Below, one piece after another: positions 1 through 64,000 of a stretch of DNA of 64,000 nucleotides. Both the position numbers and the translations under genes were made by a program. The notes under the pieces are model-generated. The model was not told the origin of the DNA. It did no database searches and saw only the letters and a program-made list of their open reading frames with translations. How positions within the stretch are numbered: the first letter of the stretch is position 1; every line of letters begins with the position of its first letter. Source of the stretch: an uncultured cyanobacterium (lineage in GTDB: Bacteria; Cyanobacteriota; Cyanobacteriia; PCC-9006; JAAUQQ01); contig OY970368.1 of NCBI GenBank assembly GCA_963718615.1, forward strand, positions 544,001-608,000, given 5' to 3'.

Positions 1-1
1 C

Positions 2-217
2 TACATCCTCGGAGCCCAGGGAGGCCAAACCATGAACCTGGCGATCGCCTCCACCGAAGACAACGCTGTTTTTGACGTGGTTTCCCCCAATGGCACGATT
101 CTTCTCACCGAAGCAAGCAATCAGCAGGTGCCCCTACCCACCACAGGCGATTACCAAGTCATTGTGGGAGGAACCCGAGGCAATGCAACCTACAAGCTAA
201 CGGTGGAGATCCGCTAG
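2..217 (+). CDS. C-terminal part of a protein with a PPC-like (pre-peptidase C-terminal) beta-sandwich domain; starts upstream of the window
   Basis: Frame is open from base 2 (YILGAQGGQTMNLAI...LPTTGDYQVIVGGTRGNATYKLTVEIR); the LPxxGDYxIxV...YxLxV pattern is typical of PPC-like domains. Confidence 0.6.
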   Translation, partial: YILGAQGGQTMNLAIASTEDNAVFDVVSPNGTILLTEASNQQVPLPTTGDYQVIVGGTRGNATYKLTVEIR

Positions 218-870
218 TCCTCCATCTGAGACGCATGGGGAATCGCCGGGACATCGACCGGGTCAAAGCAAACATTAGCCGCTTGCACTTGACGATACAA
301 CTTTATTCGACTGCGGTGGGGTTGCCAGCCCCAAAGCAACTTCGCAATGCCATCCCAAATCGTCACCCAGGCGAAAATAGTCCAAGCCTGTCCCCAAAGC
401 TGGATCGAAAATCCATTGGGTGGCGGAAAATCGTAAGCACCAGACTGAATCAGCACGGTCACTACCCCCGCGCCGAGACTCATTAACAACAGCCCATTGC
501 GCAGGACTTCCAGCAGCGTGCGCTGTTCTCGCGTTTCTAGGTTACTAAAAAAGTTTTTGAGATTACAGCGAGCCGTATCGCATTGCATCGCCTCAGTCTC
601 TTGGGCAATTTTGAGATGTATATCAAACCGATCGCTACTGACTTGGCCAATGCGATACAACAGCGAGTCCACAAACTCAGGATTGAGCCGTCGATAGGGC
701 TGCTCCACCGCACCGTCAAAGCGATCAAACAGCGCCTCTAATTCGGGCAGGACAAATGTCAAAACGGTTTGTCCGTCTTGGCTCTCCGTAAGACCCGCCT
801 CGCTCAGACTCAAGGGCGATCGCGGACGGGTCTCTCGTCTCCACGGAAATAGGGCGCGGGTTCGCTGCAT
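214..870 (-). CDS. Hypothetical membrane protein (two predicted TM helices)
   Basis: 218-aa ORF starting 2 nt after the panC-cmk stop; hydrophobic segments GLLLMSLGAGVVTVLI and WTIFAWVTIWDGIAKLLW. Confidence 0.7.
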   Translation of the reverse strand: MQRTRALFPWRRETRPRSPLSLSEAGLTESQDGQTVLTFVLPELEALFDRFDGAVEQPYRRLNPEFVDSLLYRIGQVSSDRFDIHLKIAQETEAMQCDTARCNLKNFFSNLETREQRTLLEVLRNGLLLMSLGAGVVTVLIQSGAYDFPPPNGFSIQLWGQAWTIFAWVTIWDGIAKLLWGWQPHRSRIKLYRQVQAANVCFDPVDVPAIPHASQMED

Positions 871-872
871 TG

Positions 873-2513
873 CTAGGCGTCGATCCGAGTGCGATCGCCC
901 AAACCGTGATACAGCCTAACAATCTTATCGGTCACTTCTTCAATCGTCAGACCATCCGTGAGCAGCTCAATGGCATCCCCCGCTTTTTTCAACGGCGACA
1001 CCGCGCGAGTGCTGTCTTTGCGATCCCGCTCAAAGATCTGCTGTTCCAAGACCTCCAAGGCCGGGGGCTCTTGGCCTTGTTCTAGCAGATCCGCCTGCCG
1101 CCGCCGCGCTCGCTCTTGAATTGTGGCCGTTAGGAAGATTTTGAGCTCTGCTTCGGGAAATACGGTGGTCCCGATGTCTCGACCTTCAGCCACAATGCCC
1201 CCCTGACGACCATATTCCTGCTGTTGGCGCACAAGCTGCTGCCGCACGAGGGGCTGAGCTGCGATCGTCGAAACCTTTTGGCTAATTCGGGTGGTGCGAA
1301 TCTCCTGGGTCACTTCCCGATCATCGACCCAAACGCGCGTGAGCTGCTGGGTGGGATCCTCTGTCGCCGTGAGCTGCGGAAACTCGAAGCGGATCTGGCT
1401 AGTGGCCATCCGTTCTGCCACTGCGGCCTCATCCTCCAGGGAAAGACCGGCATCCAGCACAAGCCAAGTCACGGCCCGATACATCGCCCCTGTATCCAGA
1501 TAGCGCAGCCCGAGAGCCTGGGCCACCCGTCGCGTCACGGTAGACTTGCCTGCTCCCGCTGGGCCATCGATGGCCACGGTAGCTTGGCGCTGCACGAGCA
1601 GCAGATTGTCAATTAAGCGGGCGGGTCCCACTTGAGCTGCGATCGCCAACAGTCCGACCTCCTGAATCTTGTCTAAAGGCTGTAAGGTTTCAGGATGCAC
1701 CAGTTCGATGTACTCGACCGCTAGAGCGGATCCAGGGGGTTGCCCCGATGGGGATGGCCCAACCTGAGTCTGCCGGAAAAATTCGCAGCGAGCCGCTTCA
1801 ATCAACGCTGAGGCATGCCGCTCTCCATTGTGAAACAATTTCTGCGCCTTTTGTAATCCTCGCGACAATGCTAAAGCTTGCTTTTTTTCCTCTTCGGATA
1901 AATAAGTATTCCGGGAACTCAAGGCCAATCCTGTGACTTCTCGCACAATCGGACAGCCAATAATTTCTCCAGGCAAATTTAAATCTTGACTCAGCCGCCG
2001 CAAAATCGCCAACTGCTGGGCATCCTTTTGGCCAAAATAGGCGCGGGTCGGTCGAACAATATTTAAGAGTTTCGTGACAACGGTGGCGACCCCCTGGAAA
2101 TGACCTGGACGCGATCGCCCACACAGTCCCGAGGTCATCGACACCGGCGGCACCACCTGGGTCAAAGAGGTCTGGGGGCCAGGACCGGCTTCACTGCCAT
2201 AGATCGCCGCCACCGTTGGCATAAAAAGAATATTTACCCCTGCCGCTTCGCAGAGAGTCTGATCCGCCGCGAGGCTGCGGGGATATTTGGCCAGATCTTC
2301 CTGGGGGCCAAACTGCAGCGGATTGACAAAAATCGAGACCACCACCAGGGCATTTTCCTGGCGAGCGCGATCGATCAAACTCCGATGTCCTGCATGGAGC
2401 GCCCCCATGGTGGGCACAAACCCGATGGAATCCCGATCCGGGTTTAGCTCAAGATAGCGCTGCAAAGCCGCGACAGTGGTGAAACAGCGCACAGGCCTTC
2501 TCCGTTTTGACAA
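873..2513 (-). CDS. panC: Bifunctional pantoate--beta-alanine ligase / cytidylate kinase
   Basis: PanC motifs GFVPTMGALHAGH, SIFVNPLQF, GLALSSRN, RLIDN; Cmk motifs IDGPAGAGKST, LDTGAMYR, EGRDIGT; the fusion is typical of cyanobacteria. Confidence 0.97.
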   Translation of the reverse strand: MSKRRRPVRCFTTVAALQRYLELNPDRDSIGFVPTMGALHAGHRSLIDRARQENALVVVSIFVNPLQFGPQEDLAKYPRSLAADQTLCEAAGVNILFMPTVAAIYGSEAGPGPQTSLTQVVPPVSMTSGLCGRSRPGHFQGVATVVTKLLNIVRPTRAYFGQKDAQQLAILRRLSQDLNLPGEIIGCPIVREVTGLALSSRNTYLSEEEKKQALALSRGLQKAQKLFHNGERHASALIEAARCEFFRQTQVGPSPSGQPPGSALAVEYIELVHPETLQPLDKIQEVGLLAIAAQVGPARLIDNLLLVQRQATVAIDGPAGAGKSTVTRRVAQALGLRYLDTGAMYRAVTWLVLDAGLSLEDEAAVAERMATSQIRFEFPQLTATEDPTQQLTRVWVDDREVTQEIRTTRISQKVSTIAAQPLVRQQLVRQQQEYGRQGGIVAEGRDIGTTVFPEAELKIFLTATIQERARRRQADLLEQGQEPPALEVLEQQIFERDRKDSTRAVSPLKKAGDAIELLTDGLTIEEVTDKIVRLYHGLGDRTRIDA

Positions 2514-2640
2514 TCCAAAAACAATAAATTCCCAAAATGATCAATTGCAACTGCTCCCAACGCCGCCATGGCCTCAGGAGCAGTTACGTCTCATCTATAT
2601 TAGGGCGTCATTGGGGGGTCAATGGAAAAGCCCTAGGGCG

Positions 2641-2692
2641 CTAGTTCAAGGTTCTAGTTCAAGGTGCTAGTTCAAGGCGCTAGTTCAAGGTG
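2641..2692. repeat. 13-bp tandem repeat CTAGTTCAAGGnn x4 directly after the rlpA stop
   Basis: ctagttcaaggtt / ctagttcaaggtg / ctagttcaaggcg / ctagttcaaggtg. Confidence 0.9.
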
Positions 2693-3760
2693 TTAATTCA
2701 AAACGTCGAGACGAACCGGAGCGACTCCTGCATTGGTGAGGCCAATGTAGTCAGCAGCGCCTGCGGAGAGGTCGATGACGCGATCGCCCGCATAAGGACC
2801 CCGGTCATTGATCCGCACCGTCACCGCAGAGCCGTTGTTGAGGTTGGTGACCCGCACCAAGGTCCCAAAGGGCAAATAGCGGTGAGCCGCTGTCATGGCG
2901 TATTGGTTAAAGACCTCGCCACTAGCGCTCTGGTTGCCGTGGAAGCCTGGACCATACCAAGAGGCCCAGCCCTTCTGATAGAACGAGCCTGCCGCTGCGA
3001 CCATCGCGGGTTTGGACACCGCTTTCGGCAAATTGGCCACCACCTTCAAGGGCTCTGCCGCGCTTTGCCCCAACAATCGCCGGAAGCGATTGGTCGCCTG
3101 TAACGCATCCTCGGTGCGGGTGCCGGTGCTGTCCGGCAAAATCACCTGTTCGTCTAGGGTGACCAGAGTATCATCCCCCATCTGAACCAGATACTTTTCG
3201 TCGTCCCACTTCACGGAAATCTTGCGGGCGTCCACCTCACCGGAGCGTCCCAGTTGGTTCAGTCTCGCCGCAATTTGGCTCGCTTTCCAGAGCGGATCAT
3301 GGGAATTTTCGGCAGAATTTTCGGCCTTGCCTGCCGCTAATTTGCGGGTTTCGGTGGCATCCTTGGTATCCTGGGTCGCTGGGGTCACAGCCTCAGCAGC
3401 GGTGGTGGATGGGGAGGATTCTTGACCCAGGAAGGTTAGAACTGGAATATCCCGAACGTAGAGTGTAGCGGCAGGCCGGGAATCGAGGGTGTGGGAAAAA
3501 ACTTTAGCGATCGCAGTAGAAGTTGCAGTTTTGGAGACTTTAGATTGATCCGAAGCGGGTTCTCCAACTTTGACTGCGATGGAGGAGGAATCGTCCGTTG
3601 AGGAATTGGAAACTTTCTCTTGAAGCTGTACGTCTGCGGGCTTATCCGCTCGTACTTCTTCGGCTTCGACTTCGACGGGACTGATCCCGTTAACCGTTAC
3701 CCAGCTGACCGCAGATGCGAAAAGTGCGATAACGACATTGCCCAAACGTTTATATTTCAT
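2693..3760 (-). CDS. rlpA: Septal ring lytic transglycosylase RlpA family protein
   Basis: N-terminal signal-like segment; C-terminal DPBB domain GWASWYGPGFHG...TAAHRYLPFGT...VRINDRGP...IDLS. Confidence 0.92.
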   Translation of the reverse strand: MKYKRLGNVVIALFASAVSWVTVNGISPVEVEAEEVRADKPADVQLQEKVSNSSTDDSSSIAVKVGEPASDQSKVSKTATSTAIAKVFSHTLDSRPAATLYVRDIPVLTFLGQESSPSTTAAEAVTPATQDTKDATETRKLAAGKAENSAENSHDPLWKASQIAARLNQLGRSGEVDARKISVKWDDEKYLVQMGDDTLVTLDEQVILPDSTGTRTEDALQATNRFRRLLGQSAAEPLKVVANLPKAVSKPAMVAAAGSFYQKGWASWYGPGFHGNQSASGEVFNQYAMTAAHRYLPFGTLVRVTNLNNGSAVTVRINDRGPYAGDRVIDLSAGAADYIGLTNAGVAPVRLDVLN

Positions 3761-4479
3761 AGTCTCTGCTTGAGTTCACCAGGGGGGTCACGGTCTTTGC
3801 CAAGCCCAGAAGCGGATTGACTCAAGTCACTGAACAATGCGGAGCAAAGTGCAAAGATGCTTGAGCAGCGATCGCTAAGGGCACAGGGAATTGAGCAAAG
3901 CCCCTGAAATCAAGTTCTCGGTGGCGTCGAGAGGAGAATCCTCCCGAATCAATTCGAAAGCGTGATCTCAGAACGGACCCTTCTTGTTGCGGACCTTTGT
4001 TACAGAACTTCACGACCTTACCACGAAGTTTTTGCCCTGAACATCGGGGGATTTGCGTGGGCATTCTCTGCAAAAAGTCAATTAAATAGGGTTAGTAAAA
4101 TCGCCAAAGCTTAAGCAAGCCTTAATTTCAGCGATTTTTTGAGGATCATCCGTGAAACGGGATAAATCCTTGGTTTTGTCAGTGAAAAAACGGAAATTCA
4201 AATTTCTGTGACGTTTCAAATTCCTGATTTCATCGTGGTTTGCAGCCTCTTTCCGTGAAAAGTGTTCGATTCCATACCAGGAATTATCTTTTCGGTTTAG
4301 TAAAGATTTGATCGAGAAGATTTAGGTTGATTAAGTCGGTCAATCAAGGGGGTGTGAAAACCTGCTGACCTAGAAGGCTTGCTCTCGGTCAATCTCCCTA
4401 GGCACAATAGAACGTTGCCATCGGCTTGGAGAGGCCGACGGAGAATGCCGATTCAGGAGATCAAGGGAGATTAAGGAAG

Positions 4480-5508
4480 ATGGACTATCGGGCTGCGGGG
4501 GTAGATGTGGAGGCAGGACGTCAGTTTGTCTCTCGCATCAAGGAGATGGTGGCCCAAACCTATCGACCGGGGGTGCTCGGCGGATTAGGGGGATTCGGTG
4601 GGCTATTCGAGCTTCCTGGGGGGTATCGGCAACCGGTGTTGGTCTCGGGGACGGATGGGGTTGGAACGAAACTGAAGTTGGCCCATCAGCTCGATCGCCA
4701 TGAAACCGTCGGGATTGATCTCGTCGCAATGTGCGTCAATGATGTCTTAACCTGTGGTGCAGAGCCGCTGTTTTTTCTGGACTACATCGCCACGGGGAAG
4801 CTCAACGAAGAGCAGTTAGCAGCGGTGGTGAGTGGCATTGCCCAGGGGTGTAAGGCATCGGGTTGTGCGCTATCCGGGGGCGAAACGGCGGAGATGCCGG
4901 GATTTTATGGTCCGGGAGAATATGATCTGGCGGGGTTTTGCGTGGCGATCGTTGAGAAATCCGAGATTCTAGATGGATCCCAGGTTCAGGTGGGGGATGT
5001 GGCGATCGCCCTCCCCAGCAGCGGTGTCCATAGCAATGGCTACAGTCTGGTCCGCAAAATTGTGGAGACTCAAGGACTAGCCTGGACCGATAGAGTGGAA
5101 GCCTTCGGCCCGCAAACCCTCGGGGAGGTTTTTCTGACGCCAACCCAGCTTTACGTCCAGCCCGTTCTCCAGGCCCTGAAGGAAAAACTACCCATTCACG
5201 CCATGGCCCACATTACCGGCGGTGGTTTACCGGAGAATTTGCCCCGCTGTTTGGGGGAAGGCAAGAGCGTTCAGGTGAATGGGGATTCCTGGGAAATTCC
5301 CCGTGTCTTTCAGTGGCTGCAATCTGCCGGTCAGGTTCCAGCGGCAGCGATGTTTGAGACCTTTAATATGGGCGTGGGGTATGTGGTGATCGTGCCGCCG
5401 GAGGCTTTGGAGAGGGCGATCGCTTTCTTCCAAGCCCAAGGTCTCGCCGCCTGGCACCTTGGCGAAGTTATCCCTGGCAATGGCGAAATTCGGGGGCTTC
5501 CCAGTTAG
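4480..5508 (+). CDS. purM: Phosphoribosylformylglycinamidine cyclo-ligase (AIR synthase)
   Basis: MDYRAAGVD start, [39 protein letters not shown]; ATG 4480 preferred over TTG 4426. Confidence 0.97.
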
Positions 5509-5539
5509 AAATCACCCATGCAAAAACGCTAATTCAAAA

Positions 5540-5611
5540 AGGCGGCACCCAGATTCGAACTGGGGGATGAGGGTTTTGCAGACCCTTGCCTTACCACTTG
5601 GCTATGCCGCC
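5540..5611 (-). tRNA. tRNA-Cys (GCA), CCA not encoded
   Basis: Reverse complement GGCGGCATAGCCAAGTGGTAAGGCAAGGGTCTGCAAAACCCTCATCCCCCAGTTCGAATCTGGGTGCCGCCT: acceptor stem, GCA anticodon, TTCGAA T-loop, U discriminator. Confidence 0.97.
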
Positions 5612-5663
5612 ATGCCTCTTCGGCTCCTAATATAACAGATGCTGCACAACAGATCATCTTCCT

Positions 5664-7019
5664 ATGTCATCGGCGTCTCTCTCTTCTCCTTCGCGGTTGC
5701 TGTGTTTGAGCAATGGCCATGGGGAGGACCAAATTGCGGTTCGCATTCTTCAAGCCCTTCAAACTCAGCCACAAGCACCAGAGATGGTCGCGATGCCGAT
5801 GGTGGGGAATGGCCATGCCTATCAAAACGCGGGGATACCTCTAATTGGCCCGAGCAAAACGCTGCCCTCGGGGGGGTTTATCTACATGGATGGGCGACAG
5901 TTGGCGAAGGACGTCCAAGGGGGATTGTTAGGACTCTTGGGAGAGCAATGGCGGGCGGTGCGGCAGTGGCGGGATGGCGGGCAGGGTAGCTCTAACAACA
6001 GGGGGAGACCGGGGGGCGCTTTAATCCTGGCGGTGGGGGATATTGTGCCGCTCCTGTTGGGCTGGTTCAGCGGGGTGCCCTATGCCTTTGTGGGAACGGC
6101 GAAGTCGGATTATTACCTACGGGATGAAATTGGACCGCTAAAGCGTCAGGGCGTGATGGCAAAACTGGAGTCGCGATCGCCCTCGGTCTATTTGCCTTGG
6201 GAGCGTTGGCTCATGTCTCGCTCTCGCTGTCGGGCCGTGTTTCCGCGCGATCGCCTCACCGCCCAAACCCTCAAACGCTGGAAAATTCCGGTGTTTGATT
6301 TGGGAAATCCGATGATGGACGGTTTGGAACCGGAGCATCCAGAGGTGTTGCAGTATCCGTTTGAACGGGACAGTCTGAAGTTGCTGCTACTACCGGGCTC
6401 TCGTCCTCCGGAGGTCTATCGCAATTGGGAGTTGGTTTTGGAGGCGGTTAAGGCGTTGGTGCATCAACAGCGATCGCCCTGGGATTTAGGCGGTGCCGAT
6501 CGTCCGCTAGTTTTTCTGGGAGCAATGACGCCGGGATTAGATTTGGAGGCCTTGACCCAAACGGTACAGATACAGGGATGGTTGCCCCTGTCGGATGAGG
6601 GCGATCGCTTTGGGCCGCTGTTACCGGAAGGAGCGAGGGTCTTTGGGCGACGGCAGCATCGGCTGTTGTTGAGTCAACAGAGTTATGGGGATTATTTGCA
6701 ACTGGCGGATGGGGCGATCGCCATGGCGGGTACCGCAACGGAGCAGTTTGTCGGGTTAGGAAAACCGGCAATTATTATTCCGGGTCAGGGGCCTCAGTTT
6801 ACAGCGGCATTTGCGGAGGCGCAGACGCGGCTGTTGGGATCTTCGGTGCTGTTGGTGGAACAACCTTCGCGGGTGCCGGAGAGATTGGACGCATTGATGC
6901 AGAATCCAGATTGGTTGCGGGCGATCGCAGAGAATGGCAAGCGACGCATGGGGGAACCGGGTGCGGCAAGGCGGATTGCGAAAGAGTTGTTAACGCCTAG
7001 GGTTCAAACCCTAGGCTAA
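5664..7019 (+). CDS. Lipid-A-disaccharide synthase-related protein (cyanobacterial TIGR03492-like, GT-B fold)
   Basis: LSNGHGED, LPSGGF, GTAKSDYY, GNPMMD, LLPGSR, MAGTATEQFVGLGKP. Confidence 0.85.
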   Translation: MSSASLSSPSRLLCLSNGHGEDQIAVRILQALQTQPQAPEMVAMPMVGNGHAYQNAGIPLIGPSKTLPSGGFIYMDGRQLAKDVQGGLLGLLGEQWRAVRQWRDGGQGSSNNRGRPGGALILAVGDIVPLLLGWFSGVPYAFVGTAKSDYYLRDEIGPLKRQGVMAKLESRSPSVYLPWERWLMSRSRCRAVFPRDRLTAQTLKRWKIPVFDLGNPMMDGLEPEHPEVLQYPFERDSLKLLLLPGSRPPEVYRNWELVLEAVKALVHQQRSPWDLGGADRPLVFLGAMTPGLDLEALTQTVQIQGWLPLSDEGDRFGPLLPEGARVFGRRQHRLLLSQQSYGDYLQLADGAIAMAGTATEQFVGLGKPAIIIPGQGPQFTAAFAEAQTRLLGSSVLLVEQPSRVPERLDALMQNPDWLRAIAENGKRRMGEPGAARRIAKELLTPRVQTLG

Positions 7020-7025
7020 ATGCTT

Positions 7026-7146
7026 AAACCGGTTGAAACCGATTCCCAAGGCTGCTGATCAGCTCTGGAGTCCATTTTAACGGACTTTCGCGGTTAGCCT
7101 TGGAATTTATTCCTTGGCGGTTTAGGGCTGGCTGCAAGATCTGAGT
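7026..7146. repeat. Degenerate REP-like / MITE-like cluster of imperfect palindromes
   Basis: AAACCGGTTGAAACCGATT (7026-7044), AGTCCATTTTAACGGACT (7069-7086), GCCTTGGAATTTATTCCTTGGC (7097-7118), then GCAAGATCTGAG; resembles cyanobacterial small dispersed palindromic repeats. Confidence 0.55.
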
Positions 7147-7228
7147 TGCCCTAGCCCACTCCAGCCGATTTCGGGGAATTCTAAAGCAATGAAGGTGCGC
7201 TACCCCTGTCCTGATTTTTCACCTTCTG

Positions 7229-8722
7229 ATGCTGTCCCGAATCCCTACCCCTTCAGCAGAGCCACTCCTGCGCCGGACTTTACAAGAGATCTGGGGCTAT
7301 TCAGACTTTCGCTCCCCCCAGCGCGAAATTATGCAGGCCATCCTCGAACAGCGAGATGTACTAGCAATTCTACCGACCGGCGCAGGCAAGTCTTTGTGCT
7401 TTCAGCTGCCTGCCATCGTGCGTCCGGGGCTGACGCTGGTGCTTTCGCCCCTGGTGGCACTGATGGAAAATCAGGTCCAAGAGCTGCGGGACAAAGGGGT
7501 TGCAGCGGGACTACTCCATAGTCAGATTTCCTCAACCCAGCGCCGCCAAGTGCTCAAAGCCTTGGACGATCAGCGCCTTAAACTGCTCTACGTCTCGCCA
7601 GAAACCCTGCTGAGTCGGAACCTTTGGCTACGGCTGTGCAATGCCGATCTGAAGCTTAACGGCATCGTCCTCGATGAAGCCCATTGCCTGGTGCAGTGGG
7701 GCAGCAGCTTTCGGCCCGCCTACGAGCGCTTGGGTGCCGTGCGGCGATCGCTCATGGCCCAGCGTCGGAATGGTGAATTTTTGCCCATTGCTGCGTTTAC
7801 CGCCACGGCGGATTTGCCAACCCAGCGATTGCTGATCAAAACTCTCCAGCTCCAGCGACCCGAAATTTTCCAGCAAAATATTTATCGTTCCAATCTCAAT
7901 CTCACCATCCAAACCGTTTGGACCCCTCGCCAACGCCGTCAGCAGACGCTGCGCTTTATCCGCAGTCGCGGCAAACAATCGGGTTTGATCTATGTCCGCA
8001 CCCGACGCGAGAGCGAATCTCTGGCTGAGGAACTGCGCGGCCAAGGCCTCAATACCGTGGCTTACCATGGGGGGTTGGGCGATCGCCGTCGTCGCCAAAT
8101 TGAACAAGACTGGCTCTGTAACCGCCTTCCCTTTGTGATCTGCACCTCCGCCTTTGGCATGGGAATCAACAAAGCCAACGTTCGCTGGATTTTGCACTAT
8201 CAAATGCCCTTGCTGCTTTCGGAATATGTCCAAGAAGTCGGACGGGGCGGGCGGGATGGCTTTGCCGCAGAAGCCCTGGCCTTAGTGAGCGAGCCCAGCG
8301 GGATCCTGGAACCGAGCGATCGCCAACGGGATCAGTTTTTTACCCAGCAAATCACCCAGCAAACCCAAACGGCGCGATCGCTCCTCCAGCAGCTCCCGGC
8401 TCAAGGTTCGGTAGAGGAGATCGAGCGACGGTTTCCTGAGGGGGCGATCGCCCTGGCGCTGCTGCACCGACTCGGCAAGGTTCGCTGGATTGATCCCTTT
8501 CACTATCGCCTCGCGGTTGGGTCCAGAAAGCTTGCTTCCCAGACGGGAACGCTACACCATAGCGCTACCACCCGCAGCTATATCCAGCGCCGCCAGTGTC
8601 GTTGGCAAACGCTGCTCACTAGCTTTGGTTGCGATCCCATGCCCCAAGACTGTGGCCATTGCGATGTTTGTCGTCAGCGTCAGGGCCTTAAAGCTGAAAC
8701 CTTTCTTCAAGCTCCGGCCTAA
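7229..8722 (+). CDS. recQ: RecQ family ATP-dependent DNA helicase (short form, ends at the Zn-binding region)
   Basis: LPTGAGKSLCFQLP, DEAHC, FTATA, AFGMGINK, YVQEVGRGGRDG, CR...CGHCDVC. Confidence 0.9.
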   Translation: MLSRIPTPSAEPLLRRTLQEIWGYSDFRSPQREIMQAILEQRDVLAILPTGAGKSLCFQLPAIVRPGLTLVLSPLVALMENQVQELRDKGVAAGLLHSQISSTQRRQVLKALDDQRLKLLYVSPETLLSRNLWLRLCNADLKLNGIVLDEAHCLVQWGSSFRPAYERLGAVRRSLMAQRRNGEFLPIAAFTATADLPTQRLLIKTLQLQRPEIFQQNIYRSNLNLTIQTVWTPRQRRQQTLRFIRSRGKQSGLIYVRTRRESESLAEELRGQGLNTVAYHGGLGDRRRRQIEQDWLCNRLPFVICTSAFGMGINKANVRWILHYQMPLLLSEYVQEVGRGGRDGFAAEALALVSEPSGILEPSDRQRDQFFTQQITQQTQTARSLLQQLPAQGSVEEIERRFPEGAIALALLHRLGKVRWIDPFHYRLAVGSRKLASQTGTLHHSATTRSYIQRRQCRWQTLLTSFGCDPMPQDCGHCDVCRQRQGLKAETFLQAPA

Positions 8723-9201
8723 AACGCCTCCTGATACAGGCTTGACATCTAACTTCAACTCATTTTCCTCATTAGGAAATTAAAATTAGGAAATCGAAAA
8801 GTTTTAAGACAGTTTTTGTAGTTTTCTATACTTCCTTTTTGAGGCGATCGCGATATTGACGTTTTCAAATGAGGTAGTCCGATTGAATAACGGTGAATAA
8901 CGGACAGAAAACGATAGAGCACTATTGAGTGAGCTCAAACTCCCTATTTTGCTTGGGTTTACAGTCTGAGATTTTTCTCTACCCTACGATTTAAGAGCAC
9001 TACCGCCTCATTCAACCCTGATTAGAATTCTGTATCATTTGGATGCAATATTTTTTCTTTTTACGAATTTATTTTTCGCTTTATACCAAGAATTACCGAT
9101 ATAGTTTGATTAGGGCACTGGCTCTTCCCATGAGTCCGATTCATAACCTAGGAGTCCGAGGAGTCAGTCGTTTAGCCTCTTCTCTAACCGATATTATTGA
9201 T

Positions 9202-9666
9202 ATGACTCTCCTAAGCCTTGACCGAGCGGCTGCATTACTGAATCAAACCCTCGAAAATCGATTATTAGGTGTAGCCCGCTATACACACTATGCACTTATG
9301 GTCTCCGGCCAGGATCGTCTCAGACTGGCCAACTTTTTTACAGACTTAGCCAGTCAATCCTTGCAAGATGCCCAGGGCGTTAGTCGATGGCTCATGGCAT
9401 TGAATGAACGGCCTCGCCTGGACCTACCGGCGCTAACGGAGCCTAGTCGGCAATCCACCCAGGAAATGCTGCTGCGTGCTCTCCATCACGAGCGTAAACT
9501 TTTTAACTTGTACCAAGGCTTTCTCGCTGAATCGCGATTTCTCAACCCGTCTCTCACGCCCTTTGTCCAAAGCATGAGCGCCAGCACCGCCGCCAAAACC
9601 GATGAGCTCGGGCGAATGCTAGAGCAGTTCGAATCCTGTGTTTTGGCCTCGCCGCACGCCAGCTAA
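9202..9666 (+). CDS. Bacterioferritin/ferritin-like protein with degenerate di-iron ligands
   Basis: GVARYTHYALMVSG and HERK match cyanobacterial bacterioferritin-like proteins; start placed at ATG 9202 because the upstream extension reads like intergenic DNA. Confidence 0.7.
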   Translation: MTLLSLDRAAALLNQTLENRLLGVARYTHYALMVSGQDRLRLANFFTDLASQSLQDAQGVSRWLMALNERPRLDLPALTEPSRQSTQEMLLRALHHERKLFNLYQGFLAESRFLNPSLTPFVQSMSASTAAKTDELGRMLEQFESCVLASPHAS

Positions 9667-9733
9667 GCTAGAAAACAGCCCTTTTGAGCAAAAAAGCAAG
9701 TTCATGAATGAGCAAGATGAGCAGGCTGAATTT

Positions 9734-10291
9734 ATGGTGAGCCGTCGTACCGTACTGGGCTGGGGGGCTGGGTTAGGGATATCGATGGGGATGCTGGGTT
9801 GTGTGGGGCTGGGTTGGCCTGCTGGGGCGATCGCCCTAGGCGGCAAGCTCCCTCCCCTCGGAGAACCCGCCCCTGAGTTCACGCTCCCCACGAACACCGG
9901 AGATGGCGAAATTTCCCTCAGTGATTATCGGGGGCAGTGGGTGGTCCTGTATTTTTATCCCAAGGATTTCACCTCCGGCTGTACCCTCGAAGCCCAACGC
10001 TTTCAGCGGGACCTGTCTCAATATTTGGAGCGCAATGCCCAGATCATCGGGATTAGTGCCGATGATATTGATTCCCACGCCGAATTTTGTGAAGCCGAGG
10101 GACTCCGGTTTCCTCTGTTGGCCGATACGACCGGCACCGTCAGCAAAGCCTACGGCTCCTGGATCGCACCCTATTCCCGTCGGCATACATTCATCGTTGA
10201 CCCCGAGGGAATTCTGCGGAAGGTCTTCCTCGGGGTTTTGCCTGCAATTCACAGTCAAGAGGTCCTGGCCAAGCTTGATGAATTACGCTGA
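9734..10291 (+). CDS. Peroxiredoxin, BCP/PrxQ subfamily, with twin-arginine-like leader
   Basis: YFYPKDFTSGCTLEA peroxidatic motif; MVSRRTVLGW leader followed by a hydrophobic stretch; start uncertain (9703 or 9734). Confidence 0.9.
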   Translation: MVSRRTVLGWGAGLGISMGMLGCVGLGWPAGAIALGGKLPPLGEPAPEFTLPTNTGDGEISLSDYRGQWVVLYFYPKDFTSGCTLEAQRFQRDLSQYLERNAQIIGISADDIDSHAEFCEAEGLRFPLLADTTGTVSKAYGSWIAPYSRRHTFIVDPEGILRKVFLGVLPAIHSQEVLAKLDELR

Positions 10292-10304
10292 TTAGACTAG
10301 ACCT

Positions 10305-11453
10305 CTAGACGAGGGTAGGCTGGCACAATTCGCTCGATAGCGCCTGTTCCTGCTGGCTCATCTCCATGATGCTGCCCTGAAGAATTTGGCGACAGGTCAA
10401 GCCTTGGTTGTAGAGCCGTAGCCAGCGCTGGGCTGTGTTGCCCTGGTCCAGAATCGTCTTGAGCGGCGAGAGGAAACAGCGGAACCCTTGCTCCTCGGCG
10501 ATCGGCAATAATTCGGCATAGAGGCTGCGGATCCAGTCCTTGGCAATAATTTTTCGCCCATCCTCCCAGTGACGCAGCGTCGCATCCAGACTATCCTTGG
10601 CCACCGCCATTTCGTTGGCCGTGGCGATCGCCAGCAAATCCTCAGCGCGGTGACTCGCGGGTAGGCGACTGCACTCCAGCGGGTCAAGCCCCGGATCGGC
10701 CAAAAGCTGATGGAGTCGAGCTTCTAACAAGGCTGTAATGGCCAGCAGCGAGAGGGGATCCGTGACCAAATCACAGATCCGCAGTTCGAGGCGGTTGAGG
10801 TCGTAGGGACGGCGATCGCCATTGGGCCGCACCGACACCCACAAATGCCGCACATTCTGCATGGTGCCTAGTTCGAGCTGCCGTTCCACCCAGCGAATAT
10901 GGTCGATATGGCTTTCAAACAGGGGCACCTGGTCCGGCGTTTGGGGAAACATCTGCCAGCGGGTGGAGTGATATCCCGTTGGCAGACCATCCAAAAAGGG
11001 AGACGAAGCACTCAGGGCCAAATACAGCGGGGCTTCCAGCCGCAGCAACCGACAGGCCCGCATTAGCGCTTCGGGGTCATCGATGCCCACATTGATGTGG
11101 ATACTGGCGGTGACAACGCGGGTGCCGTAGGTCTGTTCGATGTAGTCGTGATAGGGATGGGATGGGTCGGAGCGAAAAAAGCGGTGGCTATCCCCCAAGG
11201 AAAGCGTGCTGCCGGGCAAGATGGTGTAGTCCCCGAGGGATTTGAGATAGCGGCGGAGCTGAAGTCGAGGCGTTACCAGGTCGCAGAGTAGTCGATCGTA
11301 GCGATCGCGAGGCGGCGTAATGTATTCGACATTGCGACTGTCCGGCTCCTTCACAAAATTGGGGAGATCTGCCGTAATACGATCGGACAGACCCACGATG
11401 TCACCATCGGGCGTGCCAGTGTAGGCTTCGACTTCAAATCCTTTTAACAGCAC
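10305..11453 (-). CDS. gshA: Glutamate--cysteine ligase (cyanobacterial type)
   Basis: KGFEVE, EPDSRNVEY, TASIHINVG, ASSPFLDG, NVRHLWVSVRPNG, LNRLELRICD. Confidence 0.92.
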   Translation of the reverse strand: MLLKGFEVEAYTGTPDGDIVGLSDRITADLPNFVKEPDSRNVEYITPPRDRYDRLLCDLVTPRLQLRRYLKSLGDYTILPGSTLSLGDSHRFFRSDPSHPYHDYIEQTYGTRVVTASIHINVGIDDPEALMRACRLLRLEAPLYLALSASSPFLDGLPTGYHSTRWQMFPQTPDQVPLFESHIDHIRWVERQLELGTMQNVRHLWVSVRPNGDRRPYDLNRLELRICDLVTDPLSLLAITALLEARLHQLLADPGLDPLECSRLPASHRAEDLLAIATANEMAVAKDSLDATLRHWEDGRKIIAKDWIRSLYAELLPIAEEQGFRCFLSPLKTILDQGNTAQRWLRLYNQGLTCRQILQGSIMEMSQQEQALSSELCQPTLV

Positions 11454-11556
11454 CGCATGATCCTCGTTAACTGCGAAGTGAATAGGGAGGGAAAGTGAAT
11501 CGGGACAGCAACCGTAGGATGAAGGGCGTTCATCCCCAGAAACGGGCCTAAACGCT

Positions 11557-11958
11557 CTAGCCCTCTTTTTGATTTTGCAAACGCTCCAGCTCTTCCCGCA
11601 GGGCAGCCACCTGAGCGGTTAGCGCTTTCAGATCTGCTTCTATCTCTAAATTGGCAGAGGGCACAACCGCCACCGTAGTATCCACGGTTTTGTAGCCAGC
11701 CCCCGGTGCGCCAGTCCAGCCCTGCTGAGCCAGCCAAGCATCAACAAAACTGCGGGCTTCCTGTTCGGTCACCGCGCCTTTGGCTTCCCATTCCTGGGCC
11801 AGTTGGTCAAAGTCGGTGGTGAGCTTGCGCATCGTTTCATCCCATTTGCGGGAGTCTTGCACACTCTCGACGAGCGAGGTCGTTGCGCCGAGGGCTGTAT
11901 GGAAGCCCTTTTGCAAAGTTGCGGTCAACGGGTCGGGATTCATAGCGCCTGATTCCAT
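11557..11958 (-). CDS. Conserved cyanobacterial hypothetical coiled-coil protein
   Basis: LQKGF..LGAT..LVE, KG..TEQEARSFVD, C-terminal LTAQVAALREEL; start may be ATG 11943. Confidence 0.7.
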   Translation of the reverse strand: MESGAMNPDPLTATLQKGFHTALGATTSLVESVQDSRKWDETMRKLTTDFDQLAQEWEAKGAVTEQEARSFVDAWLAQQGWTGAPGAGYKTVDTTVAVVPSANLEIEADLKALTAQVAALREELERLQNQKEG

Positions 11959-12030
11959 GAAAGCTGGTTCGATCTTATCGCACCCGCCCAGAGTCGGGCT
12001 TTACGGAAACTACAACTGGTTTGATTCAAT

Positions 12031-12369
12031 TCAAATTTGCTCTAAAAACAGGTTGAGGTCTTCGATCACACGGGTGAGCTCCGCTTCCGTACTCAGACGA
12101 ATCCGCTCATCCCGCAGGGTTACTAGCAGCTTGGCCGCAAAGGGGCTCGGCCAAATATTGGGATTGCAAAACAGCTCCAGGAATACCTCGCCTCGGTGAC
12201 AGTATTCCATGGCAGGCTGAGGTGAGGCCTTTTTGCCAGTCCCGGCGGCGGCGACGGCTTTGAGTCCGGTCATGAGGTCGTTCAGGGCAGTCTTGAGGTC
12301 CTGGGCCGCGTCCGGCGGGAAGGCAAAACTAACGGAGCCAGTTTCCAGATTAAGGGTGAGTTGAGTCAT
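12031..12369 (-). CDS. Conserved cyanobacterial hypothetical protein
   Basis: LNLETGSVSF...VFLELFCNPNIWPSPFAAKLLVTLRDERIRLSTEAEL. Confidence 0.75.
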   Translation of the reverse strand: MTQLTLNLETGSVSFAFPPDAAQDLKTALNDLMTGLKAVAAAGTGKKASPQPAMEYCHRGEVFLELFCNPNIWPSPFAAKLLVTLRDERIRLSTEAELTRVIEDLNLFLEQI

Positions 12370-12561
12370 GGGAATATTGCTAGGGGATAAACGATGGGGA
12401 TAACTCGGGGAGTGCTTGGGGGAAATCGCCCGTCTCTAACTAGATTGTCTGTGAAGATTGTCAACCCGTGCGGTCATCCCCGGATAAGATACGGATTCAC
12501 ACCATTCTCGAACGTAGGTCTCTAGATAAAATTGAAGCGGCCAGGAGCGAGGGAAGACGCC

Positions 12562-14109
12562 ATGGGGATTGACGAACAACTATCCAAATTGCTCAAGCGA
12601 CCGGTGTTGACCGGGGGTTTGGGGTTGGCGACCGGACTTTGGGTTTTGAATAGTTTGGGCAATAGCCTGGGCGGTTCGGCGTCCCACGGGGATGGCTTTG
12701 GCTTGACAGGAACTGTGGCGATCGCCGCTGGGGTCTGGTGGCTTCATCGCCGGTCGCAAGCGACACCCAACCTCGACCTGCCCGCGCTCCATCCGTCTCA
12801 ACTCAATCGGGCCGATGTGGAACAGGCGATCGCCCAAACCCAACTCACCCTCGATCAACTCGGTGCGGAACTGGCCCCCGACAATCAGCAGCTTATTCCC
12901 GCCGAGATTTTTCCTAAGCTCCACAATACCCTGGCTCAATTGACCGCCGAACTCGATCGCCAAGACCTGCGCCTGGGCGTAGTTGGAAGCCAAGGAGTGG
13001 GCAAAACGACGCTGCTGGAAGTCTTGGCGCAACAGTGGAAACCCGAGTCAGTCAGCAAACTTCAGCTCCTTGATACCCCGCCCCTCTTTCGAGCCCTTAC
13101 CCTTGCCCGTTCCACGGACCCAGCCCTAGAGTCAGGACTCGACTGGAGCATTCCCCAGGGAGTTTTGGAGGCCGACGCCGTGCTTTTTGTCACCGCAGGG
13201 GACCTAGCCGATACGGAGTTTCGCTGCTTGCGGTGGCTCCAGCCCCAGGTTTCACGCCTTTTTGTTGTGCTCAATAAACAGGATCAGCGGTTGCCCCAGG
13301 AGCAGGCCCTGCTAGTGGGACGATTGCGATCGCACCTCAAAGACATCCTCCCAGCCGGAGATGTGGTGGCGATCGCGGCCAAGCCCTCCCCTCTCACGGT
13401 TATTCAACCCCAGGCCGATGGTTCGGTGCGGCAGGAGCAGGTGATTCAGGAGGCGAATTTGGCGCTGTTGAGCGATCGCCTCAATCAGTTGTTGATCGAA
13501 GAACCCGTGCAGCCCTTGATTTGGCAAACGGTAAAAACGCGGGCCGAACAGCTCGAAGCCGAAGCCAAGGACTGGCTCAATACCCTGCGCCGCGCCAAGT
13601 CGATGAAAGTTGTTGAGCAATATCAATGGGTTTCCGCAGGGGCTGCGTTTGTCAATCCGCTCCCGAGTTTGGATCTGTTGGCCACGGCGGCGGTGAGCAG
13701 TCAACTGATTCTGGATCTCTCGAAGATTTATCAGCAGCCGCTTTCGGTGGAGCATGCCAAGACCCTGGCGATCGCCCTCGCTGAGATGCTAATCAAACTC
13801 GGCCTGGTGGAAGTTTCCACCCAGCTTTTGGGCACCGTTCTCAAAACCAACGGCCTTACCTACGTCGCCGGGGGCATGATCCAAGGGGCCAGTGCCGCCT
13901 ATCTAACGCGGGTGGTGGGATTGAGTTTGATGGACTATTTCCAAGAGCTCGCGATCACAGGCGAAGCCCCAGAACCCCAGACGCTGGAGCGGCTCAAGCA
14001 AGCTTTACAAAAAACGTTTCAAGCCAGCCGTCAAACCAATCTGGTGCAGGTCTTGGCGATGCAGGCGTTGCAGCGCCTCAAGCCCGAGAAGGAGTTTGTC
14101 GGCAGTTAG
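12562..14109 (+). CDS. YcjF/DUF697-domain P-loop GTPase-like membrane protein
   Basis: GSQGVGKTT, DTP, NKQD motifs; C-terminal QYQW.SAGAAFVNPLPSLDLLATAA; N-terminal TM segments. Confidence 0.8.
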   Translation: MGIDEQLSKLLKRPVLTGGLGLATGLWVLNSLGNSLGGSASHGDGFGLTGTVAIAAGVWWLHRRSQATPNLDLPALHPSQLNRADVEQAIAQTQLTLDQLGAELAPDNQQLIPAEIFPKLHNTLAQLTAELDRQDLRLGVVGSQGVGKTTLLEVLAQQWKPESVSKLQLLDTPPLFRALTLARSTDPALESGLDWSIPQGVLEADAVLFVTAGDLADTEFRCLRWLQPQVSRLFVVLNKQDQRLPQEQALLVGRLRSHLKDILPAGDVVAIAAKPSPLTVIQPQADGSVRQEQVIQEANLALLSDRLNQLLIEEPVQPLIWQTVKTRAEQLEAEAKDWLNTLRRAKSMKVVEQYQWVSAGAAFVNPLPSLDLLATAAVSSQLILDLSKIYQQPLSVEHAKTLAIALAEMLIKLGLVEVSTQLLGTVLKTNGLTYVAGGMIQGASAAYLTRVVGLSLMDYFQELAITGEAPEPQTLERLKQALQKTFQASRQTNLVQVLAMQALQRLKPEKEFVGS

Positions 14110-14230
14110 GGTTTTGTTTTCGATTGAGATTTTTCGACATCGCGGCGGTATCTCTGCATAAAGGTTAGGCGATCGCCCTAGAAATGGTGGAGCACAGGCT
14201 CACAGCTAACCAATCTTCTAGGTAAACACC

Positions 14231-15163
14231 ATGACTTTTATTCCAGGAACCAACGTCAACGATGTTCTCAACGGTAGCGGTCTCAGCGATGTCATCTATG
14301 GTTATGGCGGCAACGATGTGATTTCCGGTGGCGGCGGTCAAGATTATATGGATGGCGGCAGCGGCATCGATACCGTCGACTACACCTACTGGAACGGCGG
14401 TGGCACCTACAACCTGAGCACAGGTGTTGCCAGCTTTGTCGGCTTCTACAACGAAACCATTCTCAACTTTGAAAACATCAATACCGGAGCCGGTAACGAT
14501 GTGATTTACGGTTCTGCTCTCGCCAACGTCATCAAAGCGGGTGCAGGCAATGACTCCATCTATGCCGGTGCAGGCAATGATTCGCTTTACGGCGAAGCTG
14601 GCAATGACTATATGGATGGCTGGACCGGCGATGACTACATGGATGGTGGCGCTGGTAATGACACCATGTACGGCTACACCGGCAATGACTATATGGATGG
14701 CTGGACCGGTAACGACTCCATGTATGGCGAAGACGGTAATGACACGCTGCTCGGCTATTCCGGCGATGACTACCTCAGCGGCGGCAATGGCAATGACACG
14801 CTGAAGGGCGAAGCTGGGAACGACAAACTTTTTGGCGGCGCGGGGGCAGACAAGCTCTATGGCTCTGTTTCCACGGCGATGAATACCTATGAATATGACG
14901 AGATGACCGGCGGCGCGGGGGCAGATGTCTTTGTTCTGGGAGCTTCCTATGGCAGCTTCTATCAAGGAGCAGGATATGCCACACTCAAGGATTTCCATTG
15001 GGGTGAAGGCGACAAGATTCAGGTGTATGGTTCAACCAGTAACTACACGCTGAATCAGTCCTGGGATGGCAGCAAGTGGAACACGGATATTCTCAAGAAT
15101 GGGGATTTGATCGGGGTTGCCCAAGGAGCCTATGTGATCCAGGCAGACTTGGTTGTGGCCTAG
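14231..15163 (+). CDS. RTX/hemolysin-type calcium-binding repeat protein
   Basis: Many GGxGxD-type nonapeptides (GAGNDSIYA, GEAGNDYMDG, GGNGNDTLKG, GGAGADKLYG); GGAGADVFVL...DF..GEGDKIQ C-terminal region. Confidence 0.9.
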   Translation: MTFIPGTNVNDVLNGSGLSDVIYGYGGNDVISGGGGQDYMDGGSGIDTVDYTYWNGGGTYNLSTGVASFVGFYNETILNFENINTGAGNDVIYGSALANVIKAGAGNDSIYAGAGNDSLYGEAGNDYMDGWTGDDYMDGGAGNDTMYGYTGNDYMDGWTGNDSMYGEDGNDTLLGYSGDDYLSGGNGNDTLKGEAGNDKLFGGAGADKLYGSVSTAMNTYEYDEMTGGAGADVFVLGASYGSFYQGAGYATLKDFHWGEGDKIQVYGSTSNYTLNQSWDGSKWNTDILKNGDLIGVAQGAYVIQADLVVA

Positions 15164-15188
15164 AGGAGGTCTAAGACCGGTTCCGCAA

Positions 15189-15227
15189 TCAGTTCTGAGA
15201 TTCAGTTCTGAGATTCGGTTCTAAGAA
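15189..15227. repeat. 13-bp tandem repeat TCAGTTCTGAGAT x3 downstream of the RTX gene
   Basis: tcagttctgagat / tcagttctgagat / tcggttctaagaa. Confidence 0.75.
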
Positions 15228-15287
15228 ATCGCCCCCCTTATTCCTCACCCTGAGGGCAGGGGGGTGAGAATGTCTTAAACGCCACCC

Positions 15288-15974
15288 TTAGGCATAAAGC
15301 AAATCGTACTGGGGCAGGGTTTCTGTCTCGGCGAGGCCCGCCACAACCCAGTCCTGCAAAGCCGGTAGGGCTAAAATCACATCCCGATATTGGGCCTCCA
15401 GTGGGCTTAATTCAACGTCATAGGTGATAAATCTCAGGGCAACGGGGGCATACATGGCATCGGCGATCGAAAAGGCTCCACACAAAAACTCACCCGATTC
15501 CCCAAACCGCGATCGACAATCCGTCCAAATCTGCCGCACCCGCGCAATATCCGACTCGCTCTCCGGCGTCCGCCCTTTCCCCGGAAAACGGGCTTTGCAG
15601 TTCATCGGCATCTGTTGCCGCAACGCCAAGAAGCCTGAATGCATTTCGGCACTGATACAGCGCGCCACCGTCCTTGCTTCTAGGGTTTCAGGCCACCAAA
15701 ATTTCTCCGCATCCCGCTCTGCCAAGTACTCCAGAATCGCCAAGGAATCCCAGATGAGGCGATCGCCATCCTGCAAAATCGGCACCCGCCCTGCCGGAGA
15801 ATATTCGCAAATCACTGCCGCCGAACCTGGCTGATAGAGCGGAATCCGGATCTCTTCAAACTCCACCCCCATTTGCTTCATCGCCAACCAGGGGCGCAGG
15901 GACCAGGACGAGTAGTTTTTATTGCCAATCATCAGCGTCAGCATTGCATCGTTTTCCATTGCATCGTTTTCCAT
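15288..15974 (-). CDS. Glutathione S-transferase family protein
   Basis: IGNKNYSSWSLRPWL, SPAGRVPIL, WDSLAILEYLAE, AEMHSGF, FSIADAMYAPV; three possible in-frame starts (15974, 15959, 15944). Confidence 0.92.
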   Translation of the reverse strand: MENDAMENDAMLTLMIGNKNYSSWSLRPWLAMKQMGVEFEEIRIPLYQPGSAAVICEYSPAGRVPILQDGDRLIWDSLAILEYLAERDAEKFWWPETLEARTVARCISAEMHSGFLALRQQMPMNCKARFPGKGRTPESESDIARVRQIWTDCRSRFGESGEFLCGAFSIADAMYAPVALRFITYDVELSPLEAQYRDVILALPALQDWVVAGLAETETLPQYDLLYA

Positions 15975-15986
15975 TGCATCGTTCTC
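15942..15986. repeat. 15-bp tandem repeat x3 spanning the GST translation start
   Basis: cattgcatcgttttc x2 plus cattgcatcgttctc; encodes MENDA-MENDA-M on the minus strand. Confidence 0.9.
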
Positions 15987-16159
15987 CCAGAAGGCTTTCA
16001 GTCCCCGTCACCTTAATCAGTCTGGCCTCTGGCAATCAAGCGATCGCCCGCATCCTATCCATCAGTTTCATTCATAGCTTTCATTCAAGCGCCCCGTTTC
16101 TCTCCTTCCTGCGCTCCACTATGCTGAGAATGCGCCCTATCTCATGCGTTGCCCGCCCC

Positions 16160-17092
16160 ATGAACCTCTCCCAAATCCGCGCCGTGATTGCCGTCGCTGA
16201 GCAGAAAAACTTCAGCGCGGCTGCCCTGGAATTGGGTCTTTCGCAATCCGCAGTCAGCCACGCGATCGCCACTTTAGAACAGGAACTGGGTGTGACGTTG
16301 TTTAGTCGCGGTCGGTATGGAGCGGTGTTAACGCCAGCGGGCGATCGCATTGTTCAGCAAGCCCGCTTGGTCCTCAATCATTTAAATAACATGACCCTCG
16401 AAGCCTATAAACATCGAGGGTTGGAGGGTGGGGAGGTTCGTGTCGCCACCTTTCGCAGCGTTGCCACCCATCTGTTACCTCAGGTGATTGTCCAGTTTAA
16501 CCAGCAGTTCCCCGACATTACGGTCACGCTCATTGAGCGGGAACATTACATCGCGATCGAGCATTGTCTACGCCATGGAGAAGCTGATATTGGCTTTACC
16601 TATCACACCGCAGAAACGAACGATTTAGAAACTTTTGAAGTTATTCACGACGAATACCTTGCCCTTTTCCCACCGACAATTCAGGCTCCCCCGGAAAGAC
16701 TAACCTGGGAAGATTTTACAACGATGCCAATTTTACTGGTTCCTTGTTTACCCTGCGGAATCGGTCTGCATCAGCACCTCACGCAACATGCTCCGCAGTT
16801 AGCCACGAATAGTTCCATTCGAGAAGACTCGACTGCTGTTAGCATGATCCACCGAGGGCTCGCCATCGGCATTTTTCCTTGGCTGGCAGCAGAACCAATT
16901 CCCCCCGTAATTCACCGCCGTTCGCTTCCCGTCCCTCATAAGCGAGTCATCATTGCAGCCCGCGTAATCGATCGGCTTCATTCTCCTGCAGTTTTTGCCT
17001 TTTGGGAAGAATTGCAGCGTCATGCTCCGTTTCCCCATCGATTATTAGCATCCCAGGGCCCTATCGAACCTCATCCCATCAAACTAAATTGA
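16160..17092 (+). CDS. LysR family transcriptional regulator
   Basis: MNLSQIRAVIAVAEQKNFSAAALELGLSQSAVSHAIATLEQELGVTLFSR HTH; divergent from the GST gene; true start ATG 16160. Confidence 0.93.
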   Translation: MNLSQIRAVIAVAEQKNFSAAALELGLSQSAVSHAIATLEQELGVTLFSRGRYGAVLTPAGDRIVQQARLVLNHLNNMTLEAYKHRGLEGGEVRVATFRSVATHLLPQVIVQFNQQFPDITVTLIEREHYIAIEHCLRHGEADIGFTYHTAETNDLETFEVIHDEYLALFPPTIQAPPERLTWEDFTTMPILLVPCLPCGIGLHQHLTQHAPQLATNSSIREDSTAVSMIHRGLAIGIFPWLAAEPIPPVIHRRSLPVPHKRVIIAARVIDRLHSPAVFAFWEELQRHAPFPHRLLASQGPIEPHPIKLN

Positions 17093-18557
17093 AATCCTCT
17101 AGTCGAATTCGTTTGACTTGTCGAGCATATTTCCAGGTAAAATCAGGCCAGTTATTAATCACTTTACCCGATTCATTTTTGTACCAGCTTTGACAGCTAG
17201 AGCTCCACACCAGTCGCTGCATATCCTCTTGTAGCTTGGCGTTATGGTTGGCCATCACCTCTGACTTAACATCTAAATATTTTAGATTTTTTTGCTTGAT
17301 GAGCTGTAGCAATTGAACAATATAGTCAACCTGTTTTTCAATCATATAAACAATTGAACTATGCCCTAATCCCGTATTCGGCCCAAAGAGCAGAAAGAAA
17401 TTAGGAAAACCAGAAACCATCATGCCAAAATAAGCCTCTGGACCCATTTTCCAAGCCTGGGAAAGCATTTTTCCAGCCACCCCTTCTAGCTGGATGGGAT
17501 GCAAAAATGCATTAGATTTAAAGCCTGTACCAAAAATAATCACATCCACAGGATACTGCTTACCATCCGCTGTAATAATTTCCTTTGGAGTGACTTTGGC
17601 TATCCCATGACTAATGACCTCAACAGTTGGTCGGGCTAAAACTTCATAATAATCATTGGAAAGCAAGATCCGTTTACAGCCAACGGTATATTCGGGTAAT
17701 AACGAATCGTCAAGATTTACTTTTTTTAGTCGACTTAAGATTTTCTGAGTTAGCCTTTGCTGAAATAGTTTTCCGGAAAGCGTCCCCTGGAGAAAAACTC
17801 TAAATCGCATCTCTAAGGTCCAATAAATCCAAAAACGGCGCAGCGCTGGAGCCCAAGGAAAATGATGATTCAACCACTGCTCAACGGACGAGAAGTTATT
17901 GTTGCCTTTTGTCGCAACCCACTGGGGCGATCGCTGAAAAATATAGGTTTTAGCCGCTTTTTCCGCAACCGGGGGAACAAATTGAACGGCACTAGCCGCA
18001 TTACCCACCACAGCCACCGTTTTGCCCTGCAAATCACATTGATGATCCCAGCGCGCTGAATGAAACTGAGTTCCGGCAAATTGGTTCAATCCTTCGATGG
18101 CAGGTATGGAAGGATGATGCAGTTGTCCACAGGCCGAAACCAAAAACTTGGTGTAAAAGATTTGCCCCTGAGAGGTTATCACTTGCCATTGACCATCCGT
18201 CTCTTGAAAAACCGCTTGAGCAATTTCAGTTTTAAACTTGATATGGGCATAGAGCCCATATTTGCTGGCACAATGTTCCAAATACTCTAGAATTTCAGCC
18301 TGCTCGGCATAGCGAAATGACCAATCTTTCTTTTGCTCAAAGGAGTAGGAGTACAAAAAAGAAGGCACATCACAGGCAGAACCTGGATAATGATTATCTC
18401 GCCAAGTTCCTCCAACTCGGCTTTCCTTCTCGCAGATTATAAAATTATCGATCCCTGCTTGCTTCAGACGAATGCCCATGCATAAACCAGCAAACCCAGA
18501 ACCAATAACAACAGCATCTAGAGTACTGATTGAACTAGTAGAGTCATTAGAAATCAT
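17079..18557 (-). CDS. Type I Baeyer-Villiger-type flavin monooxygenase
   Basis: GSGFAG FAD motif, GGTWRDNHYPGSACD, fingerprint FAGTQFHSARWD (FxGxxxHxxxW), VGNAASA NADPH motif, GCKR. Confidence 0.9.
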   Translation of the reverse strand: MISNDSTSSISTLDAVVIGSGFAGLCMGIRLKQAGIDNFIICEKESRVGGTWRDNHYPGSACDVPSFLYSYSFEQKKDWSFRYAEQAEILEYLEHCASKYGLYAHIKFKTEIAQAVFQETDGQWQVITSQGQIFYTKFLVSACGQLHHPSIPAIEGLNQFAGTQFHSARWDHQCDLQGKTVAVVGNAASAVQFVPPVAEKAAKTYIFQRSPQWVATKGNNNFSSVEQWLNHHFPWAPALRRFWIYWTLEMRFRVFLQGTLSGKLFQQRLTQKILSRLKKVNLDDSLLPEYTVGCKRILLSNDYYEVLARPTVEVISHGIAKVTPKEIITADGKQYPVDVIIFGTGFKSNAFLHPIQLEGVAGKMLSQAWKMGPEAYFGMMVSGFPNFFLLFGPNTGLGHSSIVYMIEKQVDYIVQLLQLIKQKNLKYLDVKSEVMANHNAKLQEDMQRLVWSSSCQSWYKNESGKVINNWPDFTWKYARQVKRIRLEDFNLV

Positions 18558-18591
18558 GAATAAATATAGATCCTAGTAAAGATTTAGCGCG

Positions 18592-19488
18592 TCAATTCGA
18601 TGGATCAGAGGGAAACTCGGTCATCAACCAATCCACTAACAGCTTTTGGTATGTTTCTGTACATTCTGCAAAAAACATATGACCCACCCCCGGCAATAAC
18701 GTTAAGGTCGTATTCGGAACCTCCTGAGCGATCGCCAGGGCCTGTTGCATCGGGATAAGAGGGTCTTGCTCACCCGCAACAACAGCCAATGGGGCCTGAA
18801 TCTTTTGCAACAAAGGGCCAATATCCATCTCTCTCAGCCCCGCAAACAAATAGAGCAAATGATCTAAATTGTGCCGAGCTGCATCAAGTCGCATAGGCTC
18901 TAAGGTTTCTGACAAGACGGAAGCCTTAAAATAAGCACGACGGTTCGCTGCATTCAAGGCAGATGCAATTCGGTATCTGCGCGAATTAGAGGCACCAAAA
19001 CGGAGGATCCCCTTAAATAATAAACGACCCGGCAGAGGACCACAAGCTAGCTTTTGTAAAAAACCAAACAAGCCAGTCCAGGCTCCCTGATAAAACCCTG
19101 AAATGCAGAGGACAGAGCGAATTTGCTGGGGTCTCAGAGCTGCCAAAAGCAAGGCAGCAAAGGCTCCTGTAGAATGGCCCACGACCATAACGGGCTGATT
19201 ACCTACAAGCTGACCAATCGCCGTGCCTAAAACCTGTGCAAACATTTCCGGTGTCACACGGGCTGGGCCGAAGTCCTCGGGAGCGATCGCCGGAAAATGT
19301 CCAGGCAAACTCAGGGAGTACCAAGGATAGTTCTGCCGAATTTCTGCCGGTAGACTCGGGGGCCAAAAGTGGATCGAAGCCGTGATGCCATGTAAAAAAA
19401 TAATGGGAGGACCAGGCTTGCTGGGGTTGCCCGCGATCGCGACCAAGCGATGTTTTTCTACTTCCAACTCGATAAGATGCTGTTCCAT
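18592..19488 (-). CDS. Alpha/beta-fold hydrolase (esterase-like)
   Basis: FLHGI oxyanion motif, GHSTG nucleophile elbow, GEQD acid, GVGH His. Confidence 0.88.
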   Translation of the reverse strand: MEQHLIELEVEKHRLVAIAGNPSKPGPPIIFLHGITASIHFWPPSLPAEIRQNYPWYSLSLPGHFPAIAPEDFGPARVTPEMFAQVLGTAIGQLVGNQPVMVVGHSTGAFAALLLAALRPQQIRSVLCISGFYQGAWTGLFGFLQKLACGPLPGRLLFKGILRFGASNSRRYRIASALNAANRRAYFKASVLSETLEPMRLDAARHNLDHLLYLFAGLREMDIGPLLQKIQAPLAVVAGEQDPLIPMQQALAIAQEVPNTTLTLLPGVGHMFFAECTETYQKLLVDWLMTEFPSDPSN

Positions 19489-19548
19489 CGGGATTTAGTG
19501 CCAATCTAAGATAATAGAAAAACGCTCACGGATCCCTATTGTGAGACC

Positions 19549-21354
19549 CTATTGCTGATCGCTCAAATCCTGTTCAGATAGACCTAAGACGCTATTTCTA
19601 ATACCAAAAACATTGGTCGGATCGTTGGCATCTTTAAGCTTTTTGATCAAGCTTAAACTGGTCGGCGAGACCGTATCTTTTAGAAAATCCTTACGAAGCT
19701 TACCAACACCGTGGTGATGGGAAATAGAGCCCCCATTTTTTAGAATAGTTTGCCGCAGCGCATAGTGAATTTTATTCAGGATTTCTTCAGCATGGGGAAC
19801 ATCTTTGGCGTAGAAGCCATTCATAAAGTATATACAGACACCAGTATGATAGATTTGCGAAATTCGATAGGATAAAAACGGAGAACCCGGAAGATTGTGC
19901 TGTTGATGCTGCACTTGTAATTCTTCTCGGACCTGATGCACAACTTCATGAATCTTGCTCCAAGGAACTGTTGTTTCGAAGGTTTCACCTAGAATATGGA
20001 GCGAAGCTAGAAAGTCCCGAATATAGGCGATCGCAAACGTCAGATTGTATCCCCGTTTGCCATTAGTTGAACCACCGGAAACAGCTCCAAATTTTTTAGC
20101 CAGTTGATTAATACTTGTTTTTTGATACGCGACTTCTGGGGCAGTCCCCTCCATCACCAAGGTTGCTGCCACCATCTCACGCGGTTCAAACTTAAGAACA
20201 TCATGGAGATAGAAAAACTTTGCTTTATTCTTCCACTTTGCTTTAGGAGTTTCAGTTGATCTTAACGCTTGTCCAAACTGAAACTGTCCATTGTCAACCA
20301 GGCGAACACTGGCCGGTATAAAGTTAGTTTGTGACAGTTCTCGTAAAAACTCAACCCCTTTTGCTAAGGTGGGAAATACTAAGGAACCATAATGCTGAAC
20401 ATCGGGTAATCGATGGATTCGAATAATGGCTTTGGTGATGAGGCCCAAATTCCCTTCACTACCAAAGAGCAGTTGCTGCAATTGCATCCCCATCGACATA
20501 CGTGGACAAGCGATTTTTTGCTCAACCAGTCCCATAGGGGTAAGCAACGTAACACTCTCCACAACCTCTTCAATATTGCCATAGCGGTTTTTTTTCATGC
20601 CGCTAGCATTGGTCGAAATCCATCCCCCTAAGGTCGAGAGCTCTAGGCTATCGGGCTCATGACCACAGGTAAAACCTGCCTCTTTTAGGGTTTCTTCTAA
20701 CTGAGTTCCAGTAATCCCTGCTTGCACACAGGCTTGCATGTTTTTAGCATCAATCCATTCCACTTTATTCATTCTTTTGGTGTTGACGGCAACGATCATG
20801 CGCGTCTCCTCAGCGGGCAACATTAAAGCCCCACTGACACAGGTTCTGCCCCCAACGGGAACCAAACAGACATCAAACTGAAGCGCCAACTGAATCAATT
20901 GCTCGGCATCTGATTCTGATTCACAGAAAAAAACCATATCTACCCCACGGGGCAGTTGCTCAAAAAGCACTGGAAAAATTTCTTCCGCACCAGCTTGTCC
21001 GTGACTATGGCTCAGCCGCACAGAATCATCAAACGTGTAGGTATGCGGCGGAAAATGCTTTGCGATCGCCTCACAAAATCCTTCATTGCAGTGGGGAGGC
21101 GCGATGGGCTTCTCTTGCACCTCTGTCCGCAGGTCATTGAGATCCAAGGATACCCCTAGCCCCTTCTCTAGATAGGGCAAAAGATAGGGCATAGAATAGC
21201 CGCAAATCTGATAACGATCGCCAGTGAGGCTAACCTCACGCGTCTCAGGATTAACTACAAATTCCGTGTCTGAATATCCCCAACGATGCGACCAAAGCCC
21301 GCTGCCGTCCGACTGAGAGAGGTTTTCCATTTCCGAATTTTGAGTTTTGAACAT
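19549..21354 (-). CDS. Alkyldihydroxyacetonephosphate synthase (AGPS/ADHAPS)-like FAD oxidoreductase
   Basis: [112 protein letters not shown], all matching eukaryotic AGPS motifs. Confidence 0.9.
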   Translation of the reverse strand: [601 protein letters not shown]

Positions 21355-21544
21355 AGCTTATTTATTTAGGATGAATGCGTTATTGAAGATAAAAGCTTTC
21401 GAACTGTAGCATGAGGGCTTTTAAAATATTATGCTGGGCGCTTTGAGAATACAGAGTCTTTTTTAGCAGATCCTTAGATTCTTTTTCAACAGAGCTCCGT
21501 AAAATACAATAACCCTATAGTCGCAAAATTCAAGGACCGAGTGC

Positions 21545-22207
21545 TCAACGAACCATGATTTTCTGCGAGCCCGTAAAGGTTCGATAGTGAGGCTGATCGG
21601 CGATCGCAAGCAACTCAGAGTCACCTTTGCTATCGCCATAGGCATAAAGATAATATTGCTGCAAATCACCTAACAAAGCTGTTAAACGAATAACCTTTTC
21701 TTTTCCATAACAACTATCTCCGAGCAGTTTTCCCGTGATTTTATCCTGTTCAACCGCGAGCTGAGTCGCAATGACATCGTTAATGCCGAGCCTTATTGCC
21801 CAAGGTCGAAGATAAACCTCTAAGTTTGCACTGACCACCACCACACGATGCCCTTGAGCTTGATGCCAAGCCAATCGCTCCATCGCCTGGGAATTGAGTA
21901 ATTTGGGCAATGTCACCTCAGAAAACTGAGCCGCCGCTGCTTGTAGGTCTGGCAATGACCAGCCTCGAAAATATTGGGTAACGAGGGTTTCTTTGATAAA
22001 GTGGTTTGAGCAACGACCTAAAACATAGGAAATCACGGCACGGCGTTTCTTCAACAAACCTTGACGCATTTTTTGGGCTGTACAAGCCGACTTCACAAAC
22101 GGTAAAAACGAGTCTTTCCGGGTCAATGTGCCATCAAAATCAAAGACCGCGATGGTCGGTCGCTGAACGAGATTCGACATGGAAATAGAAGGCGAAGAAT
22201 CTAGCAT
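21545..22207 (-). CDS. HAD-IB family phosphatase
   Basis: FDFDGTLT motif I, VVSA motif II, K..R, YGDSKGD motif IV; start possibly 22180. Confidence 0.9.
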   Translation of the reverse strand: MLDSSPSISMSNLVQRPTIAVFDFDGTLTRKDSFLPFVKSACTAQKMRQGLLKKRRAVISYVLGRCSNHFIKETLVTQYFRGWSLPDLQAAAAQFSEVTLPKLLNSQAMERLAWHQAQGHRVVVVSANLEVYLRPWAIRLGINDVIATQLAVEQDKITGKLLGDSCYGKEKVIRLTALLGDLQQYYLYAYGDSKGDSELLAIADQPHYRTFTGSQKIMVR

Positions 22208-22244
22208 GAACGGCTAGGGTAAAGAATTTTGTAGATTGTATAGC

Positions 22245-23036
22245 TTACAGGGTTTGGGCAAGCGGTAATGGCTGAGATGAAGTATCAGCATTCGCCATCT
22301 CCTCAATTCTAGAACGAATTTCGTCCACAATCTCGCGGCAGAGTCTTCGATTGCTCTCGACCTCCAATCTCGCTTGATAGGGCGCAATATCAATCGGACG
22401 ACCAAACTGAATACGAATAGGATGTCGTTTGGGAAAATGCGCCCCTTTAGGAAAAGCCTGAAAACTTCCTTCAATATGAACCGGTATAATTGAGACATTG
22501 AGCTGCATTGCCAAAAAACCAGTCCCGAGCTTAAACGGCTGTAGTTTCCCTGTTTTTGAGCGTGTCCCCTCCGGAAATAGCAAGATCATTTTATTTTGAG
22601 CGACAAGATCCTGACAAGACTTAAGCGCATCTGTCGAATGGCCCTGTCGCTGAAAGGGGATCATGTTTAAAACATGTTGGCAAATTTTCCCTTTGATAGG
22701 ATGATCAAAGAAATAATCCTTGGCTGCCAAGCTATAGACCTGATTCATATAGCGATTTGCTGCGGCAATAGTTGCTGGCCCATCCAAATGACTAGAATGG
22801 TTGGCCGCCAAGAGAACAGGTTGATCCTTAGGAAGGTTATCTAAACCTTCGATTTTAAGCTGAAACCACATGCGCAGAATAAACTGGCACATGTACCAAA
22901 TCAAAGCCTGTAGGACAGGATTAAGAATTCTTTGAAATAAGACAATACTTAATTTTTGATGAAGATTAGGAGCTAACCCAAAATTTGCCGAAAGCGTAGT
23001 CTTCAGGGGAACCATCAATTTTAAGGGAAGCATCAA
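22245..23036 (-). CDS. PlsC-family lysophospholipid / glycerone-phosphate acyltransferase
   Basis: ANHSSHLD (HxxxxD) and FPEGTRS motifs, IIPVHI, IQFGRPI. Confidence 0.9.
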   Translation of the reverse strand: MMLPLKLMVPLKTTLSANFGLAPNLHQKLSIVLFQRILNPVLQALIWYMCQFILRMWFQLKIEGLDNLPKDQPVLLAANHSSHLDGPATIAAANRYMNQVYSLAAKDYFFDHPIKGKICQHVLNMIPFQRQGHSTDALKSCQDLVAQNKMILLFPEGTRSKTGKLQPFKLGTGFLAMQLNVSIIPVHIEGSFQAFPKGAHFPKRHPIRIQFGRPIDIAPYQARLEVESNRRLCREIVDEIRSRIEEMANADTSSQPLPLAQTL

Positions 23037-23279
23037 TTTATTTTTTATCCGTTCAAAAGTGATTCGATCTTGTCCAGATAGACCCTTTTCTCATCGATAA
23101 TCTAGCTTAGCCAAATTTCGAAACGGTTGCCTGCAAAGGCAAACATCAAAGCCTAACACAATATTCCTATGTGAGACTTTACTGGCAATCAGGCGCTAGT
23201 TTTCCTGCAAAACGTCGACTTGTTGAAATCCTCACAGAATCGTCTTTCAATTGAAGCGAGAGTAAAGTTTTGCTCAGTA

Positions 23280-24263
23280 TCAAGTCAAATTTTTTCTCAC
23301 CCAGTCGCCGGTTGTAGCCATTCCTTCTTCTAGATTAATTTGAGGCTGATACCCTAGCCGATGACGTGCTTTTTCGATCGAATAGGGATAACGTCGTGTA
23401 GAAATATCAATTGTGTCCGCAGTGGCTCCTATTTTGTTATTAGGAAAAAGTTTTAAGATTATTTTTGCCAGTATTGCAGGAGCTGAAGGGTATTTTGGTA
23501 AATTTTCGATTTTTGCGAGTCTTTGATAATAGTCTTTCCAAGTCGTTTCACAGCCATCGGTGATATTGAAGGCTTCACCATAGGCTTCCTGCTCAAGGGC
23601 AAGAAAGATAGCGTCCACTAAATTGTCCACATAGACGTGGTTCATGACGCCTCGACCATTATTGAGCAGGAAGAACTTACGCGATCGCATCATCTCCAAA
23701 GGACGAATCACCCAGGGCACAGAGCGAGGACCATAGACATCTCCCGCTCGGATGACAATGACCCCAAAGTCCGGTGGGTTGTTGAGGGCTAGAACTTGCT
23801 GATCAGATTCTAGTTTTGTGAGGCAGTAAGGATTTTTACCCTGATAAAACGGTCCAGACTCCGTTACATACTTGGGATATCGAACCCCATAAACCACCAC
23901 GCTAGAAAGCTGAACAAAGGCTTTAACCTTGGCCTGTTTTGCAGCATGGGCCATCGTTAAAGTGCCTTCTACATTCACTTTGCGGAACTCCGCTAGGTCC
24001 CCTTCTTCTTTTACGATCGCAGCCGTATGAATAACCAGATCTATATCCTTACAAGCCCTGTGGGCAATTTCTGGATCAGTCACGCTACCTGCGATCATTT
24101 CGATGCCAAGCCGTCCTGCCAAATCGCTGGTATCTGGCGATCGCTGTAGTCCTCTAACCTTGATGCCTCTGGCTACAGCCAACTCCGCAATTCGCTGTCC
24201 AATACAACCACCAATACCCGTAATCAACAGAGTTTTATGACTTAGGTCCATAAATAACCACAA
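23280..24263 (-). CDS. Extended SDR, NAD-dependent epimerase/dehydratase (3-beta-HSD-like) family
   Basis: ITGIGGCIG, HTAA, LSSV, YCLTK (YxxxK), VYGP, YVDNLV. Confidence 0.85.
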   Translation of the reverse strand: MWLFMDLSHKTLLITGIGGCIGQRIAELAVARGIKVRGLQRSPDTSDLAGRLGIEMIAGSVTDPEIAHRACKDIDLVIHTAAIVKEEGDLAEFRKVNVEGTLTMAHAAKQAKVKAFVQLSSVVVYGVRYPKYVTESGPFYQGKNPYCLTKLESDQQVLALNNPPDFGVIVIRAGDVYGPRSVPWVIRPLEMMRSRKFFLLNNGRGVMNHVYVDNLVDAIFLALEQEAYGEAFNITDGCETTWKDYYQRLAKIENLPKYPSAPAILAKIILKLFPNNKIGATADTIDISTRRYPYSIEKARHRLGYQPQINLEEGMATTGDWVRKNLT

Positions 24264-24458
24264 TTAATGATTAAGACTCAAAGCACGTCCCAACACGTAC
24301 CAATATGACAAGAAATATAGCCCTGTATTACACATGCAGAGTGTAACATAGAGAACCAGGGAGAACCAAGGAGTTCCATTTGCTGACTCCTTGGTCGTTC
24401 CATCTCAGCAAACGGTTCGATCGTCCACCCAAGATCAAATGACAATCAGGAATGACAA

Positions 24459-24986
24459 TCAGGTTCGTTCCTTGATTGCCTGAATGACTTGAGCCGTGCA
24501 ATCTTCTAGACTGGTTTCCTGGGTCTTGCACTCCACCTCAGGATTGAGAGGGGGCTCATAGGGATCATCAATGCCAGTGAACTGCTTAATCTCTCCAGCC
24601 CGCGCTTTTTTGTATAAACCCTTGACATCCCGTGCTTCGCAGACTTCCAAGGGAGTACTGACATAGACCTCAATAAAGGCATCAATCTGAGCCCGGATCT
24701 CTTCTCGAATCGCACGGTAGGGCGAAATCACCGGCACCAGCACAATGACGCCGTTTCGAGCTAGGAGTTTGGTGACAAATCCAATCCGGCGGATATTCGT
24801 GTCCCGGTCTTCTTTACTAAACCCAAGGTCTTTCGTCAGTCCTTCGCGGACGATGTCACCATCAAGGACCTCTACTCGATATCCTTGCGATCGCAGTTGT
24901 TGCTCGACTTCAGCGCAAATCGTTGATTTTCCAGAACCGCTTAAACCTGTAAACCAAACTGCAAGACCTTTATGAAAATTGCTCAT
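24459..24986 (-). CDS. cysC: Adenylyl-sulfate kinase (PAPS supply)
   Basis: WFTGLSGSGKST P-loop, LDGDIVR, DLGFSKEDRDTNIRRIG, ISPYR, RDVKGLY, FTGIDDPYEPP. Confidence 0.96.
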   Translation of the reverse strand: MSNFHKGLAVWFTGLSGSGKSTICAEVEQQLRSQGYRVEVLDGDIVREGLTKDLGFSKEDRDTNIRRIGFVTKLLARNGVIVLVPVISPYRAIREEIRAQIDAFIEVYVSTPLEVCEARDVKGLYKKARAGEIKQFTGIDDPYEPPLNPEVECKTQETSLEDCTAQVIQAIKERT

Positions 24987-25382
24987 GCCCTACCTAGAAA
25001 ATCTACGGGGTTAAATTGTGTTCTGTAATTTTATCTGAAAACGTCAGACGTCTAACTTCGCCTTGAATTCAGGGTTATCAGATTGAAGATTCGGTAAACC
25101 CAGGTAAAACTACGGGCTTCGGATGTATCTCCATGATATTTTGATGCAAGGCAAGACCCAAATGCCAATTGATATTACGTCCTAATTATGAAGCTTTTGT
25201 AAGGCTTTTCTGCCCTCAATGATGAAATTCTGACTGATTTTCTAATGGGATTGCCTAAAGTGGGACTCTCATAGGAGATCATATGCAGGGACAGATACGT
25301 TGATTATTAATTACGATGCAGCACAATTGCATTTAGATATATCTTATACATCAGCCTGATGCAGGCTTAGGGAAGCAGTCTA

Positions 25383-26234
25383 ATGAAAGTAGCTATTCTT
25401 GCAGGTGGTCTGGGAACGCGGCTAGAGGAAGAAACCACAGAAAAACCAAAGCCAATGGTTGAGATCGGTGGAAAACCGATCCTGTGGCACATTATGAAGC
25501 ACTATTCCCATCATGGGTTTGATGACTTTGCGATCGCCCTAGGCTACAAAGCAGAAGTCATCAAAAAATACATGGTGGACTATTGTTCCCTCAATAGTAA
25601 TCTTACGGTCAACCTCCGCAACGGCACCGTCCAGCGCCACGATGGCAACAGCCCCAACTGGAATATTGACTTGATCGATACGGGACTCCATACCAATACC
25701 GGGGGACGCATCAAGCGCTTGGCTCCTTACCTCGGTAATGAAACCTTCATGTTGACCTGGGGGGATGGGGTTTCCGATCTGGACATCAATCAGTTGCTGG
25801 CATTCCATCGTTCCCATGGTAAACTCGCGACCCTCACAGCGGTTCATCCCCCTGCTCGGTTTGGCCATTTGGATCTTAATGGGGCTCAGGTGACGGAATT
25901 TTCTGAAAAGCCCCAAACCCGTGAAGGATGGATTAATGGTGCCTTTTTTGTCCTAGAGCCTGGTATTTTTGACTATATTGACAGTGACGCAACCCAATGG
26001 GAAAAAGAACCGCTGGAGCGTCTAGCCCAAGATGGACAACTCATGGCCTATCAGTACCGAGGCTTCTGGCAATGTATGGATACCTTGCGGGATAAGCGCC
26101 GCCTAGAAAGTCTGTGGGCATCGGGAAACGCACCTTGGAAAACGTGGGAGGAAAAGGATGAGAGTCTTACTAACCGGGCATCTGGGATACATTGGAACCG
26201 TAATGGTTCCCCTGTTGCTCGCCAAGGGGCATGA
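25383..26234 (+). CDS. rfbF: Glucose-1-phosphate cytidylyltransferase
   Basis: ILAGGLGTRL.EET..KPKPMVEIGGKPILWHIMK, TGGRIKR, TWGDG, WINGAFF, GFWQCMDTLRDK, APWKTW. Confidence 0.93.
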   Translation: MKVAILAGGLGTRLEEETTEKPKPMVEIGGKPILWHIMKHYSHHGFDDFAIALGYKAEVIKKYMVDYCSLNSNLTVNLRNGTVQRHDGNSPNWNIDLIDTGLHTNTGGRIKRLAPYLGNETFMLTWGDGVSDLDINQLLAFHRSHGKLATLTAVHPPARFGHLDLNGAQVTEFSEKPQTREGWINGAFFVLEPGIFDYIDSDATQWEKEPLERLAQDGQLMAYQYRGFWQCMDTLRDKRRLESLWASGNAPWKTWEEKDESLTNRASGIHWNRNGSPVARQGA

Positions 26235-27180
26235 GGTTGTTGGCCTCGACAGCGATCTCTTTCGCGGCAGTACCTTTGGGGGGGGGATTTGCCCCATTCC
26301 AGAACTGCGGAAAGATATTCGGGACGCTGTCGCAGCGGATCTAGAGGGCTTCGACGCAGTGCTTCACTTGGCCGGGTTATCCAACGATCCCCTCGGTCAT
26401 TTTAATCCTCAGCTCACGGATGAAATTAACCATCTCGCGACGGTACGGCTAGCGGAATTGGCCAAAGCCGCAGGGGTATCTCGGTTTGTGTTTTCTTCCT
26501 CTTGCAGCAACTATGGCGCGGGCGGGCAGGACTGGCTGACGGAGGACTCCCCCCTCAATCCGATGACCCCCTACGGTCGGTCCAAGGTTGACTCAGAGCA
26601 TTCGCTCAACCAGATGGCGGACGATCGCTTTAGTCCCACCCATCTGCGCAATGCCACGGCCTTTGGAGCCTCTCCCCGAATTCGCTTTGACCTGGTGCTG
26701 AATAATCTGATGGCTTGGGCTTTCACCACAGGTCGGGTCTATATCAAAAGCGACGGCACACCTTGGCGACCGATTGTGCATATCGAAGACATTGGTCGAG
26801 CCTTTATTGCGGTCATGGAAGCCCCTCGGGACAAGGTCCATGGTGAAGCCTTTAATGTGGGCCGTAATCAGGATAATTATCGCGTGCGCGAGATTGCCAA
26901 CATTGTCCAAGCCACGGTACCGGGCTGCGAAATTGAGTATGCGCCCGATGGCGGACCGGGGCCGAGCTGCTACCGCGTGGATTGCAGCAAGATCCAACGG
27001 GTGTTGCCGGAGTTTCAGCCCCAGTGGGATGCTTGCAAAGGGGCAAAACAACTTTATGAAACCTTCCAGAAAGTGGGGTTAACCCTCGAAGAATTTGAGG
27101 GACCAAAATACAGCCGAATCGCTCATGTGCGATCGCTCCTGCAATCCGGCAGTCTAGGAGATCAGCTCCGCTGGCGCTAG
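26158..27180 (+). CDS. NDP-sugar epimerase/dehydratase (extended SDR)
   Basis: TGHLGYIG, HLAGLSNDP, SSSCSNYG, YGRSK, LRNATAFG, WRPIVHIED; RBS GGAGGAAAAGG upstream of the ATG. Confidence 0.88.
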   Translation: MRVLLTGHLGYIGTVMVPLLLAKGHEVVGLDSDLFRGSTFGGGICPIPELRKDIRDAVAADLEGFDAVLHLAGLSNDPLGHFNPQLTDEINHLATVRLAELAKAAGVSRFVFSSSCSNYGAGGQDWLTEDSPLNPMTPYGRSKVDSEHSLNQMADDRFSPTHLRNATAFGASPRIRFDLVLNNLMAWAFTTGRVYIKSDGTPWRPIVHIEDIGRAFIAVMEAPRDKVHGEAFNVGRNQDNYRVREIANIVQATVPGCEIEYAPDGGPGPSCYRVDCSKIQRVLPEFQPQWDACKGAKQLYETFQKVGLTLEEFEGPKYSRIAHVRSLLQSGSLGDQLRWR

Positions 27181-27237
27181 CGCCATTCATCTATATAAAC
27201 CTCATAAACCTTCTATAACTATCCCTCTCACCCTTCT

Positions 27238-28467
27238 ATGGATAATCCCAACGTCGCCTGTCACGCCTGCAAAAATCCCCAGCTTGATTTGATTCTTTCC
27301 TTTGGAAAGACCCCCCTAGCGGACGCGCTGCTATCCGCTACCCAGTTGCAGGAGCCAGAAATTTTTGCGCCGCTGGACTTAGCCTTTTGCCCCCAATGCG
27401 GATTGGTTCAAATTACCGAAGTTATCGATCCAGAAATTCTCTTTTGCCGAGACTATCCTTACTATTCGTCCGTTTCCAAATCCTTGATGGAGCACTTTGA
27501 AGCGAGTGCTAAGGCCCTCATCTTGGCTAGAAATTTGACGCAAGCGAGCCTCGTGGTTGAAGCCGCCAGCAATGATGGTTACTTACTCAAACACTTTGCC
27601 CAATCGGGAATTCCGGTTCTGGGCATCGACCCCGCTGAGGGGCCGGTTCAAGTGGCTCAGGCCGCTGGGATTCCGACGCTCCGCACTTTTTTTGGTGAAG
27701 AACTTGCCCAGCAGTTGCGCCAAGCGGGCAAGCGGGTGGATGTCTTTTTGGCCAATAATGTTTTGGCCCATGTACCTGATCTCAATGGCTTTGTCGCAGG
27801 GATTTCTCTACTCCTCAAAGACAGCGGCGTCGCGGTGATTGAAGCACCCTATGTCGTCGATTTGGTGGAGCAAGGCGAATTCGATACGATTTACCATCAG
27901 CACCTTTGCTATTTCTCTGTCACCGCCCTGGATCGGCTCTTCCGTCGCCATGGGCTCTTTCTCAACCGGATCGAACGCACTTCTATCCATGGGGGCTCGC
28001 TGCGGCTTTTTGTGGAACCCCGAGAGGCGGTGGAAGCATCGGTAACGGCGCTCTTGCAAATGGAACAGGCGCAGGGGGTCGATCGACTCGATTATTATCA
28101 TGATTTTGCAGCGCGGGTGGCGATGATTAAGCGATCGCTCCTCACCCTCCTTCAAGATCTCAAACATCAGGGTAAACGCATTGCGGCCTACGGCGCAGCG
28201 GCAAAGGCGACCACCCTCTTGGCCTACATCGGTCTGGATCAGCAGTATCTAGACTACGTGGTTGATCTCAATCCCTATAAACACGGACGCTATATGGGCG
28301 GCAACCATTTACCAATTTTCCCACCTAGCAAACTCCTGGAAGATCAGCCGGATTACGTATTGATTTTGGCCTGGAACTTTGCAGAGGAAATTATGCGACA
28401 GCAATCTACCTATCGTGACCAAGGGGGACGCTTTATCGTGCCAATTCCTGAGCCCCAGATTATCTAA
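27238..28467 (+). CDS. NDP-hexose C-methyltransferase (TcaB9/NovU/TylC3-like), paralog 1
   Basis: N-terminal Zn motifs CHAC and CPQC, EAASNDG SAM motif, [34 protein letters not shown]. Confidence 0.88.
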
Positions 28468-28553
28468 CTTATCTAACTCTAACCCTCACCGATCTGGCTC
28501 AGCGCCACTGCGAACCGATTCAGCCTCTCCACTCAATTCTAGGAGCTCTGCCC

Positions 28554-29780
28554 ATGACTGTTGCGTCTGCCTCTGCGCCCCATCTCAGCACTTCGGACAA
28601 TGATCGCCCCATCTCCTGCCCCAACTGCGGCCATGATGACCTCACGCCGTTCTACGAAGTCCTAGATGTGCCGGTCCATAGCTGTTTGATGATGCCAAGC
28701 CCCGCCGCAGCTCTAGACTTTCCACGGGGTGATGTCAAGCTAGCCGTTTGCAACCACTGCGGTTTTATTACCAATACGGCATTTGATGCCAAGTGGTCTG
28801 CCTATGCTCCCAATTATGAGGACCAACAGAGCTATTCACCGACCTTTAATCAATTTGCCCAGGACCTCGCCCAGCGGTTAATCGACAAGTACGATTTGCA
28901 CAATAAAGACATCGTTGAAATTGGCTGTAGCAAAGGCGACTTTCTTTTGTTGCTCTGCGAATTGGGCAATAACCGTGGTGTTGGCATTGACCCATCGGTT
29001 GTCCCTAGACGGGTGCAAAGTGAGGCCGCCGATCGCGTCACCTTTATCCAAGACTACTACTCCGAAAAGCATGCCGAATATGTCGGCGATTTTATCTGTT
29101 GTCGCCACACCCTAGAACATATTCAGCCCACACAAGAATTCCTCAAAACCGTACGGCAGTCCATTGGCGATCGCCTGCATATCAACGTATTTTTTGAAAT
29201 TCCTGAAACCCTGCGTGTGCTTCGAGACCAAGCCTTCGAAGACATCTACTATGAGCACTGCTCGTACTTCACGCCGGGTTCCTTGGCCCGACTGTTTCGA
29301 GCCTGTGGGTTTGAAATCACGGACCTCTACCTAGGCTATGGGGACCAGTACTTGCTGATTGAAGCCCAACCCATGGCCACGCCTTCCACAACCCTTCATG
29401 CCCTTGAGGAAAGCCCTGAAGCTACAGTCCAGGAAGTTCAAAACTTCGTACATAAAATCACAGAGAAGTTGAACTATTGGAAAGATCACTTAGCAACTAT
29501 GCAGCGCCAGGGAAAACGCGTTGTGGTTTGGGGCTCAGGCTCAAAATGCGTTGCGTTCCTGACAACGCTCAATACCCTGGACCAAGTGCAACATGTGATC
29601 GACATCAATCCCCACCGTCACGGCCAATTTATTCCAGGGATTGGCAAGGAGATCAAGCCCCCAACGTTTTTGAAAACCTATCAACCCGATGAGATTATTG
29701 TCATGAATGGGATCTACTGCGCTGAAATCCAGCAAATGCTAGACGAAATGGGCGTTCAAGCTCAGCTTACCCCTTTATAA
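28554..29780 (+). CDS. NDP-hexose C-methyltransferase, paralog 2
   Basis: CPNC and CNHC Zn motifs, EIGCSKG SAM motif, RHTLEHI, IYYEHCSYF, WGSGSK, DINPHRHG. Confidence 0.85.
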   Translation: MTVASASAPHLSTSDNDRPISCPNCGHDDLTPFYEVLDVPVHSCLMMPSPAAALDFPRGDVKLAVCNHCGFITNTAFDAKWSAYAPNYEDQQSYSPTFNQFAQDLAQRLIDKYDLHNKDIVEIGCSKGDFLLLLCELGNNRGVGIDPSVVPRRVQSEAADRVTFIQDYYSEKHAEYVGDFICCRHTLEHIQPTQEFLKTVRQSIGDRLHINVFFEIPETLRVLRDQAFEDIYYEHCSYFTPGSLARLFRACGFEITDLYLGYGDQYLLIEAQPMATPSTTLHALEESPEATVQEVQNFVHKITEKLNYWKDHLATMQRQGKRVVVWGSGSKCVAFLTTLNTLDQVQHVIDINPHRHGQFIPGIGKEIKPPTFLKTYQPDEIIVMNGIYCAEIQQMLDEMGVQAQLTPL

Positions 29781-30083
29781 CAGTCACCAATCTTTAATTT
29801 TATGAATCCTTAACAGAGGCCCGAGCTGGTATGTACTTAACGTAAAGGGAAAAGCATTAGATCGGGATTTCCACTAGAATGATCTATGAATTGAACCATT
29901 CAATAATGCCACCATCAATCTCAATCCTACCTCAAAATCTTTGATTGGTTTATTTCAGTACATCCCGGTCTAATCAGGCGTTATCTGTAAACTTACACTT
30001 CTGACTAAAATACCGATCCTCTATGTTTCTGATTGAGAGACATATGCTGTTGGCCTGAGTCAGAAAGGAATACTTATTTAACT

Positions 30084-31379
30084 ATGCGAGTTGTCATTTT
30101 AACGGTTGGCTCAAGGGGTGACATTCAACCCTGTCTCGCCCTAGGATTGGGGCTCAAAGCTGCCGGTCATCAGGTTTGCATTGCGACCGAGCGAATTTAC
30201 CAGGAGTGGCTGACCCAAGAAGGATTGGAGTATGCCTACCTCCCAGGGGATACTAAAAAGCGTCTGGCGGATGAACCTTGGTTTAAATTACTAGAAGAAA
30301 CGCGCGATCGCCCCATTCTATCGGCCTATCGTGCCTATCGTGAGTTTCTCTTACCAACACTACGGGAGCTGCTCGATGCCGCCTGGGACGCCTGCCAAGG
30401 GGCAGACGCAATTATTGGCCTACCCACGGTCTATGCCGGTAGCCACATTGCCGAGAAGCTAGGAATTCCCTTCTTTGGCACTTGGACCTGCCCCTTCACC
30501 CCTACCCGATATTTTCCCCATTCCTGGTCCCGTCTCGCCCAGCAACAGTGGCTAGGTGGAACACTCAATCGGTTTACCTATTGGGTTCCTCAGTTTCTCG
30601 ATCAGAAAATGTTGATGGGGACCATTAACCAATGGCGCAAAGAGACCTTGAATCTGCCTAAAATGGGTGAAAATGGCGTCAATACCAGTTCCTTCCCGAC
30701 GCTTTATGGATTTAGTCCCAGCGTCGTCTCCCCGCCTCCAGACTGGGATAACAATGTTCATGTAACGGGCTACTGGCTGCTCAATCGCATCAGCTCGGTG
30801 CAGCCCCCCGAAGACTTAGTTAACTTTATTGCGGCAGGCTCCCCACCGGTTTACATCGGTTTTGGGAGTATTGGCGATCGCCATGCCACACACACCATTC
30901 AAACCGCAATTGATGCGGTGATCAAAAGCGGTCAACGGGCCGTTCTAGAAACAGGATGGGCACAGTTAAATCAACTCAATTTACCCCCACAGGTTTTTAA
31001 GTTAGATTCTGGCAGAGTTCCTCATGCTTGGCTCTTTCCCCGCATGGCAGCGTTAGTCCACCATGGCGGCGCAGGTACCACCGGTCAGGGGTTGCGCAAC
31101 GGCAAGCCAACGGTCGTTATTTATCAAAAATTTACGGATTACTGTTTCTGGGGACAACGCATTGCCGCATTGGGTGTTGGTCCTGAACCGATTTATATTG
31201 GTGATGTCACCGTCAATTCCCTCGCCCAGGCCATTGAAACCATGGTAACGGACGCCAACATGCAGAAGCGCGCAGCTCTACTAGGTGGACAAATTCGAGA
31301 CGAAGATGGTGTTGCTCGGGCGATCGAGCTCTTTCATCAGCATGCTAATCACCCAAAAGCCACCTATACCTATGCCTAA
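30084..31379 (+). CDS. GT1-family glycosyltransferase (sterol glucosyltransferase-like)
   Basis: GSRGDIQP, TPTRYFP, PPPDW, VTGYW, YIGFGS, PHAWLFPRMAALVHHGGAGTT; start at ATG 30084. Confidence 0.92.
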   Translation: MRVVILTVGSRGDIQPCLALGLGLKAAGHQVCIATERIYQEWLTQEGLEYAYLPGDTKKRLADEPWFKLLEETRDRPILSAYRAYREFLLPTLRELLDAAWDACQGADAIIGLPTVYAGSHIAEKLGIPFFGTWTCPFTPTRYFPHSWSRLAQQQWLGGTLNRFTYWVPQFLDQKMLMGTINQWRKETLNLPKMGENGVNTSSFPTLYGFSPSVVSPPPDWDNNVHVTGYWLLNRISSVQPPEDLVNFIAAGSPPVYIGFGSIGDRHATHTIQTAIDAVIKSGQRAVLETGWAQLNQLNLPPQVFKLDSGRVPHAWLFPRMAALVHHGGAGTTGQGLRNGKPTVVIYQKFTDYCFWGQRIAALGVGPEPIYIGDVTVNSLAQAIETMVTDANMQKRAALLGGQIRDEDGVARAIELFHQHANHPKATYTYA

Positions 31380-31478
31380 GCGTAAAGATTGCATGAATGA
31401 CCTGAGTGAATGACGTTGCTACAGACCTTCACGACATAACATAATTTCGTTGCACCTAGGCCATTTTTTGGAAACTCC

Positions 31479-32270
31479 ATGAGTCACTTCGACACCATAT
31501 CAAAAAAGGCATTGTTCGTCGTTGCTCATCAAGATGACGAAGTTTTTATTGTGTCTAGGATCAACAAACATTTAAGCGAGGGCGATCGAATCTTTGTTAT
31601 CTGGACTGCAGCATCCTATCAAAAAGGAGAAACCTTTAAAAATACGAGAATCCAAGAGTCAAAGACTCTGATGAAAAAGCTCGCAATTCCCGAAGATCAA
31701 TTTGATTTCCTCATGTATCCCGATGGTTCAACCCATCTCCACATTCCCAATCTCATTGCAGACTTAAAGCAAAGAATTCAGTTCATTCAACCCGATACGG
31801 TTTATATTCCAGCCTATGAGGGAGGGCACATTGACCATGACACAGCGCATTACTGCGTGGTTCAAGCCATCCGTCAGCTCAATTCCAGTATAGAAATCTA
31901 CGAATTTCCAGAATACAGCGGCTATGGAACTCCACTGGGCCTACTGCCGCTTCGAATGCGCCGCTACCCCGAGACACTAAAGACCCAATGTAGAACGCTC
32001 TCCCAGGAAGAATATCATTTGGTTTTAGACTGTTGGAAAATCTTCAAAAGCCAGCATTTTCCTTTGGATTTGTACATTACTTTATCCGCAGGAAAAAATC
32101 TAACTTTTGGTAGAGAATACATTCGACCTCTACCCGAGTATAACTATCTAGAGATACCCCCGACGCAAAAAGTTGCCTATGAAAAGTATCTAGATGTGAA
32201 TTATAGCGACTTTAAACAAGCCGTTGAACAACAGCTCAACCTATCAATATTTTTATCTACAACCCAATAG
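31479..32270 (+). CDS. PIG-L/LmbE family deacetylase
   Basis: AHQDDE and GGHIDHD metal motifs; RIQES, YPDG. Confidence 0.85.
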   Translation: MSHFDTISKKALFVVAHQDDEVFIVSRINKHLSEGDRIFVIWTAASYQKGETFKNTRIQESKTLMKKLAIPEDQFDFLMYPDGSTHLHIPNLIADLKQRIQFIQPDTVYIPAYEGGHIDHDTAHYCVVQAIRQLNSSIEIYEFPEYSGYGTPLGLLPLRMRRYPETLKTQCRTLSQEEYHLVLDCWKIFKSQHFPLDLYITLSAGKNLTFGREYIRPLPEYNYLEIPPTQKVAYEKYLDVNYSDFKQAVEQQLNLSIFLSTTQ

Positions 32271-32421
32271 AGCTAGTAATACTTTGAGGCTACGCTGACA
32301 AGCCAAGTCGCCAAGCACACCCCTACGCTTTTTCTTTTCACCTATGCTCTGCCGGACCTAGCTATTTCTAAAGTCTACATCTAGTCATTGACCTACAACC
32401 TTAAAAGAGCATTATTTTAAA

Positions 32422-33681
32422 ATGATTCAATTAGCAAGTCTCTTTTTATTTTTATTTTTAATTCCAACCTTTTTCGTGGTGCAATCCACTTATAAATTTG
32501 TTCGATTTCTTAAGCGATCGCCTCAGCCCATAGCACTTCAAGACGGCAAACTTCCCTCAGTTGCGATTGTGATGAGCGTTCGAGGACTAGATCCATCCTT
32601 AAAAGATTGTATCCACTCTTTATTGACTCAAGATTATCCCAATTATCTTATAAAGATTGTTGTGGATAGTAAAGAAGATACAGCCTGGGACTTGTTGCAC
32701 CAGATTAGTCAAGACGCTAGTCACGGAAACATCGAGCTACTGCTTTTGAACGTTCGTTATGACACCTGTGGATTGAAGTGTAGTGCCCTCATTCAAGCCA
32801 TTTCTCAACTTGATCCAGATTTAGATGTTGTAGCTTTTATCGATTCAGATGTTATCGCTCATCCAACTTGGCTACGGGAACTCGTCACGCCTCTCGCTAA
32901 TCCTAAAGTGGGTTTAACGTCTGGTCTTCCATGGTATCTACCGAAAGAAGAAAATGTTGGTTCTCTAGTTCGCTATCTCTGGAATATTTATGGCGTTACA
33001 GGCCGATATATCTGTCGAACGCCTTCAGGTGCTTCCATGGCGATTCAGCGTCATCTACTCACTCAGGAGAAGATACTAGGTGTTTGGCAAAAAGTGCTCT
33101 CAGAGGATATTACCGCCGCTGTAATGATCGAAGATGAAGGATTAGAAATCCAATTCATCCCTTCTCTTATCATGGTCAATCGAGAGAGCTGTACATTACA
33201 GGGCTGCTGGCAGTTTGTAAAACGCCAGTTCTTCTGGACTCGTCTCTATAGTCCCCAATGGACTTTTATCGCGACTCAGGCTTTTTTTCGCCTTATCGTA
33301 CTACTTTCCGCAGCTCTTTTATTACCAATTTCCTTGTTAAAAGGAGATTCTCTCACCACAATGGTTGTAATTGGGGGACTTGCGATCTATTTTGTATCGA
33401 TTGGAATCTCTATTTTTTCAATTCAGAAAAATGTGCAAGGAAAGCTAATTGAAAGGGGAGAAGTTCTTGCTCCTTGCTCAGCATTTGTTTTTCCAAAGCT
33501 TGTCTTTTCTTTTTTGATTGCACATCTAATTGTTCTTGGAGGAACCCTTTCTGCATTAGGCATGCAAAGCATTCAGTGGCGGGAAATCAATTATCAAATT
33601 GAGAACAAGCTAGATATCAGAATGTTAGAGTACTCCCCTTACAAAGGTTCTAATCCAAAGTCAAATGCATCTATTTTATAA
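32422..33681 (+). CDS. Membrane GT2/GT21 glycosyltransferase (ceramide glucosyltransferase/HpnI-like)
   Basis: N-terminal TM; LLTQDYP, CGLKCSAL, FIDSD (DxD), SED, KRQFFW (QxxRW-like); C-terminal TMs. Confidence 0.87.
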   Translation: MIQLASLFLFLFLIPTFFVVQSTYKFVRFLKRSPQPIALQDGKLPSVAIVMSVRGLDPSLKDCIHSLLTQDYPNYLIKIVVDSKEDTAWDLLHQISQDASHGNIELLLLNVRYDTCGLKCSALIQAISQLDPDLDVVAFIDSDVIAHPTWLRELVTPLANPKVGLTSGLPWYLPKEENVGSLVRYLWNIYGVTGRYICRTPSGASMAIQRHLLTQEKILGVWQKVLSEDITAAVMIEDEGLEIQFIPSLIMVNRESCTLQGCWQFVKRQFFWTRLYSPQWTFIATQAFFRLIVLLSAALLLPISLLKGDSLTTMVVIGGLAIYFVSIGISIFSIQKNVQGKLIERGEVLAPCSAFVFPKLVFSFLIAHLIVLGGTLSALGMQSIQWREINYQIENKLDIRMLEYSPYKGSNPKSNASIL

Positions 33682-33974
33682 GATCTATCGATCCTTCAAT
33701 TGATTATTTTTATGCTTATGCGTTCTTATGTGTACTAAGATACAAATACGATACAAGAAAGAGTTCAACCCATAGCCCATAGATAGATAGATACCTTAAC
33801 GGTTAAAAATCTACCGACAAAATCTATTAAGTGTGTCCAGAGTTTTGTATAGATTGCGATTTTTTGACGGTAGAATCAGCGCTTTAGCCTGAACTTATAA
33901 GATTTTGTAAACACTCCCCAAACCTGCCAAGAGTGCCCTGATCAGCAACCTCAGTACGAGCGACACCAAGAATC

Positions 33975-34736
33975 ATGACCGCAGAATACAGTGTTCAACT
34001 TACATCGGATGTCATAGACGAAGGTCAGGTATGTTTTGTCATTACAACCCCAACAGCAACGTACTACTATCAAAAAGAAGGTTGTGCTTTCTCAAGCCTG
34101 ATTGATTGTGACGGCAATGATTGGATTGACTATCACCCCTCGGGAGGAGCTGATGGCAATCACCGGGGTATTCCCAACATGGGTTTCAAAGCTTTTGGTC
34201 ATCCCGGATTCACTAATGGTTCCAAAAGCTGGTTGAGTGAGCAACGTCCTGATTTCGTCCAAATTACCTCGGAGTCTGCAGGCGGCGTCTGGCAGATTGT
34301 CTGGGAGTTTTATCCGGATCGGGCTGTGATGACAGCCAAGGCAATCGGCCAACGGGCCTGGTTGTTATATGAAGGGACACCAGGAGGCAGATTTTGCCCT
34401 GAGGAGCAGTACTGGCTTACCTCTGACGGTAGCGTTCGATCTTGCAGTACCCGATTCCGGGGACATCTACCCAACCCCAAATGGGTTGCATTTTGCGATC
34501 CCCCAAGCTCGCGTTCCCTGGTGCTGTCTTACCAGGGGGAAGCAACTCGAAAAGACGTCTATTGGCCTATGAAAGGAAAAAAGGGAGGGATGACGGTATT
34601 CGGCTTTGGCCGTTCAGACGTTATTTTTCCAAAACTGCACCTCAGTAAAACCCCATTTCAGTTTTCTATTGCATTGATGGAAACTCTAGACTACGAAGTC
34701 ATTAAGAGAGGTCTTGAGAAAGGAATGAAGGAGTAA
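33975..34736 (+). CDS. Hypothetical protein, possibly a beta-sandwich carbohydrate-processing fold
   Basis: 253-aa ORF rich in W/G/F (D.DGNDWIDY, RGIPN, WLLYEGTPGG, MTVFGFGR), co-oriented within the tailoring block; no confident family. Confidence 0.6.
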   Translation: MTAEYSVQLTSDVIDEGQVCFVITTPTATYYYQKEGCAFSSLIDCDGNDWIDYHPSGGADGNHRGIPNMGFKAFGHPGFTNGSKSWLSEQRPDFVQITSESAGGVWQIVWEFYPDRAVMTAKAIGQRAWLLYEGTPGGRFCPEEQYWLTSDGSVRSCSTRFRGHLPNPKWVAFCDPPSSRSLVLSYQGEATRKDVYWPMKGKKGGMTVFGFGRSDVIFPKLHLSKTPFQFSIALMETLDYEVIKRGLEKGMKE

Positions 34737-34906
34737 AAAAGCTCTCCGGTTCTAAGCTAAAAGTATCACCAGACAGCTCCCAGGAGAGCCATAGCCCAAG
34801 CGACTCGTGAGGCCTTTATTTGCATCGCCACGATTCGCATCATGCTCCGACGTTTGGCATCATTCTCCACACCTTCACTACTTCTCAAATCCCCCTCTAA
34901 CTTTCT

Positions 34907-36094
34907 ATGCAGTCAACTTCTCAAAAAAGCAGTAAGCTGGCAAATGTTCTTCATTTACCTCTTTTCCTTGGCTCTTTATCTTTTATCTTTCTTTTATTTG
35001 GTCTACCTATTTTTGGGAAATCAATAGGAGCAAGCGCTTTAGAAATTGGCGGGCTTTATTCTATTTTTACAGTCACAACCATGGTGCTAAGGCCCTTTGT
35101 TGGCTGGGCATTAGATCGATATAGCCGTAAACGTTTTTTTGTTGCTTCGTTGCTGAGCTATGCCGTCACAATGCTAGTTTTTGCATTTAGTGAGGGCATT
35201 TCTGGACTTTATATTGCCCGATTTTGTGAAGGGATTGCCGCTGCCTGCCTCTGGATTTCAATCAGGACCATTACGGCAGATCTGTCTGCTCCAGAGGAAC
35301 GGGGCCATGCCATGGGTAAGTTGCAAGAAATTTATACGAGAGCGGGTCTCATTGGAGTTTTTGCTGGATTTGGACTGGTTCGTTTTCTGCCCCACGGTGC
35401 AGCTTGGAAAATCGCATTTTTGGGCTATGCGATCGCCGCTGCAATAGGAGCTTGGCAAGCTTGGCTAGTCGTTCCAGAGACCCGATCATTGCCAAGCGAA
35501 CCGGATGAGCTTCCCAAATCACGTTCAATCTCTCGTCAGTTAATGTTTCTTATGGCGATTGTTTTTACAACGGGTTTAGCGGAAGCATTAATTAGCCCAA
35601 TCTACCTTATTTTTTTACAGGATCGCTTTGAGGCAGGCGTTGTAGCCCTAGCTTGGGCTTTCTTCCCCGCAGGTTTAGTGATGAGTGTGCTACCCAGTTA
35701 TCTGGGGCGGTTAAGCGATCGCCTAGGACGAGCCTCAATGATTGCCACAGGTCTGGCCAGCACAGGCTTACTGTTTGGTTGTTTACCCCTCCTCCCCCAC
35801 ATTGAATGGCTCATTGTTTTATACACGCTTTCCTCCATTGGATTGGCCATGGCCACACCCGCGAAAACCGCGCTTGTTGCAGACTTAAGCCAAAGTCAGA
35901 ACAGAGGAAGTATCTACGGTCTATACGAGTTGGCGCTTCGACTGGGAGCAACCGTAGGACCTCTACTAGGCGGGTGGCTTTACGATTCCATCAGCCACGC
36001 ATTGCCTTTCTATGTCACAGGAGGAATTATGTTGAGCAGCGCAGTTTTAGCCTGCTTTTTACTCAAGCCCAACCTACATCAATCGGCAATTTGA
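34907..36094 (+). CDS. MFS transporter
   Basis: About 12 hydrophobic segments; motif A GWALDRYSRKR and GRLSDRLGR; GATVGPLLGG. Confidence 0.92.
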   Translation: MQSTSQKSSKLANVLHLPLFLGSLSFIFLLFGLPIFGKSIGASALEIGGLYSIFTVTTMVLRPFVGWALDRYSRKRFFVASLLSYAVTMLVFAFSEGISGLYIARFCEGIAAACLWISIRTITADLSAPEERGHAMGKLQEIYTRAGLIGVFAGFGLVRFLPHGAAWKIAFLGYAIAAAIGAWQAWLVVPETRSLPSEPDELPKSRSISRQLMFLMAIVFTTGLAEALISPIYLIFLQDRFEAGVVALAWAFFPAGLVMSVLPSYLGRLSDRLGRASMIATGLASTGLLFGCLPLLPHIEWLIVLYTLSSIGLAMATPAKTALVADLSQSQNRGSIYGLYELALRLGATVGPLLGGWLYDSISHALPFYVTGGIMLSSAVLACFLLKPNLHQSAI

Positions 36095-36237
36095 GCACAT
36101 ATTCCTACACCTCATCAATCTATGAAATTATTGAAGTTTACGGTCCAATGAAGAGTGCCCAGTGCCTCTAAAATTATTGTATAATTTCACACTAGATCAT
36201 CTAAATAAAATTACTAAAAAGTTAAGAGCCTACAGTC

Positions 36238-37158
36238 ATGTCTAGACCAAATCTCAAACAAGACGATGCAAGCAGAGAGGCGAAGGTGCTGATGCCTACC
36301 ATTCGACAAAGGCTTATTCAGTCTAAAGTTGTCGAAAGAAACACAAAAAGAATTGCCTATCTTCTGGCTTCTTCTAATCGGCTTTATCCTCTTCTCTATA
36401 AAGTTTCAAACCGATCATCTCTCACAAATGTATACCACTGCTGTACTCAAAAGACAGCGAGTCAATGGTTTAGATCCATCTTTCATGATCCATTTTTCTA
36501 TAAGAAAACAGGATTGGTGAGCTCTCCCTATATCGAAATGGGTTTACGCACCGCATCCTTTAAAAAAGCACTACCTAAGCGAACGGTTGCGACTCATCTA
36601 TACGTGGGCTATCCCGCCTATTCAACCATTCCTAAGCCAGAAAACTACAAGACCTTTTTTGTTATGAGAGATCCAAGAGATATCGTTGTTTCTTGGTATT
36701 TTTCGGCGAAAAATTCACATGTTCTGATTGATCCAGTGCCTCAAATGCGACTGGATTTAGAACCTCTCAATCTACGGGATGGCTTAATCTATATCATTAA
36801 TCGCTTGCAAGAATTTGGATCGTTTGACGCCCAAAGATCTTGGATGAATGTATCCGAAGAAGGCGATCGCATCAAAATATTCTACTATGAAGCATTAGCC
36901 CATGACGACAAAGCATTTCTTCAATCTCTGTTTGAGTACTTAGAAATAACAGTATCTGATGCAGAGTTATCTGAATTTGTAGAGCGACATACTTTCTCTA
37001 AGTTATCAGGGGGTCGAAAGCCAGGGGAAGAAGATATAAACTCCCATTATCGAAAGGGACAATCAGGGGATTGGAAAAACTATTTTGACAATTCTGTTAT
37101 GTCCCACTTTCGTCAGATAACAGGTCATCTTATCGAAGAACTAGGGTATTCAGATTAG
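36238..37158 (+). CDS. PAPS-dependent sulfotransferase (cytosolic SULT-like)
   Basis: HCCTQKTASQW 5'-PSB loop, RDPRDIVVSWY 3'-PB, YE.L, RKGQSGDWKNYF. Confidence 0.88.
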   Translation: MSRPNLKQDDASREAKVLMPTIRQRLIQSKVVERNTKRIAYLLASSNRLYPLLYKVSNRSSLTNVYHCCTQKTASQWFRSIFHDPFFYKKTGLVSSPYIEMGLRTASFKKALPKRTVATHLYVGYPAYSTIPKPENYKTFFVMRDPRDIVVSWYFSAKNSHVLIDPVPQMRLDLEPLNLRDGLIYIINRLQEFGSFDAQRSWMNVSEEGDRIKIFYYEALAHDDKAFLQSLFEYLEITVSDAELSEFVERHTFSKLSGGRKPGEEDINSHYRKGQSGDWKNYFDNSVMSHFRQITGHLIEELGYSD

Positions 37159-37186
37159 ACATAATGCAATTCTAGTCTTGACAGAA

Positions 37187-37229
37187 AGAGTAGTTTTAGT
37201 AGCCATCTGTTAGGCCCTAAAACTACTCT
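37187..37229. terminator. Inverted repeat between convergent sulfotransferase genes (probable bidirectional terminator)
   Basis: AGAGTAGTTTTAG (37187-37199) pairs perfectly with CTAAAACTACTCT (37217-37229). Confidence 0.7.
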
Positions 37230-37231
37230 AG

Positions 37232-38338
37232 TCATAGAGGAGCTTCATAGCCCCACTTATCAATGGTAAAACTACAAGTCTGATAAATTCTTTCGATCGC
37301 GCATGAGTCTAAGTGATAAGGATTTTTTAGATATTTTTTCTGTGTATTAATATGTTGGGCAAACTTATCCTGAACATCTTCAAAATTACCAAGATCAAAC
37401 TTTTCATAGATCATTCTCAAGCCTTCTAGCGGATTTTTTTCAAACTTTTCATATCGAATTTCAATCAGATTTTCTGAGGGAATCAGGTTTTGATCTTCAA
37501 AAAATCGATTCATCAACTCTCGATAAATCCAAAATACATTCTCTACCAGGGCATCTTCACTCACAGATTGCAGACCATATCGCTGCGTCATCTGCCTAAG
37601 GGTATGTAGCTTAGAAGCAAAAACAATATAGGGATTCCGATAGATATGAACAAACTTTGCATCAGGGAACAACTCAAGAATAGTTCGAATGCGTGCTGTA
37701 TTAGCCGGACTTTTCAGCAGAAGCTGATGACCCGGCATAGACAAAAAAGAAAACTTTAATATCTTCAGATAATCCAGCTTCCATTGCTCATATTCTTTTT
37801 CAGACATTCCCTTAAATAAAACCGCTTTATCAAAAATCTCGCGTGTATTTTTAGGGAAATAGAAGCTATCAATATAACTATAAAAAGAAGTCGTTGCTAG
37901 AGGAAATTCCTCTTCTTCCGGCTTTTCAAGGGAGAGCTCGATATTGTCCATTGGTCTCTTGTTTGGCATGCTGAGACGAACAATATTTCTTCCCAACCAA
38001 TCGTTTACGATAAAAAGCTCAGGTAGCCACGCATGATAAGAGCTTACATAGCAAAAATTCGGATCTAGACTCATCAAATGATGCAAATAGGTCGTTCCAC
38101 TTCGCCAGTGACCTAAAATGAAAACAGGAGCTTTCGGTAAAATGGAAGATTCTAGACGTTTTCGGTAAAAGTGCTTGATAAAAAAACGCCCAGGTTCGCC
38201 GAGTAGAGTCATCGGAAATGCCATTGCTAACTGAGGCCAATAGTCCTTTTCAACCCCATAGGATCGTATCCTTGAGCATAAAAATCGAGGAGAACCACCA
38301 GCTAGAGGATGCAAACTTATATTCATTGCGGCTTTCAC
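37232..38338 (-). CDS. Sulfotransferase (Sulfotransfer_3 / mycobacterial Stf3-like), paralog A
   Basis: ILGHWRSGTTYLH, RPMDN, PEEEE, LLKSPANTARI, HIYRNP, YE. Confidence 0.9.
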   Translation of the reverse strand: MKAAMNISLHPLAGGSPRFLCSRIRSYGVEKDYWPQLAMAFPMTLLGEPGRFFIKHFYRKRLESSILPKAPVFILGHWRSGTTYLHHLMSLDPNFCYVSSYHAWLPELFIVNDWLGRNIVRLSMPNKRPMDNIELSLEKPEEEEFPLATTSFYSYIDSFYFPKNTREIFDKAVLFKGMSEKEYEQWKLDYLKILKFSFLSMPGHQLLLKSPANTARIRTILELFPDAKFVHIYRNPYIVFASKLHTLRQMTQRYGLQSVSEDALVENVFWIYRELMNRFFEDQNLIPSENLIEIRYEKFEKNPLEGLRMIYEKFDLGNFEDVQDKFAQHINTQKKYLKNPYHLDSCAIERIYQTCSFTIDKWGYEAPL

Positions 38339-38360
38339 CTTGAAAGTTCTGAGTACCTAT

Positions 38361-38390
38361 ATAAAAACAAGCTATCGTAAAGATAGCTTG
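38361..38390 (-). terminator. Intrinsic terminator-like hairpin upstream of sulfotransferase A
   Basis: Perfect 9-bp stem CAAGCTATC/GATAGCTTG with a 5-nt loop, followed on the minus strand by TTTTTAT. Confidence 0.6.
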
Positions 38391-38495
38391 AAATATCTAA
38401 AGCATTGATCTATTCAGAAAGTGTTGATCGATAAGAATTTAAGATCTAAACAGACACAGATCCAAAAACATAAAGAAAGCATTGAATAGATCAGT

Positions 38496-39308
38496 TTAAT
38501 CTAAACTCTTCAGATTGGTTCGAAGACAAGCTAGATTCTCTGGCCTCGGTGTTGCATGGACCAAAAGCCAGTCCCAAGAAACACCTCCTTTCGTCACATA
38601 ATCTTTAAGAACTTTGCGTCCCCGTGAAGTAAATAAAAGCTCTCGGAAAGAAGCCATCGTACCCGGATTGCTTTTTCGTAATTGCCGAGCATCCTTGCGC
38701 GTACATATCCAAGGCTCAACACGATAGGCCTGTAGGTCGAATCCGGCAGCTTCAATCAATCGGAACATTTCTTCTTGATCAAAGGCATGTAAATGATACG
38801 GGTCAATATGACGCGTCTCCCCTAGAGGTACGGAAAGAAATAGATCTCCATCGGGTTTAATCAACTGACGTAGACGCTGGAGAAAAATATTGGGATGGGG
38901 CACATGCTCGATTGTTTCATAGGTAACTACCACATCAAAGAGCTCAGGCCACTCAAATTTTTCAGCATCTCCTTCGTGAAAACTAACGCCCGAAGTACTG
39001 TAATGCTCATTAGCATAGGCAATGCTTTCAGGGGCAATATCAACACCCACTACCTGTTCGGCTCCAGCATCTTTCAGCATCTTAGCGCCAAAGCCAGTGC
39101 CCGTTGCGATGTCTAGAACTTTCTTGCTTGCCACATAGCGACCTGCTGTGACATAGCGCTTGAGATGGATTTCAAGCGCTAGCTGGCTGGAAGCATCTTG
39201 ACCAACCGCTTCCGGAACGAGCCGTTCCCAGACCCCCCAAGTCTTAAGATGGCCTGTGATCGGTTTCTCTGTTTCTCGTGTGTTCGCTGGTTTTACAGTT
39301 TGAGTCAT
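38496..39308 (-). CDS. Class I SAM-dependent methyltransferase
   Basis: ERLVP...HLKRY, VLDIATGTGFG, VGVDI, FDVVVTYETIEH, LIKPDG, PYH. Confidence 0.88.
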   Translation of the reverse strand: MTQTVKPANTRETEKPITGHLKTWGVWERLVPEAVGQDASSQLALEIHLKRYVTAGRYVASKKVLDIATGTGFGAKMLKDAGAEQVVGVDIAPESIAYANEHYSTSGVSFHEGDAEKFEWPELFDVVVTYETIEHVPHPNIFLQRLRQLIKPDGDLFLSVPLGETRHIDPYHLHAFDQEEMFRLIEAAGFDLQAYRVEPWICTRKDARQLRKSNPGTMASFRELLFTSRGRKVLKDYVTKGGVSWDWLLVHATPRPENLACLRTNLKSLD

Positions 39309-39386
39309 GGATTTTAAGGCTCTTATATATTGAGGTTGAATTCGTACAAAAACCTATGGTGGGGTTTCGCGAAAAATAGCTTCGAT

Positions 39387-40139
39387 TTAGCGCGTTTTAA
39401 TGACGATGGCATGGCCATTAAGATTGTGGATAACAACGCGATCGCCCAATTTTCGCTGTTCATCCACAAATCTCGTAATCCCACTACAAATCATAAAGCC
39501 ATAATCGTCATAGACAACCATCCCCCCCACTTCTAGCCGTTCCCACACCCAATCCAGCACTTCTTTAGCACTTTCATAGACGTCTACATCGATATGGCAA
39601 AGGCGAAAACGCTCATTATCCGGAATGAGATGAGCAGTTTCATCCGGGAAAATCCCCTTGAGGATTTTGACATTCTTGAGATTCAGATTATCTAGATTCT
39701 TTTGAACATATTCTACTGACGTATCAGAATGCTCCCCACCTTTATAAACCGAATCCTTAGTTGAAGCTTTGACAACCCCCTCAAACGTATCACAAAGATA
39801 AATAGGGGCTTGAATTCCACAATGCTCGGCTTGCTTTGCCATCAAGGCCCCTGTGCCTCCTCGCCAAACTCCCACTTCAATAATGCTGCCGTTCAGCGAA
39901 GCTGTTTGCTCCACTAACTGCCAAAGCTCGTAACAGCGATACCAGTCCACCATCGTGTAGGGAAAGATCTTCCAGTAAATATCCTTGAATGCCTGATCAG
40001 CCTTCCAGGGTGCATAGGTGGCGTAGGGTTTATTGAACCGGTAGGGTTGATCTCGATGGGTTAAATGATAGAGCGCACACTTGGCACGATAACTTGTAAC
40101 ATTCTTGAATCCACGTAGCAGTGCTGTAAAAAGTTCCAT
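39387..40139 (-). CDS. TylF/MycF/NovP-family sugar O-methyltransferase
   Basis: TMVD..R, IEVGVWRGG, CDTFEG, KGIFPDE, HIDVDVYES, GGMVVYDDYG. Confidence 0.9.
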   Translation of the reverse strand: MELFTALLRGFKNVTSYRAKCALYHLTHRDQPYRFNKPYATYAPWKADQAFKDIYWKIFPYTMVDWYRCYELWQLVEQTASLNGSIIEVGVWRGGTGALMAKQAEHCGIQAPIYLCDTFEGVVKASTKDSVYKGGEHSDTSVEYVQKNLDNLNLKNVKILKGIFPDETAHLIPDNERFRLCHIDVDVYESAKEVLDWVWERLEVGGMVVYDDYGFMICSGITRFVDEQRKLGDRVVIHNLNGHAIVIKTR

Positions 40140-40176
40140 GGTAAATAAAAATAATCAATGAACATTGAACCATTAA

Positions 40177-41295
40177 CTAGTGCGAAAGCAATACATCATG
40201 GGGTTGAGAAGGATGATAGCCCCAACGATCGAGGGCAAAGCCCCATTCTTCCTCTACTCGTTTTTTCAGGTCAGGAGAGATGCTATAGGAATTTTTTCGA
40301 TACTTGGTATTCGACGTAATATAGTCTCTTAGGGAGTCAGAAACCATATCAAATTCAGAGATATTGAGGGCGCTATAGATGTTAGCCAGAGTATCAAAGG
40401 GATTAGATTCGAGCCCTTCATAGGATATCTCAATGAGATTACCCTCAGGAATAAGCCCCTGATCATCAATGAAACGGGTCATCACCTCCCGATAAAGATA
40501 GAATACATTATCTACGACCTCTGTTGTCTCAATATGCTGAAGTCCCCATAACTTTATTAACTTTAGACAGGTATGTAACTTAGAGGTGAAGACCGTATAA
40601 GGATCGCGGTAGATATGAATGAATTTAGCATTGGGAAACATTTCGAGTAATGTTGATATCCGAGCCGTATTCGCAGGGCTTTTAAGCAGAAGCTGCCGAT
40701 TTTGACAACCTACAGAAGCCATTTTAAGAACTTTTAGATAGCTATCTTTCCAATGCTGGTACTCCTGCTCTGAAATACCGTCAAACAACACTGACTGCCT
40801 AAAAATCGTTCGGGTCTGTTTTGGGAAAAAGAAACTGTGAATATAGCTGTATCGACACAAACCAGCCATCGCGAGTTCTTCTTCCTCAGGCTTATGAATC
40901 GAAAGCTCGACATTATCCATAGGCCGCGTCTTCGGTAAGCTAGCTAATACCATAGCGCGTGGAATCGGGCTGTCTCGTAAGAAGAGTTCGGGGACCCAAG
41001 CTTGATAGGAAGAAGTATAGCCAAATCGTGGATCCTGACTCATCAAGTGGTGAAGATAAGTGGTCCCACTGCGCCAATGACCCAGAATGAAAATCGGCTC
41101 TGGCTCCAAAATGACATCGGGAAGAAGCCGTTGTAGCCTTTTTCTTTCGAGGCTCCGCTCAATCCCCCCTAAAGAACTCAGTGCAGCGGCGGGCAATAAA
41201 CGGGGCAAGAAAGAGACGTCGCTACCATAGGTTTTTAGCAAGTAGGCTAGATTGGAGAAGGAAGCGCCTGATAGGGGGTGTAAGTTCAGCGACAT
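40177..41295 (-). CDS. Sulfotransferase (Sulfotransfer_3 / Stf3-like), paralog B
   Basis: ILGHWRSGTTYLHHLMS, RPMDN, PEEEE, LLKSPANTARI, HIYRDP. Confidence 0.9.
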   Translation of the reverse strand: MSLNLHPLSGASFSNLAYLLKTYGSDVSFLPRLLPAAALSSLGGIERSLERKRLQRLLPDVILEPEPIFILGHWRSGTTYLHHLMSQDPRFGYTSSYQAWVPELFLRDSPIPRAMVLASLPKTRPMDNVELSIHKPEEEELAMAGLCRYSYIHSFFFPKQTRTIFRQSVLFDGISEQEYQHWKDSYLKVLKMASVGCQNRQLLLKSPANTARISTLLEMFPNAKFIHIYRDPYTVFTSKLHTCLKLIKLWGLQHIETTEVVDNVFYLYREVMTRFIDDQGLIPEGNLIEISYEGLESNPFDTLANIYSALNISEFDMVSDSLRDYITSNTKYRKNSYSISPDLKKRVEEEWGFALDRWGYHPSQPHDVLLSH

Positions 41296-41352
41296 TGAGA
41301 TTCCCTAGAGTGATGAATAGTAAGCCGGAGAGTTATTAATCATAGACAGCAG

Positions 41353-42669
41353 TCATCCTGTAGGTGAGGACTTGACTTCATCAATCGGATAGTTTGACAC
41401 AATTGGCTGCCGTCGCCAACGCTGGGGCAGATATTGGGAGGCAAACAAGATTCTCACAGCACTAAAGGCGTGGGTTAGGTGGGTAAACGGCACAATAAAA
41501 ACAAGACCCAGTGTTGATACAATCCCCTGAGAAGACCGAGCAATGGGAGTTGAACCCGCAGCAACAACGAAGCGTTCGGCGGTCAGAATTAAAAGAACTA
41601 GCGCAAATAGATAAATACAATACCCAGATAAAATCCAGCGGAGCGTCCAAACATCCCCTGCGATCGCACTCGTAGATAATTTCCACAGAAAGCGCAGGTT
41701 GGTCAGCGAAACGAAAACACCTTGGGCGGCGAGAAGAATCCAAAATCGATGGTGACGTCGCAAAGCCCCCAGACGCTGCCGAATTTCTTGGCTGAGGTGA
41801 GGGGGATCGAGGGGCGATCGCCGCATATCCATGAGAGAGCCTACAAATCGAATCCTCTGGCCATCTTGATGCAATAACTGTCCCAGGGCCACATCCGTAA
41901 GACCCATATTTCGCCAACGTTCTAGCACCAGATTGTCCGTCAAATAAGCGGTTCTCACGGCCATTGAACCGTTCCAGAGAATGCGAGAGACACAAATCAT
42001 TTGAATGGCGGCGATGCCATTCCAGGCATACTGAGCCAGTTCTTGTAGACCGGCCAGAGGATGGCGCGATCGCGGTGGATGACGATGCCAAGGATAACTC
42101 GTAGTTGCAGTCATACCTTGCAGCGCTAGGGGAGCAACCAATTCACGCAACCAGGTTGAGCAGAGCGTGAGCTGTGGACTCACCATGGCCAAGACTTCCG
42201 GGGAAGAGGTGAAACCTTTCTGAATGAAAGACAAGACCTGGGCATAGGCTGCGTGGAAAAATTGATTGAGGTTATGCAGTTCCTTAGGGGTTTCTAAACT
42301 AGAATATTCAACCGGAATACTCGGATATTCAGCCAACAATTGGTTTAGAAGACTCTGATCAATTTCACCACGGGGATCTAAAATAATTTGCAGTTGGTAA
42401 TTAGGATAATCCTGGGTTAGTAAAGAACGTAAACAAACAGCCTCTTGGCGACCTAATTCACGCAAAGGTAAGACAACCAAAGCGCTGGGTAGATTATAAC
42501 CAATCTCTGACAAAGAAATGGCGCAAGCGCGAGTTCCTCGGAGACGAAAGCATAAAAAGACCCACAGCCCCAAGTGAAAGTAAGAAAGCAATAACAGGTT
42601 CCAAAAGAGAAAGGGAACGCTTAATAAAAACGAAATAAAATCTTGCATCTGGCCATCTCGATGGGGCAC
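41353..42669 (-). CDS. Divergent GT21-like membrane glycosyltransferase paralog lacking DxD
   Basis: Shares LLTQDYPNY, TWLRELV.PL, W.GSMA and TM layout with 32422..33681, but catalytic motifs are altered; start possibly 42648. Confidence 0.7.
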   Translation of the reverse strand: MPHRDGQMQDFISFLLSVPFLFWNLLLLSYFHLGLWVFLCFRLRGTRACAISLSEIGYNLPSALVVLPLRELGRQEAVCLRSLLTQDYPNYQLQIILDPRGEIDQSLLNQLLAEYPSIPVEYSSLETPKELHNLNQFFHAAYAQVLSFIQKGFTSSPEVLAMVSPQLTLCSTWLRELVAPLALQGMTATTSYPWHRHPPRSRHPLAGLQELAQYAWNGIAAIQMICVSRILWNGSMAVRTAYLTDNLVLERWRNMGLTDVALGQLLHQDGQRIRFVGSLMDMRRSPLDPPHLSQEIRQRLGALRRHHRFWILLAAQGVFVSLTNLRFLWKLSTSAIAGDVWTLRWILSGYCIYLFALVLLILTAERFVVAAGSTPIARSSQGIVSTLGLVFIVPFTHLTHAFSAVRILFASQYLPQRWRRQPIVSNYPIDEVKSSPTG

Positions 42670-42756
42670 ATTCTCATAGATACATTCATCATAGGAGAAG
42701 GCTGAAGAAAAAACACCTCTCGTATCTACGACTACGACGACTCGGATTAACGATCA

Positions 42757-43614
42757 CTAGGATTTGAGACTCGCAAGCTGATGCTTCGCCTTGAGAGCGA
42801 TCGCCCGCTGTCGATTGAGCTCTGTCACCCCCAAGGAATGGGAAACCCAATCTCCAAAAGCTGGGAACAATTGCCGAATAGCAGAGGTTGCCCGAGCCGA
42901 AAATTCTAGGGCAGTTCCTTGATTCACAATCAACTCTGCACGATTCGTCAGGATAGCCGTTATGACACCCTCAGCAACGCGGGATGGGGGAGAAATACCC
43001 GAAAGTTTGGGCGCAGGCAGATGAGTGTTTGCAAACATCCCTAACTGCGCAATATAGCCGGGGCAGACCACAGAGGTTTTGACTGCCGTATGGGCCAATT
43101 CTTGCCGAAGCGAATCACTCCAGAGCAGCAAACCTGCCTTACTTGCAGCATAAACGCTATCGTAGGGATGTGCCATTTTTGCAGCAAGCGAAGCAATATT
43201 AACGATATGACCCTGCTGGCGAGCCAAAAATCCGGGCAATAACAGTCGGGTTAATTCCATGGCCGCAATGAGATTAATCGCCAACACATCCTGCATATGA
43301 CCCAGAGAACAATCCTCAAAGGCTCGATAGCTTGAAACGCCCGCGTTATTAATCAAAATATCAACCGGGCCGTGTTCATACTCAATTTGCTCGATCAAGC
43401 GAGCTAGAGTTTCTGAGGCAGACAAATCCCAAACAACGCTGAAGGCTTTTCCGCCCACCGCCTGTAACGCTTGACTCCAAGCATCAAGTTGAAGTTGAGC
43501 AATATCAACGCCAATCACATACGCGCCCTCTTGACAAAGACGTTGCCCAATATAAGTTCCCAGACCACCCCCTGCTCCCGTTAAGATAACCTTCTTTCCC
43601 AATAGGTTTGTCAT
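42757..43614 (-). CDS. HetN-like short-chain dehydrogenase/ketoreductase
   Basis: MTNLLGKKVILTGAGGGLGTYI, DILINNAG, MELTRLLLP, IVNIASLA, YDSVYAASKAGLLLWSDSLRQEL; same position as hetN (after hglB) in hgl clusters. Confidence 0.82.
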   Translation of the reverse strand: MTNLLGKKVILTGAGGGLGTYIGQRLCQEGAYVIGVDIAQLQLDAWSQALQAVGGKAFSVVWDLSASETLARLIEQIEYEHGPVDILINNAGVSSYRAFEDCSLGHMQDVLAINLIAAMELTRLLLPGFLARQQGHIVNIASLAAKMAHPYDSVYAASKAGLLLWSDSLRQELAHTAVKTSVVCPGYIAQLGMFANTHLPAPKLSGISPPSRVAEGVITAILTNRAELIVNQGTALEFSARATSAIRQLFPAFGDWVSHSLGVTELNRQRAIALKAKHQLASLKS

Positions 43615-43668
43615 TGTATTTAGTAATTTAGAATCCGCAAAATGAGTTCGGAGCAATCGCGAATCCGG

Positions 43669-45114
43669 TTAAGACAGGTTCAGCATGCCAAAGCCAAATG
43701 CGATGCTGACGCTGAAAAGCAATAGCGCTGCGGTGGTCGCGATCGCCTTTTGACGCGGTGTAGAAAGCACATAAAGCAGCTTCGGATTGAGATAGCTAGA
43801 ACTGGGTAATTCCAAGAAGCCACTCTTGATAAAGTAAGACAAAAACCGACCCAAAACCTTTGCGTCCGGCGGCGGACAAACAATGTTGGACCCTTGCAAG
43901 GCTTGCAGCGTTGCATCACAGTTAATCGTGGGTCGCTTATCCGCTGCATTGAGTTCAGGAATGGTCAAGCCATCCTCGTACTCTTGGGTAAAAAAGGGAA
44001 TCAATCGATAGAACGGATTCTCGGGTCCTGTGGCATGGTGCTTCAGGGCTTCGGTCCATTCTCGATAGGGAATCTGCCGAATGGAAATCCCGAGGGACTG
44101 GCAGGCGTTGACCAACTCGCTCAGGGGAACGGGCTGGGGATGTTGCAGGTGAAAGACTTTGCCGAGGGAGTCTGGCTTGAGCGAGAGATAGACAATGGAC
44201 CGGCTCACATAATCCACTGGCGAAGCATCTAGCGTGAAGTTCAAGTCTGGCAGAACACCCATTTGGAAGCACTGCTTGAGCATCATGCAAACGAAGTCAT
44301 TCGTATTGGTAATGCCGGTTTTGCTATCGCCAGAAATGAAGGAAGCGCGGTGGATGGTCACGGGAAGACCGCGATCGCGCGCCAGCATCACAATCTGCTC
44401 CGCCACCCATTTGCTGTGGGAATAGCCGATGAACATGCCCTCGGTGGAATCCAAGGGATCGCTTTCCGTGAGAACCTGACCCGCATAGGTGGGAGATTCA
44501 AACACCGCCACGCTGGAGACGTAATGCACAGGCTTAGTTTTGGATTGGCAAGCCAACCGCAAAATCTCCTGGGTGCCCAAAACATTCGGCTTTTTGAGCG
44601 CGGCATAGGGCAGGATGTAATTGAGCACAGCGGCGCTATGGTAGATCGAATCGACCTGCTGGGCCAACTGCGCAAAGTTCGCTTCGCTCAACCCTAAACG
44701 AGGCTGACTGATATCGCCCAAGACGGGAATAATCCGTTGGGCCGCTGATTCTTGCCAGAGGTTGTAGCGCTCTAGGTTTTGCTTAAGTCGCTGATAGCCC
44801 TCTGCTTCGTCCTGAGCGCGCGTCAAACAATAAATATCAGCGGCGGTTTCTTGCAACAAATCTTGGAGCAGAAACGCACCCAAATAACCCGTTGCTCCCG
44901 TGATAAAAATGGCTTTGGGCTCAGTCAGCAGCGCAGTGACCGGGGTTGCAGGCCGAATTTCTGGGTCTAGTTTGACCTCTGCCTTCAGGTCGAGGGCTTT
45001 AGGGACAAAGGGTTTGTCCTTAGGACGACGCCCCCCTTCTTGTTGCAGGCGAGCCCGCAGCAGTTCCCGCTGTTCTGGGCTGAGTTTGGCCAGCCGCTCG
45101 GATAGGTTATTCAT
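43669..45114 (-). CDS. Thioester reductase (HglB/HetM C-terminal-like; fatty acyl-ACP reductase) with N-terminal docking segment and C-terminal TM
   Basis: DLKAEVKLDPEI, FITGATGYLG, GDISQPRLGL, NVLGTQEILRLA, HYVSS, GYSHSKWVAE, PVDYVS. Confidence 0.9.
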   Translation of the reverse strand: MNNLSERLAKLSPEQRELLRARLQQEGGRRPKDKPFVPKALDLKAEVKLDPEIRPATPVTALLTEPKAIFITGATGYLGAFLLQDLLQETAADIYCLTRAQDEAEGYQRLKQNLERYNLWQESAAQRIIPVLGDISQPRLGLSEANFAQLAQQVDSIYHSAAVLNYILPYAALKKPNVLGTQEILRLACQSKTKPVHYVSSVAVFESPTYAGQVLTESDPLDSTEGMFIGYSHSKWVAEQIVMLARDRGLPVTIHRASFISGDSKTGITNTNDFVCMMLKQCFQMGVLPDLNFTLDASPVDYVSRSIVYLSLKPDSLGKVFHLQHPQPVPLSELVNACQSLGISIRQIPYREWTEALKHHATGPENPFYRLIPFFTQEYEDGLTIPELNAADKRPTINCDATLQALQGSNIVCPPPDAKVLGRFLSYFIKSGFLELPSSSYLNPKLLYVLSTPRQKAIATTAALLLFSVSIAFGFGMLNLS

Positions 45115-45128
45115 CGGTGGTGCCCTCT

Positions 45129-45476
45129 CTAATTGGCCGAGGACGTTTGTTCAACGTCCGCCAGAATTTTCTCTAGGGTGGCGTCATCGACCTGAGCCAG
45201 TAGTTGGTCGTCGGTGTTCTCTTGAGCCTCTTCAGCCAAGCGTTCTGATAAGGTTTCGATAGTGGGATAGTGCCACAGTAGGGTTGGAGCCACTTCAAAT
45301 CCCAAAAATTTTTCAGCTTCTGCCATTAAAGCCATGGCCTTCGCTGAATCTAGACCAAAGTTATCGAGGGTAACGGTCACGTCAATCTCATCCGTATCCA
45401 TGTCGAGCTGGGTTGCCAGCTGGGTGACCATCCAATCCTGAATCGATTCAGCCGTAAACGTTTCCATAGAACTCAT
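45129..45476 (-). CDS. Stand-alone acyl carrier protein (HglB N-terminal-like)
   Basis: IQDWMVTQLA, FGLDSAKA phosphopantetheine site, PTLLWHYPTIETLS; acidic C-terminal tail. Confidence 0.92.
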   Translation of the reverse strand: MSSMETFTAESIQDWMVTQLATQLDMDTDEIDVTVTLDNFGLDSAKAMALMAEAEKFLGFEVAPTLLWHYPTIETLSERLAEEAQENTDDQLLAQVDDATLEKILADVEQTSSAN

Positions 45477-45763
45477 AGAATTTACTCAATTTACCTAATT
45501 TAAACCCATTTAATTTTAAAGCGTTCGATAGATTCAAGGGAGCGATCGCAAGGTTACGGTCAAGAACGGGTCGCGAATCCTATCGCCGAAATCGATTTCA
45601 GAAGTTCAATCTACAGAGATACTACTATAGTTTTACTTTTCTTCTGCTCATGGAAAGCGCAGCGAGAAACTTCATGAAAGCTTAAATTCAGTGTTAATTT
45701 TCCAACTGTAAATTCCACAGTTTTTCTCCCGGTTGAAGCCGATGGCTGGCACCCTCAAAACAG

Positions 45764-47410
45764 TCAGGGCAGCGGACGATAGGCGCTTAGGGCCGCAGGT
45801 AATCGAATCCCCTGAAGGCTGAGGGTTTGAATCCGGTAGTTATAGGCTGCACCCACGAGGAGCTGATGACCGACCTCCACCACCTGGCGCTGGGCCGCAG
45901 GTTGCAAATGGGAGCCTCGAACCCATTCGTTAAACGCGCCCATGGCTGGACCACACCAAATTTGGTAGTCCATTTTGCGGGCGGGGTCGGCATTTCTGGC
46001 CCAGCGGGAGGAGAGGCCCAGGTAGCGGCGGAAAATCAGAGCCATCTGGAGTTTAGGATTTTTGCTGGCCCGTTCGAGCTTGGCGGGATTGCGTTGGCTC
46101 AAGTAATCGGCGACCTCTTGCCAAGCAGCGTCGAAGGATTGCTGGAGGACTTGCTTTTCGATTTTTTCCCGTTCGGCAGGGGGGATATCGGCGATCGCCT
46201 CATAGGCCCGATAAATCTCGTAGAGCTTTTGAGCCCGCATTGGGAAAAACGTTCCTTTCTTGAGCACCTGTACCTTCACCCCATCCTCGAACATATCCGC
46301 AGCGGGAGCCTGGGTGACATCGGCCATTTCCGCCTTGGTCAGGAGTTCCTTGGTATGGTCCGAGGTGCCTGCTTCTACACAGGATTGGTTGATTGAACCG
46401 GTAACCACGTAGGCCGCGCCCATCATGAAGGCCCCCAGAACGGCTTCCGGGGTGGCAATGCCGCCCGCTGCACCGATCCGCACAGGTTGGCCATAGTTTT
46501 GCTCCGCCTGGATTTGGTCGCGAATAGCAATCATCCCCGGCAAAATACACACCAGCGGTCGATTGTCCGTATGGCCGCCGGAATCGGCTTCCACGGTGAT
46601 GTCATCGGCCATGGGAACCGATTGGGCGAGCTGGGCCTGTTGGGACGTAATCAGCCCTTGTTCGACCAAATCCTTGAGGATCCGTTCGGGGGCGGGTCGC
46701 ATGAATTTGGAGGCGACTTCCTGGCGGGAAACCTTGGCAATTACACGGTTGTGGACTTCGATTTGGTTGGCGGCATTAAGCTGAAGTCCGGCGACACGGT
46801 AGTAAACGATATTGGGCGTCAGGGCCAAAAAGGCTGAAGCTTCGACGGTGCGAACGCCATATTTGAGATATAAATCCACCACGGCCCGTTCTGCGGCTTG
46901 GTCATGGGGATTGTGGAGCAGATTAAAGGCGTAGGGGCCGTGGGGGAGGGCTTGCTGGATCTGGGCGATCGCTCCCTCAACCCGCTCCAAGGACAATCCG
47001 CCAGTCCCCATCGAGCCCATCAATCCCGCTCGACCCAAGGCAATCACCATCTCCTCCGAGGCAATGCCGCCAGCCATGGCTCCGGCCATGTAGGCGTAGG
47101 AGGTGCGATGACAGGTTAAAAAGCTCGAATCCCCCAGATTTTGCAGGGGTAACGGGGGAAGCGTGGCGAGGAGTTCTGCTTGACCCGTGGTTTGGCCGGG
47201 AAGGGTTGGGCTGGCGATCGCCCCACTCTGGGTCACTCCCACCTGTCCCTGCCAACGCACGACAAACAGGGACTGATCTAACTGCAAAAGCAATTGCCGA
47301 ATCTCAGCTTCGCCCCAAACCAAGCTGGAGGGGTCGCCCTGCCAAAACTGTGAATGACCTGAACTAAGCGGACTTTGCAAAATCGGTTGGGAAAGCGTCG
47401 CTGGAATCAT
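45764..47410 (-). CDS. PfaD/HglA-family trans-acting enoyl reductase
   Basis: YMAGAMAGGIAS, VEASAF, IAKVSR, EADSGGHTDNRP, GAAYVVTGSINQ, APAADMFE, DYQIWCGPAMGAFN. Confidence 0.95.
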   Translation of the reverse strand: MIPATLSQPILQSPLSSGHSQFWQGDPSSLVWGEAEIRQLLLQLDQSLFVVRWQGQVGVTQSGAIASPTLPGQTTGQAELLATLPPLPLQNLGDSSFLTCHRTSYAYMAGAMAGGIASEEMVIALGRAGLMGSMGTGGLSLERVEGAIAQIQQALPHGPYAFNLLHNPHDQAAERAVVDLYLKYGVRTVEASAFLALTPNIVYYRVAGLQLNAANQIEVHNRVIAKVSRQEVASKFMRPAPERILKDLVEQGLITSQQAQLAQSVPMADDITVEADSGGHTDNRPLVCILPGMIAIRDQIQAEQNYGQPVRIGAAGGIATPEAVLGAFMMGAAYVVTGSINQSCVEAGTSDHTKELLTKAEMADVTQAPAADMFEDGVKVQVLKKGTFFPMRAQKLYEIYRAYEAIADIPPAEREKIEKQVLQQSFDAAWQEVADYLSQRNPAKLERASKNPKLQMALIFRRYLGLSSRWARNADPARKMDYQIWCGPAMGAFNEWVRGSHLQPAAQRQVVEVGHQLLVGAAYNYRIQTLSLQGIRLPAALSAYRPLP

Positions 47411-47458
47411 AGGGAGTAAATAGGGAATTCGTATAGGGGGTTGGTCATCGCAACCGGC

Positions 47459-50400
47459 TTAGGTCCGAGAGGAGGTGGGCTGGGCCTCTGAATCCTCGGC
47501 GGTCTCCGGATCGTCTTGTAAGGTTTCCCTGGCCTGGGTTAAATGCAGCTCAATCAGGTCGCGCAAGCTGTGTAATCCGGCTTGGCGATTTTTGAGAAAG
47601 GCGGCGTGGGCTTGGCTCATGGCGGTTTGGGACTCGACTAGAGCGGGAGTTGGGGGGTTGGGGGGTTGGGGGGTTGGGAGGGCTGGAACGGGAGGGGCTG
47701 GAACGGGAGGAGAGGCGATCGCGCCTGCCATTGGGTTGACGAATTCAGGCAGTTTTACGGGCTCAGGCGGTTTCACGGGCTCAGGCGGTTTCACGGGCTC
47801 AGGCGGCTGAACAGGAGCAGCCTGACGTTTGATCTGAACGTCCTTAAATTTCTGGCGATTCTGATCGCTCAAAATCGTCTGCTGAATTGCAGGCCCACCC
47901 AAGGGAATCGTTTTGACCATCGTTGTCCGCTTTTGGGGTTGCGGCGCATCCGTGCCGTAAAGGGGCGTCAAATCGACGGGGACTCGGTGACTGACAAGCC
48001 GAGCCAAGGCGCGCACGATGGAGCTATGGTCATCCATGCCACGACGGTTGAGCAGTGTTGTCAGGTGGGGCTTATCCTTGAGGGTTTCGCTAATCCAGCG
48101 GGAGCAGGTGCCGCCTGCCCCGACTTCAACGAAGATCCGCGCCCCATCGTCATAGATCTGATTGACGAGGCGAGGGAAATCCAGTGGGTTGCAAAGGTTC
48201 GTCGCAATGCTGCGGCCAATTTCCTGGCTTTCCACGGCGATGGGCTGGTAGGCCGCTGCGGAATAAAACTTGACGGGGGGTCGGTTGTGGACCGCTAGGC
48301 CGTTGAGCTTGACCAGTTCGTCATACTCCGAGGCCATGGCAGGACAGTGGATAACGTGGTTGAAGGGAGCCCGGAAGGCGTTGCAGCCCAGCTTTTCAAT
48401 CACCTGCTTACAGGCATCAGGATGGCCCGCGATCACGACTTCGTTGGGGGTGTTGATCTGGGTGAGATAGGCTCGTTCAACGGTTGCGACGACGGTACGA
48501 ACGTCTTCGACGGGGGCAACCAGGACAAAATTGCTCCAGAGATCTTGGCCATCGGCTGCGGTGACCGTTGGCAGGCCCCAATGTTCGCGGACGGCGTTTT
48601 TGGGTCCCGAGAGGCGATCGCCAAACAAAGGCGACTGGGCCAAGGAGTGACTGCCCTGGCCAAACTCCGAGTTGGCAAAGACGCCTTGGGAAAGCATCAT
48701 GCTGGTTTCTCCGAGGCTGTAGCCCAGGGCCATGTCGGGCTGAAGCTTGAAATAATTTTGCAAAATCGAGGTGGTAAACCCAGCGCAGCCAATTTCCGCT
48801 TCAAACATCGCTAGGGGATCCGCCAGAAGACGATTATCTAGGTCTTCAAGCTGACGGCGGGTGAGGGCGTTGAGGCTGCGGGGGTAAATGGCTCGGTCAA
48901 TGCCAACCAGGCGATCGCCCAAATTGGAGAGCATGGGGTCGTTAAAAATCTCCGGGAAGAGCCGGAAGCGATCGCGAGCCTGCCCCACATAGGCACTAAA
49001 GGCCCCAGGATAAACAAAGGCTACTTTTCCCTGGGCTCCCTGGGGCCGAGCGGTGAAAAAGCTGCCGCCGGGGGTTTGCCAGTCTTCGCCGGTTTCAAAG
49101 GCCTTGGCCAGGGTTTCGAGGGCCTTGCCAGTTTCCCGCCGGAGGCTTTTGGGTTTGTTGCCCACGAGGGTGAGGGCATAGGGCAGGTGGGTTTCCTGTT
49201 GGTACGCCTGGAATGTGGCTTTGGCCAGGGCTGAAAGCGATTCGCCAGTTTCAGGTTGGGTTTCGAGCTGGGCTAAGAGGGCAGAGAGCTTGGCTTCGAG
49301 ACTGGGGCGATCGCTCGCGGCCAGCGGAAACAAATAAAACGGCGTCTGCTCCAAATACCGACTTGACCGATGCACTTGGGCCAAATCTTCCGACAAGATC
49401 AAATGGGCGACGGTCCCGCCAATTCCCAGATGACTGACTGCTGCGCGCCGCTTGCCGCCCGTGGCCACGAGCCAACCTCGAGATTCCTGGGGCACATAGA
49501 AGGGGGTACCCACCCAGCGCTCGGCCTCTTGGGGCGCAGACCATTTGGGGAGGGCTGGAAGATAACGATGATAGAGACAGAGGGCCGTTTTAATCAGACT
49601 CGCCATAGTGGCTGCAACGCCCGTATAGCCAATGTTGGCGGTGACGCTGCCGAGGGCGCAGGTGAGGTCGTCGCCTCGGTAGGCTTGGGTAATGCCTTGG
49701 CATTCGAGGCGATCGCGTTCCGGCATACCACTGCCACAGACTTCCAGATAGCCAATTTCCGCTGCGCTGATTCCCACCCGCCCGTGGGCAAGGGTACAGG
49801 TCTGCGCCAAATCCTTGGCCCAGCCAAATTCCATGGCATCAACAACGGCATAAATCCGATCCTGGGTCTGTTGAGCCGCTTCTAAACGCTTCAGCACAAC
49901 CGCCCCCGCCCCTTCACCCACCATGGAGCCCGTGGCCTTTTGGTCATAGCTCAGCGTGGGTACGCCGCGATTGACCTGGGCTTCCCGGTTGCGCAGGAGC
50001 ACCTGCTCAAACCCTCCGGCCAAATCCACCGCACCCACCACCACGGCATCGGCATGACCATGGGCCAGCAGATTCTGCGCCACTTCGAGGGCCTTCACCG
50101 TGGAATCCTCGCCCGCGCTGAGCGTAAACGAGGGCGCGTTAAAATCCCATAGCGCCGAAATCCGGCTGGGCATGATATTGCCGATATAGCCCACATATTC
50201 GCTCGTCTGGGCCGGACCATGGATGCTGTCCTTGAGAATCGCTTCCAGCTCCAACCGCTGGGTTTCTGGCATCTCGGCCCGCTGTTCCGCTAGGCCATCT
50301 TTCACCTGCCAAGCAAAATTCCAACGCTGCTGGAGCTGGTGAATCGATAATTCCGTTTCCATGGCGATGATCACCGCCACAGCTTGGCCTTCTTGGATTT

Positions 50401-52141
50401 GGGCATCCTGGAGGGCGCGATCGGCCACCTTCAGCATCAGGAGCTGTTGGGGATGCAACTTGTGGACTTCGTTGGGCGGAATCTTGTAGCGGATCGTGTC
50501 AATGTCCACCGCATCCAGATAGGCTCCCTCAGGCGCTTGGCCATCCTCAAACCCGTAGGCTTTGAGCAAGTCCTGGCAATTCTCCACCCCTTTCCAGCGT
50601 TTTTCTGGCAGCGGACGAAATTGCTGGGTGCCTTCGTAAAGACTGCGCTCAAAGGCATCGAGATTGTCCAGTTGACCAAAACAGGCATCCATTCCGACAA
50701 TCGCCAAGGGAATCGGCACCGTGGGCGGTGCTTCCACGGAAGCCGCAATCAGCACCTCCGCCGCCTTAGCTGCCGGATCGACTTCCTCCACAATCACATG
50801 GGCATTGGTGCCCCCAAACCCAAAGGCATTCAGGGCAGCCCGTTTGGGATGCGGGGTCTGGGGCCAGGGGGTCGGCTGGGTGACGATATTCTCCGCCGTA
50901 ATCACACGATTGACCGACTGCTGGGGCGTTTGCAGGTTAATCGTTGGCGGAATCAGACTATTCTTCATCCCCAGAATAATCTTGAGCAAACTCACCATCC
51001 CCGCCGCCGTTAGTAGGTGGCCCGTATTGGCCTTCACCGCACCGACTAGGGGTTTCGCCTGATAGCGACCAAAGAATTCATCAATGGAATTCAGCTCCGT
51101 TGTATCTCCCAGGAGCGTCCCTGTGGCGTGGCATTCCAAATAATCAATCTCGTGGGGTGTAATCCCGGCTTCTGCGTAGGCCCGCTCAAAGGCGAGGATC
51201 TGGCCCTTTTGGTTCGGGCTGAGCAGATGCTTGCCGCGACCGTCGTTAGAAAGGCCAATGCCAGAAACAATGGCGTGGATGCGATCGCCATCCCGCACGG
51301 CATCGCTATAGCGCTTTAGGACCACCATCCCCACCCCATCTGCCGGAGTCAGCCCCCGCGATTGCTGGTCAAAGGGACAGCTCACCCCATTGTCTGGATA
51401 GGCTTGCAGCCCCGAAAACAGCATGCGGATAAACAGCGAATCGGAAAAACTAGCGGCACCGGCCAGCATCAGGTCCGCTTGGCCCGAATGGAGGTAGTGA
51501 CTGGCGAGGGCGATCGCATACAAAGAAGAAGAACAGGCCGCATCTAGCGCAAAATTCGCACTCCCTAAGGACAGCGCCTGGGCCACAATCTGCGCCGGTA
51601 AACTCGCCATTCTGGCATTTAGCGGATCTACACCCCCCTGACTCAGGGGCTTGAGCCGCAGTTCTGGGTCCTGGAGTAATTCCTGCATCGCAGGTTCTAC
51701 CGCCTGCTGATACAGGGGCGCAAACAGTCGATTGGAATATTGGGTCGGTAGCGACAGATTGCCGAGAATCACCCCCGATTTGCGTCGCAATTCGCCATTT
51801 TGCCAAGTCTCGCTATTCCAGTAGCCGCTGTCCTGGAGCGCTTGACGGGCCACATAGAGAGCGCTTTGGGCGATCGGATCCAAACCGGCAACCTGTTCTG
51901 AACTCAGGTCATAGCCCGCCGGGTCAAACTGAAAATCTCGAATAAACCCACCTTTCAAAGAATAGGTTTGGTCGGGATTGTCCTTATCCGTACCGTGAAA
52001 AATCGCTGGGTCAACCCCAAAGTCCTTAACGGTGGCTTGATCCGTGGAATCCTTGCCCAAGGCCAGATTTTGCCAAAACTGATCCGGATGATCGGCATCG
52101 GGAAACAAACAGCCAAGCCCAACAATTGCAATCTTTTCCAT
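47459..52141 (-). CDS. Fused HglD-HglC / PfaBC-like PKS: KS-CLF-AT
   Basis: Active KS (LDAACSS, ECHATGT, GHLLTAAG); CLF with Cys replaced (SAGEDS); PfaB-type AT (GYSLGE, VIHC). Confidence 0.92.
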   Translation of the reverse strand: MEKIAIVGLGCLFPDADHPDQFWQNLALGKDSTDQATVKDFGVDPAIFHGTDKDNPDQTYSLKGGFIRDFQFDPAGYDLSSEQVAGLDPIAQSALYVARQALQDSGYWNSETWQNGELRRKSGVILGNLSLPTQYSNRLFAPLYQQAVEPAMQELLQDPELRLKPLSQGGVDPLNARMASLPAQIVAQALSLGSANFALDAACSSSLYAIALASHYLHSGQADLMLAGAASFSDSLFIRMLFSGLQAYPDNGVSCPFDQQSRGLTPADGVGMVVLKRYSDAVRDGDRIHAIVSGIGLSNDGRGKHLLSPNQKGQILAFERAYAEAGITPHEIDYLECHATGTLLGDTTELNSIDEFFGRYQAKPLVGAVKANTGHLLTAAGMVSLLKIILGMKNSLIPPTINLQTPQQSVNRVITAENIVTQPTPWPQTPHPKRAALNAFGFGGTNAHVIVEEVDPAAKAAEVLIAASVEAPPTVPIPLAIVGMDACFGQLDNLDAFERSLYEGTQQFRPLPEKRWKGVENCQDLLKAYGFEDGQAPEGAYLDAVDIDTIRYKIPPNEVHKLHPQQLLMLKVADRALQDAQIQEGQAVAVIIAMETELSIHQLQQRWNFAWQVKDGLAEQRAEMPETQRLELEAILKDSIHGPAQTSEYVGYIGNIMPSRISALWDFNAPSFTLSAGEDSTVKALEVAQNLLAHGHADAVVVGAVDLAGGFEQVLLRNREAQVNRGVPTLSYDQKATGSMVGEGAGAVVLKRLEAAQQTQDRIYAVVDAMEFGWAKDLAQTCTLAHGRVGISAAEIGYLEVCGSGMPERDRLECQGITQAYRGDDLTCALGSVTANIGYTGVAATMASLIKTALCLYHRYLPALPKWSAPQEAERWVGTPFYVPQESRGWLVATGGKRRAAVSHLGIGGTVAHLILSEDLAQVHRSSRYLEQTPFYLFPLAASDRPSLEAKLSALLAQLETQPETGESLSALAKATFQAYQQETHLPYALTLVGNKPKSLRRETGKALETLAKAFETGEDWQTPGGSFFTARPQGAQGKVAFVYPGAFSAYVGQARDRFRLFPEIFNDPMLSNLGDRLVGIDRAIYPRSLNALTRRQLEDLDNRLLADPLAMFEAEIGCAGFTTSILQNYFKLQPDMALGYSLGETSMMLSQGVFANSEFGQGSHSLAQSPLFGDRLSGPKNAVREHWGLPTVTAADGQDLWSNFVLVAPVEDVRTVVATVERAYLTQINTPNEVVIAGHPDACKQVIEKLGCNAFRAPFNHVIHCPAMASEYDELVKLNGLAVHNRPPVKFYSAAAYQPIAVESQEIGRSIATNLCNPLDFPRLVNQIYDDGARIFVEVGAGGTCSRWISETLKDKPHLTTLLNRRGMDDHSSIVRALARLVSHRVPVDLTPLYGTDAPQPQKRTTMVKTIPLGGPAIQQTILSDQNRQKFKDVQIKRQAAPVQPPEPVKPPEPVKPPEPVKLPEFVNPMAGAIASPPVPAPPVPALPTPQPPNPPTPALVESQTAMSQAHAAFLKNRQAGLHSLRDLIELHLTQARETLQDDPETAEDSEAQPTSSRT
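47753..47807. repeat. 18-bp coding tandem repeat (PPEPVK x3) in the Pro-rich tail of the KS-CLF-AT protein
   Basis: tttcacgggctcaggcgg repeated. Confidence 0.8.
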
Positions 52142-52211
52142 CGCCGTTTTCCCTCTTAAAATTCATCTCAAACACGGTCTGCTCACATGCGATTCTGCGG
52201 GGAAGATCTCC

Positions 52212-53939
52212 CTAGGCCACCTGAGAATTGAGGGGAAAAATCGTCGCTTCTGCCCCTTGAACCAAACTGTAAATCGTGCCGTCTTCGTCATGAACAGTAA
52301 TGTCAATGACCAACCGGGTTTCCGTTTTCGAGACCAGTTTGGTCGTGGTGTAGAACGGTTTGTCGTAGGGGGCGCTGGAAAAGTTTTCAAACCGAACAAT
52401 TTTGGCGGGCAAGCAAACGGAATTGTAAAAATGCCGCAGCCAAATCCAAACGGAATGGGTTTGAATATCGGAAATATAGGGATTAATCGTTTGAGCCGGA
52501 AACTGGCCTTGACCCCGAGGGCCAATGTCATGGGCAAAATACTCCGCCGTCACCTGCTGCTCATCGATATTGAGAATGCGCTGAAGCCCCTGGAAGCCGG
52601 AACCATGGAACAGGGGATTGGGCTCGACGGTATAAAAATCCTGACCCGTCATCGTAATGACATGGTCCGGCGTTAGGTTAAACTGCTCCAACTTGGGTGC
52701 CGCAGGAATCTCCCGCACCAGGGTAAAGCGATTGCTGAAGTGATAGCGGGGCTTGCCGTTGGGTCCCAGGCTCCAGACTTTGCCTTCCAAAACAATCTTT
52801 TCTTCGCTCTTGACCCTTTCCTGCAGGTCTAGCACATATTCATCCGCTAGATTTTCGTCAAAGACCACGCCCTTCAGGACCTTGACCTCCTCGCAAACAA
52901 AGCATTTGTAGCCGGGATAGAGCTGTTCGCCTGCATTGGCTAGCCAGGAAATCGAACAGGTAAAGGGCAAAACCGGCGTCCCAGAAATGACGTGATCCAG
53001 GAGAAAGGGATTCTCTTCCAGGCTCAGTCGTCGCCGTAGACGATGGGTCTTCAGCTCATCCGTGACCAGCGCCAACGGCGGATGAATCGGTCCACCTACA
53101 ACCACCTGGGCCACGCCATGATGACGGGGGTTGAGCTCGTTGACAAGCATATCCGTCGCTTCATCCACCGGCAGAATATCGATTTTGCGCAAGGCAAAGG
53201 CTTTTTTCAGCTCGGGCGTCACCATACCACTGTCCCAGGGACCCCAGTTGATCGCCACCACATGGCAGGTGGGATGCTGCTGCTTGATCAGCCAAGCGGC
53301 TTTGTTGAGGATTTCGTTGGAGAGGGTATAGTCCGACTGACCGGCGTTGCCATAAAACCCCGCCACGGATGAAAACAACACAAGATATTGGAGTTGACTG
53401 GGGGGAACGAGGGTGAGCAAATTCTCCAGTCCTTTAATTTTGGGACCGTAGACCCGCTCAAAATCCTGTTCGGTTTTCTTTTCGATCAGCTTATCGGCAA
53501 GGTTTCCCGCGCCATGGATAATGCCGTTGATCGGCCCAAATCGAGCCACCACGGGCGCTAGCTGGGTTTGGAGTACCGCCAAATCCGTCACATCGGCACT
53601 GAGATAAACCGCTTCGTTCCCTAGGGACGCCAGGGTGTCGAGGGTGTGTTTAATTTCGCGGTTGGAGAGGAGCGATCGATAAACCTGATTAATCGCCATG
53701 GGCGTGGGCTTTTCGCCGCGAGCGATAAAGTCCTGCATGATCCGCTGCTTGAGCTCGGGTTCCTCGGTGCAGCCTGCGGCCCAGACCGGTTCGGTTTCTG
53801 CGAGGTGCGATCGCCCCAACAAAATCCACTTACACTGCGCCGAACGCGCCACTTTCATCACACATTCAGCGGTGACCCCGCGAGCACCGCCACTCACCAG
53901 AAATACGGTAGAGGCAGGGACTTGAGCTGTAGTTACCAT
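52212..53939 (-). CDS. HglG-like KR-DH didomain
   Basis: VSGGARGVT, HGAGNLAD, FSSVAGFYGNAGQSDY, INWGPW; DH motif FLLDHVISGTPVLP. Confidence 0.9.
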   Translation of the reverse strand: MVTTAQVPASTVFLVSGGARGVTAECVMKVARSAQCKWILLGRSHLAETEPVWAAGCTEEPELKQRIMQDFIARGEKPTPMAINQVYRSLLSNREIKHTLDTLASLGNEAVYLSADVTDLAVLQTQLAPVVARFGPINGIIHGAGNLADKLIEKKTEQDFERVYGPKIKGLENLLTLVPPSQLQYLVLFSSVAGFYGNAGQSDYTLSNEILNKAAWLIKQQHPTCHVVAINWGPWDSGMVTPELKKAFALRKIDILPVDEATDMLVNELNPRHHGVAQVVVGGPIHPPLALVTDELKTHRLRRRLSLEENPFLLDHVISGTPVLPFTCSISWLANAGEQLYPGYKCFVCEEVKVLKGVVFDENLADEYVLDLQERVKSEEKIVLEGKVWSLGPNGKPRYHFSNRFTLVREIPAAPKLEQFNLTPDHVITMTGQDFYTVEPNPLFHGSGFQGLQRILNIDEQQVTAEYFAHDIGPRGQGQFPAQTINPYISDIQTHSVWIWLRHFYNSVCLPAKIVRFENFSSAPYDKPFYTTTKLVSKTETRLVIDITVHDEDGTIYSLVQGAEATIFPLNSQVA

Positions 53940-54002
53940 AGAAATTTAATTAGATTTAATGAGGCAGAGACGGGTAAAAGGTTTCGATAGGAATTTAGGG
54001 TT

Positions 54003-54773
54003 TCACTGGGCGAGGAAACCGCCATCCACCGCGAGGGTATGTCCGACCACGAAGGAAGACGCGTCGGAACACAGCCAGATCACCGCATTGGCAATTTCCG
54101 CCTGGGTTCCCAAACGCCCTGCGGGTACAAAGGCTTGGAGCCAGGTGTCAAACTGGGAGGTATGTCCGCCCAGATTATTCTCAATCATAGGGGTCTGAAC
54201 ATAGCCCGGACAGATGGCATTAATCCGGATCCCGGTCCTAGCATATTCGGCGGCAGCGGCTCTTGTCAGGCCAATGACGCCATGTTTACTGGTGACGTAG
54301 GCCATGTAGCCTTTCATGCCACTACTTAGACCATGCACGGAGGACATATTGACGATCGCCCCGCCCCCCTGCTCCCGCATAAACGGAATCGCATATTTCA
54401 TGCAGAGCCAAACCCCCTTGAGGTTGATGCCCATGACGCGGTCCCAGTTTTCTTCCGTGCAGGCGGAGGTGGAGGCGCGATCGCCTTCAATCCCAGCGTT
54501 ATTAAACAAACAATCGACAGCACCGAAAACTTCAACGGTCTTGCGGACCATGGCTCGGACTTCGGCGGCCTGGGAGACATCCGTTTGGATAAATAGCGCT
54601 TCGCCGCCCATCTGATGAATCTGATGGACCGTCTTCTCGCCGCCTTCCACAGCCACATCGGAAACCACAACCTTGGCACCCGCTTCGGCAAAGGCAAAGG
54701 CCGAGGCTTGGCCAATGCCTGAGCTACCACCCGTAACTAGGGCAACTTTTCCGTCAAGACGGGGGGTGATCAC
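54003..54773 (-). CDS. Classical SDR oxidoreductase inserted in the PKS operon
   Basis: TGGSSGIG, VVVSD (acidic residue suggests NAD(H)), FNNAG, YVTSKHG, ICPG, VDGG. Confidence 0.9.
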   Translation of the reverse strand: MITPRLDGKVALVTGGSSGIGQASAFAFAEAGAKVVVSDVAVEGGEKTVHQIHQMGGEALFIQTDVSQAAEVRAMVRKTVEVFGAVDCLFNNAGIEGDRASTSACTEENWDRVMGINLKGVWLCMKYAIPFMREQGGGAIVNMSSVHGLSSGMKGYMAYVTSKHGVIGLTRAAAAEYARTGIRINAICPGYVQTPMIENNLGGHTSQFDTWLQAFVPAGRLGTQAEIANAVIWLCSDASSFVVGHTLAVDGGFLAQ

Positions 54774-54878
54774 GATACTGTATTCTCCTTTCCTAACTTC
54801 ATAGCTTGATCACTTGAATCATTCTGCTCACTTGATGACGCAGAATCGGGCCTTGGGAAAGACCCGATTGTCTTTATT

Positions 54879-54938
54879 TTTGCCTTTGTCTTTGCCTTTG
54901 TCTTTGCCTTTGTCTTTGCCTTTGTCTTTGCCTTTGTC
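54879..54938. repeat. 12-bp tandem repeat TTTGCCTTTGTC x5, next to a hairpin at 54844-54869
   Basis: Five perfect units; adjacent inverted repeat AATCGGG...CCCGATT. Confidence 0.92.
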
Positions 54939-55012
54939 TTGGGTTTTCCCCATTCTGCTCTCAGATTGTAACCTGAGGCTCTGGGGAGAACTGAGGACCT
55001 AGACTCAACCGA

Positions 55013-58000
55013 CTAGGCTGCGACGAGGGTAACTCGCCCCTGTTGGCCATAGGCGGCTTCTGGCAACAAGCCATCGGAATCGTGGAGTTCCGCCAGGATG
55101 CAGGCAACGGACTGCTCCGGGGTCAACGCCGGGTTAAGGTCCACCGCTCGGCAGAAGACCGAGCGCCACTCATAGTTGAGAGTTTTGGTGAGTCCCATCA
55201 AGCCTGCGGCAATCGGGCTGTACGGGTCCTGTTGGCTTAGACCGAAGGCCCCATCCAGCCGAGCAACGCTGAGGAAGACGCTGCGACCCAGGGTGGCTGC
55301 TTGGTTCAGCGGCGCTTTGAGATGCTTGGCCAAGAAGAAGACCTGTTTCACCAAACTGGATTCTGCCTCCGAAAAGCTGAGCCCTTGGCCCGCCTGGACA
55401 AAGCCAGTGGGATGAAGGTGGAGGAACGCCGCAATCGACCCTTCTTGGGTGGCGATCGCCTCCAGTTGCTGACCAAGCGCCACATCACCAAGCTGCTCTA
55501 GAACCACCCGCTTAACGCCCTGGGGCAAGGGTGCTTGCTGGGGAACCAACCCAGCCGGGAAGCTTAGAACCACGACCTTCCAATTCCGCTGGGTTAATTG
55601 CTGAGCCAGTTGGGTCGTGGTGGCCGAACCATCGTCGGTCAGGAGGCAAATGTGGCCGGAGGGCAATTCAAAGTCCAGCCAATCGGCAGGGGGCAAGTAT
55701 TGCAGCTGGGCCGGATGCCGAGGCAGGGGCAGGGGGTCAAGAGCGACGGCAGCTTCTAGGGCTGCGATATCCCAAGTGGTGACCCCTCCTTGGATCCCCT
55801 CGTTAAGCGTAGGACTGGACTGCTTTTTTTTTTCGGCACCGGTTTGCAGCCGAGCCTGCATATAGTCCGCCACTTGGCCCAGGGTCCGCAGCTCAATTTC
55901 AGCTAGCTCTTCCAGATTTGGCTGGGGCAGCTCCGGAAAGGCCTCTTGGAGTGCTCCGAGAATTTCAACCCGCTTGATGGAGTCAATCCCCAAATCCGCT
56001 TCCATGTCCATGTCCAGCTCTAGCATCTCAGCGGGATAGCCAGTTTTGTCACTGACGACCGCTAGGAGTTGGGTCTGCATTTCGCCGGGGGCGATCGCGA
56101 CCACCGGTTCGCTAGGGACGGCTAGAGGAGCGATCGCCTCGCCTGCATTCACTAGACCTGAATTTACTAGACCTGAAGCCACCTGGCCTTTCGCTAACTG
56201 GGACTGCATATAGTCCGCCACTTGGCCCAGGGTCCGCAGCTCAATTTCAGCTAGCTCTTCCAAATTCGGCTGGGGCAATGCAGGGAAAGCCTCCTGGAGC
56301 GCACCAAGGATTTCAACCCGCTTGATGGAGTCAATCCCCAGATCCGCTTCCATGTCCATGTCCAGCTCTAGCATCTCGGCGGGATAGCCAGTTTTGTCGC
56401 TGACGACCTCCAGGAGTTGGGTCTGCATCTCAACCGAGCTCACGCTGGCCGGGGCCGTTGCGGGAACCGGGGCGACTGCTGGGATGACTGCTGGGATACC
56501 TGCCGGAGCCACTACCGGGGGGTCTAAAAGGGCCACGGTGGTGCTTGCTTGGGCCGTTGCCAAGGCCGGGGCCGCGACGGGTGCTATGGGTCTAGGCACC
56601 GGGGCAGAAACAGGAGTTGCGATGGACTGACTGGGCACGCCCAAAGACATAGCAGGGGTCGCCATCGGTGCCGGTGCCGTCCCAGACGCTGTCCCAGGCG
56701 CTGTCGGGAGAACCACTGCCGGGGTCACAGGCGCAGACCCGTTCCCCTTGCCCTTAGCCAACTGAGCTTGCATATAGTCCGCCACTTGGCCCAGGGTCCG
56801 CAGCTCAATTTCAGCCAGCTCTTCCAAATTCGGCTGAGGCAGTTCCGGAAAGGCTTCTTGGAGTGCTCCGAGAATTTCAACCCGCTTGATGGAGTCAATC
56901 CCCAGGTCTGCCTCCATGTCCATGTCTAGCTCCAGCATCTCGGCGGGATAGCCTGTCTTGTCGCTCACAACTTCGAGGAGCTTTTCCTGCATGACACCGC
57001 TGGCAACCGTTGGGGCGATCGCGGCTGTAGTCGCGACAGGCGAAGTTGCTACGGGCGAGGTCACCGCCATCGGGGTCGCAGCAACTGGAGTTACCGCAAT
57101 CGGAGCTGTCATCATTGGAGCTGCTATGGGAGCCGCAGCCAGTGCTTCACCCTTGAGCTTAGACTGCATATAGTCCGCCACTTGGCCCAGGGTCCGCAGT
57201 TCAATTTCAGCCAACTCTTCCAAATTCGGCTGGGGCAGTTCCGGAAAGGCGTCTTGGAGCGCTCCGAGAATCTCAACTCGCTTGATGGAGTCAATCCCCA
57301 GATCCGCTTCCATATCCATGTCCAGTTCCAACATTTCTACGGGATAGCCCGTTTTGTCGCTCACAACCTCAAGCAGCTTGGGGGCAAGGGCCAAAGCATT
57401 CGACCTTGAAGCAGGAGCCGGAGCGGGAACCGGAATGGGCTCTGGTTGGACAACCGGCTGGACAACTGGCTGGATAACCTTAGCAACCGGGACTTCCGGC
57501 ACAGGGGCAGCCTTGACCACTGGGTCGGCGGCAACCGCTACTGGCGGAGGGGTAACGGGGGCCACTGGAGCCGCTGGCTGTACGGGCTGTACGGGCTGGA
57601 CAGTGGTCGCTGATTGAACCGTTCCTCCACAGACCTGCTGGCCTAGGCCGCAAAGTTGCTTTGAGAACTCCATCTGCTGGAGTAAATACTGCTCATGGAC
57701 CCGCAAAGTTTCCTGCTGATAGCCATGGAACGCCGCTAAGTTGCGATCCGTGCTGGCCACTAAATCCGCCTGCTGGCCTGCTGCTTCCGTCAGCAAACGC
57801 TGTTGCTGTTGTGCAATTTGCCCAAAGGTCTGGGTGTATTCCCGATGGCCATCGAGATATTGCTCATGCACCTTCAAAATTTGATTTTGGTGCTGAGTGA
57901 ACTGAACCAGCAGATTTTCCAGACTCGTGAGGGCCGGATGCGGAGATTGGGCAGAATTTTGCATAACGGTTATCGGGGCGACATCAGTTTGAGCGGGGGG

Positions 58001-61000
58001 AGGCAGGGTGGCCTTTTGAGTCTGTCCAACAGAGGGTTGACCATTGATCTGGCCAATCGAAAGATTTTGCGCAGCGTGGCCGTTGGTTTTACCATTGACC
58101 ATCTTGCCGTTACCGCTGCCATTGCCATTGGCCTTGCCGTTGCCGTTGCCATTGGTCTTGCCATTGCCGTTGCCATTGCCATTGGTCTTGCCGTTGCCAT
58201 TCAGTGACCCATGACTGGATACACCAGGGCTAGATGCACCATGACTTGCACCCGGCTCAAGCGTGACCGGCGGTTCAGCCAAGAATCCATGCTTTTGGGC
58301 CACAGGCGACACCCCTGGACTCGCGATCGCCCCAGACTCAACGGCTGAACCAACCGCTGAAACGATAGTGGGAACAGACGACGAAACCGCAATCTTAACT
58401 TGGTGACCATCCTGAAGCGCCGCTTCAAAGGCATTCTGGGTTTTCTCGCTGACGTAGCTTGCCCCACTAATTTTCACCATTAGCTTCTTCGCCCGTTCAT
58501 CGGGCTCAGCCGGGACTGCAATGGGCAACTGATAGGGGTCAATATCTGCCAGCGATAACCCTGCCACTCGCAATTGCATCGCCGCTTCGCGTAATTGCAG
58601 ATCGCTGTCCTTATGGCGGCTGGCATTGGTTGCGATCGCCAAGTGGGGGCGATCGCCCAAGATTTCCTTCACCAAATTGGTCAGCGTATTCTTCGGACCA
58701 AATTCAACAAAACAAACGCCTCCGGCAGCATAGATGTTCTCAATTTGTTGTTTGAACTGAACCTGGCTCACCATATGTCGCTGGAGGAGCGTTTTCATCG
58801 CGCCAACCTCAGCGGGGTAGACCTGTCCGGTGACATTGGTATAAATCGGCGTGGTGGGTGTACCCAAGGCGACTTGATCGACAGCTTGACTAAAGGGCAC
58901 CTGGGCATGGGCCACTAGCGGGGTATGGAACGCCGCAGACACCCGCAGGGGAATCGGCTCAAACCCTCGGGCTTCGAGGGTGGTTTTGGCGGCGGCGATC
59001 GCCGCCGTTGATCCCGCCAGCACCACCTGCTGTCCAGAGTTAAAGTTGGCGATCGCCACCCCCTCCAGGGCATTGACAATCGACTCAATCACCGCCGCAT
59101 CGCCCTTGACCGCCAGCATCGTCCCGGCATCAAAATCCCGACCCGCCGGAGCCGCCATCGCCTGACCCCGTGCCTTGACCAAGAAGGCATAATCTTGATC
59201 CGTCAGCACACCGGCGGCCCACAGGGCCGTGAGTTCGCCAAAACTATGACCTGCCGTAAAGTTGGGCGCAAATCCCGCTTTCTGGAAAATCCGATAAAGC
59301 CCCGTGCTAAACGCACCAATGGCAGGCTGGGCATATTCGGTTCGCTGAAGCTTGCGCTTTTGCGCTTCTGCCGACGCGTCGTCAAAAACAGAGCGAGGAT
59401 AGACCACCTCAGAAATGGCGTCCAACCCATCAGCCCGTAGCAACTGATCAAACGGCTCATAGGCTTGCCGAGCTTCTGGGAAGTTCACCGCAAGGCTTTG
59501 TCCCATGTCGAGGTACTGCGCCCCTTGGCCCGCAAACAAGGCTACGACTTTGCCCTGGAGCGCTAAACCGGACTGACGGTAATAAATGCCCTGGGGATGT
59601 TCCCAAGCCTCCCGCTTTTGTTGATTCAGCAGATTGATGGCGACCTTGAGCTTGGCACAGGCATCTGCGCGGGAGCTAGCCACAAAACCCAATCGGGCTT
59701 CCGTCATGGGAATCACTTGGGTTTTGCAGGATTCTGCCAGGTCGGCATAGGCGCGATCGCCCCCCGCTTCAGCCTGCAAGGCCGAGAGCACCGCCTGACA
59801 CCGCTGCGTCAATGCCGCCGTATCAGCCGCCGCAAAGAGCAGCGATTGCGGCACCGAATGAATCCGATACGGAGCGGAATGTTCCGATTGATACTCTTCT
59901 AGGACGATGTGGAAATTAGTTCCACCAAATCCGAACGAACTGACCCCAGAACGACGTGGAATTTGCGCTTCTCGACGCATCCAGGGCCGCAATTTGGTGT
60001 TGAGGTAAAACGGAGAATCTTCAATGCCTAGCTTGGGGCTGGGCTGATTGATATTGATCGTGGGGGGAATCACCTTGTGATGCAGTGCCAACGCAGCCTT
60101 AATCAAGCTGGCTGCCCCCGCAGCGGTTTTGGTGTGACCAATTTGAGCCTTGACGCTCCCTAGGGCGATCGACTGCTTTTCGGCCTGGGTTTCTGCGAAG
60201 ACCACTTTCATGCCTTCAAACTCTGCCGGATCCCCAGCCATTGTGCCTGTACCGTGGGCTTCCACCAATCCCACCGTTGCGGGATCAATGTTGGCATCGG
60301 CATAGGCGCGACGCAGGGCCTTGACTTGGCCTTCTGGACGGGGGGCATAGATACTCTTGAAGCGGCCATCGCTGGAGGTCCCGAGACCCCGAATGACGGC
60401 GTAGATGCGATCGCCATCGCGCTCCGCATCCTCCAACCGCTTGAGCACCACCATGCCGACCCCTTCGCCCAGCATGATGCCATCGGATTCCGCATCAAAG
60501 GGACGAGATTCTTGTTTACGAGACAGGGCAGGCGTTTTGCTAAAGCAGAGATAGGTAAAGGCAGAGTTGTCCGGGTCTACCCCCCCCGTCAGCATCATGT
60601 CAGCACGATGCTCGACCAACTCACTAATGGCCATCTTCAGCGCCGCCAAAGAACTCGCACAGGCTGCATCCAACGTGCAGTTCAACCCCCCAAAGTCAAA
60701 ACGATTGGCAATTCTCCCGGAAATCACATTCGAGAGCATGCCAGGGAAGGAATTCTCTTGCCAACTGGGATAGGCCAGCTTGAGTTTCTCGATCAGCTTT
60801 TGCGTATCTTCATCGGACAGGCCGCTGCTCTTCAGCACCCGCTCCCAAATGGGATACTGCAAACGCCCCCACAACGGCCCACTCAACTGCCGCCCCACGG
60901 CCCCGAGCACGACCCCTGTCTTCTCATAATCCACATCAAGCTGAGCAGGGCCATAGCCCGAATCTTCCATCGCTTGACGGGCCACCGCTAGGGCCAAAAG

Positions 61001-61426
61001 TTGGGAGATATCGGTTGCCTCCAGAACATTGGGCGGCAAGCCAAACTCCATGGGGTTGAAATCAATCTCTGGGATAAAACCACCCCGTTTGCAATAGGTT
61101 TTATCAACGGCCCGAGGGTTGGGATCGTAGTAGTCCGAGCTATTCCAGCGGGACGCCGGTACCTCGGTAATACAATCCACCTCATTGAGAATATTTTCCC
61201 AATAGACTTGAGTATTTTCCGACTGTGGGAAAAGAGAAGCCATGCCAATAATTGCAATGGGCGTCTGACTCAAGCTAGGTTTACCCGCACTTAGACCAAC
61301 CATAGATTTCGTTGACTGATTCAACATTGTCTTCTTTTCCCTAATCATTTCTGAAACAGTCTGCTCAAAAGCATCTAAATCTTCTCGAAACTCATCTAAA
61401 GAGTTACGTATTTTGGAAGCAAACAT
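55013..61426 (-). CDS. HglE(+HglF)/PfaA-like iterative type I PKS: KS-MAT-ACPx4-structural KR subdomain
   Basis: KS LDAACASS, EAHGTGT, GHTKTAAG; malonyl-AT GHSFGE and SAAFHT; four ACPs with LGIDSIKRVEIL; C-terminal FFLAKHL, ARLDGAFG, GLTKTL..EW, CRAVDL. Confidence 0.95.
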   Translation of the reverse strand: MFASKIRNSLDEFREDLDAFEQTVSEMIREKKTMLNQSTKSMVGLSAGKPSLSQTPIAIIGMASLFPQSENTQVYWENILNEVDCITEVPASRWNSSDYYDPNPRAVDKTYCKRGGFIPEIDFNPMEFGLPPNVLEATDISQLLALAVARQAMEDSGYGPAQLDVDYEKTGVVLGAVGRQLSGPLWGRLQYPIWERVLKSSGLSDEDTQKLIEKLKLAYPSWQENSFPGMLSNVISGRIANRFDFGGLNCTLDAACASSLAALKMAISELVEHRADMMLTGGVDPDNSAFTYLCFSKTPALSRKQESRPFDAESDGIMLGEGVGMVVLKRLEDAERDGDRIYAVIRGLGTSSDGRFKSIYAPRPEGQVKALRRAYADANIDPATVGLVEAHGTGTMAGDPAEFEGMKVVFAETQAEKQSIALGSVKAQIGHTKTAAGAASLIKAALALHHKVIPPTININQPSPKLGIEDSPFYLNTKLRPWMRREAQIPRRSGVSSFGFGGTNFHIVLEEYQSEHSAPYRIHSVPQSLLFAAADTAALTQRCQAVLSALQAEAGGDRAYADLAESCKTQVIPMTEARLGFVASSRADACAKLKVAINLLNQQKREAWEHPQGIYYRQSGLALQGKVVALFAGQGAQYLDMGQSLAVNFPEARQAYEPFDQLLRADGLDAISEVVYPRSVFDDASAEAQKRKLQRTEYAQPAIGAFSTGLYRIFQKAGFAPNFTAGHSFGELTALWAAGVLTDQDYAFLVKARGQAMAAPAGRDFDAGTMLAVKGDAAVIESIVNALEGVAIANFNSGQQVVLAGSTAAIAAAKTTLEARGFEPIPLRVSAAFHTPLVAHAQVPFSQAVDQVALGTPTTPIYTNVTGQVYPAEVGAMKTLLQRHMVSQVQFKQQIENIYAAGGVCFVEFGPKNTLTNLVKEILGDRPHLAIATNASRHKDSDLQLREAAMQLRVAGLSLADIDPYQLPIAVPAEPDERAKKLMVKISGASYVSEKTQNAFEAALQDGHQVKIAVSSSVPTIVSAVGSAVESGAIASPGVSPVAQKHGFLAEPPVTLEPGASHGASSPGVSSHGSLNGNGKTNGNGNGNGKTNGNGNGKANGNGSGNGKMVNGKTNGHAAQNLSIGQINGQPSVGQTQKATLPPPAQTDVAPITVMQNSAQSPHPALTSLENLLVQFTQHQNQILKVHEQYLDGHREYTQTFGQIAQQQQRLLTEAAGQQADLVASTDRNLAAFHGYQQETLRVHEQYLLQQMEFSKQLCGLGQQVCGGTVQSATTVQPVQPVQPAAPVAPVTPPPVAVAADPVVKAAPVPEVPVAKVIQPVVQPVVQPEPIPVPAPAPASRSNALALAPKLLEVVSDKTGYPVEMLELDMDMEADLGIDSIKRVEILGALQDAFPELPQPNLEELAEIELRTLGQVADYMQSKLKGEALAAAPIAAPMMTAPIAVTPVAATPMAVTSPVATSPVATTAAIAPTVASGVMQEKLLEVVSDKTGYPAEMLELDMDMEADLGIDSIKRVEILGALQEAFPELPQPNLEELAEIELRTLGQVADYMQAQLAKGKGNGSAPVTPAVVLPTAPGTASGTAPAPMATPAMSLGVPSQSIATPVSAPVPRPIAPVAAPALATAQASTTVALLDPPVVAPAGIPAVIPAVAPVPATAPASVSSVEMQTQLLEVVSDKTGYPAEMLELDMDMEADLGIDSIKRVEILGALQEAFPALPQPNLEELAEIELRTLGQVADYMQSQLAKGQVASGLVNSGLVNAGEAIAPLAVPSEPVVAIAPGEMQTQLLAVVSDKTGYPAEMLELDMDMEADLGIDSIKRVEILGALQEAFPELPQPNLEELAEIELRTLGQVADYMQARLQTGAEKKKQSSPTLNEGIQGGVTTWDIAALEAAVALDPLPLPRHPAQLQYLPPADWLDFELPSGHICLLTDDGSATTTQLAQQLTQRNWKVVVLSFPAGLVPQQAPLPQGVKRVVLEQLGDVALGQQLEAIATQEGSIAAFLHLHPTGFVQAGQGLSFSEAESSLVKQVFFLAKHLKAPLNQAATLGRSVFLSVARLDGAFGLSQQDPYSPIAAGLMGLTKTLNYEWRSVFCRAVDLNPALTPEQSVACILAELHDSDGLLPEAAYGQQGRVTLVAA
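55856..57380 (-). repeat. Four near-identical ~220-bp ACP-coding repeats
   Basis: Units at about 57164-57380, 56768-56990, 56204-56430 and 55856-56080, separated by Ala/Pro/Thr/Val-rich linkers. Confidence 0.9.
58078..58210 (-). repeat. Low-complexity coding repeat (NGNGNGKT)n in the PKS post-AT linker
   Basis: ttgccgtt/ttgccatt repeats translating to NGNGKTNGNGNGNGKTNGNGNGKANGNGSGNGK. Confidence 0.85.
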
Positions 61427-61879
61427 AGCCTAGACATGTGCCCATACATAAACAGGTCAAAAACTGAGGACGATATTGCTCAAACCCAAAACTCAGGCTG
61501 AGTGACGACATGAGCAAATAAGCGATAATAATGCCCTAGCCTGCACCTATCCTGAATTGAAACCCACTCAGCCACACTCTTTCCAAAATTTCTCGTACGG
61601 GGTTGCTGAAATTATTCAGCTTATTAACCCAAAGGAAAACAGGAAAAGCATAACGCGACAAACCCAACAACGAAGCGACACACAGCGATCGCAATTGTCC
61701 TTAGAGCCCTTATCCTTAAGAGACCTTAGAAGATGACAACAATGCCAGACTTGCCTAGAGTCATAACTGCAGCCATTTACACCACTCGTCCTATCAACAG
61801 GCAATAACGATATAAATTATTCTTTAAGCATGATTGGGACTACCCTCTTACAATCTGCAATAGCTCTCCAGAAAGCTAT

Positions 61880-61893
61880 GTAGCTAAAGCTAC
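61880..61893. promoter_or_regulatory. Candidate NtcA box GTA-N8-TAC upstream of the PKS operon
   Basis: GTAGCTAAAGCTAC, an extended palindrome preceded by T, about 455 bp upstream of the PKS start; no clean -10 hexamer at the canonical spacing. Confidence 0.45.
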
Positions 61894-63067
61894 GAAAGAC
61901 CAATAACGAAGGGCTTTTAAAGATAGAAAGAGCCAATGACATTCCTCCTAGTTCAGACTTCTACTCGACTCCGCACCTCTGTTGTGTGATACGAACTTGC
62001 TTGGGCCTTCTTTTCTTTTTCTCAGATGAGTGAATCTGAGTGAATCGAAAAGGAGAGTAGCAAAATCAACATGTACAACGTATCCGCCCAAGGCAGTAAA
62101 GATCAAGGCACTTCAAGCAACTTTCACAGGAAAGCATCGTTTCTCCACGGAGACTTTTCTGTATATCTCCCCCAAGACCTACGTAAACCTACAATAGCGA
62201 CAACATCGCTGCGGATGAGTATGTCACCGAGAGATAGTCCTTAAAATGCAGACCCACTCAGGGATTAGGGGTAGACCTAGAATTACTCAATCGACAACTT
62301 TCAGCCAGATCAGCCGATGATGAAACCACTGACAGACAAAGAATTAGGTGGTCTTCAGACGAAAAACAGAAGCCAAGGATATGAACTTTCTGTAAAGCCT
62401 ACTGCAATCCGAGCAAAGGCTGCATCGGATGCTCGATTATCAGGATGTCATTACATTTCCGGATAAACCCAGGCAATGTTAAACGACAAATATCACCGAA
62501 ATCGGCTCGTTACTTTTGCTCAACGGGAATAGCGAGTCCAACAGGCACAAGCTTTAGAATAGCTTTTAAAGCTTTGATGAGGTTTGAAGCTTTCGTGACG
62601 AAGATACCATGGGTCTATTCGGTCATTTATGCCTTAGGAATAACAGTTCAGAAATTCAAATCAATCGAATGAATTTGATTAAAAAAATCTATGAACCTTA
62701 GAATCACTCTCTAGCAGGATGACAAGATTGGGTTGAGTGTTCTCTCTTCCTTTATTCAAAGAAAATTGAGACGCTTGTAATCTGAGGACGACATCGCTAG
62801 ACTATCAAAGCTAGCGGAATTCTTCGTCAGGGTTTTCGTTGGGAATCATAAGGAAACCTCGGGGAGCAGTATATGACCGCTGTTCATCTCTATTGTGTAG
62901 ATGAATTCCTTAGTTTCTAGTACTTGGCTATCGTTGATTATGCGCAATCTTAATTGTCTTGTACTTAGCATCTAGCATTTACTCGCATTTAATTTTCACC
63001 AGCAGCTCCTCACTGGCAGTTACTTCTCTACGATCGCGATCCTATTAGTCAGGAGACCTTACTTGGT

Positions 63068-63871
63068 ATGTATATCGAAATTACAGACAGTAACCTTGAA
63101 GCCGATCTGGGCGAAATTGATTTGGGAATTAGCGCTGATCTGTTGGAACTGGATGTCCCTCAAGCAGATTTGGGGCTGACAATTGCAACGGAGAATGGCG
63201 TTGATCTGACAGCGGACGTTGGCAATGTTGGTATTGTGGCAACGCTGTTGGAAGATCAGTCCGATATTTCGGTGGAATTTTCGCCGGATGGGCCACCTGT
63301 AATCGTTTTTGTGGATGACCAAGGTGGAGTCGCTAGTTATGAAGGCGACAATGTTGACTTCCAGTTGACGGTAGATGATCAAGCACTGGCGCTGGACCTG
63401 ACGGGTGCATCGAGTCAAGCCCGTGCGAATGCAACAGCAGATGAAACTTGGGTTACCTTTGATGGGCCCAATGCACAAGCTGATGTGTTTGTCGATGCAG
63501 AGCAAGCTCAAGTGGGCGTTTCTGCGGGAGGTCTGACACTCGGTCTCGTAACGGATTCGAGCGTCGCAACGCTGGATGTCGACTATCTGACGGGTGGTGT
63601 TTCTGTCGGGGTGGATAGTTCTGGGGTTGATGCACTGATCAACTATGACGGTGGAGATGTTTCAGTTTCTACGGGTGATGGTGTGGTTGATGCGATCGCC
63701 AACTTCGGTAGCGGGGTTGTTGATCTGGAAATCGTTCCAGATTCGCTTGATTTGAATGTGAGCTTGGGTGCAGGCAATGTTGAGCTAGATATCAAACCGA
63801 AGAGTGATTCTCCGTTTGAAATTGGCATTGATTTCGGAGGCTTTCAATTTGGTTTAAGATTTAGCCGTTAG
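63068..63871 (+). CDS. Highly acidic D/V/G-rich hypothetical protein, probably all-beta
   Basis: 267-aa ORF with RBS AGGAG upstream, alternating hydrophobic/acidic pattern, followed by a terminator. Confidence 0.7.
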   Translation: MYIEITDSNLEADLGEIDLGISADLLELDVPQADLGLTIATENGVDLTADVGNVGIVATLLEDQSDISVEFSPDGPPVIVFVDDQGGVASYEGDNVDFQLTVDDQALALDLTGASSQARANATADETWVTFDGPNAQADVFVDAEQAQVGVSAGGLTLGLVTDSSVATLDVDYLTGGVSVGVDSSGVDALINYDGGDVSVSTGDGVVDAIANFGSGVVDLEIVPDSLDLNVSLGAGNVELDIKPKSDSPFEIGIDFGGFQFGLRFSR

Positions 63872-63905
63872 ATTGACTGTTTTCGATCAACTTTTGATCA
63901 AAACC

Positions 63906-63945
63906 AGCGCCAGGGAGAGACATCTACCTGGCGCTTGATTTTTTT
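63906..63945 (+). terminator. Rho-independent terminator
   Basis: Stem AGCGCCAGG/CCTGGCGCT followed by a T7 tract. Confidence 0.8.
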
Positions 63946-64000
63946 GTACATGAATTTTAGGCTTTACGACGGATTAGACGAGTGGCGATCGCTCCCACTG

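Follow-up and report, generated by a model that had tools for sequence, protein, structure and literature searches.

A contiguous block of 30 biosynthetic genes in an uncultured cyanobacterium (positions 17079–61426 of the window, the whole 64,000-nucleotide stretch that was analysed) brings together heterocyst-type machinery for long-chain alcohols and animal-type ether-lipid enzymes in what would be one 44-kb cyanobacterial cluster. Its best, albeit unproven, interpretation from the gene content is that the polyketide synthase (PKS) alcohol is ether-linked to glycerol and then glycosylated, methylated, and sulfated, a reading to which we give an even chance. The chances are likewise balanced that the block forms one biosynthetic gene cluster, in which an hgl-type island of a non-heterocystous lineage has been joined by an ether-lipid cassette and by genes for glycosylation, methylation, and sulfation; the product is probably a sulfated glycolipid so far undescribed. 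In the open reading frame (ORF) listing and the Pfam and NCBIfam scans, the genes stand in a tight row and include no housekeeping genes in the usual sense, as an earlier note on this DNA had described; 92% of the 44,348 bases are coding. To its left the block borders on a LysR/GST/RTX flank, and to its right on 1.6 kb without ORFs. The inventory given in that note (PKS, alkyl-DHAP synthase (AGPS), PlsC, HAD phosphatase, sugar genes, glycosyltransferases, PIG-L, methyltransferases, sulfotransferases, CysC, and MFS) is correct by Pfam, NCBIfam, and PDB matches, with four methyltransferases, three sulfotransferases, and three glycosyltransferase-like genes. That the block is one unit is corroborated by another genome from this family (G404), in which a single 61.9-kb contig holds 27 of the 30 genes with 56–86% identity, in another internal order and between other flanking genes; the flavin monooxygenase, the α/β hydrolase, and the sulfotransferase ST1 have no counterpart on that contig.

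The PKS core begins with an HglE/PfaA-like subunit of 2137 aa (55013..61426, − strand; Pfam and motifs) with the architecture KS-AT-4×ACP, which carries the KS Cys in AACAS at 254, GHSFG in the AT, and DSI in the ACPs at 1379, 1511, 1699, and 1815, and closes with a C-terminal pre-KR region; it is 72% identical to its counterpart in G404 and 60% identical to HglE of the canonical island of G020. The C-terminal part of PfaA forms a protein of its own, KR plus PKS-type DH (52212..53939, −; Pfam, NCBIfam), which matches positions 1992–2573 of 2582 of the NCBIfam model omega_3_PfaA and has homologues in 44 of 401 Cyanobacteriia. The KS-CLF-AT subunit (47459..52141, −; Pfam), in which Pfam finds no FabA-type dehydratase domain, corresponds collinearly to separate KS and CLF-AT genes in G020. 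It is followed by a PfaD-family enoyl reductase (45764..47410, −; TIGR02814, 650 bits against a cut-off of 449), the sole copy in the genome (one match in the own-genome search), a stand-alone ACP (45129..45476, −; PF00550), and an HglB-like thioester reductase, TR (43669..45114, −; TIGR01746, 355 bits against 213), which carries GATGYLG and YxxxK motifs and is about 51% identical to the ACP-TR in the island of G020. By the precedent of heterocyst glycolipid synthases, these PKS proteins, whose domains are themselves recognizable, would iteratively assemble, on ACP, a very-long acyl chain that is saturated and oxygenated, and TR, the presumed alcohol-releasing step, would free it as a primary alcohol through HglB-type chemistry. 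Two classical SDRs accompany the core. SDR299 (42757..43656, −; Pfam) lies 3′ of TR as in canonical hgl islands, with a weak homologue (37% over 128 residues) in the same position in G020 and a 50% identical one in the G496 island. The second, FabG-like SDR (54003..54773, −; Pfam, NCBIfam) is inserted between HglE and KR-DH and is kept in G404 and G402 (82–83% identity); G020, G413, G496, and G156 lack it in their hgl islands. An SDR also stands directly 3′ of AGPS in three metagenome loci (L039–L041), and we infer that the FabG-like protein is a candidate acyl/alkyl-DHAP reductase.

The ether-lipid cassette centers on AGPS (19549..21354, −), which matches PDB 4bby at E 2.2e-144 over residues 23–587; the Tyr of CIYF, the HHH motif, and the Arg line up with the guinea-pig enzyme, bearing out the identity assigned earlier. 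The adjacent genes encode a HAD-IB phosphatase (21545..22207, −; TIGR01490, 152 bits against 98; DFDGT, a DxDGT motif) and a PlsC-family acyltransferase (22245..23036, −; Pfam) with HSSHLD (HX4D) and EGTR, which is a candidate DHAP acyltransferase by its sequence. PlsC would form acyl-DHAP, and AGPS, with its evident family and catalytic residues, would replace the acyl group with the PKS alcohol, putatively a C24–C32 alcohol of the 1,3-diol type, to give 1-O-alkyl-DHAP. Reduction of the ketone may then fall to the FabG-like insert as first candidate, with SDR299 and an HgdA-like protein as alternatives, before the phosphatase would yield free 1-O-alkylglycerol. This HgdA-like member of the NAD-dependent epimerase/dehydratase family (23280..24263, −; Pfam) had been taken for the NAD-dependent reductase of the ether-lipid set. 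In the HlyD-FtsX-epimerase triad (hgdB/hgdC/hgdA) beside the canonical hgl island, the epimerase is homologous to this protein (327 aa aligned, 53% identical) and has no other strong match in the genome of the window; the protein is therefore of hgl-island origin and was rejected as a specific alkyl-DHAP reductase. At the left end lie an α/β hydrolase with GHSTG (18592..19488, −; Pfam) and a type I Baeyer–Villiger-type flavin monooxygenase (17079..18557, −; Pfam/NCBIfam), which bears both fingerprints of such enzymes and was not found in any of five other AGPS-bearing or related genomes.

AGPS is rare, being present in 5 of 401 Cyanobacteriia sampled, and the recurrences of the related cluster all come from one cyanobacterial family and are thus not independent of each other. 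In all four genomes with readable flanks, including G404, G526, and G575, the gene immediately upstream of AGPS or HAD-AGPS is that of PlsC. G526, whose clade is sister to that of the window in the AGPS tree (SH-like support 0.986), has the same order PlsC-HAD-AGPS, divergent from the gene of a FAAL-ACAD-ACP-TR protein, the TR of which is 50% identical to that of the window. Among 80 long AGPS homologues, PF01553 is present as well in 76 and, by hand count, occurs together with NAD_binding_4 in 65; algal proteins are fusions of AGPS, PlsC, and an NAD_binding_4 reductase of the same type as TR. The window-type PlsC/HAD arrangement is absent at 25 non-cyanobacterial AGPS loci. Co-occurrence of the AGPS block with the PKS, which the earlier note proposed to look for in other genomes, differs between genomes: both share one contig in G404; in G402 the PKS is accompanied by a fragment of AGPS; in G496 AGPS and an hgl-type PKS are on different contigs with no strong TR detected; and in G575 the strong reductase is on a contig other than that of AGPS.

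The situation in G496 and G575 speaks against coupling, as do the 22 kb that separate AGPS and TR as parts of different transcription units. A rather unlikely alternative has two products: the PKS alcohol is glycosylated directly on its hydroxyls, as in the analogues of heterocyst glycolipids that non-heterocystous cyanobacteria make, and then methylated and sulfated, while PlsC-HAD-AGPS separately turns a different alcohol into ordinary alkylglycerol or ether phospholipids. Tetracosane-1,3-diol and its glycosides are indeed made by non-heterocystous strains that carry hgl islands, according to the available portions of PMC11804610. In the window, sulfotransferase and methyltransferase genes belong to the PKS string, and AGPS sits in a separate, oppositely placed operon; AGPS cassettes exist without an hgl PKS in G526 and G575 (no KR-DH match), and a second A-T-R reductase of the TR type is encoded elsewhere in the genome. 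Against two products, the rearranged G404 cluster retains the AGPS cassette and has HAD and the HgdA-like gene within the same-strand string that starts at HglE; AGPS (0/5 genomes), KR-DH, and ST3b (each 0/4) are jointly absent from the sister genus; and the cluster TR is the sole reductase near AGPS. Moreover, since the window contains no hglT-type GT4 glycosyltransferase, the C1 alcohol needs another fate.

Under the single-pathway reading, the alkylglycerol would be decorated by the genes between the two parts. Sugar building involves a glucose-1-phosphate cytidylyltransferase (25383..26234, +; TIGR02623, 378 bits against 300), an extended SDR sugar-nucleotide epimerase/dehydratase (26158..27180, +; Pfam; PDB 6vo6, E 4e-32) which NCBIfam does not list as a member of the CDP-glucose 4,6-dehydratase family, an NDP-hexose 3-C-methyltransferase of the TylC3/TcaB9/KijD1 type (27238..28467, +; Pfam Methyltransf_13 and 14; PDB 4rv9, E 2.1e-84), and its paralogue without the Zn domain (28554..29780, +; Pfam; 78% identity in G404). 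A GT1-family glycosyltransferase of the macrolide/rifamycin/sterol type (30033..31379, +; Pfam; NCBIfam Rgt/MGT matches under cut-off) may attach a 3-C-methyl hexose derived from CDP-glucose. A PIG-L family de-N-acetylase (31479..32270, +; Pfam; 70% identity in G404) adjoins, in both genomes, a membrane GT2/GT21 glycosyltransferase (32422..33681, +; Pfam) of HpnI-like and ceramide-glucosyltransferase-like architecture, which scores 84 bits against HpnI, under the cut-off of 310, and is 34% identical to the GT2/GT21 of the G020 island, an enzyme whose better matches in the genome of the window lie outside the window. On the model of HpnI/HpnK and of GPI synthesis, this pair would attach an amino sugar and de-N-acetylate it. 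Another membrane protein (41353..42669, −; 56% identity in G404) has no Pfam or NCBIfam match and is GT2/GT21-like by weak tblastn matches and by its nearest protein-atlas clusters, all GT2/GT21, which serve as a lead only. A class I SAM methyltransferase, MT11 (Methyltransf_11; 38496..39308, −; Pfam; 81% identity in G404), and a TylF-family O-methyltransferase (39387..40139, −; Pfam; 77%) would methylate the product. In favor of a single cluster, ST3a, MT11, TylF, ST3b, and the GT2-like gene run in the direction of the PKS with gaps of 12–287 bp.

Sulfate would be added by two or three PAPS-dependent sulfotransferases: ST3b (40177..41295, −; Pfam; PDB 2zq5/2z6v, E about 1e-8; 73% identity in G404) and ST3a (37232..38338, −; Pfam; 65%), both Sulfotransfer_3 proteins with the RSGTT loop motif, and the Sulfotransfer_1 protein ST1 (36238..37158, +; Pfam; PDB 4ifb/1j99, E about 1e-8 to 1e-9), which has a variant PAPS loop and resembles hydroxysteroid/alcohol sulfotransferases. 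The APS kinase CysC (24459..24986, −; Pfam; 82% identity in G404, there beside PlsC-AGPS) is the only one in the genome (one match in the own-genome search), and at least eight Sulfotransfer_3 matches outside the window also need it; its position is thus weak evidence, and the idea of a CysC dedicated to the cluster is not sustained. Export may rely on an MFS transporter (34907..36094, +; Pfam; 64% identity in G404) together with a conserved 253-aa protein (33975..34736, +; 626 homologues), whose genes adjoin in G404 as well; a single ORF of P0124 covers both the C-terminal part of the transporter and the 253-aa protein. The latter has no Pfam match, and its AF2 model (pLDDT 95.6) predicts a galactose-mutarotase-like β-sandwich fold, with Foldseek matches to mutarotases and HI1317 (TM 0.55–0.59).

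A mosaic of unrelated neighbours, in which an hgl island and an ether-lipid operon would simply flank a 25–41 kb part for a sulfated, methylated glycan or cell-surface polysaccharide, in the manner of exopolysaccharide loci rich in sulfotransferases, is improbable. GC content is indeed mosaic, with 0.53–0.58 in the PKS genes and 0.38–0.56 in the tailoring and AGPS genes, the majority at 0.40–0.52 (tailoring genes 0.38–0.52); one locus with outside sulfotransferase matches, near 5.66 Mb, also has a GT2 homologue; and CysC is a shared resource. However, families of the Wzx/Wzy/Wza/Wzc type, ABC, and polymerase families are unmatched in all 30 proteins by Pfam, GT1 is of the type acting on small lipophilic acceptors, and G404 keeps the same gene set with PKS and AGPS despite the shuffling. 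Transient sulfation of a chain hydroxyl, followed by hydrolase-driven elimination to an alkene as in CurM/olefin-synthase chemistry and leaving an unsulfated ether or glycolipid, is very improbable: the cluster has an α/β hydrolase and ST3b is weakly similar to the CurM sulfotransferase (E 5.8e-4), but this similarity is marginal, the stand-alone sulfotransferases 2zq5 and 2z6v match better, the hydrolase is not kept in G404, and three sulfotransferases plus an additional SulP sulfate permease in the G404 cluster suggest stoichiometric sulfation. For the sulfated glycosyl alkylglycerol pathway laid out in the earlier note, the inventory, the genuine AGPS, the recurring PlsC(-HAD)-AGPS order, the algal fusions, and the lack of hglT speak in favor, and what falls away is the role of the reductase and the dedicated CysC. 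The statement that no equivalent pathway has been characterised agrees with literature searches, in which this gene combination is not described.

Compared with known systems, the PKS core (HglE, KR-DH, KS/CLF-AT, PfaD ER, ACP, and TR) is collinear with the canonical-looking G020 island at 50–62% identity, the gene names in G020 being assigned from position and the description in 10.1101/489914, and the window shares with that island an HgdA homologue (53%) and a GT2/GT21-type glycosyltransferase. The hgdB/hgdC exporter, in contrast, is not in the window, where an MFS takes its place. The hglT-type glycosyltransferase is missing from all non-heterocystous hgl islands covered by the available portions of PMC11804610, and likewise from the window. 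To the hgl island the window adds AGPS-PlsC-HAD, the FabG-like insert, the CDP-sugar 3-C-methyl pathway, PIG-L, four methyltransferases, three sulfotransferases, and CysC; neither “ether” nor “sulfo” occurs in the available main text of PMC11804610. With the peroxisomal/myxobacterial route (GNPAT, FAR, AGPS, alkyl-DHAP reductase), the window shares a full-length AGPS with catalytic residues, a PlsC-family acyltransferase, and an NAD_binding_4 reductase, three domains that are fused in algal proteins. There, the alcohol comes from a fatty acyl-CoA reductase and the product is a phospholipid, whereas here an iterative PKS and a thioester reductase are proposed to supply the alcohol, and the HAD phosphatase points to a glycosylated free alkylglycerol; a PEDS1/CarF-type desaturase is not in the window. 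The Myxococcus elbB–elbE cluster (ElbD) is a bacterial alkyl ether lipid cluster with a reductase domain and an acyltransferase, as described in the accessible part of 10.64898/2026.06.23.733905. By Pfam, no AMP-binding domain or ElbD-like multidomain architecture occurs among the 30 window proteins, in which the ether bond would come from AGPS.

At the level of the product, seminolipid and the archaeal sulfated glycosyl diether lipids are analogues of a sulfated glycosyl alkylglycerol. The predicted product of the window would belong to the same class by analogy, but with a very-long oxygenated alkyl chain made by a PKS, and with an amino sugar and a C-methyl hexose as its putative sugars.

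The cluster (window positions 17079-61426) lies in a complete 6.1-Mb genome consisting of a single contig, and its sequence and borders are thus fully defined. ORF listing combined with Pfam and NCBIfam scans recovers 30 genes covering 92% of the 44,348 bases, in agreement with the gene inventory of the earlier note, and these genes fall into three strand blocks. The first, on the minus strand, encodes an FMO, an alpha/beta hydrolase, AGPS, a HAD-IB protein, PlsC, an epimerase-family SDR, and CysC. The second, which begins 396 bp away on the plus strand, encodes a glucose-1-P cytidylyltransferase, an SDR epimerase/dehydratase, and a sugar 3-C-methyltransferase with its paralogue, followed by GT1, PIG-L, GT2/GT21, a 253-aa protein, an MFS protein, and a Sulfotransfer_1 protein (ST1). 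The third, convergent with the second on the minus strand and with intergenic gaps of 12-287 bp, comprises, in this order, HglE, a FabG-like SDR, KR-DH, KS-CLF-AT, PfaD, ACP, a thioester reductase (TR), an SDR, a GT2-like membrane protein, the Sulfotransfer_3 protein ST3b, TylF, MT11, and a second Sulfotransfer_3 protein, ST3a. The left flank is formed by LysR, GST, and an RTX protein. The RTX-repeat protein (14231-15163) and a tRNA-Cys (GCA; 5540-5611), the sole match in Rfam and tRNA scans, are ordinary and outside the cluster. On the other side, the roughly 1.6 kb upstream of HglE (61427-63060) contain no ORF of at least 100 aa and no Rfam match, and may be a long regulatory region.

TR and PfaD score above curated cut-offs (for PfaD, 650 bits against 449 on TIGR02814), and the PKS has four ACPs. 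A FabA-type dehydratase/isomerase, as needed for cis double bonds, was sought in every PKS protein, but no FabA-like family was matched, only PKS-type DH. Membership of the PUFA (Pfa) synthases was therefore rejected, PfaD being present but the FabA-type domains absent. Given four ACPs and no FabA-type dehydratase, the product would be expected, by analogy with heterocyst glycolipid synthases, to be a saturated, oxygenated chain rather than a PUFA.

AGPS is best known from peroxisomes, with a minor route in myxobacteria. The protein of the window, a 601-aa FAD oxidase matching PF01565 (FAD_binding_4) and PF02913 (FAD-oxidase_C), aligns end to end with the guinea-pig enzyme 4bby (E 2.2e-144; query 23-587 against chain 94-656). 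The Tyr of its CIYF motif (507) aligns with the position that separates the listed variant chain 4bca from 4bby, HHH is retained at 546, and the Arg of ASVRLVDN is aligned with ASIRLMDN; from the structural literature on guinea-pig AGPS, we take the Tyr, the HHH loop, and the Arg to be catalytic or active-site residues. Judged by its sequence, the protein is a true AGPS. Its partners also carry their expected signatures: PlsC, the candidate DHAP acyltransferase, has HX4D and EGTR, and the HAD protein has DxDGT and exceeds the HAD-IB cut-off. In 4/4 cyanobacterial loci with readable flanks, such an HX4D-bearing PlsC-family protein adjoins AGPS, its gene standing immediately 5' of AGPS or of HAD-AGPS in the genome of the window, in its family relative G404, and in two other AGPS-bearing Cyanobacteriia, G526 and G575.

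Three SDRs of the cluster, the FabG-like protein, the SDR after TR (SDR299), and an HgdA-like protein, are candidates for the acyl/alkyl-DHAP reductase. The last of them, the NAD-dependent reductase of the earlier note (23280-24263), is 53% identical to the epimerase of a canonical-looking hgl island in a complete genome of another family (G020) and is the only strong match of that epimerase in the window's genome; it is thus an HgdA homologue and not the specific alkyl-DHAP reductase proposed in the note. A FabG-like gene separates HglE from KR-DH in 3/3 clusters of family f1, to which the window's genome belongs, and in 0/4 other islands examined; because of this confinement, it is the preferred candidate for the missing ketone reduction, its product being the putative acyl/alkyl-DHAP reductase. 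The cluster border next to AGPS (17079-19488) is occupied by a BVMO-type FMO, carrying both of what we take to be the type I Baeyer-Villiger fingerprints, and by the alpha/beta hydrolase. The two were found neither in the related cluster of G404 nor in four other AGPS-bearing genomes, and a keto group in the chain may be their target.

The PKS-terminal TR, whose release product may be an alcohol or an aldehyde, is the candidate alcohol-forming reductase and the sole reductase near AGPS in the window; a distance of 4.7 Mb separates the genome's other full-length NAD_binding_4 protein, an A-T-R enzyme. In G526 (contig C62, 27.2-37.6 kb; loci L022/L023), PlsC-HAD-AGPS and the gene of a 1697-aa protein (L022:12219-17312, minus strand) are divergently oriented; this protein is composed of FAAL, acyl-CoA dehydrogenase, ACP, and NAD_binding_4 (TR), and its reductase domain is 50% identical to the window TR. 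In a FastTree phylogeny of 59 AGPS sequences, chosen from 120 listed together with genome-derived ones, the clades of the window (SH-like 1.0) and of G526 (0.986) are sisters. Moreover, among 80 longer AGPS homologues, the named ones of which come from diatoms, dinoflagellates, and one prasinophyte, 76 contain a PlsC-family domain and 65, by hand count, both PlsC-family and NAD_binding_4 domains, many also with DegT. Unrelated lineages thus link these three activities, by gene fusion or by neighbourhood, in keeping with what the textbook ether-lipid route of FAR, GNPAT, and AGPS would predict. There are counter-cases: in G575 the reductase is on a different contig from AGPS, and in G496, another AGPS-bearing genome, AGPS sits at a contig end, the hgl-type PKS is on another contig, and no strong TR is found. 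The G526 locus is in itself a different candidate ether-lipid cluster in another cyanobacterium; a DegT aminotransferase follows its AGPS, which, with the DegT of the algal fusions, hints at amino-modified ether lipids. In G575, PlsC-AGPS is followed by a Uma2 gene and then, at a distance of 0.8 kb, by a fatty-acid-desaturase-family gene (C52, L025:3031-3972, plus strand).

In the proposed pathway, AGPS would replace acyl by alkyl on DHAP, consuming the C1 hydroxyl of the PKS-derived alcohol and giving an ether link to glycerol. This reading fits with the action of AGPS on exactly this hydroxyl and with the lack of an hglT-type enzyme to consume it, and we consider the chances about even that the alkyl chain is ether-linked to glycerol via PlsC, AGPS, SDR, and HAD. 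The main rival, according to which the diol is glycosylated directly and AGPS serves a separate ether lipid, has a precedent in two strains with islands outside the heterocytous clade that make tetracosane-1,3-diol and its glycosides, according to the accessible portion of PMC11804610; it is the less likely of the two readings.

A scan of the genome collection returned one locus, in the MAG Synechococcales cyanobacterium CRU_2_2 (G401 = G404), where 27/30 proteins are matched at 56-86% identity on one 61.9-kb contig (positions 4.5-48.2 kb), with no match on that contig for the FMO, the hydrolase, and ST1. The AGPS block and the PKS, whose failure to occur together elsewhere would have counted against the earlier note, are both present there. 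The gene order differs, the HAD and epimerase-family SDR genes lying inside a same-strand string that begins at HglE, and different genes flank the cluster, with CobS, patatin, and FUR at one border and DnaB at the opposite one. The DnaB helicase (L019:9695-11689, minus strand) is intein-bearing. In a third genome of the same genus (G402), the PKS with the FabG-like insert is on one contig and an AGPS fragment at the end of a separate one, and in MAGs of the sister genus g157, which are 62-88% complete, AGPS (0/5), KR-DH (0/4), and ST3b (0/4) were not found. All conserved cases are within one family and hence amount to one or two evolutionary observations, not three. The G404 cluster is the best evidence that the genes form one unit, and the whole block probably makes one class of PKS-derived, glycosylated, methylated, sulfated lipid. 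A mosaic of unrelated loci, for which one may point to GC contents of 0.53-0.58 in the PKS genes, similar to the flanks, and 0.38-0.56 in the AGPS and tailoring genes, is improbable beside such shared content.

On the glycosyl side, the sugar C-methyltransferase matches mycarose/TcaB9/KijD1-type 3-C-methyltransferases (E 2e-84). GT2 and PIG-L are neighbours in both G404 and the window's genome, and by analogy this pair suggests addition of GlcNAc followed by de-N-acetylation, the HpnI score of the window GT2 being far below the HpnI cut-off. The GT2-like membrane protein of the third block (438 aa) has no Pfam match and is GT2/GT21-like by protein atlas alone. The 253-aa protein (33975-34736) is predicted to fold as a galactose-mutarotase-like sandwich (pLDDT 95.6). 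At least 626 hypothetical or uncharacterised proteins make up its family, with named members in Pontiella, Pontiellaceae, Verrucomicrobia, Chloroflexi, and Planctomycetota; in one metagenomic record (P0124), the 253-aa protein is read as one ORF with the MFS C-terminus.

As to sulfation, ST3a and ST3b match PF13469, and both carry the RSGTT 5'-phosphosulfate-binding loop, whereas ST1 matches PF00685 from profile position 53 on, has a variant PAPS loop, and resembles hydroxysteroid/alcohol sulfotransferases. The closest solved relatives of ST3b are stand-alone sulfotransferase-like proteins. Since CysC (24459-24986) is the sole APS kinase found in a search of the window's own genome, all PAPS-dependent sulfation there needs this cluster gene, and that genome has 10 Sulfotransfer_3 matches, eight of them outside the window. 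That sulfation is only transient is very improbable. Outside the window, at about 5,658,800-5,663,300 of the same contig, a second locus combines two Sulfotransfer_3 genes, a few kb apart, with a GT2/GT21 homologue (37% identical to GT2 of the G020 island) and may serve a sulfated glycan or glycolipid. In the related cluster, a SulP/STAS sulfate permease (L018:1377-2903, minus strand; G404 C212 21377-22903), which the window lacks, follows the relocated HAD and epimerase-family SDR genes.

AGPS is thinly spread. In an even sample of 401 Cyanobacteriia, it occurs in 5 genomes and hgl-type KR-DH in 44; among 80 relatives, AGPS is confined to two genomes of genus g156; and an even sampling across the phylum gave 29 other AGPS-positive genomes, all from outside the window's class (28-46% identity). 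The protein database holds homologues at 57-60% in Acidobacteriota, Anaerolineae, and several named cyanobacteria, including Merismopedia, Nostoc DedSLP04, and Planktothrix mougeotii. A metagenome scan returned nothing with a single AGPS protein as query; when close homologues were aligned and used instead, it recovered 25 loci (37-60% identity) but none of the 69-73% relatives. In these mostly non-cyanobacterial loci, no such PlsC/HAD arrangement was seen, a counter-case like those of G575 and G496, and an SDR directly follows AGPS in 3/25.

Taken together, we tentatively propose that a non-heterocystous lineage has wired a heterocyst-glycolipid PKS into an animal-type AGPS route. The product would resemble seminolipid, as an amino-glycosyl 1-O-(very-long-chain oxygenated alkyl)glycerol that is multiply sulfated and methylated. 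If so, bacteria would have their first sulfoglyco-ether lipid and AGPS its first PKS-fed pathway, with a polyketide synthase shown to supply this enzyme. Given the chemical stability of ether-linked very-long-chain lipids, the compound could provide a new biomarker and a new class of amphiphile. A search of the literature library found no paper combining these elements, in line with the earlier note, which knew of no characterised cyanobacterial pathway of this composition; the 35 islands of PMC11804610, as far as its available text goes, may include the present genome, and in that main text the words 'ether' and 'sulfo' are absent. According to the available part of a 2026 paper, the known products of secondary-lipid synthases number no more than a handful.

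Among known systems, the elb (ElbD) family, which has a multidomain FAAL-ACP-reductase-acyltransferase protein, was rejected, no AMP-binding domain being found in the 30 proteins, and in the accessible part of a 2026 preprint on bacterial ether-lipid genes, AGPS is used solely as a marker in its own right alongside elb clusters (10.64898/2026.06.23.733905). An hgl island is defined in PMC11804610, in the portion available, as a cluster of at least seven homologues of Anabaena hgl-island genes; with G020 as a proxy for the Anabaena island, eight window ORFs have such homologues (HglE, KR-DH, KS-CLF-AT, PfaD, ACP, TR, SDR, and HgdA-like). HglE, KR-DH, KS, CLF-AT, ER, and ACP-TR are collinear between the two at 50-62% identity, whereas the SDR after TR matches more weakly (37% over 128 residues), and on its other side the G020 island carries an HlyD-type protein, an FtsX permease, a 334-aa epimerase, GT2/GT21, and GT4 (421 aa). 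Canonical heterocyst islands contain hglT and hgdB/hgdC, in contrast to the window cluster: the best matches of the G020 GT4, HlyD-like, and FtsX-like proteins in the window's genome lie outside the window. The window GT2 was rejected as an hglT orthologue, since paralogues elsewhere in the genome match the G020 GT2/GT21 equally well or better and GT4 has no match in the window. The same portion of PMC11804610 reports hgl islands in 35/2,279 cyanobacteria outside the heterocytous clade, all without hglT and with products termed 'enigmatic'; the present proposal, if true, would give one of them a function. For one non-heterocystous hgl island, the cluster points to a defined class of product that can be put to the test. 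Every part of the cluster is known, but not the combination or the implied product.

Follow-up and report, generated by a model that had tools for sequence, protein, structure and literature searches.

An alkylglycerone-phosphate synthase operon in a gene cluster with an hgl-like lipid synthase in a cyanobacterium

Alkylglycerone-phosphate synthase (AGPS, also called alkyl-DHAP synthase) has already been published from bacteria, both from Myxococcus and from MAGs of many phyla, in which Agps homologues are widespread (PMC11868695; preprint 10.64898/2026.06.23.733905). In the M. xanthus operon MXAN_1674-1676, AGPS (MXAN_1676) is accompanied by a FAR-GNPAT fusion and an NAD-epimerase, and mutants deleted for AGPS no longer form ether lipids by this route (preprint 10.1101/2025.10.10.681575). 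The eukaryotic enzyme (AGPS or ADPS, EC 2.5.1.26), represented by the guinea-pig and Dictyostelium structures 4bby and 2uuu, follows a ping-pong mechanism through an FAD-N5 adduct, and mutagenesis marks R352, Y508, and R447 of Dictyostelium AGPS as important for catalysis (PMC3509576).

A second kind of system bearing on this locus is the hgl-like island of non-heterocytous cyanobacteria, defined as at least seven clustered homologues of Anabaena hgl genes and present in 35 of 2,279 non-heterocytous genomes. Long-chain alcohols, 1,3-diols (fatty alcohols), and their glycosides are reported for these islands, with their products outside heterocytes described as largely unknown (PMC11804610). 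That study uses no word beginning with "ether" or "sulfotransferase." Our literature search, which covered article texts, turned up no publication on AGPS from oxygenic cyanobacteria.

We analyzed a window of 64,000 nucleotides, the whole stretch of DNA considered here, from an uncultured cyanobacterium whose genome is a single complete contig. The window contains an AGPS operon within a cluster of about 45 kb, and this context is the new part of our findings. Its value lies in an ether-bond cassette that is tied to an hgl-like secondary lipid synthase and to sugar and sulfation genes.

The AGPS operon and its partner genes

The AGPS ORF is uninterrupted and lies in one operon (17079-24986, minus strand) with genes for a PlsC-type acyltransferase (AT), a HAD phosphatase, an SDR, and an APS kinase. 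The co-directional run is composed of the following genes, from the first to the last:

24459..24986, minus strand: adenylyl-sulfate (APS) kinase, 175 aa (PF01583, 3e-67; NF002059 above cut-off)
23280..24263, minus strand: extended SDR with an NAD-dependent epimerase/dehydratase fold, 327 aa (PF01370, 1e-35)
22245..23036, minus strand: stand-alone PlsC/GPAT-type acyltransferase, 263 aa (PF01553, 3e-27)
21545..22207, minus strand: HAD-IB family phosphatase, 220 aa (DxDxT as FDFDGT; PF12710, 2e-38; TIGR01490 above cut-off)
19549..21354, minus strand: AGPS (alkyl-DHAP or alkylglycerone-phosphate synthase), 601 aa (alignments to 4bby and 2uuu, conservation, and tree)
18592..19488, minus strand: alpha/beta-fold hydrolase directly downstream of AGPS, 298 aa (Pfam Abhydrolase_6 and Abhydrolase_1)
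17079..18557, minus strand: type I Baeyer-Villiger or flavin monooxygenase (BVMO), 492 aa (Pfam FMO-like and Pyr_redox_3; PtlE-like NCBIfam match below cut-off)

The acyltransferase contains the motifs HX4D (as HSSHLD) and FPEGTRS. With the AT domain fused to AGPS in locus P0121 it shares 35% identity (E 9e-35), and with AGPS-adjoining AT genes or domains of other cyanobacteria 43-48%. By sequence similarity, it is a candidate DHAP acyltransferase in the role of GNPAT. HAD genes adjoin AGPS in Dulcicalothrix, in genome G524, and in two Terriglobia loci, and a HAD-FAR fusion occurs in locus L047; 1-O-alkyl-glycerol-3-phosphate is the candidate substrate of the HAD-IB phosphatase in the window. 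The extended SDR may be an acyl/alkyl-DHAP reductase, a role based on its operon position and on analogy with the NAD-epimerase that is encoded alongside AGPS in M. xanthus. We regard this assignment as weak because the best match in this genome to a myxobacterial-type SDR (from locus L064) is not the operon SDR but a gene at 1.51 Mb. A Pfam scan detected no FAR-type gene in the operon. Promoter and terminator consensus sequences between 16.5 and 25.6 kb were in no excess over shuffled sequence (12 versus 14.7 and 12 versus 9.1), a result that has no bearing on where the operon begins or ends. BVMO genes are also found upstream of AGPS in two Acidobacteriota loci (L074 and L075).

We surveyed potential partner genes in 83 AGPS loci from other genomes, of which the 80 with an AGPS ORF were counted (L061, L071, and L089 were left out). 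Partners were assigned by domain-wise phmmer and were considered near when fused to AGPS or within three ORFs of it. Searches by tblastn at 1e-8 were too insensitive for acyltransferases and SDRs, and single-linkage clustering was unusable, as multidomain fusions chained AGPS, AT, FAR, SDR, and HAD proteins together. With search seeds of which some were drawn from five of these 80 loci, we observed near AGPS FAR-type reductases (30 of 80 loci), acyltransferases (28), classical SDRs (22), extended SDRs (7), and HAD proteins (5), with at least one partner in 48 loci. The other 32 loci had no recognised partner near AGPS, and some of these end at contig ends. Among 430 more distant ORFs in the same loci, 11 were classical SDRs and none was a FAR, AT, HAD, or extended SDR protein. 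Several partners are fused to AGPS or to each other, including AT-AGPS (P0121), ACBP-FAR-AT-AGPS (P0137, 2247 aa), FAR-AT-AGPS (P0144), and AGPS-SDR (L056) proteins, and FAR-AT fusions lie beside AGPS in Myxococcota and Gemmatimonadota loci. We consider it probable that the window operon carries a four-gene ether cassette.

The Myxococcus and window loci both contain an AGPS operon with an acyltransferase function and an NAD-dependent protein of the epimerase fold. In Myxococcus, FAR and acyltransferase are fused and adjoin AGPS, whereas in the window the acyltransferase is separate, the gene order includes an additional HAD phosphatase, and the sole reductase candidate lies, beside a polyketide-type synthase, 22 kb from AGPS. 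A Myxococcus-type operon with a fused FAR-acyltransferase was therefore rejected for the window, where the 263-aa acyltransferase stands alone and the operon has no FAR. The window AGPS also belongs to a different major bacterial subclade from that of Myxococcus. AGPS cassettes of Marinimicrobia, Actinomycetota, Latescibacterota, and Acidobacteriota have the same core of AGPS with AT, FAR, and SDR, in compact sets of three to five genes that we read as membrane-lipid pathways. None of these cassettes that we examined has a synthase, sugar, and sulfation cluster around AGPS.

The surrounding cluster and its conservation

Beyond the operon, the cluster contains an hgl/Pfa-like synthase, an ACP, a thioester reductase, sugar genes, glycosyltransferases, and three sulfotransferases:

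25383..37158, plus strand: sugar and tailoring block (Pfam), with a nucleotidyltransferase, a 4,6-dehydratase-like epimerase, two C-methyltransferases, a GT28/MGT-type glycosyltransferase, a PIG-L deacetylase, a GT2 protein, an unknown 253-aa protein, an MFS transporter, and a sulfotransferase
37232..43656, minus strand: tailoring block (Pfam), with two Sulfotransfer_3 proteins, a class I methyltransferase, a TylF-type O-methyltransferase, an unknown 438-aa protein, and a classical SDR
43669..45114, minus strand: stand-alone thioester reductase, 481 aa (NAD_binding_4, TIGR01746)
45129..45476, minus strand: small ACP-like ORF immediately upstream of the reductase, 115 aa (GLDSAKA)
45764..61426, minus strand: hgl/Pfa-like secondary lipid synthase (Pfam), made up of the next five features
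55013-61426, minus strand: PfaA-like KS-AT with 4 PP-binding stretches
54003-54773, minus strand: FabG-like SDR
52212-53939, minus strand: KR-DH
47459-52141, minus strand: KS-CLF-AT
45764-47410, minus strand: PfaD-family enoyl reductase

Based on sequence similarity, the thioester reductase is a candidate for the fatty-alcohol-forming step, which is the role of FAR. A FAAL-ACP-reductase gene adjoins AGPS in Dulcicalothrix, and when its reductase domain is compared with the proteins of the window genome, the window reductase ranks first (51% identity and 414 bits, compared with 42% and 295 bits for the runner-up). It is also 50% identical to the reductase of G524. The 115-aa ORF is a putative ACP, based on the motif GLDSAKA. 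The classical SDR of the tailoring block (42757-43656) is a second candidate for an alkyl-DHAP reductase and is just 25% identical to the SDR that is fused to AGPS.

At the level of domain series and order, the synthase region matches hgl islands (KS-AT-ACPn, SDR, KR-DH, KS-CLF-AT, PfaD-type ER, ACP, and thioester reductase), and this series would fit a clustered synthase of the hglE-F-G-D-C-A-B type that ends in a thioester reductase. The window island differs from hgl islands in being joined to an AGPS cassette, two C-methyltransferases, two further methyltransferases, three sulfotransferases, and an APS kinase. Among the scanned ORFs of at least 150 aa between 15 and 61 kb, we found no ABC transporter or fusion-protein domains that would mark an exporter of the hgdB/hgdC kind, and found an MFS transporter instead. 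The synthase is the only PfaD/PfaA-type island in the genome, which also contains nifD, indicating nitrogen fixation. As the sole island of this type in a nitrogen-fixing genome, it might serve an ordinary role like that of heterocyte glycolipid synthesis, with no ether step.

Homologues of 24 cluster genes are present on one 61.9-kb contig of a sister genus (G003), in a different order. In this genus, the cassette genes are interleaved with sugar and tailoring genes, such that the HAD and extended SDR genes are between the sugar and tailoring blocks, approximately 16.7 kb from AGPS, AT, and the APS kinase. The APS kinase, beside AT-AGPS in the sister genus as well, is 82% identical to that of the window. 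Identities are 64-86% for the sugar block (25383..37158; all genes but the 36238 sulfotransferase), 56-81% for the tailoring block (37232..43656), and 65-83% for the KS-CLF-AT, KR-DH, SDR, and PfaD genes, and the two AT proteins match over only 179 of 263 residues. None of the genes that flank the cluster in the window is on the G003 cluster contig. This conservation is that of a single related genus, and common descent instead of a common function could account for it.

The BVMO, the hydrolase, and the 36238 sulfotransferase were not found on the G003 cluster contig. That the BVMO and hydrolase make the alcohol, from a ketone by way of an ester, appears unlikely given this absence and the partner survey, which showed no enrichment near AGPS (one near and two more distant cases).

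The GC content is 56.6% for the synthase and 45.0% for the AGPS operon, which is at the 7th percentile of the 2-kb windows of the genome. Due to this difference, the operon and the synthase may have separate histories.

A candidate pathway and its main alternative

We favor, with a probability of roughly 0.55, a reading in which the AGPS operon and the cluster function together, so that alkyl-DHAP would feed the synthesis of a glycosylated and possibly sulfated 1-O-alkylglycerol lipid. Our observations are those of family membership, conserved catalytic residues, clade position, gene linkage, and cluster conservation, and the individual reactions, the origin of the alcohol, and the nature of the product are inferred.

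In the proposed pathway, the PlsC-type acyltransferase would make acyl-DHAP for binding by AGPS. The mechanism of the window enzyme is expected to be the same as that of eukaryotic AGPS. By this analogy, Tyr509 would remove the pro-R hydrogen at C1, the resulting carbanion would add to N5 of the oxidised FAD with departure of the fatty acid, and a long-chain alcohol would attack to yield 1-O-alkyl-DHAP. 1-O-alkyl-glycerol-3-phosphate would then arise when an SDR reduces the keto group, and the HAD-IB phosphatase would take off its phosphate. The likeliest source of the alcohol is the hgl/Pfa-like synthase with the ACP and thioester reductase of the same conserved cluster, and we put the chances for and against a supply of AGPS from this synthase as even. 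Unlike eukaryotic AGPS, the window enzyme is encoded in an operon, and in place of hexadecanol it may use an alcohol with a very long, hydroxylated chain.

The two glycosyltransferases would add a methylated deoxy-sugar to the alkylglycerol, and the three sulfotransferases may sulfate the product with PAPS that the operon APS kinase would supply. That the product is both glycosylated and sulfated is a tentative proposal. Somewhat more doubtful is the possibility of a lipid class not yet described, in which a very-long-chain alcohol or 1,3-diol of the hgl type would be ether-joined to glycerol by AGPS and then receive a C- or O-methylated deoxy-sugar and at least one sulfate. In heterocyte glycolipids, the alcohol is glycosylated directly, whereas in the proposed lipid a glycerol ether would lie between alcohol and sugar. 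Such a product would be a bacterial counterpart of the sulfated ether glycolipids of animals and possibly an envelope or gas-barrier lipid in a nitrogen-fixing cyanobacterium, and it offers a concrete candidate for what hgl-like islands make outside heterocytes.

The main alternative, which we consider rather unlikely, is that the AGPS operon is a self-contained membrane-lipid pathway in which housekeeping fatty alcohols would be turned into plain plasmanyl-type ether phospholipids or into alkylglycerols, with the other cluster genes as mere neighbours. The cassette stands alone in most other bacteria, where FAR, AT, and SDR genes accompany AGPS without sugar or sulfation genes, and both the unlike GC contents of operon and synthase and the restriction of the cluster-level link to one related genus are consistent with a separate pathway. 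Arguing against it, the operon has no alcohol-forming reductase, and strong FAR-type genes number just two in the whole genome, the cluster reductase and one at 5.30 Mb. Furthermore, the operon is headed by an APS kinase that is sensible only with the cluster sulfotransferases, and the interleaving of cassette genes with sugar and tailoring genes in the sister genus speaks against mere proximity. The favored reading, in which operon and cluster act together, suggests that AGPS was recruited from membrane-lipid synthesis into specialised lipid synthesis.

Family assignment and relationships of AGPS

A phmmer search of PDB chains with the window AGPS detected guinea-pig AGPS (4bby_A; E 2.2e-144, 485 bits), with residues 23-587 aligned to residues 94-656 of the chain, and Dictyostelium AGPS (2uuu_A; E 1.2e-80). 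The next family was glycolate oxidase (2.9e-18, 69 bits), and GlcD-type chains aligned only from about residue 140 of the window protein and with at most 69 bits. Considering these scores, the match to AGPS is far beyond chance and wider than the FAD domain, and the AGPS-specific region N-terminal to this domain is also aligned with 4bby. A full-length likeness to mammalian AGPS had been claimed in an earlier sequence-only reading, and the alignment to 4bby bears this out. The domain layout is that of 4bby and 2uuu, with a VAO/PCMH-type FAD-binding domain (FAD_binding_4, PF01565; residues 139-277, 5e-32) and a C-terminal cap domain (FAD-oxidase_C, PF02913; residues 317-583, 2e-35).

The catalytic residues of the window protein are R351, R446, Y509, and H546-H548, and the same Arg, Arg, Tyr, and His triad is present in the eukaryotic enzymes. 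R351 (PASVRL), R446 (AYIRDF), and Y509 (CIYF) align with Dictyostelium R352, R447, and Y508, for which the 2uuu chain index is offset by 3 relative to the residue numbering. Y509 is the counterpart of guinea-pig Y578; the guinea-pig numbers R419, Y578, and H615-617 were taken from the alignment and from mutant PDB entries. Two of these entries, 4bc7 with His at the R351-equivalent position and 4bca with Phe at the Y509-equivalent position, differ from 4bby exactly at these positions. H546-H548 (SHHHGVGK), which we take to form the His-His-His loop beside the flavin, are identical in both solved AGPS chains. Across 27 diverse homologues, R351, Y509, and H546-H548 are invariant and R446 is at least 90% conserved. 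The substrate-binding Arg, catalytic Tyr, and His triad named in the sequence-only reading are thus kept, and every motif that it quoted from the window protein, CIYF included, is in the translation. The mammalian strings that it gave were near and inexact, as the guinea-pig chain reads GGWISTRASG and AYMRD. We conclude from these comparisons that the ORF very likely encodes a protein with true AGPS chemistry.

Pfam and NCBIfam models alone give only generic FAD-oxidase domains, with GlcD models below cut-offs, and in this respect the ORF might be viewed as an AGPS-like flavoprotein with another role, for example in redox reactions or catabolism of a small glycerol-type phosphate, and with no ether bond formed. 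We consider this highly improbable. Over about 568 residues, the window protein shares approximately 40% identity with animal AGPS, compared with 28-31% for a divergent AGPS-like group, and it retains all the residues defined by mutagenesis. A Pfam scan detected no GlpABC, kinase, or Fe-S partner near AGPS, where the neighbours are the acyltransferase, HAD, and SDR genes. In a quick LG+G4 tree of a 105-row set with 85 bacterial rows and 13 eukaryotes, the window protein is inside the core AGPS clade (SH-aLRT 99), with GlcD-like proteins of the same genome and five representatives of about 30% identity outside it. A phylogeny with a GlcD outgroup, as the sequence-only reading had proposed, therefore groups the protein with AGPS, and its assignment to this family rather than to GlcD-type oxidases agrees with the PDB scores, the mutagenesis-defined residues, and the partner genes alongside.

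Homologues of AGPS are present in hundreds of bacterial genomes of many phyla, and cyanobacterial carriers include Merismopedia, Planktothrix mougeotii, Nostoc sp. DedSLP04, Dulcicalothrix, and Caldora. The nearest relatives of the window AGPS are other bacterial and cyanobacterial homologues, with 57-73% identity; identity is about 43% to myxobacterial (Myxococcota) AGPS, 40% to vertebrate AGPS, and 38.5-41.7% to the 13 sampled eukaryotes. In the tree, the window AGPS belongs to a major bacterial subclade of 51 rows (SH-aLRT 100) that also includes Chloroflexota, Latescibacterota, Marinimicrobia, Acidobacteriota, and cyanobacteria. All 85 bacterial rows are on one side of a branch (SH-aLRT 98), a position to be read with care, as bacteria forming one clade against eukaryotes is beyond what this quick tree can settle, and its deep branching, such as the eukaryotes as a basal comb, should not be over-read for the same reason. 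The window AGPS is deep within a large bacterial AGPS clade and is not specially animal-like.

Of the two origins raised in the sequence-only reading, a bacterial clade of AGPS fits these results, and neither a special affinity to animals nor eukaryote-to-cyanobacterium transfer is supported. Recent acquisition from an animal or other eukaryote would agree with the whole-length similarity to mammalian AGPS and with an operon GC below the genome average, and is hardly credible given the closer bacterial relatives, the location of the gene within a bacterial operon, and an AU test that rejects a tree constrained to unite the window AGPS and the 13 eukaryotes, its lnL being 209.6 units lower (p-AU 5.8e-8). 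Identity with the animal (peroxisomal) form was likewise rejected, as the window protein has no counterpart of the N-terminal ~70 residues of guinea-pig AGPS (658 residues in the chain), which presumably include the peroxisomal presequence. With its bacterial subclade distant from eukaryotes, the gene adds little on the origin of eukaryotic ether-lipid genes. Within its own class, Cyanobacteriia, AGPS is rare, occurring in 5 of 401 sampled genomes.

AGPS Identity and Catalytic Residues

The AGPS (alkyl-DHAP synthase, or ADPS) gene of the window translates as an uninterrupted 601-aa ORF at 19549-21354 on the minus strand. Pfam detected only generic FAD_binding_4 and FAD-oxidase_C domains in this protein, and the only NCBIfam models that matched were GlcD-type models scoring far under their cut-offs. 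Among solved structures, the protein matched guinea-pig AGPS (4bby) at 485 bits (E = 2.2e-144), with query residues 23-587 aligned to chain residues 94-656, and Dictyostelium AGPS (2uuu) with an E value of 1.2e-80. By comparison, the top non-AGPS chain, a glycolate oxidase, reached 69 bits in an alignment starting at about residue 148. These matches confirmed the claim of the sequence-only reading that the likeness to AGPS extends along the full length of the protein, and every motif quoted in that reading was present in the translation.

The excerpted text of a review of non-canonical flavoenzymes (PMC3509576) describes ADPS kinetics as ping-pong, with Tyr508 as the base, a carbanion joining FAD N5, departure of the fatty acid, and subsequent attack by the alcohol; R352, Y508, and R447 of Dictyostelium ADPS are reported there as important by mutagenesis. 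These residues, at chain indices 349, 505, and 444 in our alignment (a constant offset of 3), align with R351, Y509, and R446 of the window protein. Two guinea-pig mutant entries differ from the wild type only at equivalents of these positions, with His at that of R351 (4bc7) and Phe at that of Y509 (4bca). The His triad of the window protein (H546-548) is the same in both solved AGPS chains. Alignment of 27 diverse homologs showed R351, Y509, and H546-548 to be invariant and R446 to be at least 90% conserved. Retention of these catalytic residues, together with membership in the AGPS clade, makes the earlier proposal of ether-bond chemistry a sound prediction.

Relationship to Bacterial and Eukaryotic AGPS Proteins

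BLASTP identities to the window protein were 73% and 69% for two metagenome proteins (P0002 and P0003), 71% for the homolog in G003 (a genome of the sister genus), 57-60% for ten other cyanobacteria of the class, and about 43% for Myxococcota. Frog and duck AGPS were 40.5% and 39.6% identical, a divergent group of representatives was 28-31% identical, and a GlcD-like protein of the same genome was 23% identical. All 13 eukaryotes sampled fell at 38.5-41.7%, compared with 57-73% for the closest bacterial homologs. Thus, the window protein is not especially animal-like in sequence, and the description of it as such did not hold.

We placed the protein in a 105-row tree (IQ-TREE, LG+G4, quick search, SH-aLRT support) with two GlcD-like proteins of its own genome as the outgroup. 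The first branch comprised representatives that share about 30% identity with the window protein, and next came a core AGPS clade (support of 99) that contained the window protein, apart from the GlcD-like proteins. Within this clade, 85 bacterial rows, the window protein included, formed one side of a branch with a support of 98, and the 13 eukaryotes formed an unresolved comb at the base. The window protein shared a 51-row subclade (support of 100) with members of Chloroflexota, Latescibacterota, Marinimicrobia, Acidobacteriota, and cyanobacteria; closest to it were the rows of G003, two metagenome proteins, one Pseudomonadota MAG, and a marine cyanobacterial MAG. Constraining the window protein to group with eukaryotes lowered lnL by 209.6 (p-AU of 5.8e-8), which argues against the suggested eukaryote-to-cyanobacterium transfer. 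Of the two origins raised earlier, a bacterial AGPS clade is the one that the tree supports, and by these sequence comparisons the window protein is a genuine member of it. Because this was a quick LG+G4 tree with very long outgroup branches, and because AGPS signal is described in the excerpted text of a preprint as too scant to trace eukaryotic origin (10.1101/2025.10.10.681575), our conclusion concerns the place of the window protein among bacteria and not the root.

Homologs are abundant in bacteria, as indicated by 4611 proteins with E <= 1e-3 among 8000 scored candidates, 738 clusters (50% identity) with E <= 1e-30, and at least 598 AGPS pattern matches upheld out of 600 listed from one-genome-per-species contigs. 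The best 120 of the 4611, the window's own sequence aside, were 55-73% identical, and those named among them belonged to cyanobacteria, Acidobacteriota, Anaerolineae, and Marinimicrobia. One cyanobacterial homolog (57% identical; G573:C52:20512-22230) showed one in-frame TGA within the match, possibly through recoding, pseudogenization, or an error in sequencing. Agps homologs have already been reported from sponge symbionts (preprint 10.64898/2026.06.23.733905), from genomes that also carry Ger homologs (PMC13159169), and from MAGs assigned to Desulfobacterota, Chloroflexota, Marinisomatota, Proteobacteria, Verrucomicrobiota, Myxococcota, and Latescibacterota (PMC11868695).

AGPS is present once in the genome of the window, which forms a single contig of 6.10 Mb, and 19 phycobilisome-protein matches together with a nifD match over its cut-off identify the host as a diazotrophic oxygenic cyanobacterium. 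AGPS was found in 3 of 41 relatives (its own genome and two of one sister genus; E <= 1e-50) and, with its own genome counted and E <= 1e-100, in 5 of 401 genomes of the class and 10 of 401 of the phylum. The other nine carriers in the phylum sample (G041, G046, G052, G069, G072, G078, G094, G097, and G123) all lie outside the class. By these counts, AGPS is rare and patchy within the class. The AGPS proteins of these nine (loci L006-L014) are 41-46% identical to the window protein and in the tree fall in the other bacterial subclade, alongside proteins of the type seen in Myxococcota and Gemmatimonadota. In several of these loci, a FAR (fatty-alcohol-forming reductase) or FAR-acyltransferase gene lies directly 3' of AGPS.

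AGPS Operon and Partner Genes

AGPS is the fifth gene in a co-directional run of seven, in transcription order:

24459-24986 (-), APS kinase
23280-24263 (-), extended SDR
22245-23036 (-), PlsC-type acyltransferase
21545-22207 (-), HAD-IB phosphatase
19549-21354 (-), AGPS
18592-19488 (-), alpha/beta hydrolase
17079-18557 (-), Baeyer-Villiger-type monooxygenase

We surveyed 83 AGPS loci of other genomes, with the AGPS ORF resolved in 80. With seeds drawn partly from five of the counted loci and from the window, a FAR-type reductase domain was near AGPS (within three ORFs or fused) in 30 loci, an acyltransferase in 28, a classical SDR in 22, an extended SDR in 7, and a HAD protein in 5; at least one of these was near in 48 of 80. 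Among 430 more distant ORFs of these loci, FAR, acyltransferase, HAD, and extended SDR had no matches and classical SDR had 11. Natural fusions also point to FAR, acyltransferase, and SDR as AGPS partners: acyltransferase-AGPS (P0121, 810 aa), FAR-acyltransferase-AGPS (P0144, 1387 aa), AGPS-SDR (L056:7791-10838), and ACBP-(aminotransferase-like)-FAR-acyltransferase-AGPS (P0137, 2247 aa). The acyltransferase of the window and that of the P0121 fusion share 35% identity (E = 9e-35). AGPS also forms the C-terminal part of many representatives 1300-2700 aa long.

The genes that flank AGPS in Dulcicalothrix desertica PCC 7102 encode FAAL-ACP-reductase, FAAL-ACP-acyltransferase, and HAD proteins, and genome G524 has the order FAAL-ACP-reductase, acyltransferase, HAD, AGPS. 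Both neighborhoods match the Myxococcus xanthus operon, which the excerpted preprint text describes as AGPS, a FAR-GNPAT (DHAP acyltransferase) fusion, and an NAD-epimerase, with AGPS deletion shutting that ether-lipid route (10.1101/2025.10.10.681575).

Two Acidobacteriota loci of Chloracidobacterium type (L074 and L075) encode Baeyer-Villiger-type monooxygenases a few genes 5' of AGPS, a weaker match is 5' of AGPS in L046, and the window monooxygenase is two genes 3' of AGPS. Its counts in the surveyed loci (one near versus two far) are too low to claim an association. In five loci of Marinimicrobia and relatives (L023, L028, L032, L050, and L053), a conserved ORF of ~385-403 aa immediately precedes acyltransferase-AGPS-SDR.

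Synthase, Sugar, and Sulfation Genes

We detected no alcohol-forming reductase within the AGPS operon. A 481-aa thioester reductase at 43669-45114 was the strongest NAD_binding_4 gene in a genome search (246 bits), matched TIGR01746 at 355 bits, and is directly preceded by a 115-aa ACP-like ORF. It was also the best match in the genome to the AGPS-adjacent reductase domain of Dulcicalothrix (51%, 414 bits; runner-up, 42%, 295 bits). Upstream of these two genes lies a synthase of Pfa/hgl-like (heterocyte glycolipid) type:

PfaD-family enoyl reductase
KS-CLF-AT
KR-DH
54003-54773 (-), FabG-like SDR
PfaA-like KS-AT with four PP-binding stretches

The PfaA-type synthase (52212-61426, -) is thus two genes, KS-AT-4 PP-binding and KR-DH, with the FabG-like SDR between them; excerpted text of PMC13291983 describes a similar split with an interposed NAD(P)-binding protein in uncharacterized cyanobacterial Pfa-like pathways. 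According to excerpts of PMC11804610 (PNAS), hgl-like islands occur in 35 of 2,279 non-heterocytous cyanobacteria and are tentatively tied to C24 1,3-diols and their glycosides. Such diols are fatty alcohols, the type of second substrate that AGPS requires.

Between the synthase and the AGPS operon are the following:

nucleotidyltransferase and 4,6-dehydratase-like protein
two C-methyltransferases
MGT-type glycosyltransferase and GT2
PIG-L deacetylase
MFS transporter
36238-37158 (+), 37232-38338 (-), and 40177-41295 (-), three sulfotransferases
two further methyltransferases
classical SDR
41353-42669 (-), 438-aa protein without a Pfam family
33975-34736 (+), 253-aa protein without a Pfam family

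This embedding of AGPS with synthase, sugar, and sulfation genes yields a testable prediction, an ether-linked glycolipid. Literature searches turned up no paper that deals with AGPS of cyanobacteria or that ties AGPS to a synthase of Pfa/hgl-like type. Oxygenic-cyanobacterial AGPS had no mention in the excerpted bacterial-AGPS literature, whose supplementary tables may list cyanobacterial matches. The string "cyanobacteri" is absent from preprint 10.1101/2025.10.10.681575, the secondary lipid synthase paper (PMC13291983) does not mention ether or AGPS, and words starting with "ether" or "sulfotransferase" are absent from PMC11804610. As far as we found, the setting of AGPS in such a cluster is new and the enzyme itself is of known type.

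The Pfa/hgl island is the only one in this genome and may serve an ordinary glycolipid role, which counts against the cluster link. Also counting against it are the GC of the synthase (56.6%) versus the AGPS operon (45.0%, the 7th percentile of 2-kb windows; genome, 52.3%), an extended SDR that is not this genome's best match to the myxobacterial SDR, and conservation known from a single other genus. GC is below average across 16000-44000 (38-49% per 2-kb window, save 53.8% at 26-28 kb), a block that takes in the sugar and tailoring genes as well as the AGPS operon and leaves out the synthase. This pattern may mean that the cluster's two halves differ in origin.

As to conservation of the cluster, homologs of 24 window cluster genes (56-86% identity) share one 61.9 kb contig of G003 in a rearranged order, as counted with a length filter below which the PfaA homolog fell. 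AGPS, acyltransferase, and APS kinase lie together at one end, and HAD and extended SDR are ~16.7 kb away between the sugar and tailoring blocks. The 438-aa and 253-aa proteins without a Pfam family have counterparts there that are 56% and 74% identical, respectively. The contig has no counterpart of the monooxygenase, of the hydrolase, of one sulfotransferase, or of any of the window's flanking genes. Just outside the window cluster are an RTX-type calcium-binding repeat protein with seven HemolysinCabind stretches and a DUF697 protein (14231-15163 and 12532-14109, respectively; both +). The two Sulfotransfer_3 copies of the cluster are ~49% identical to each other, and two more paralogs lie near 0.315 Mb and 5.68 Mb in the genome.
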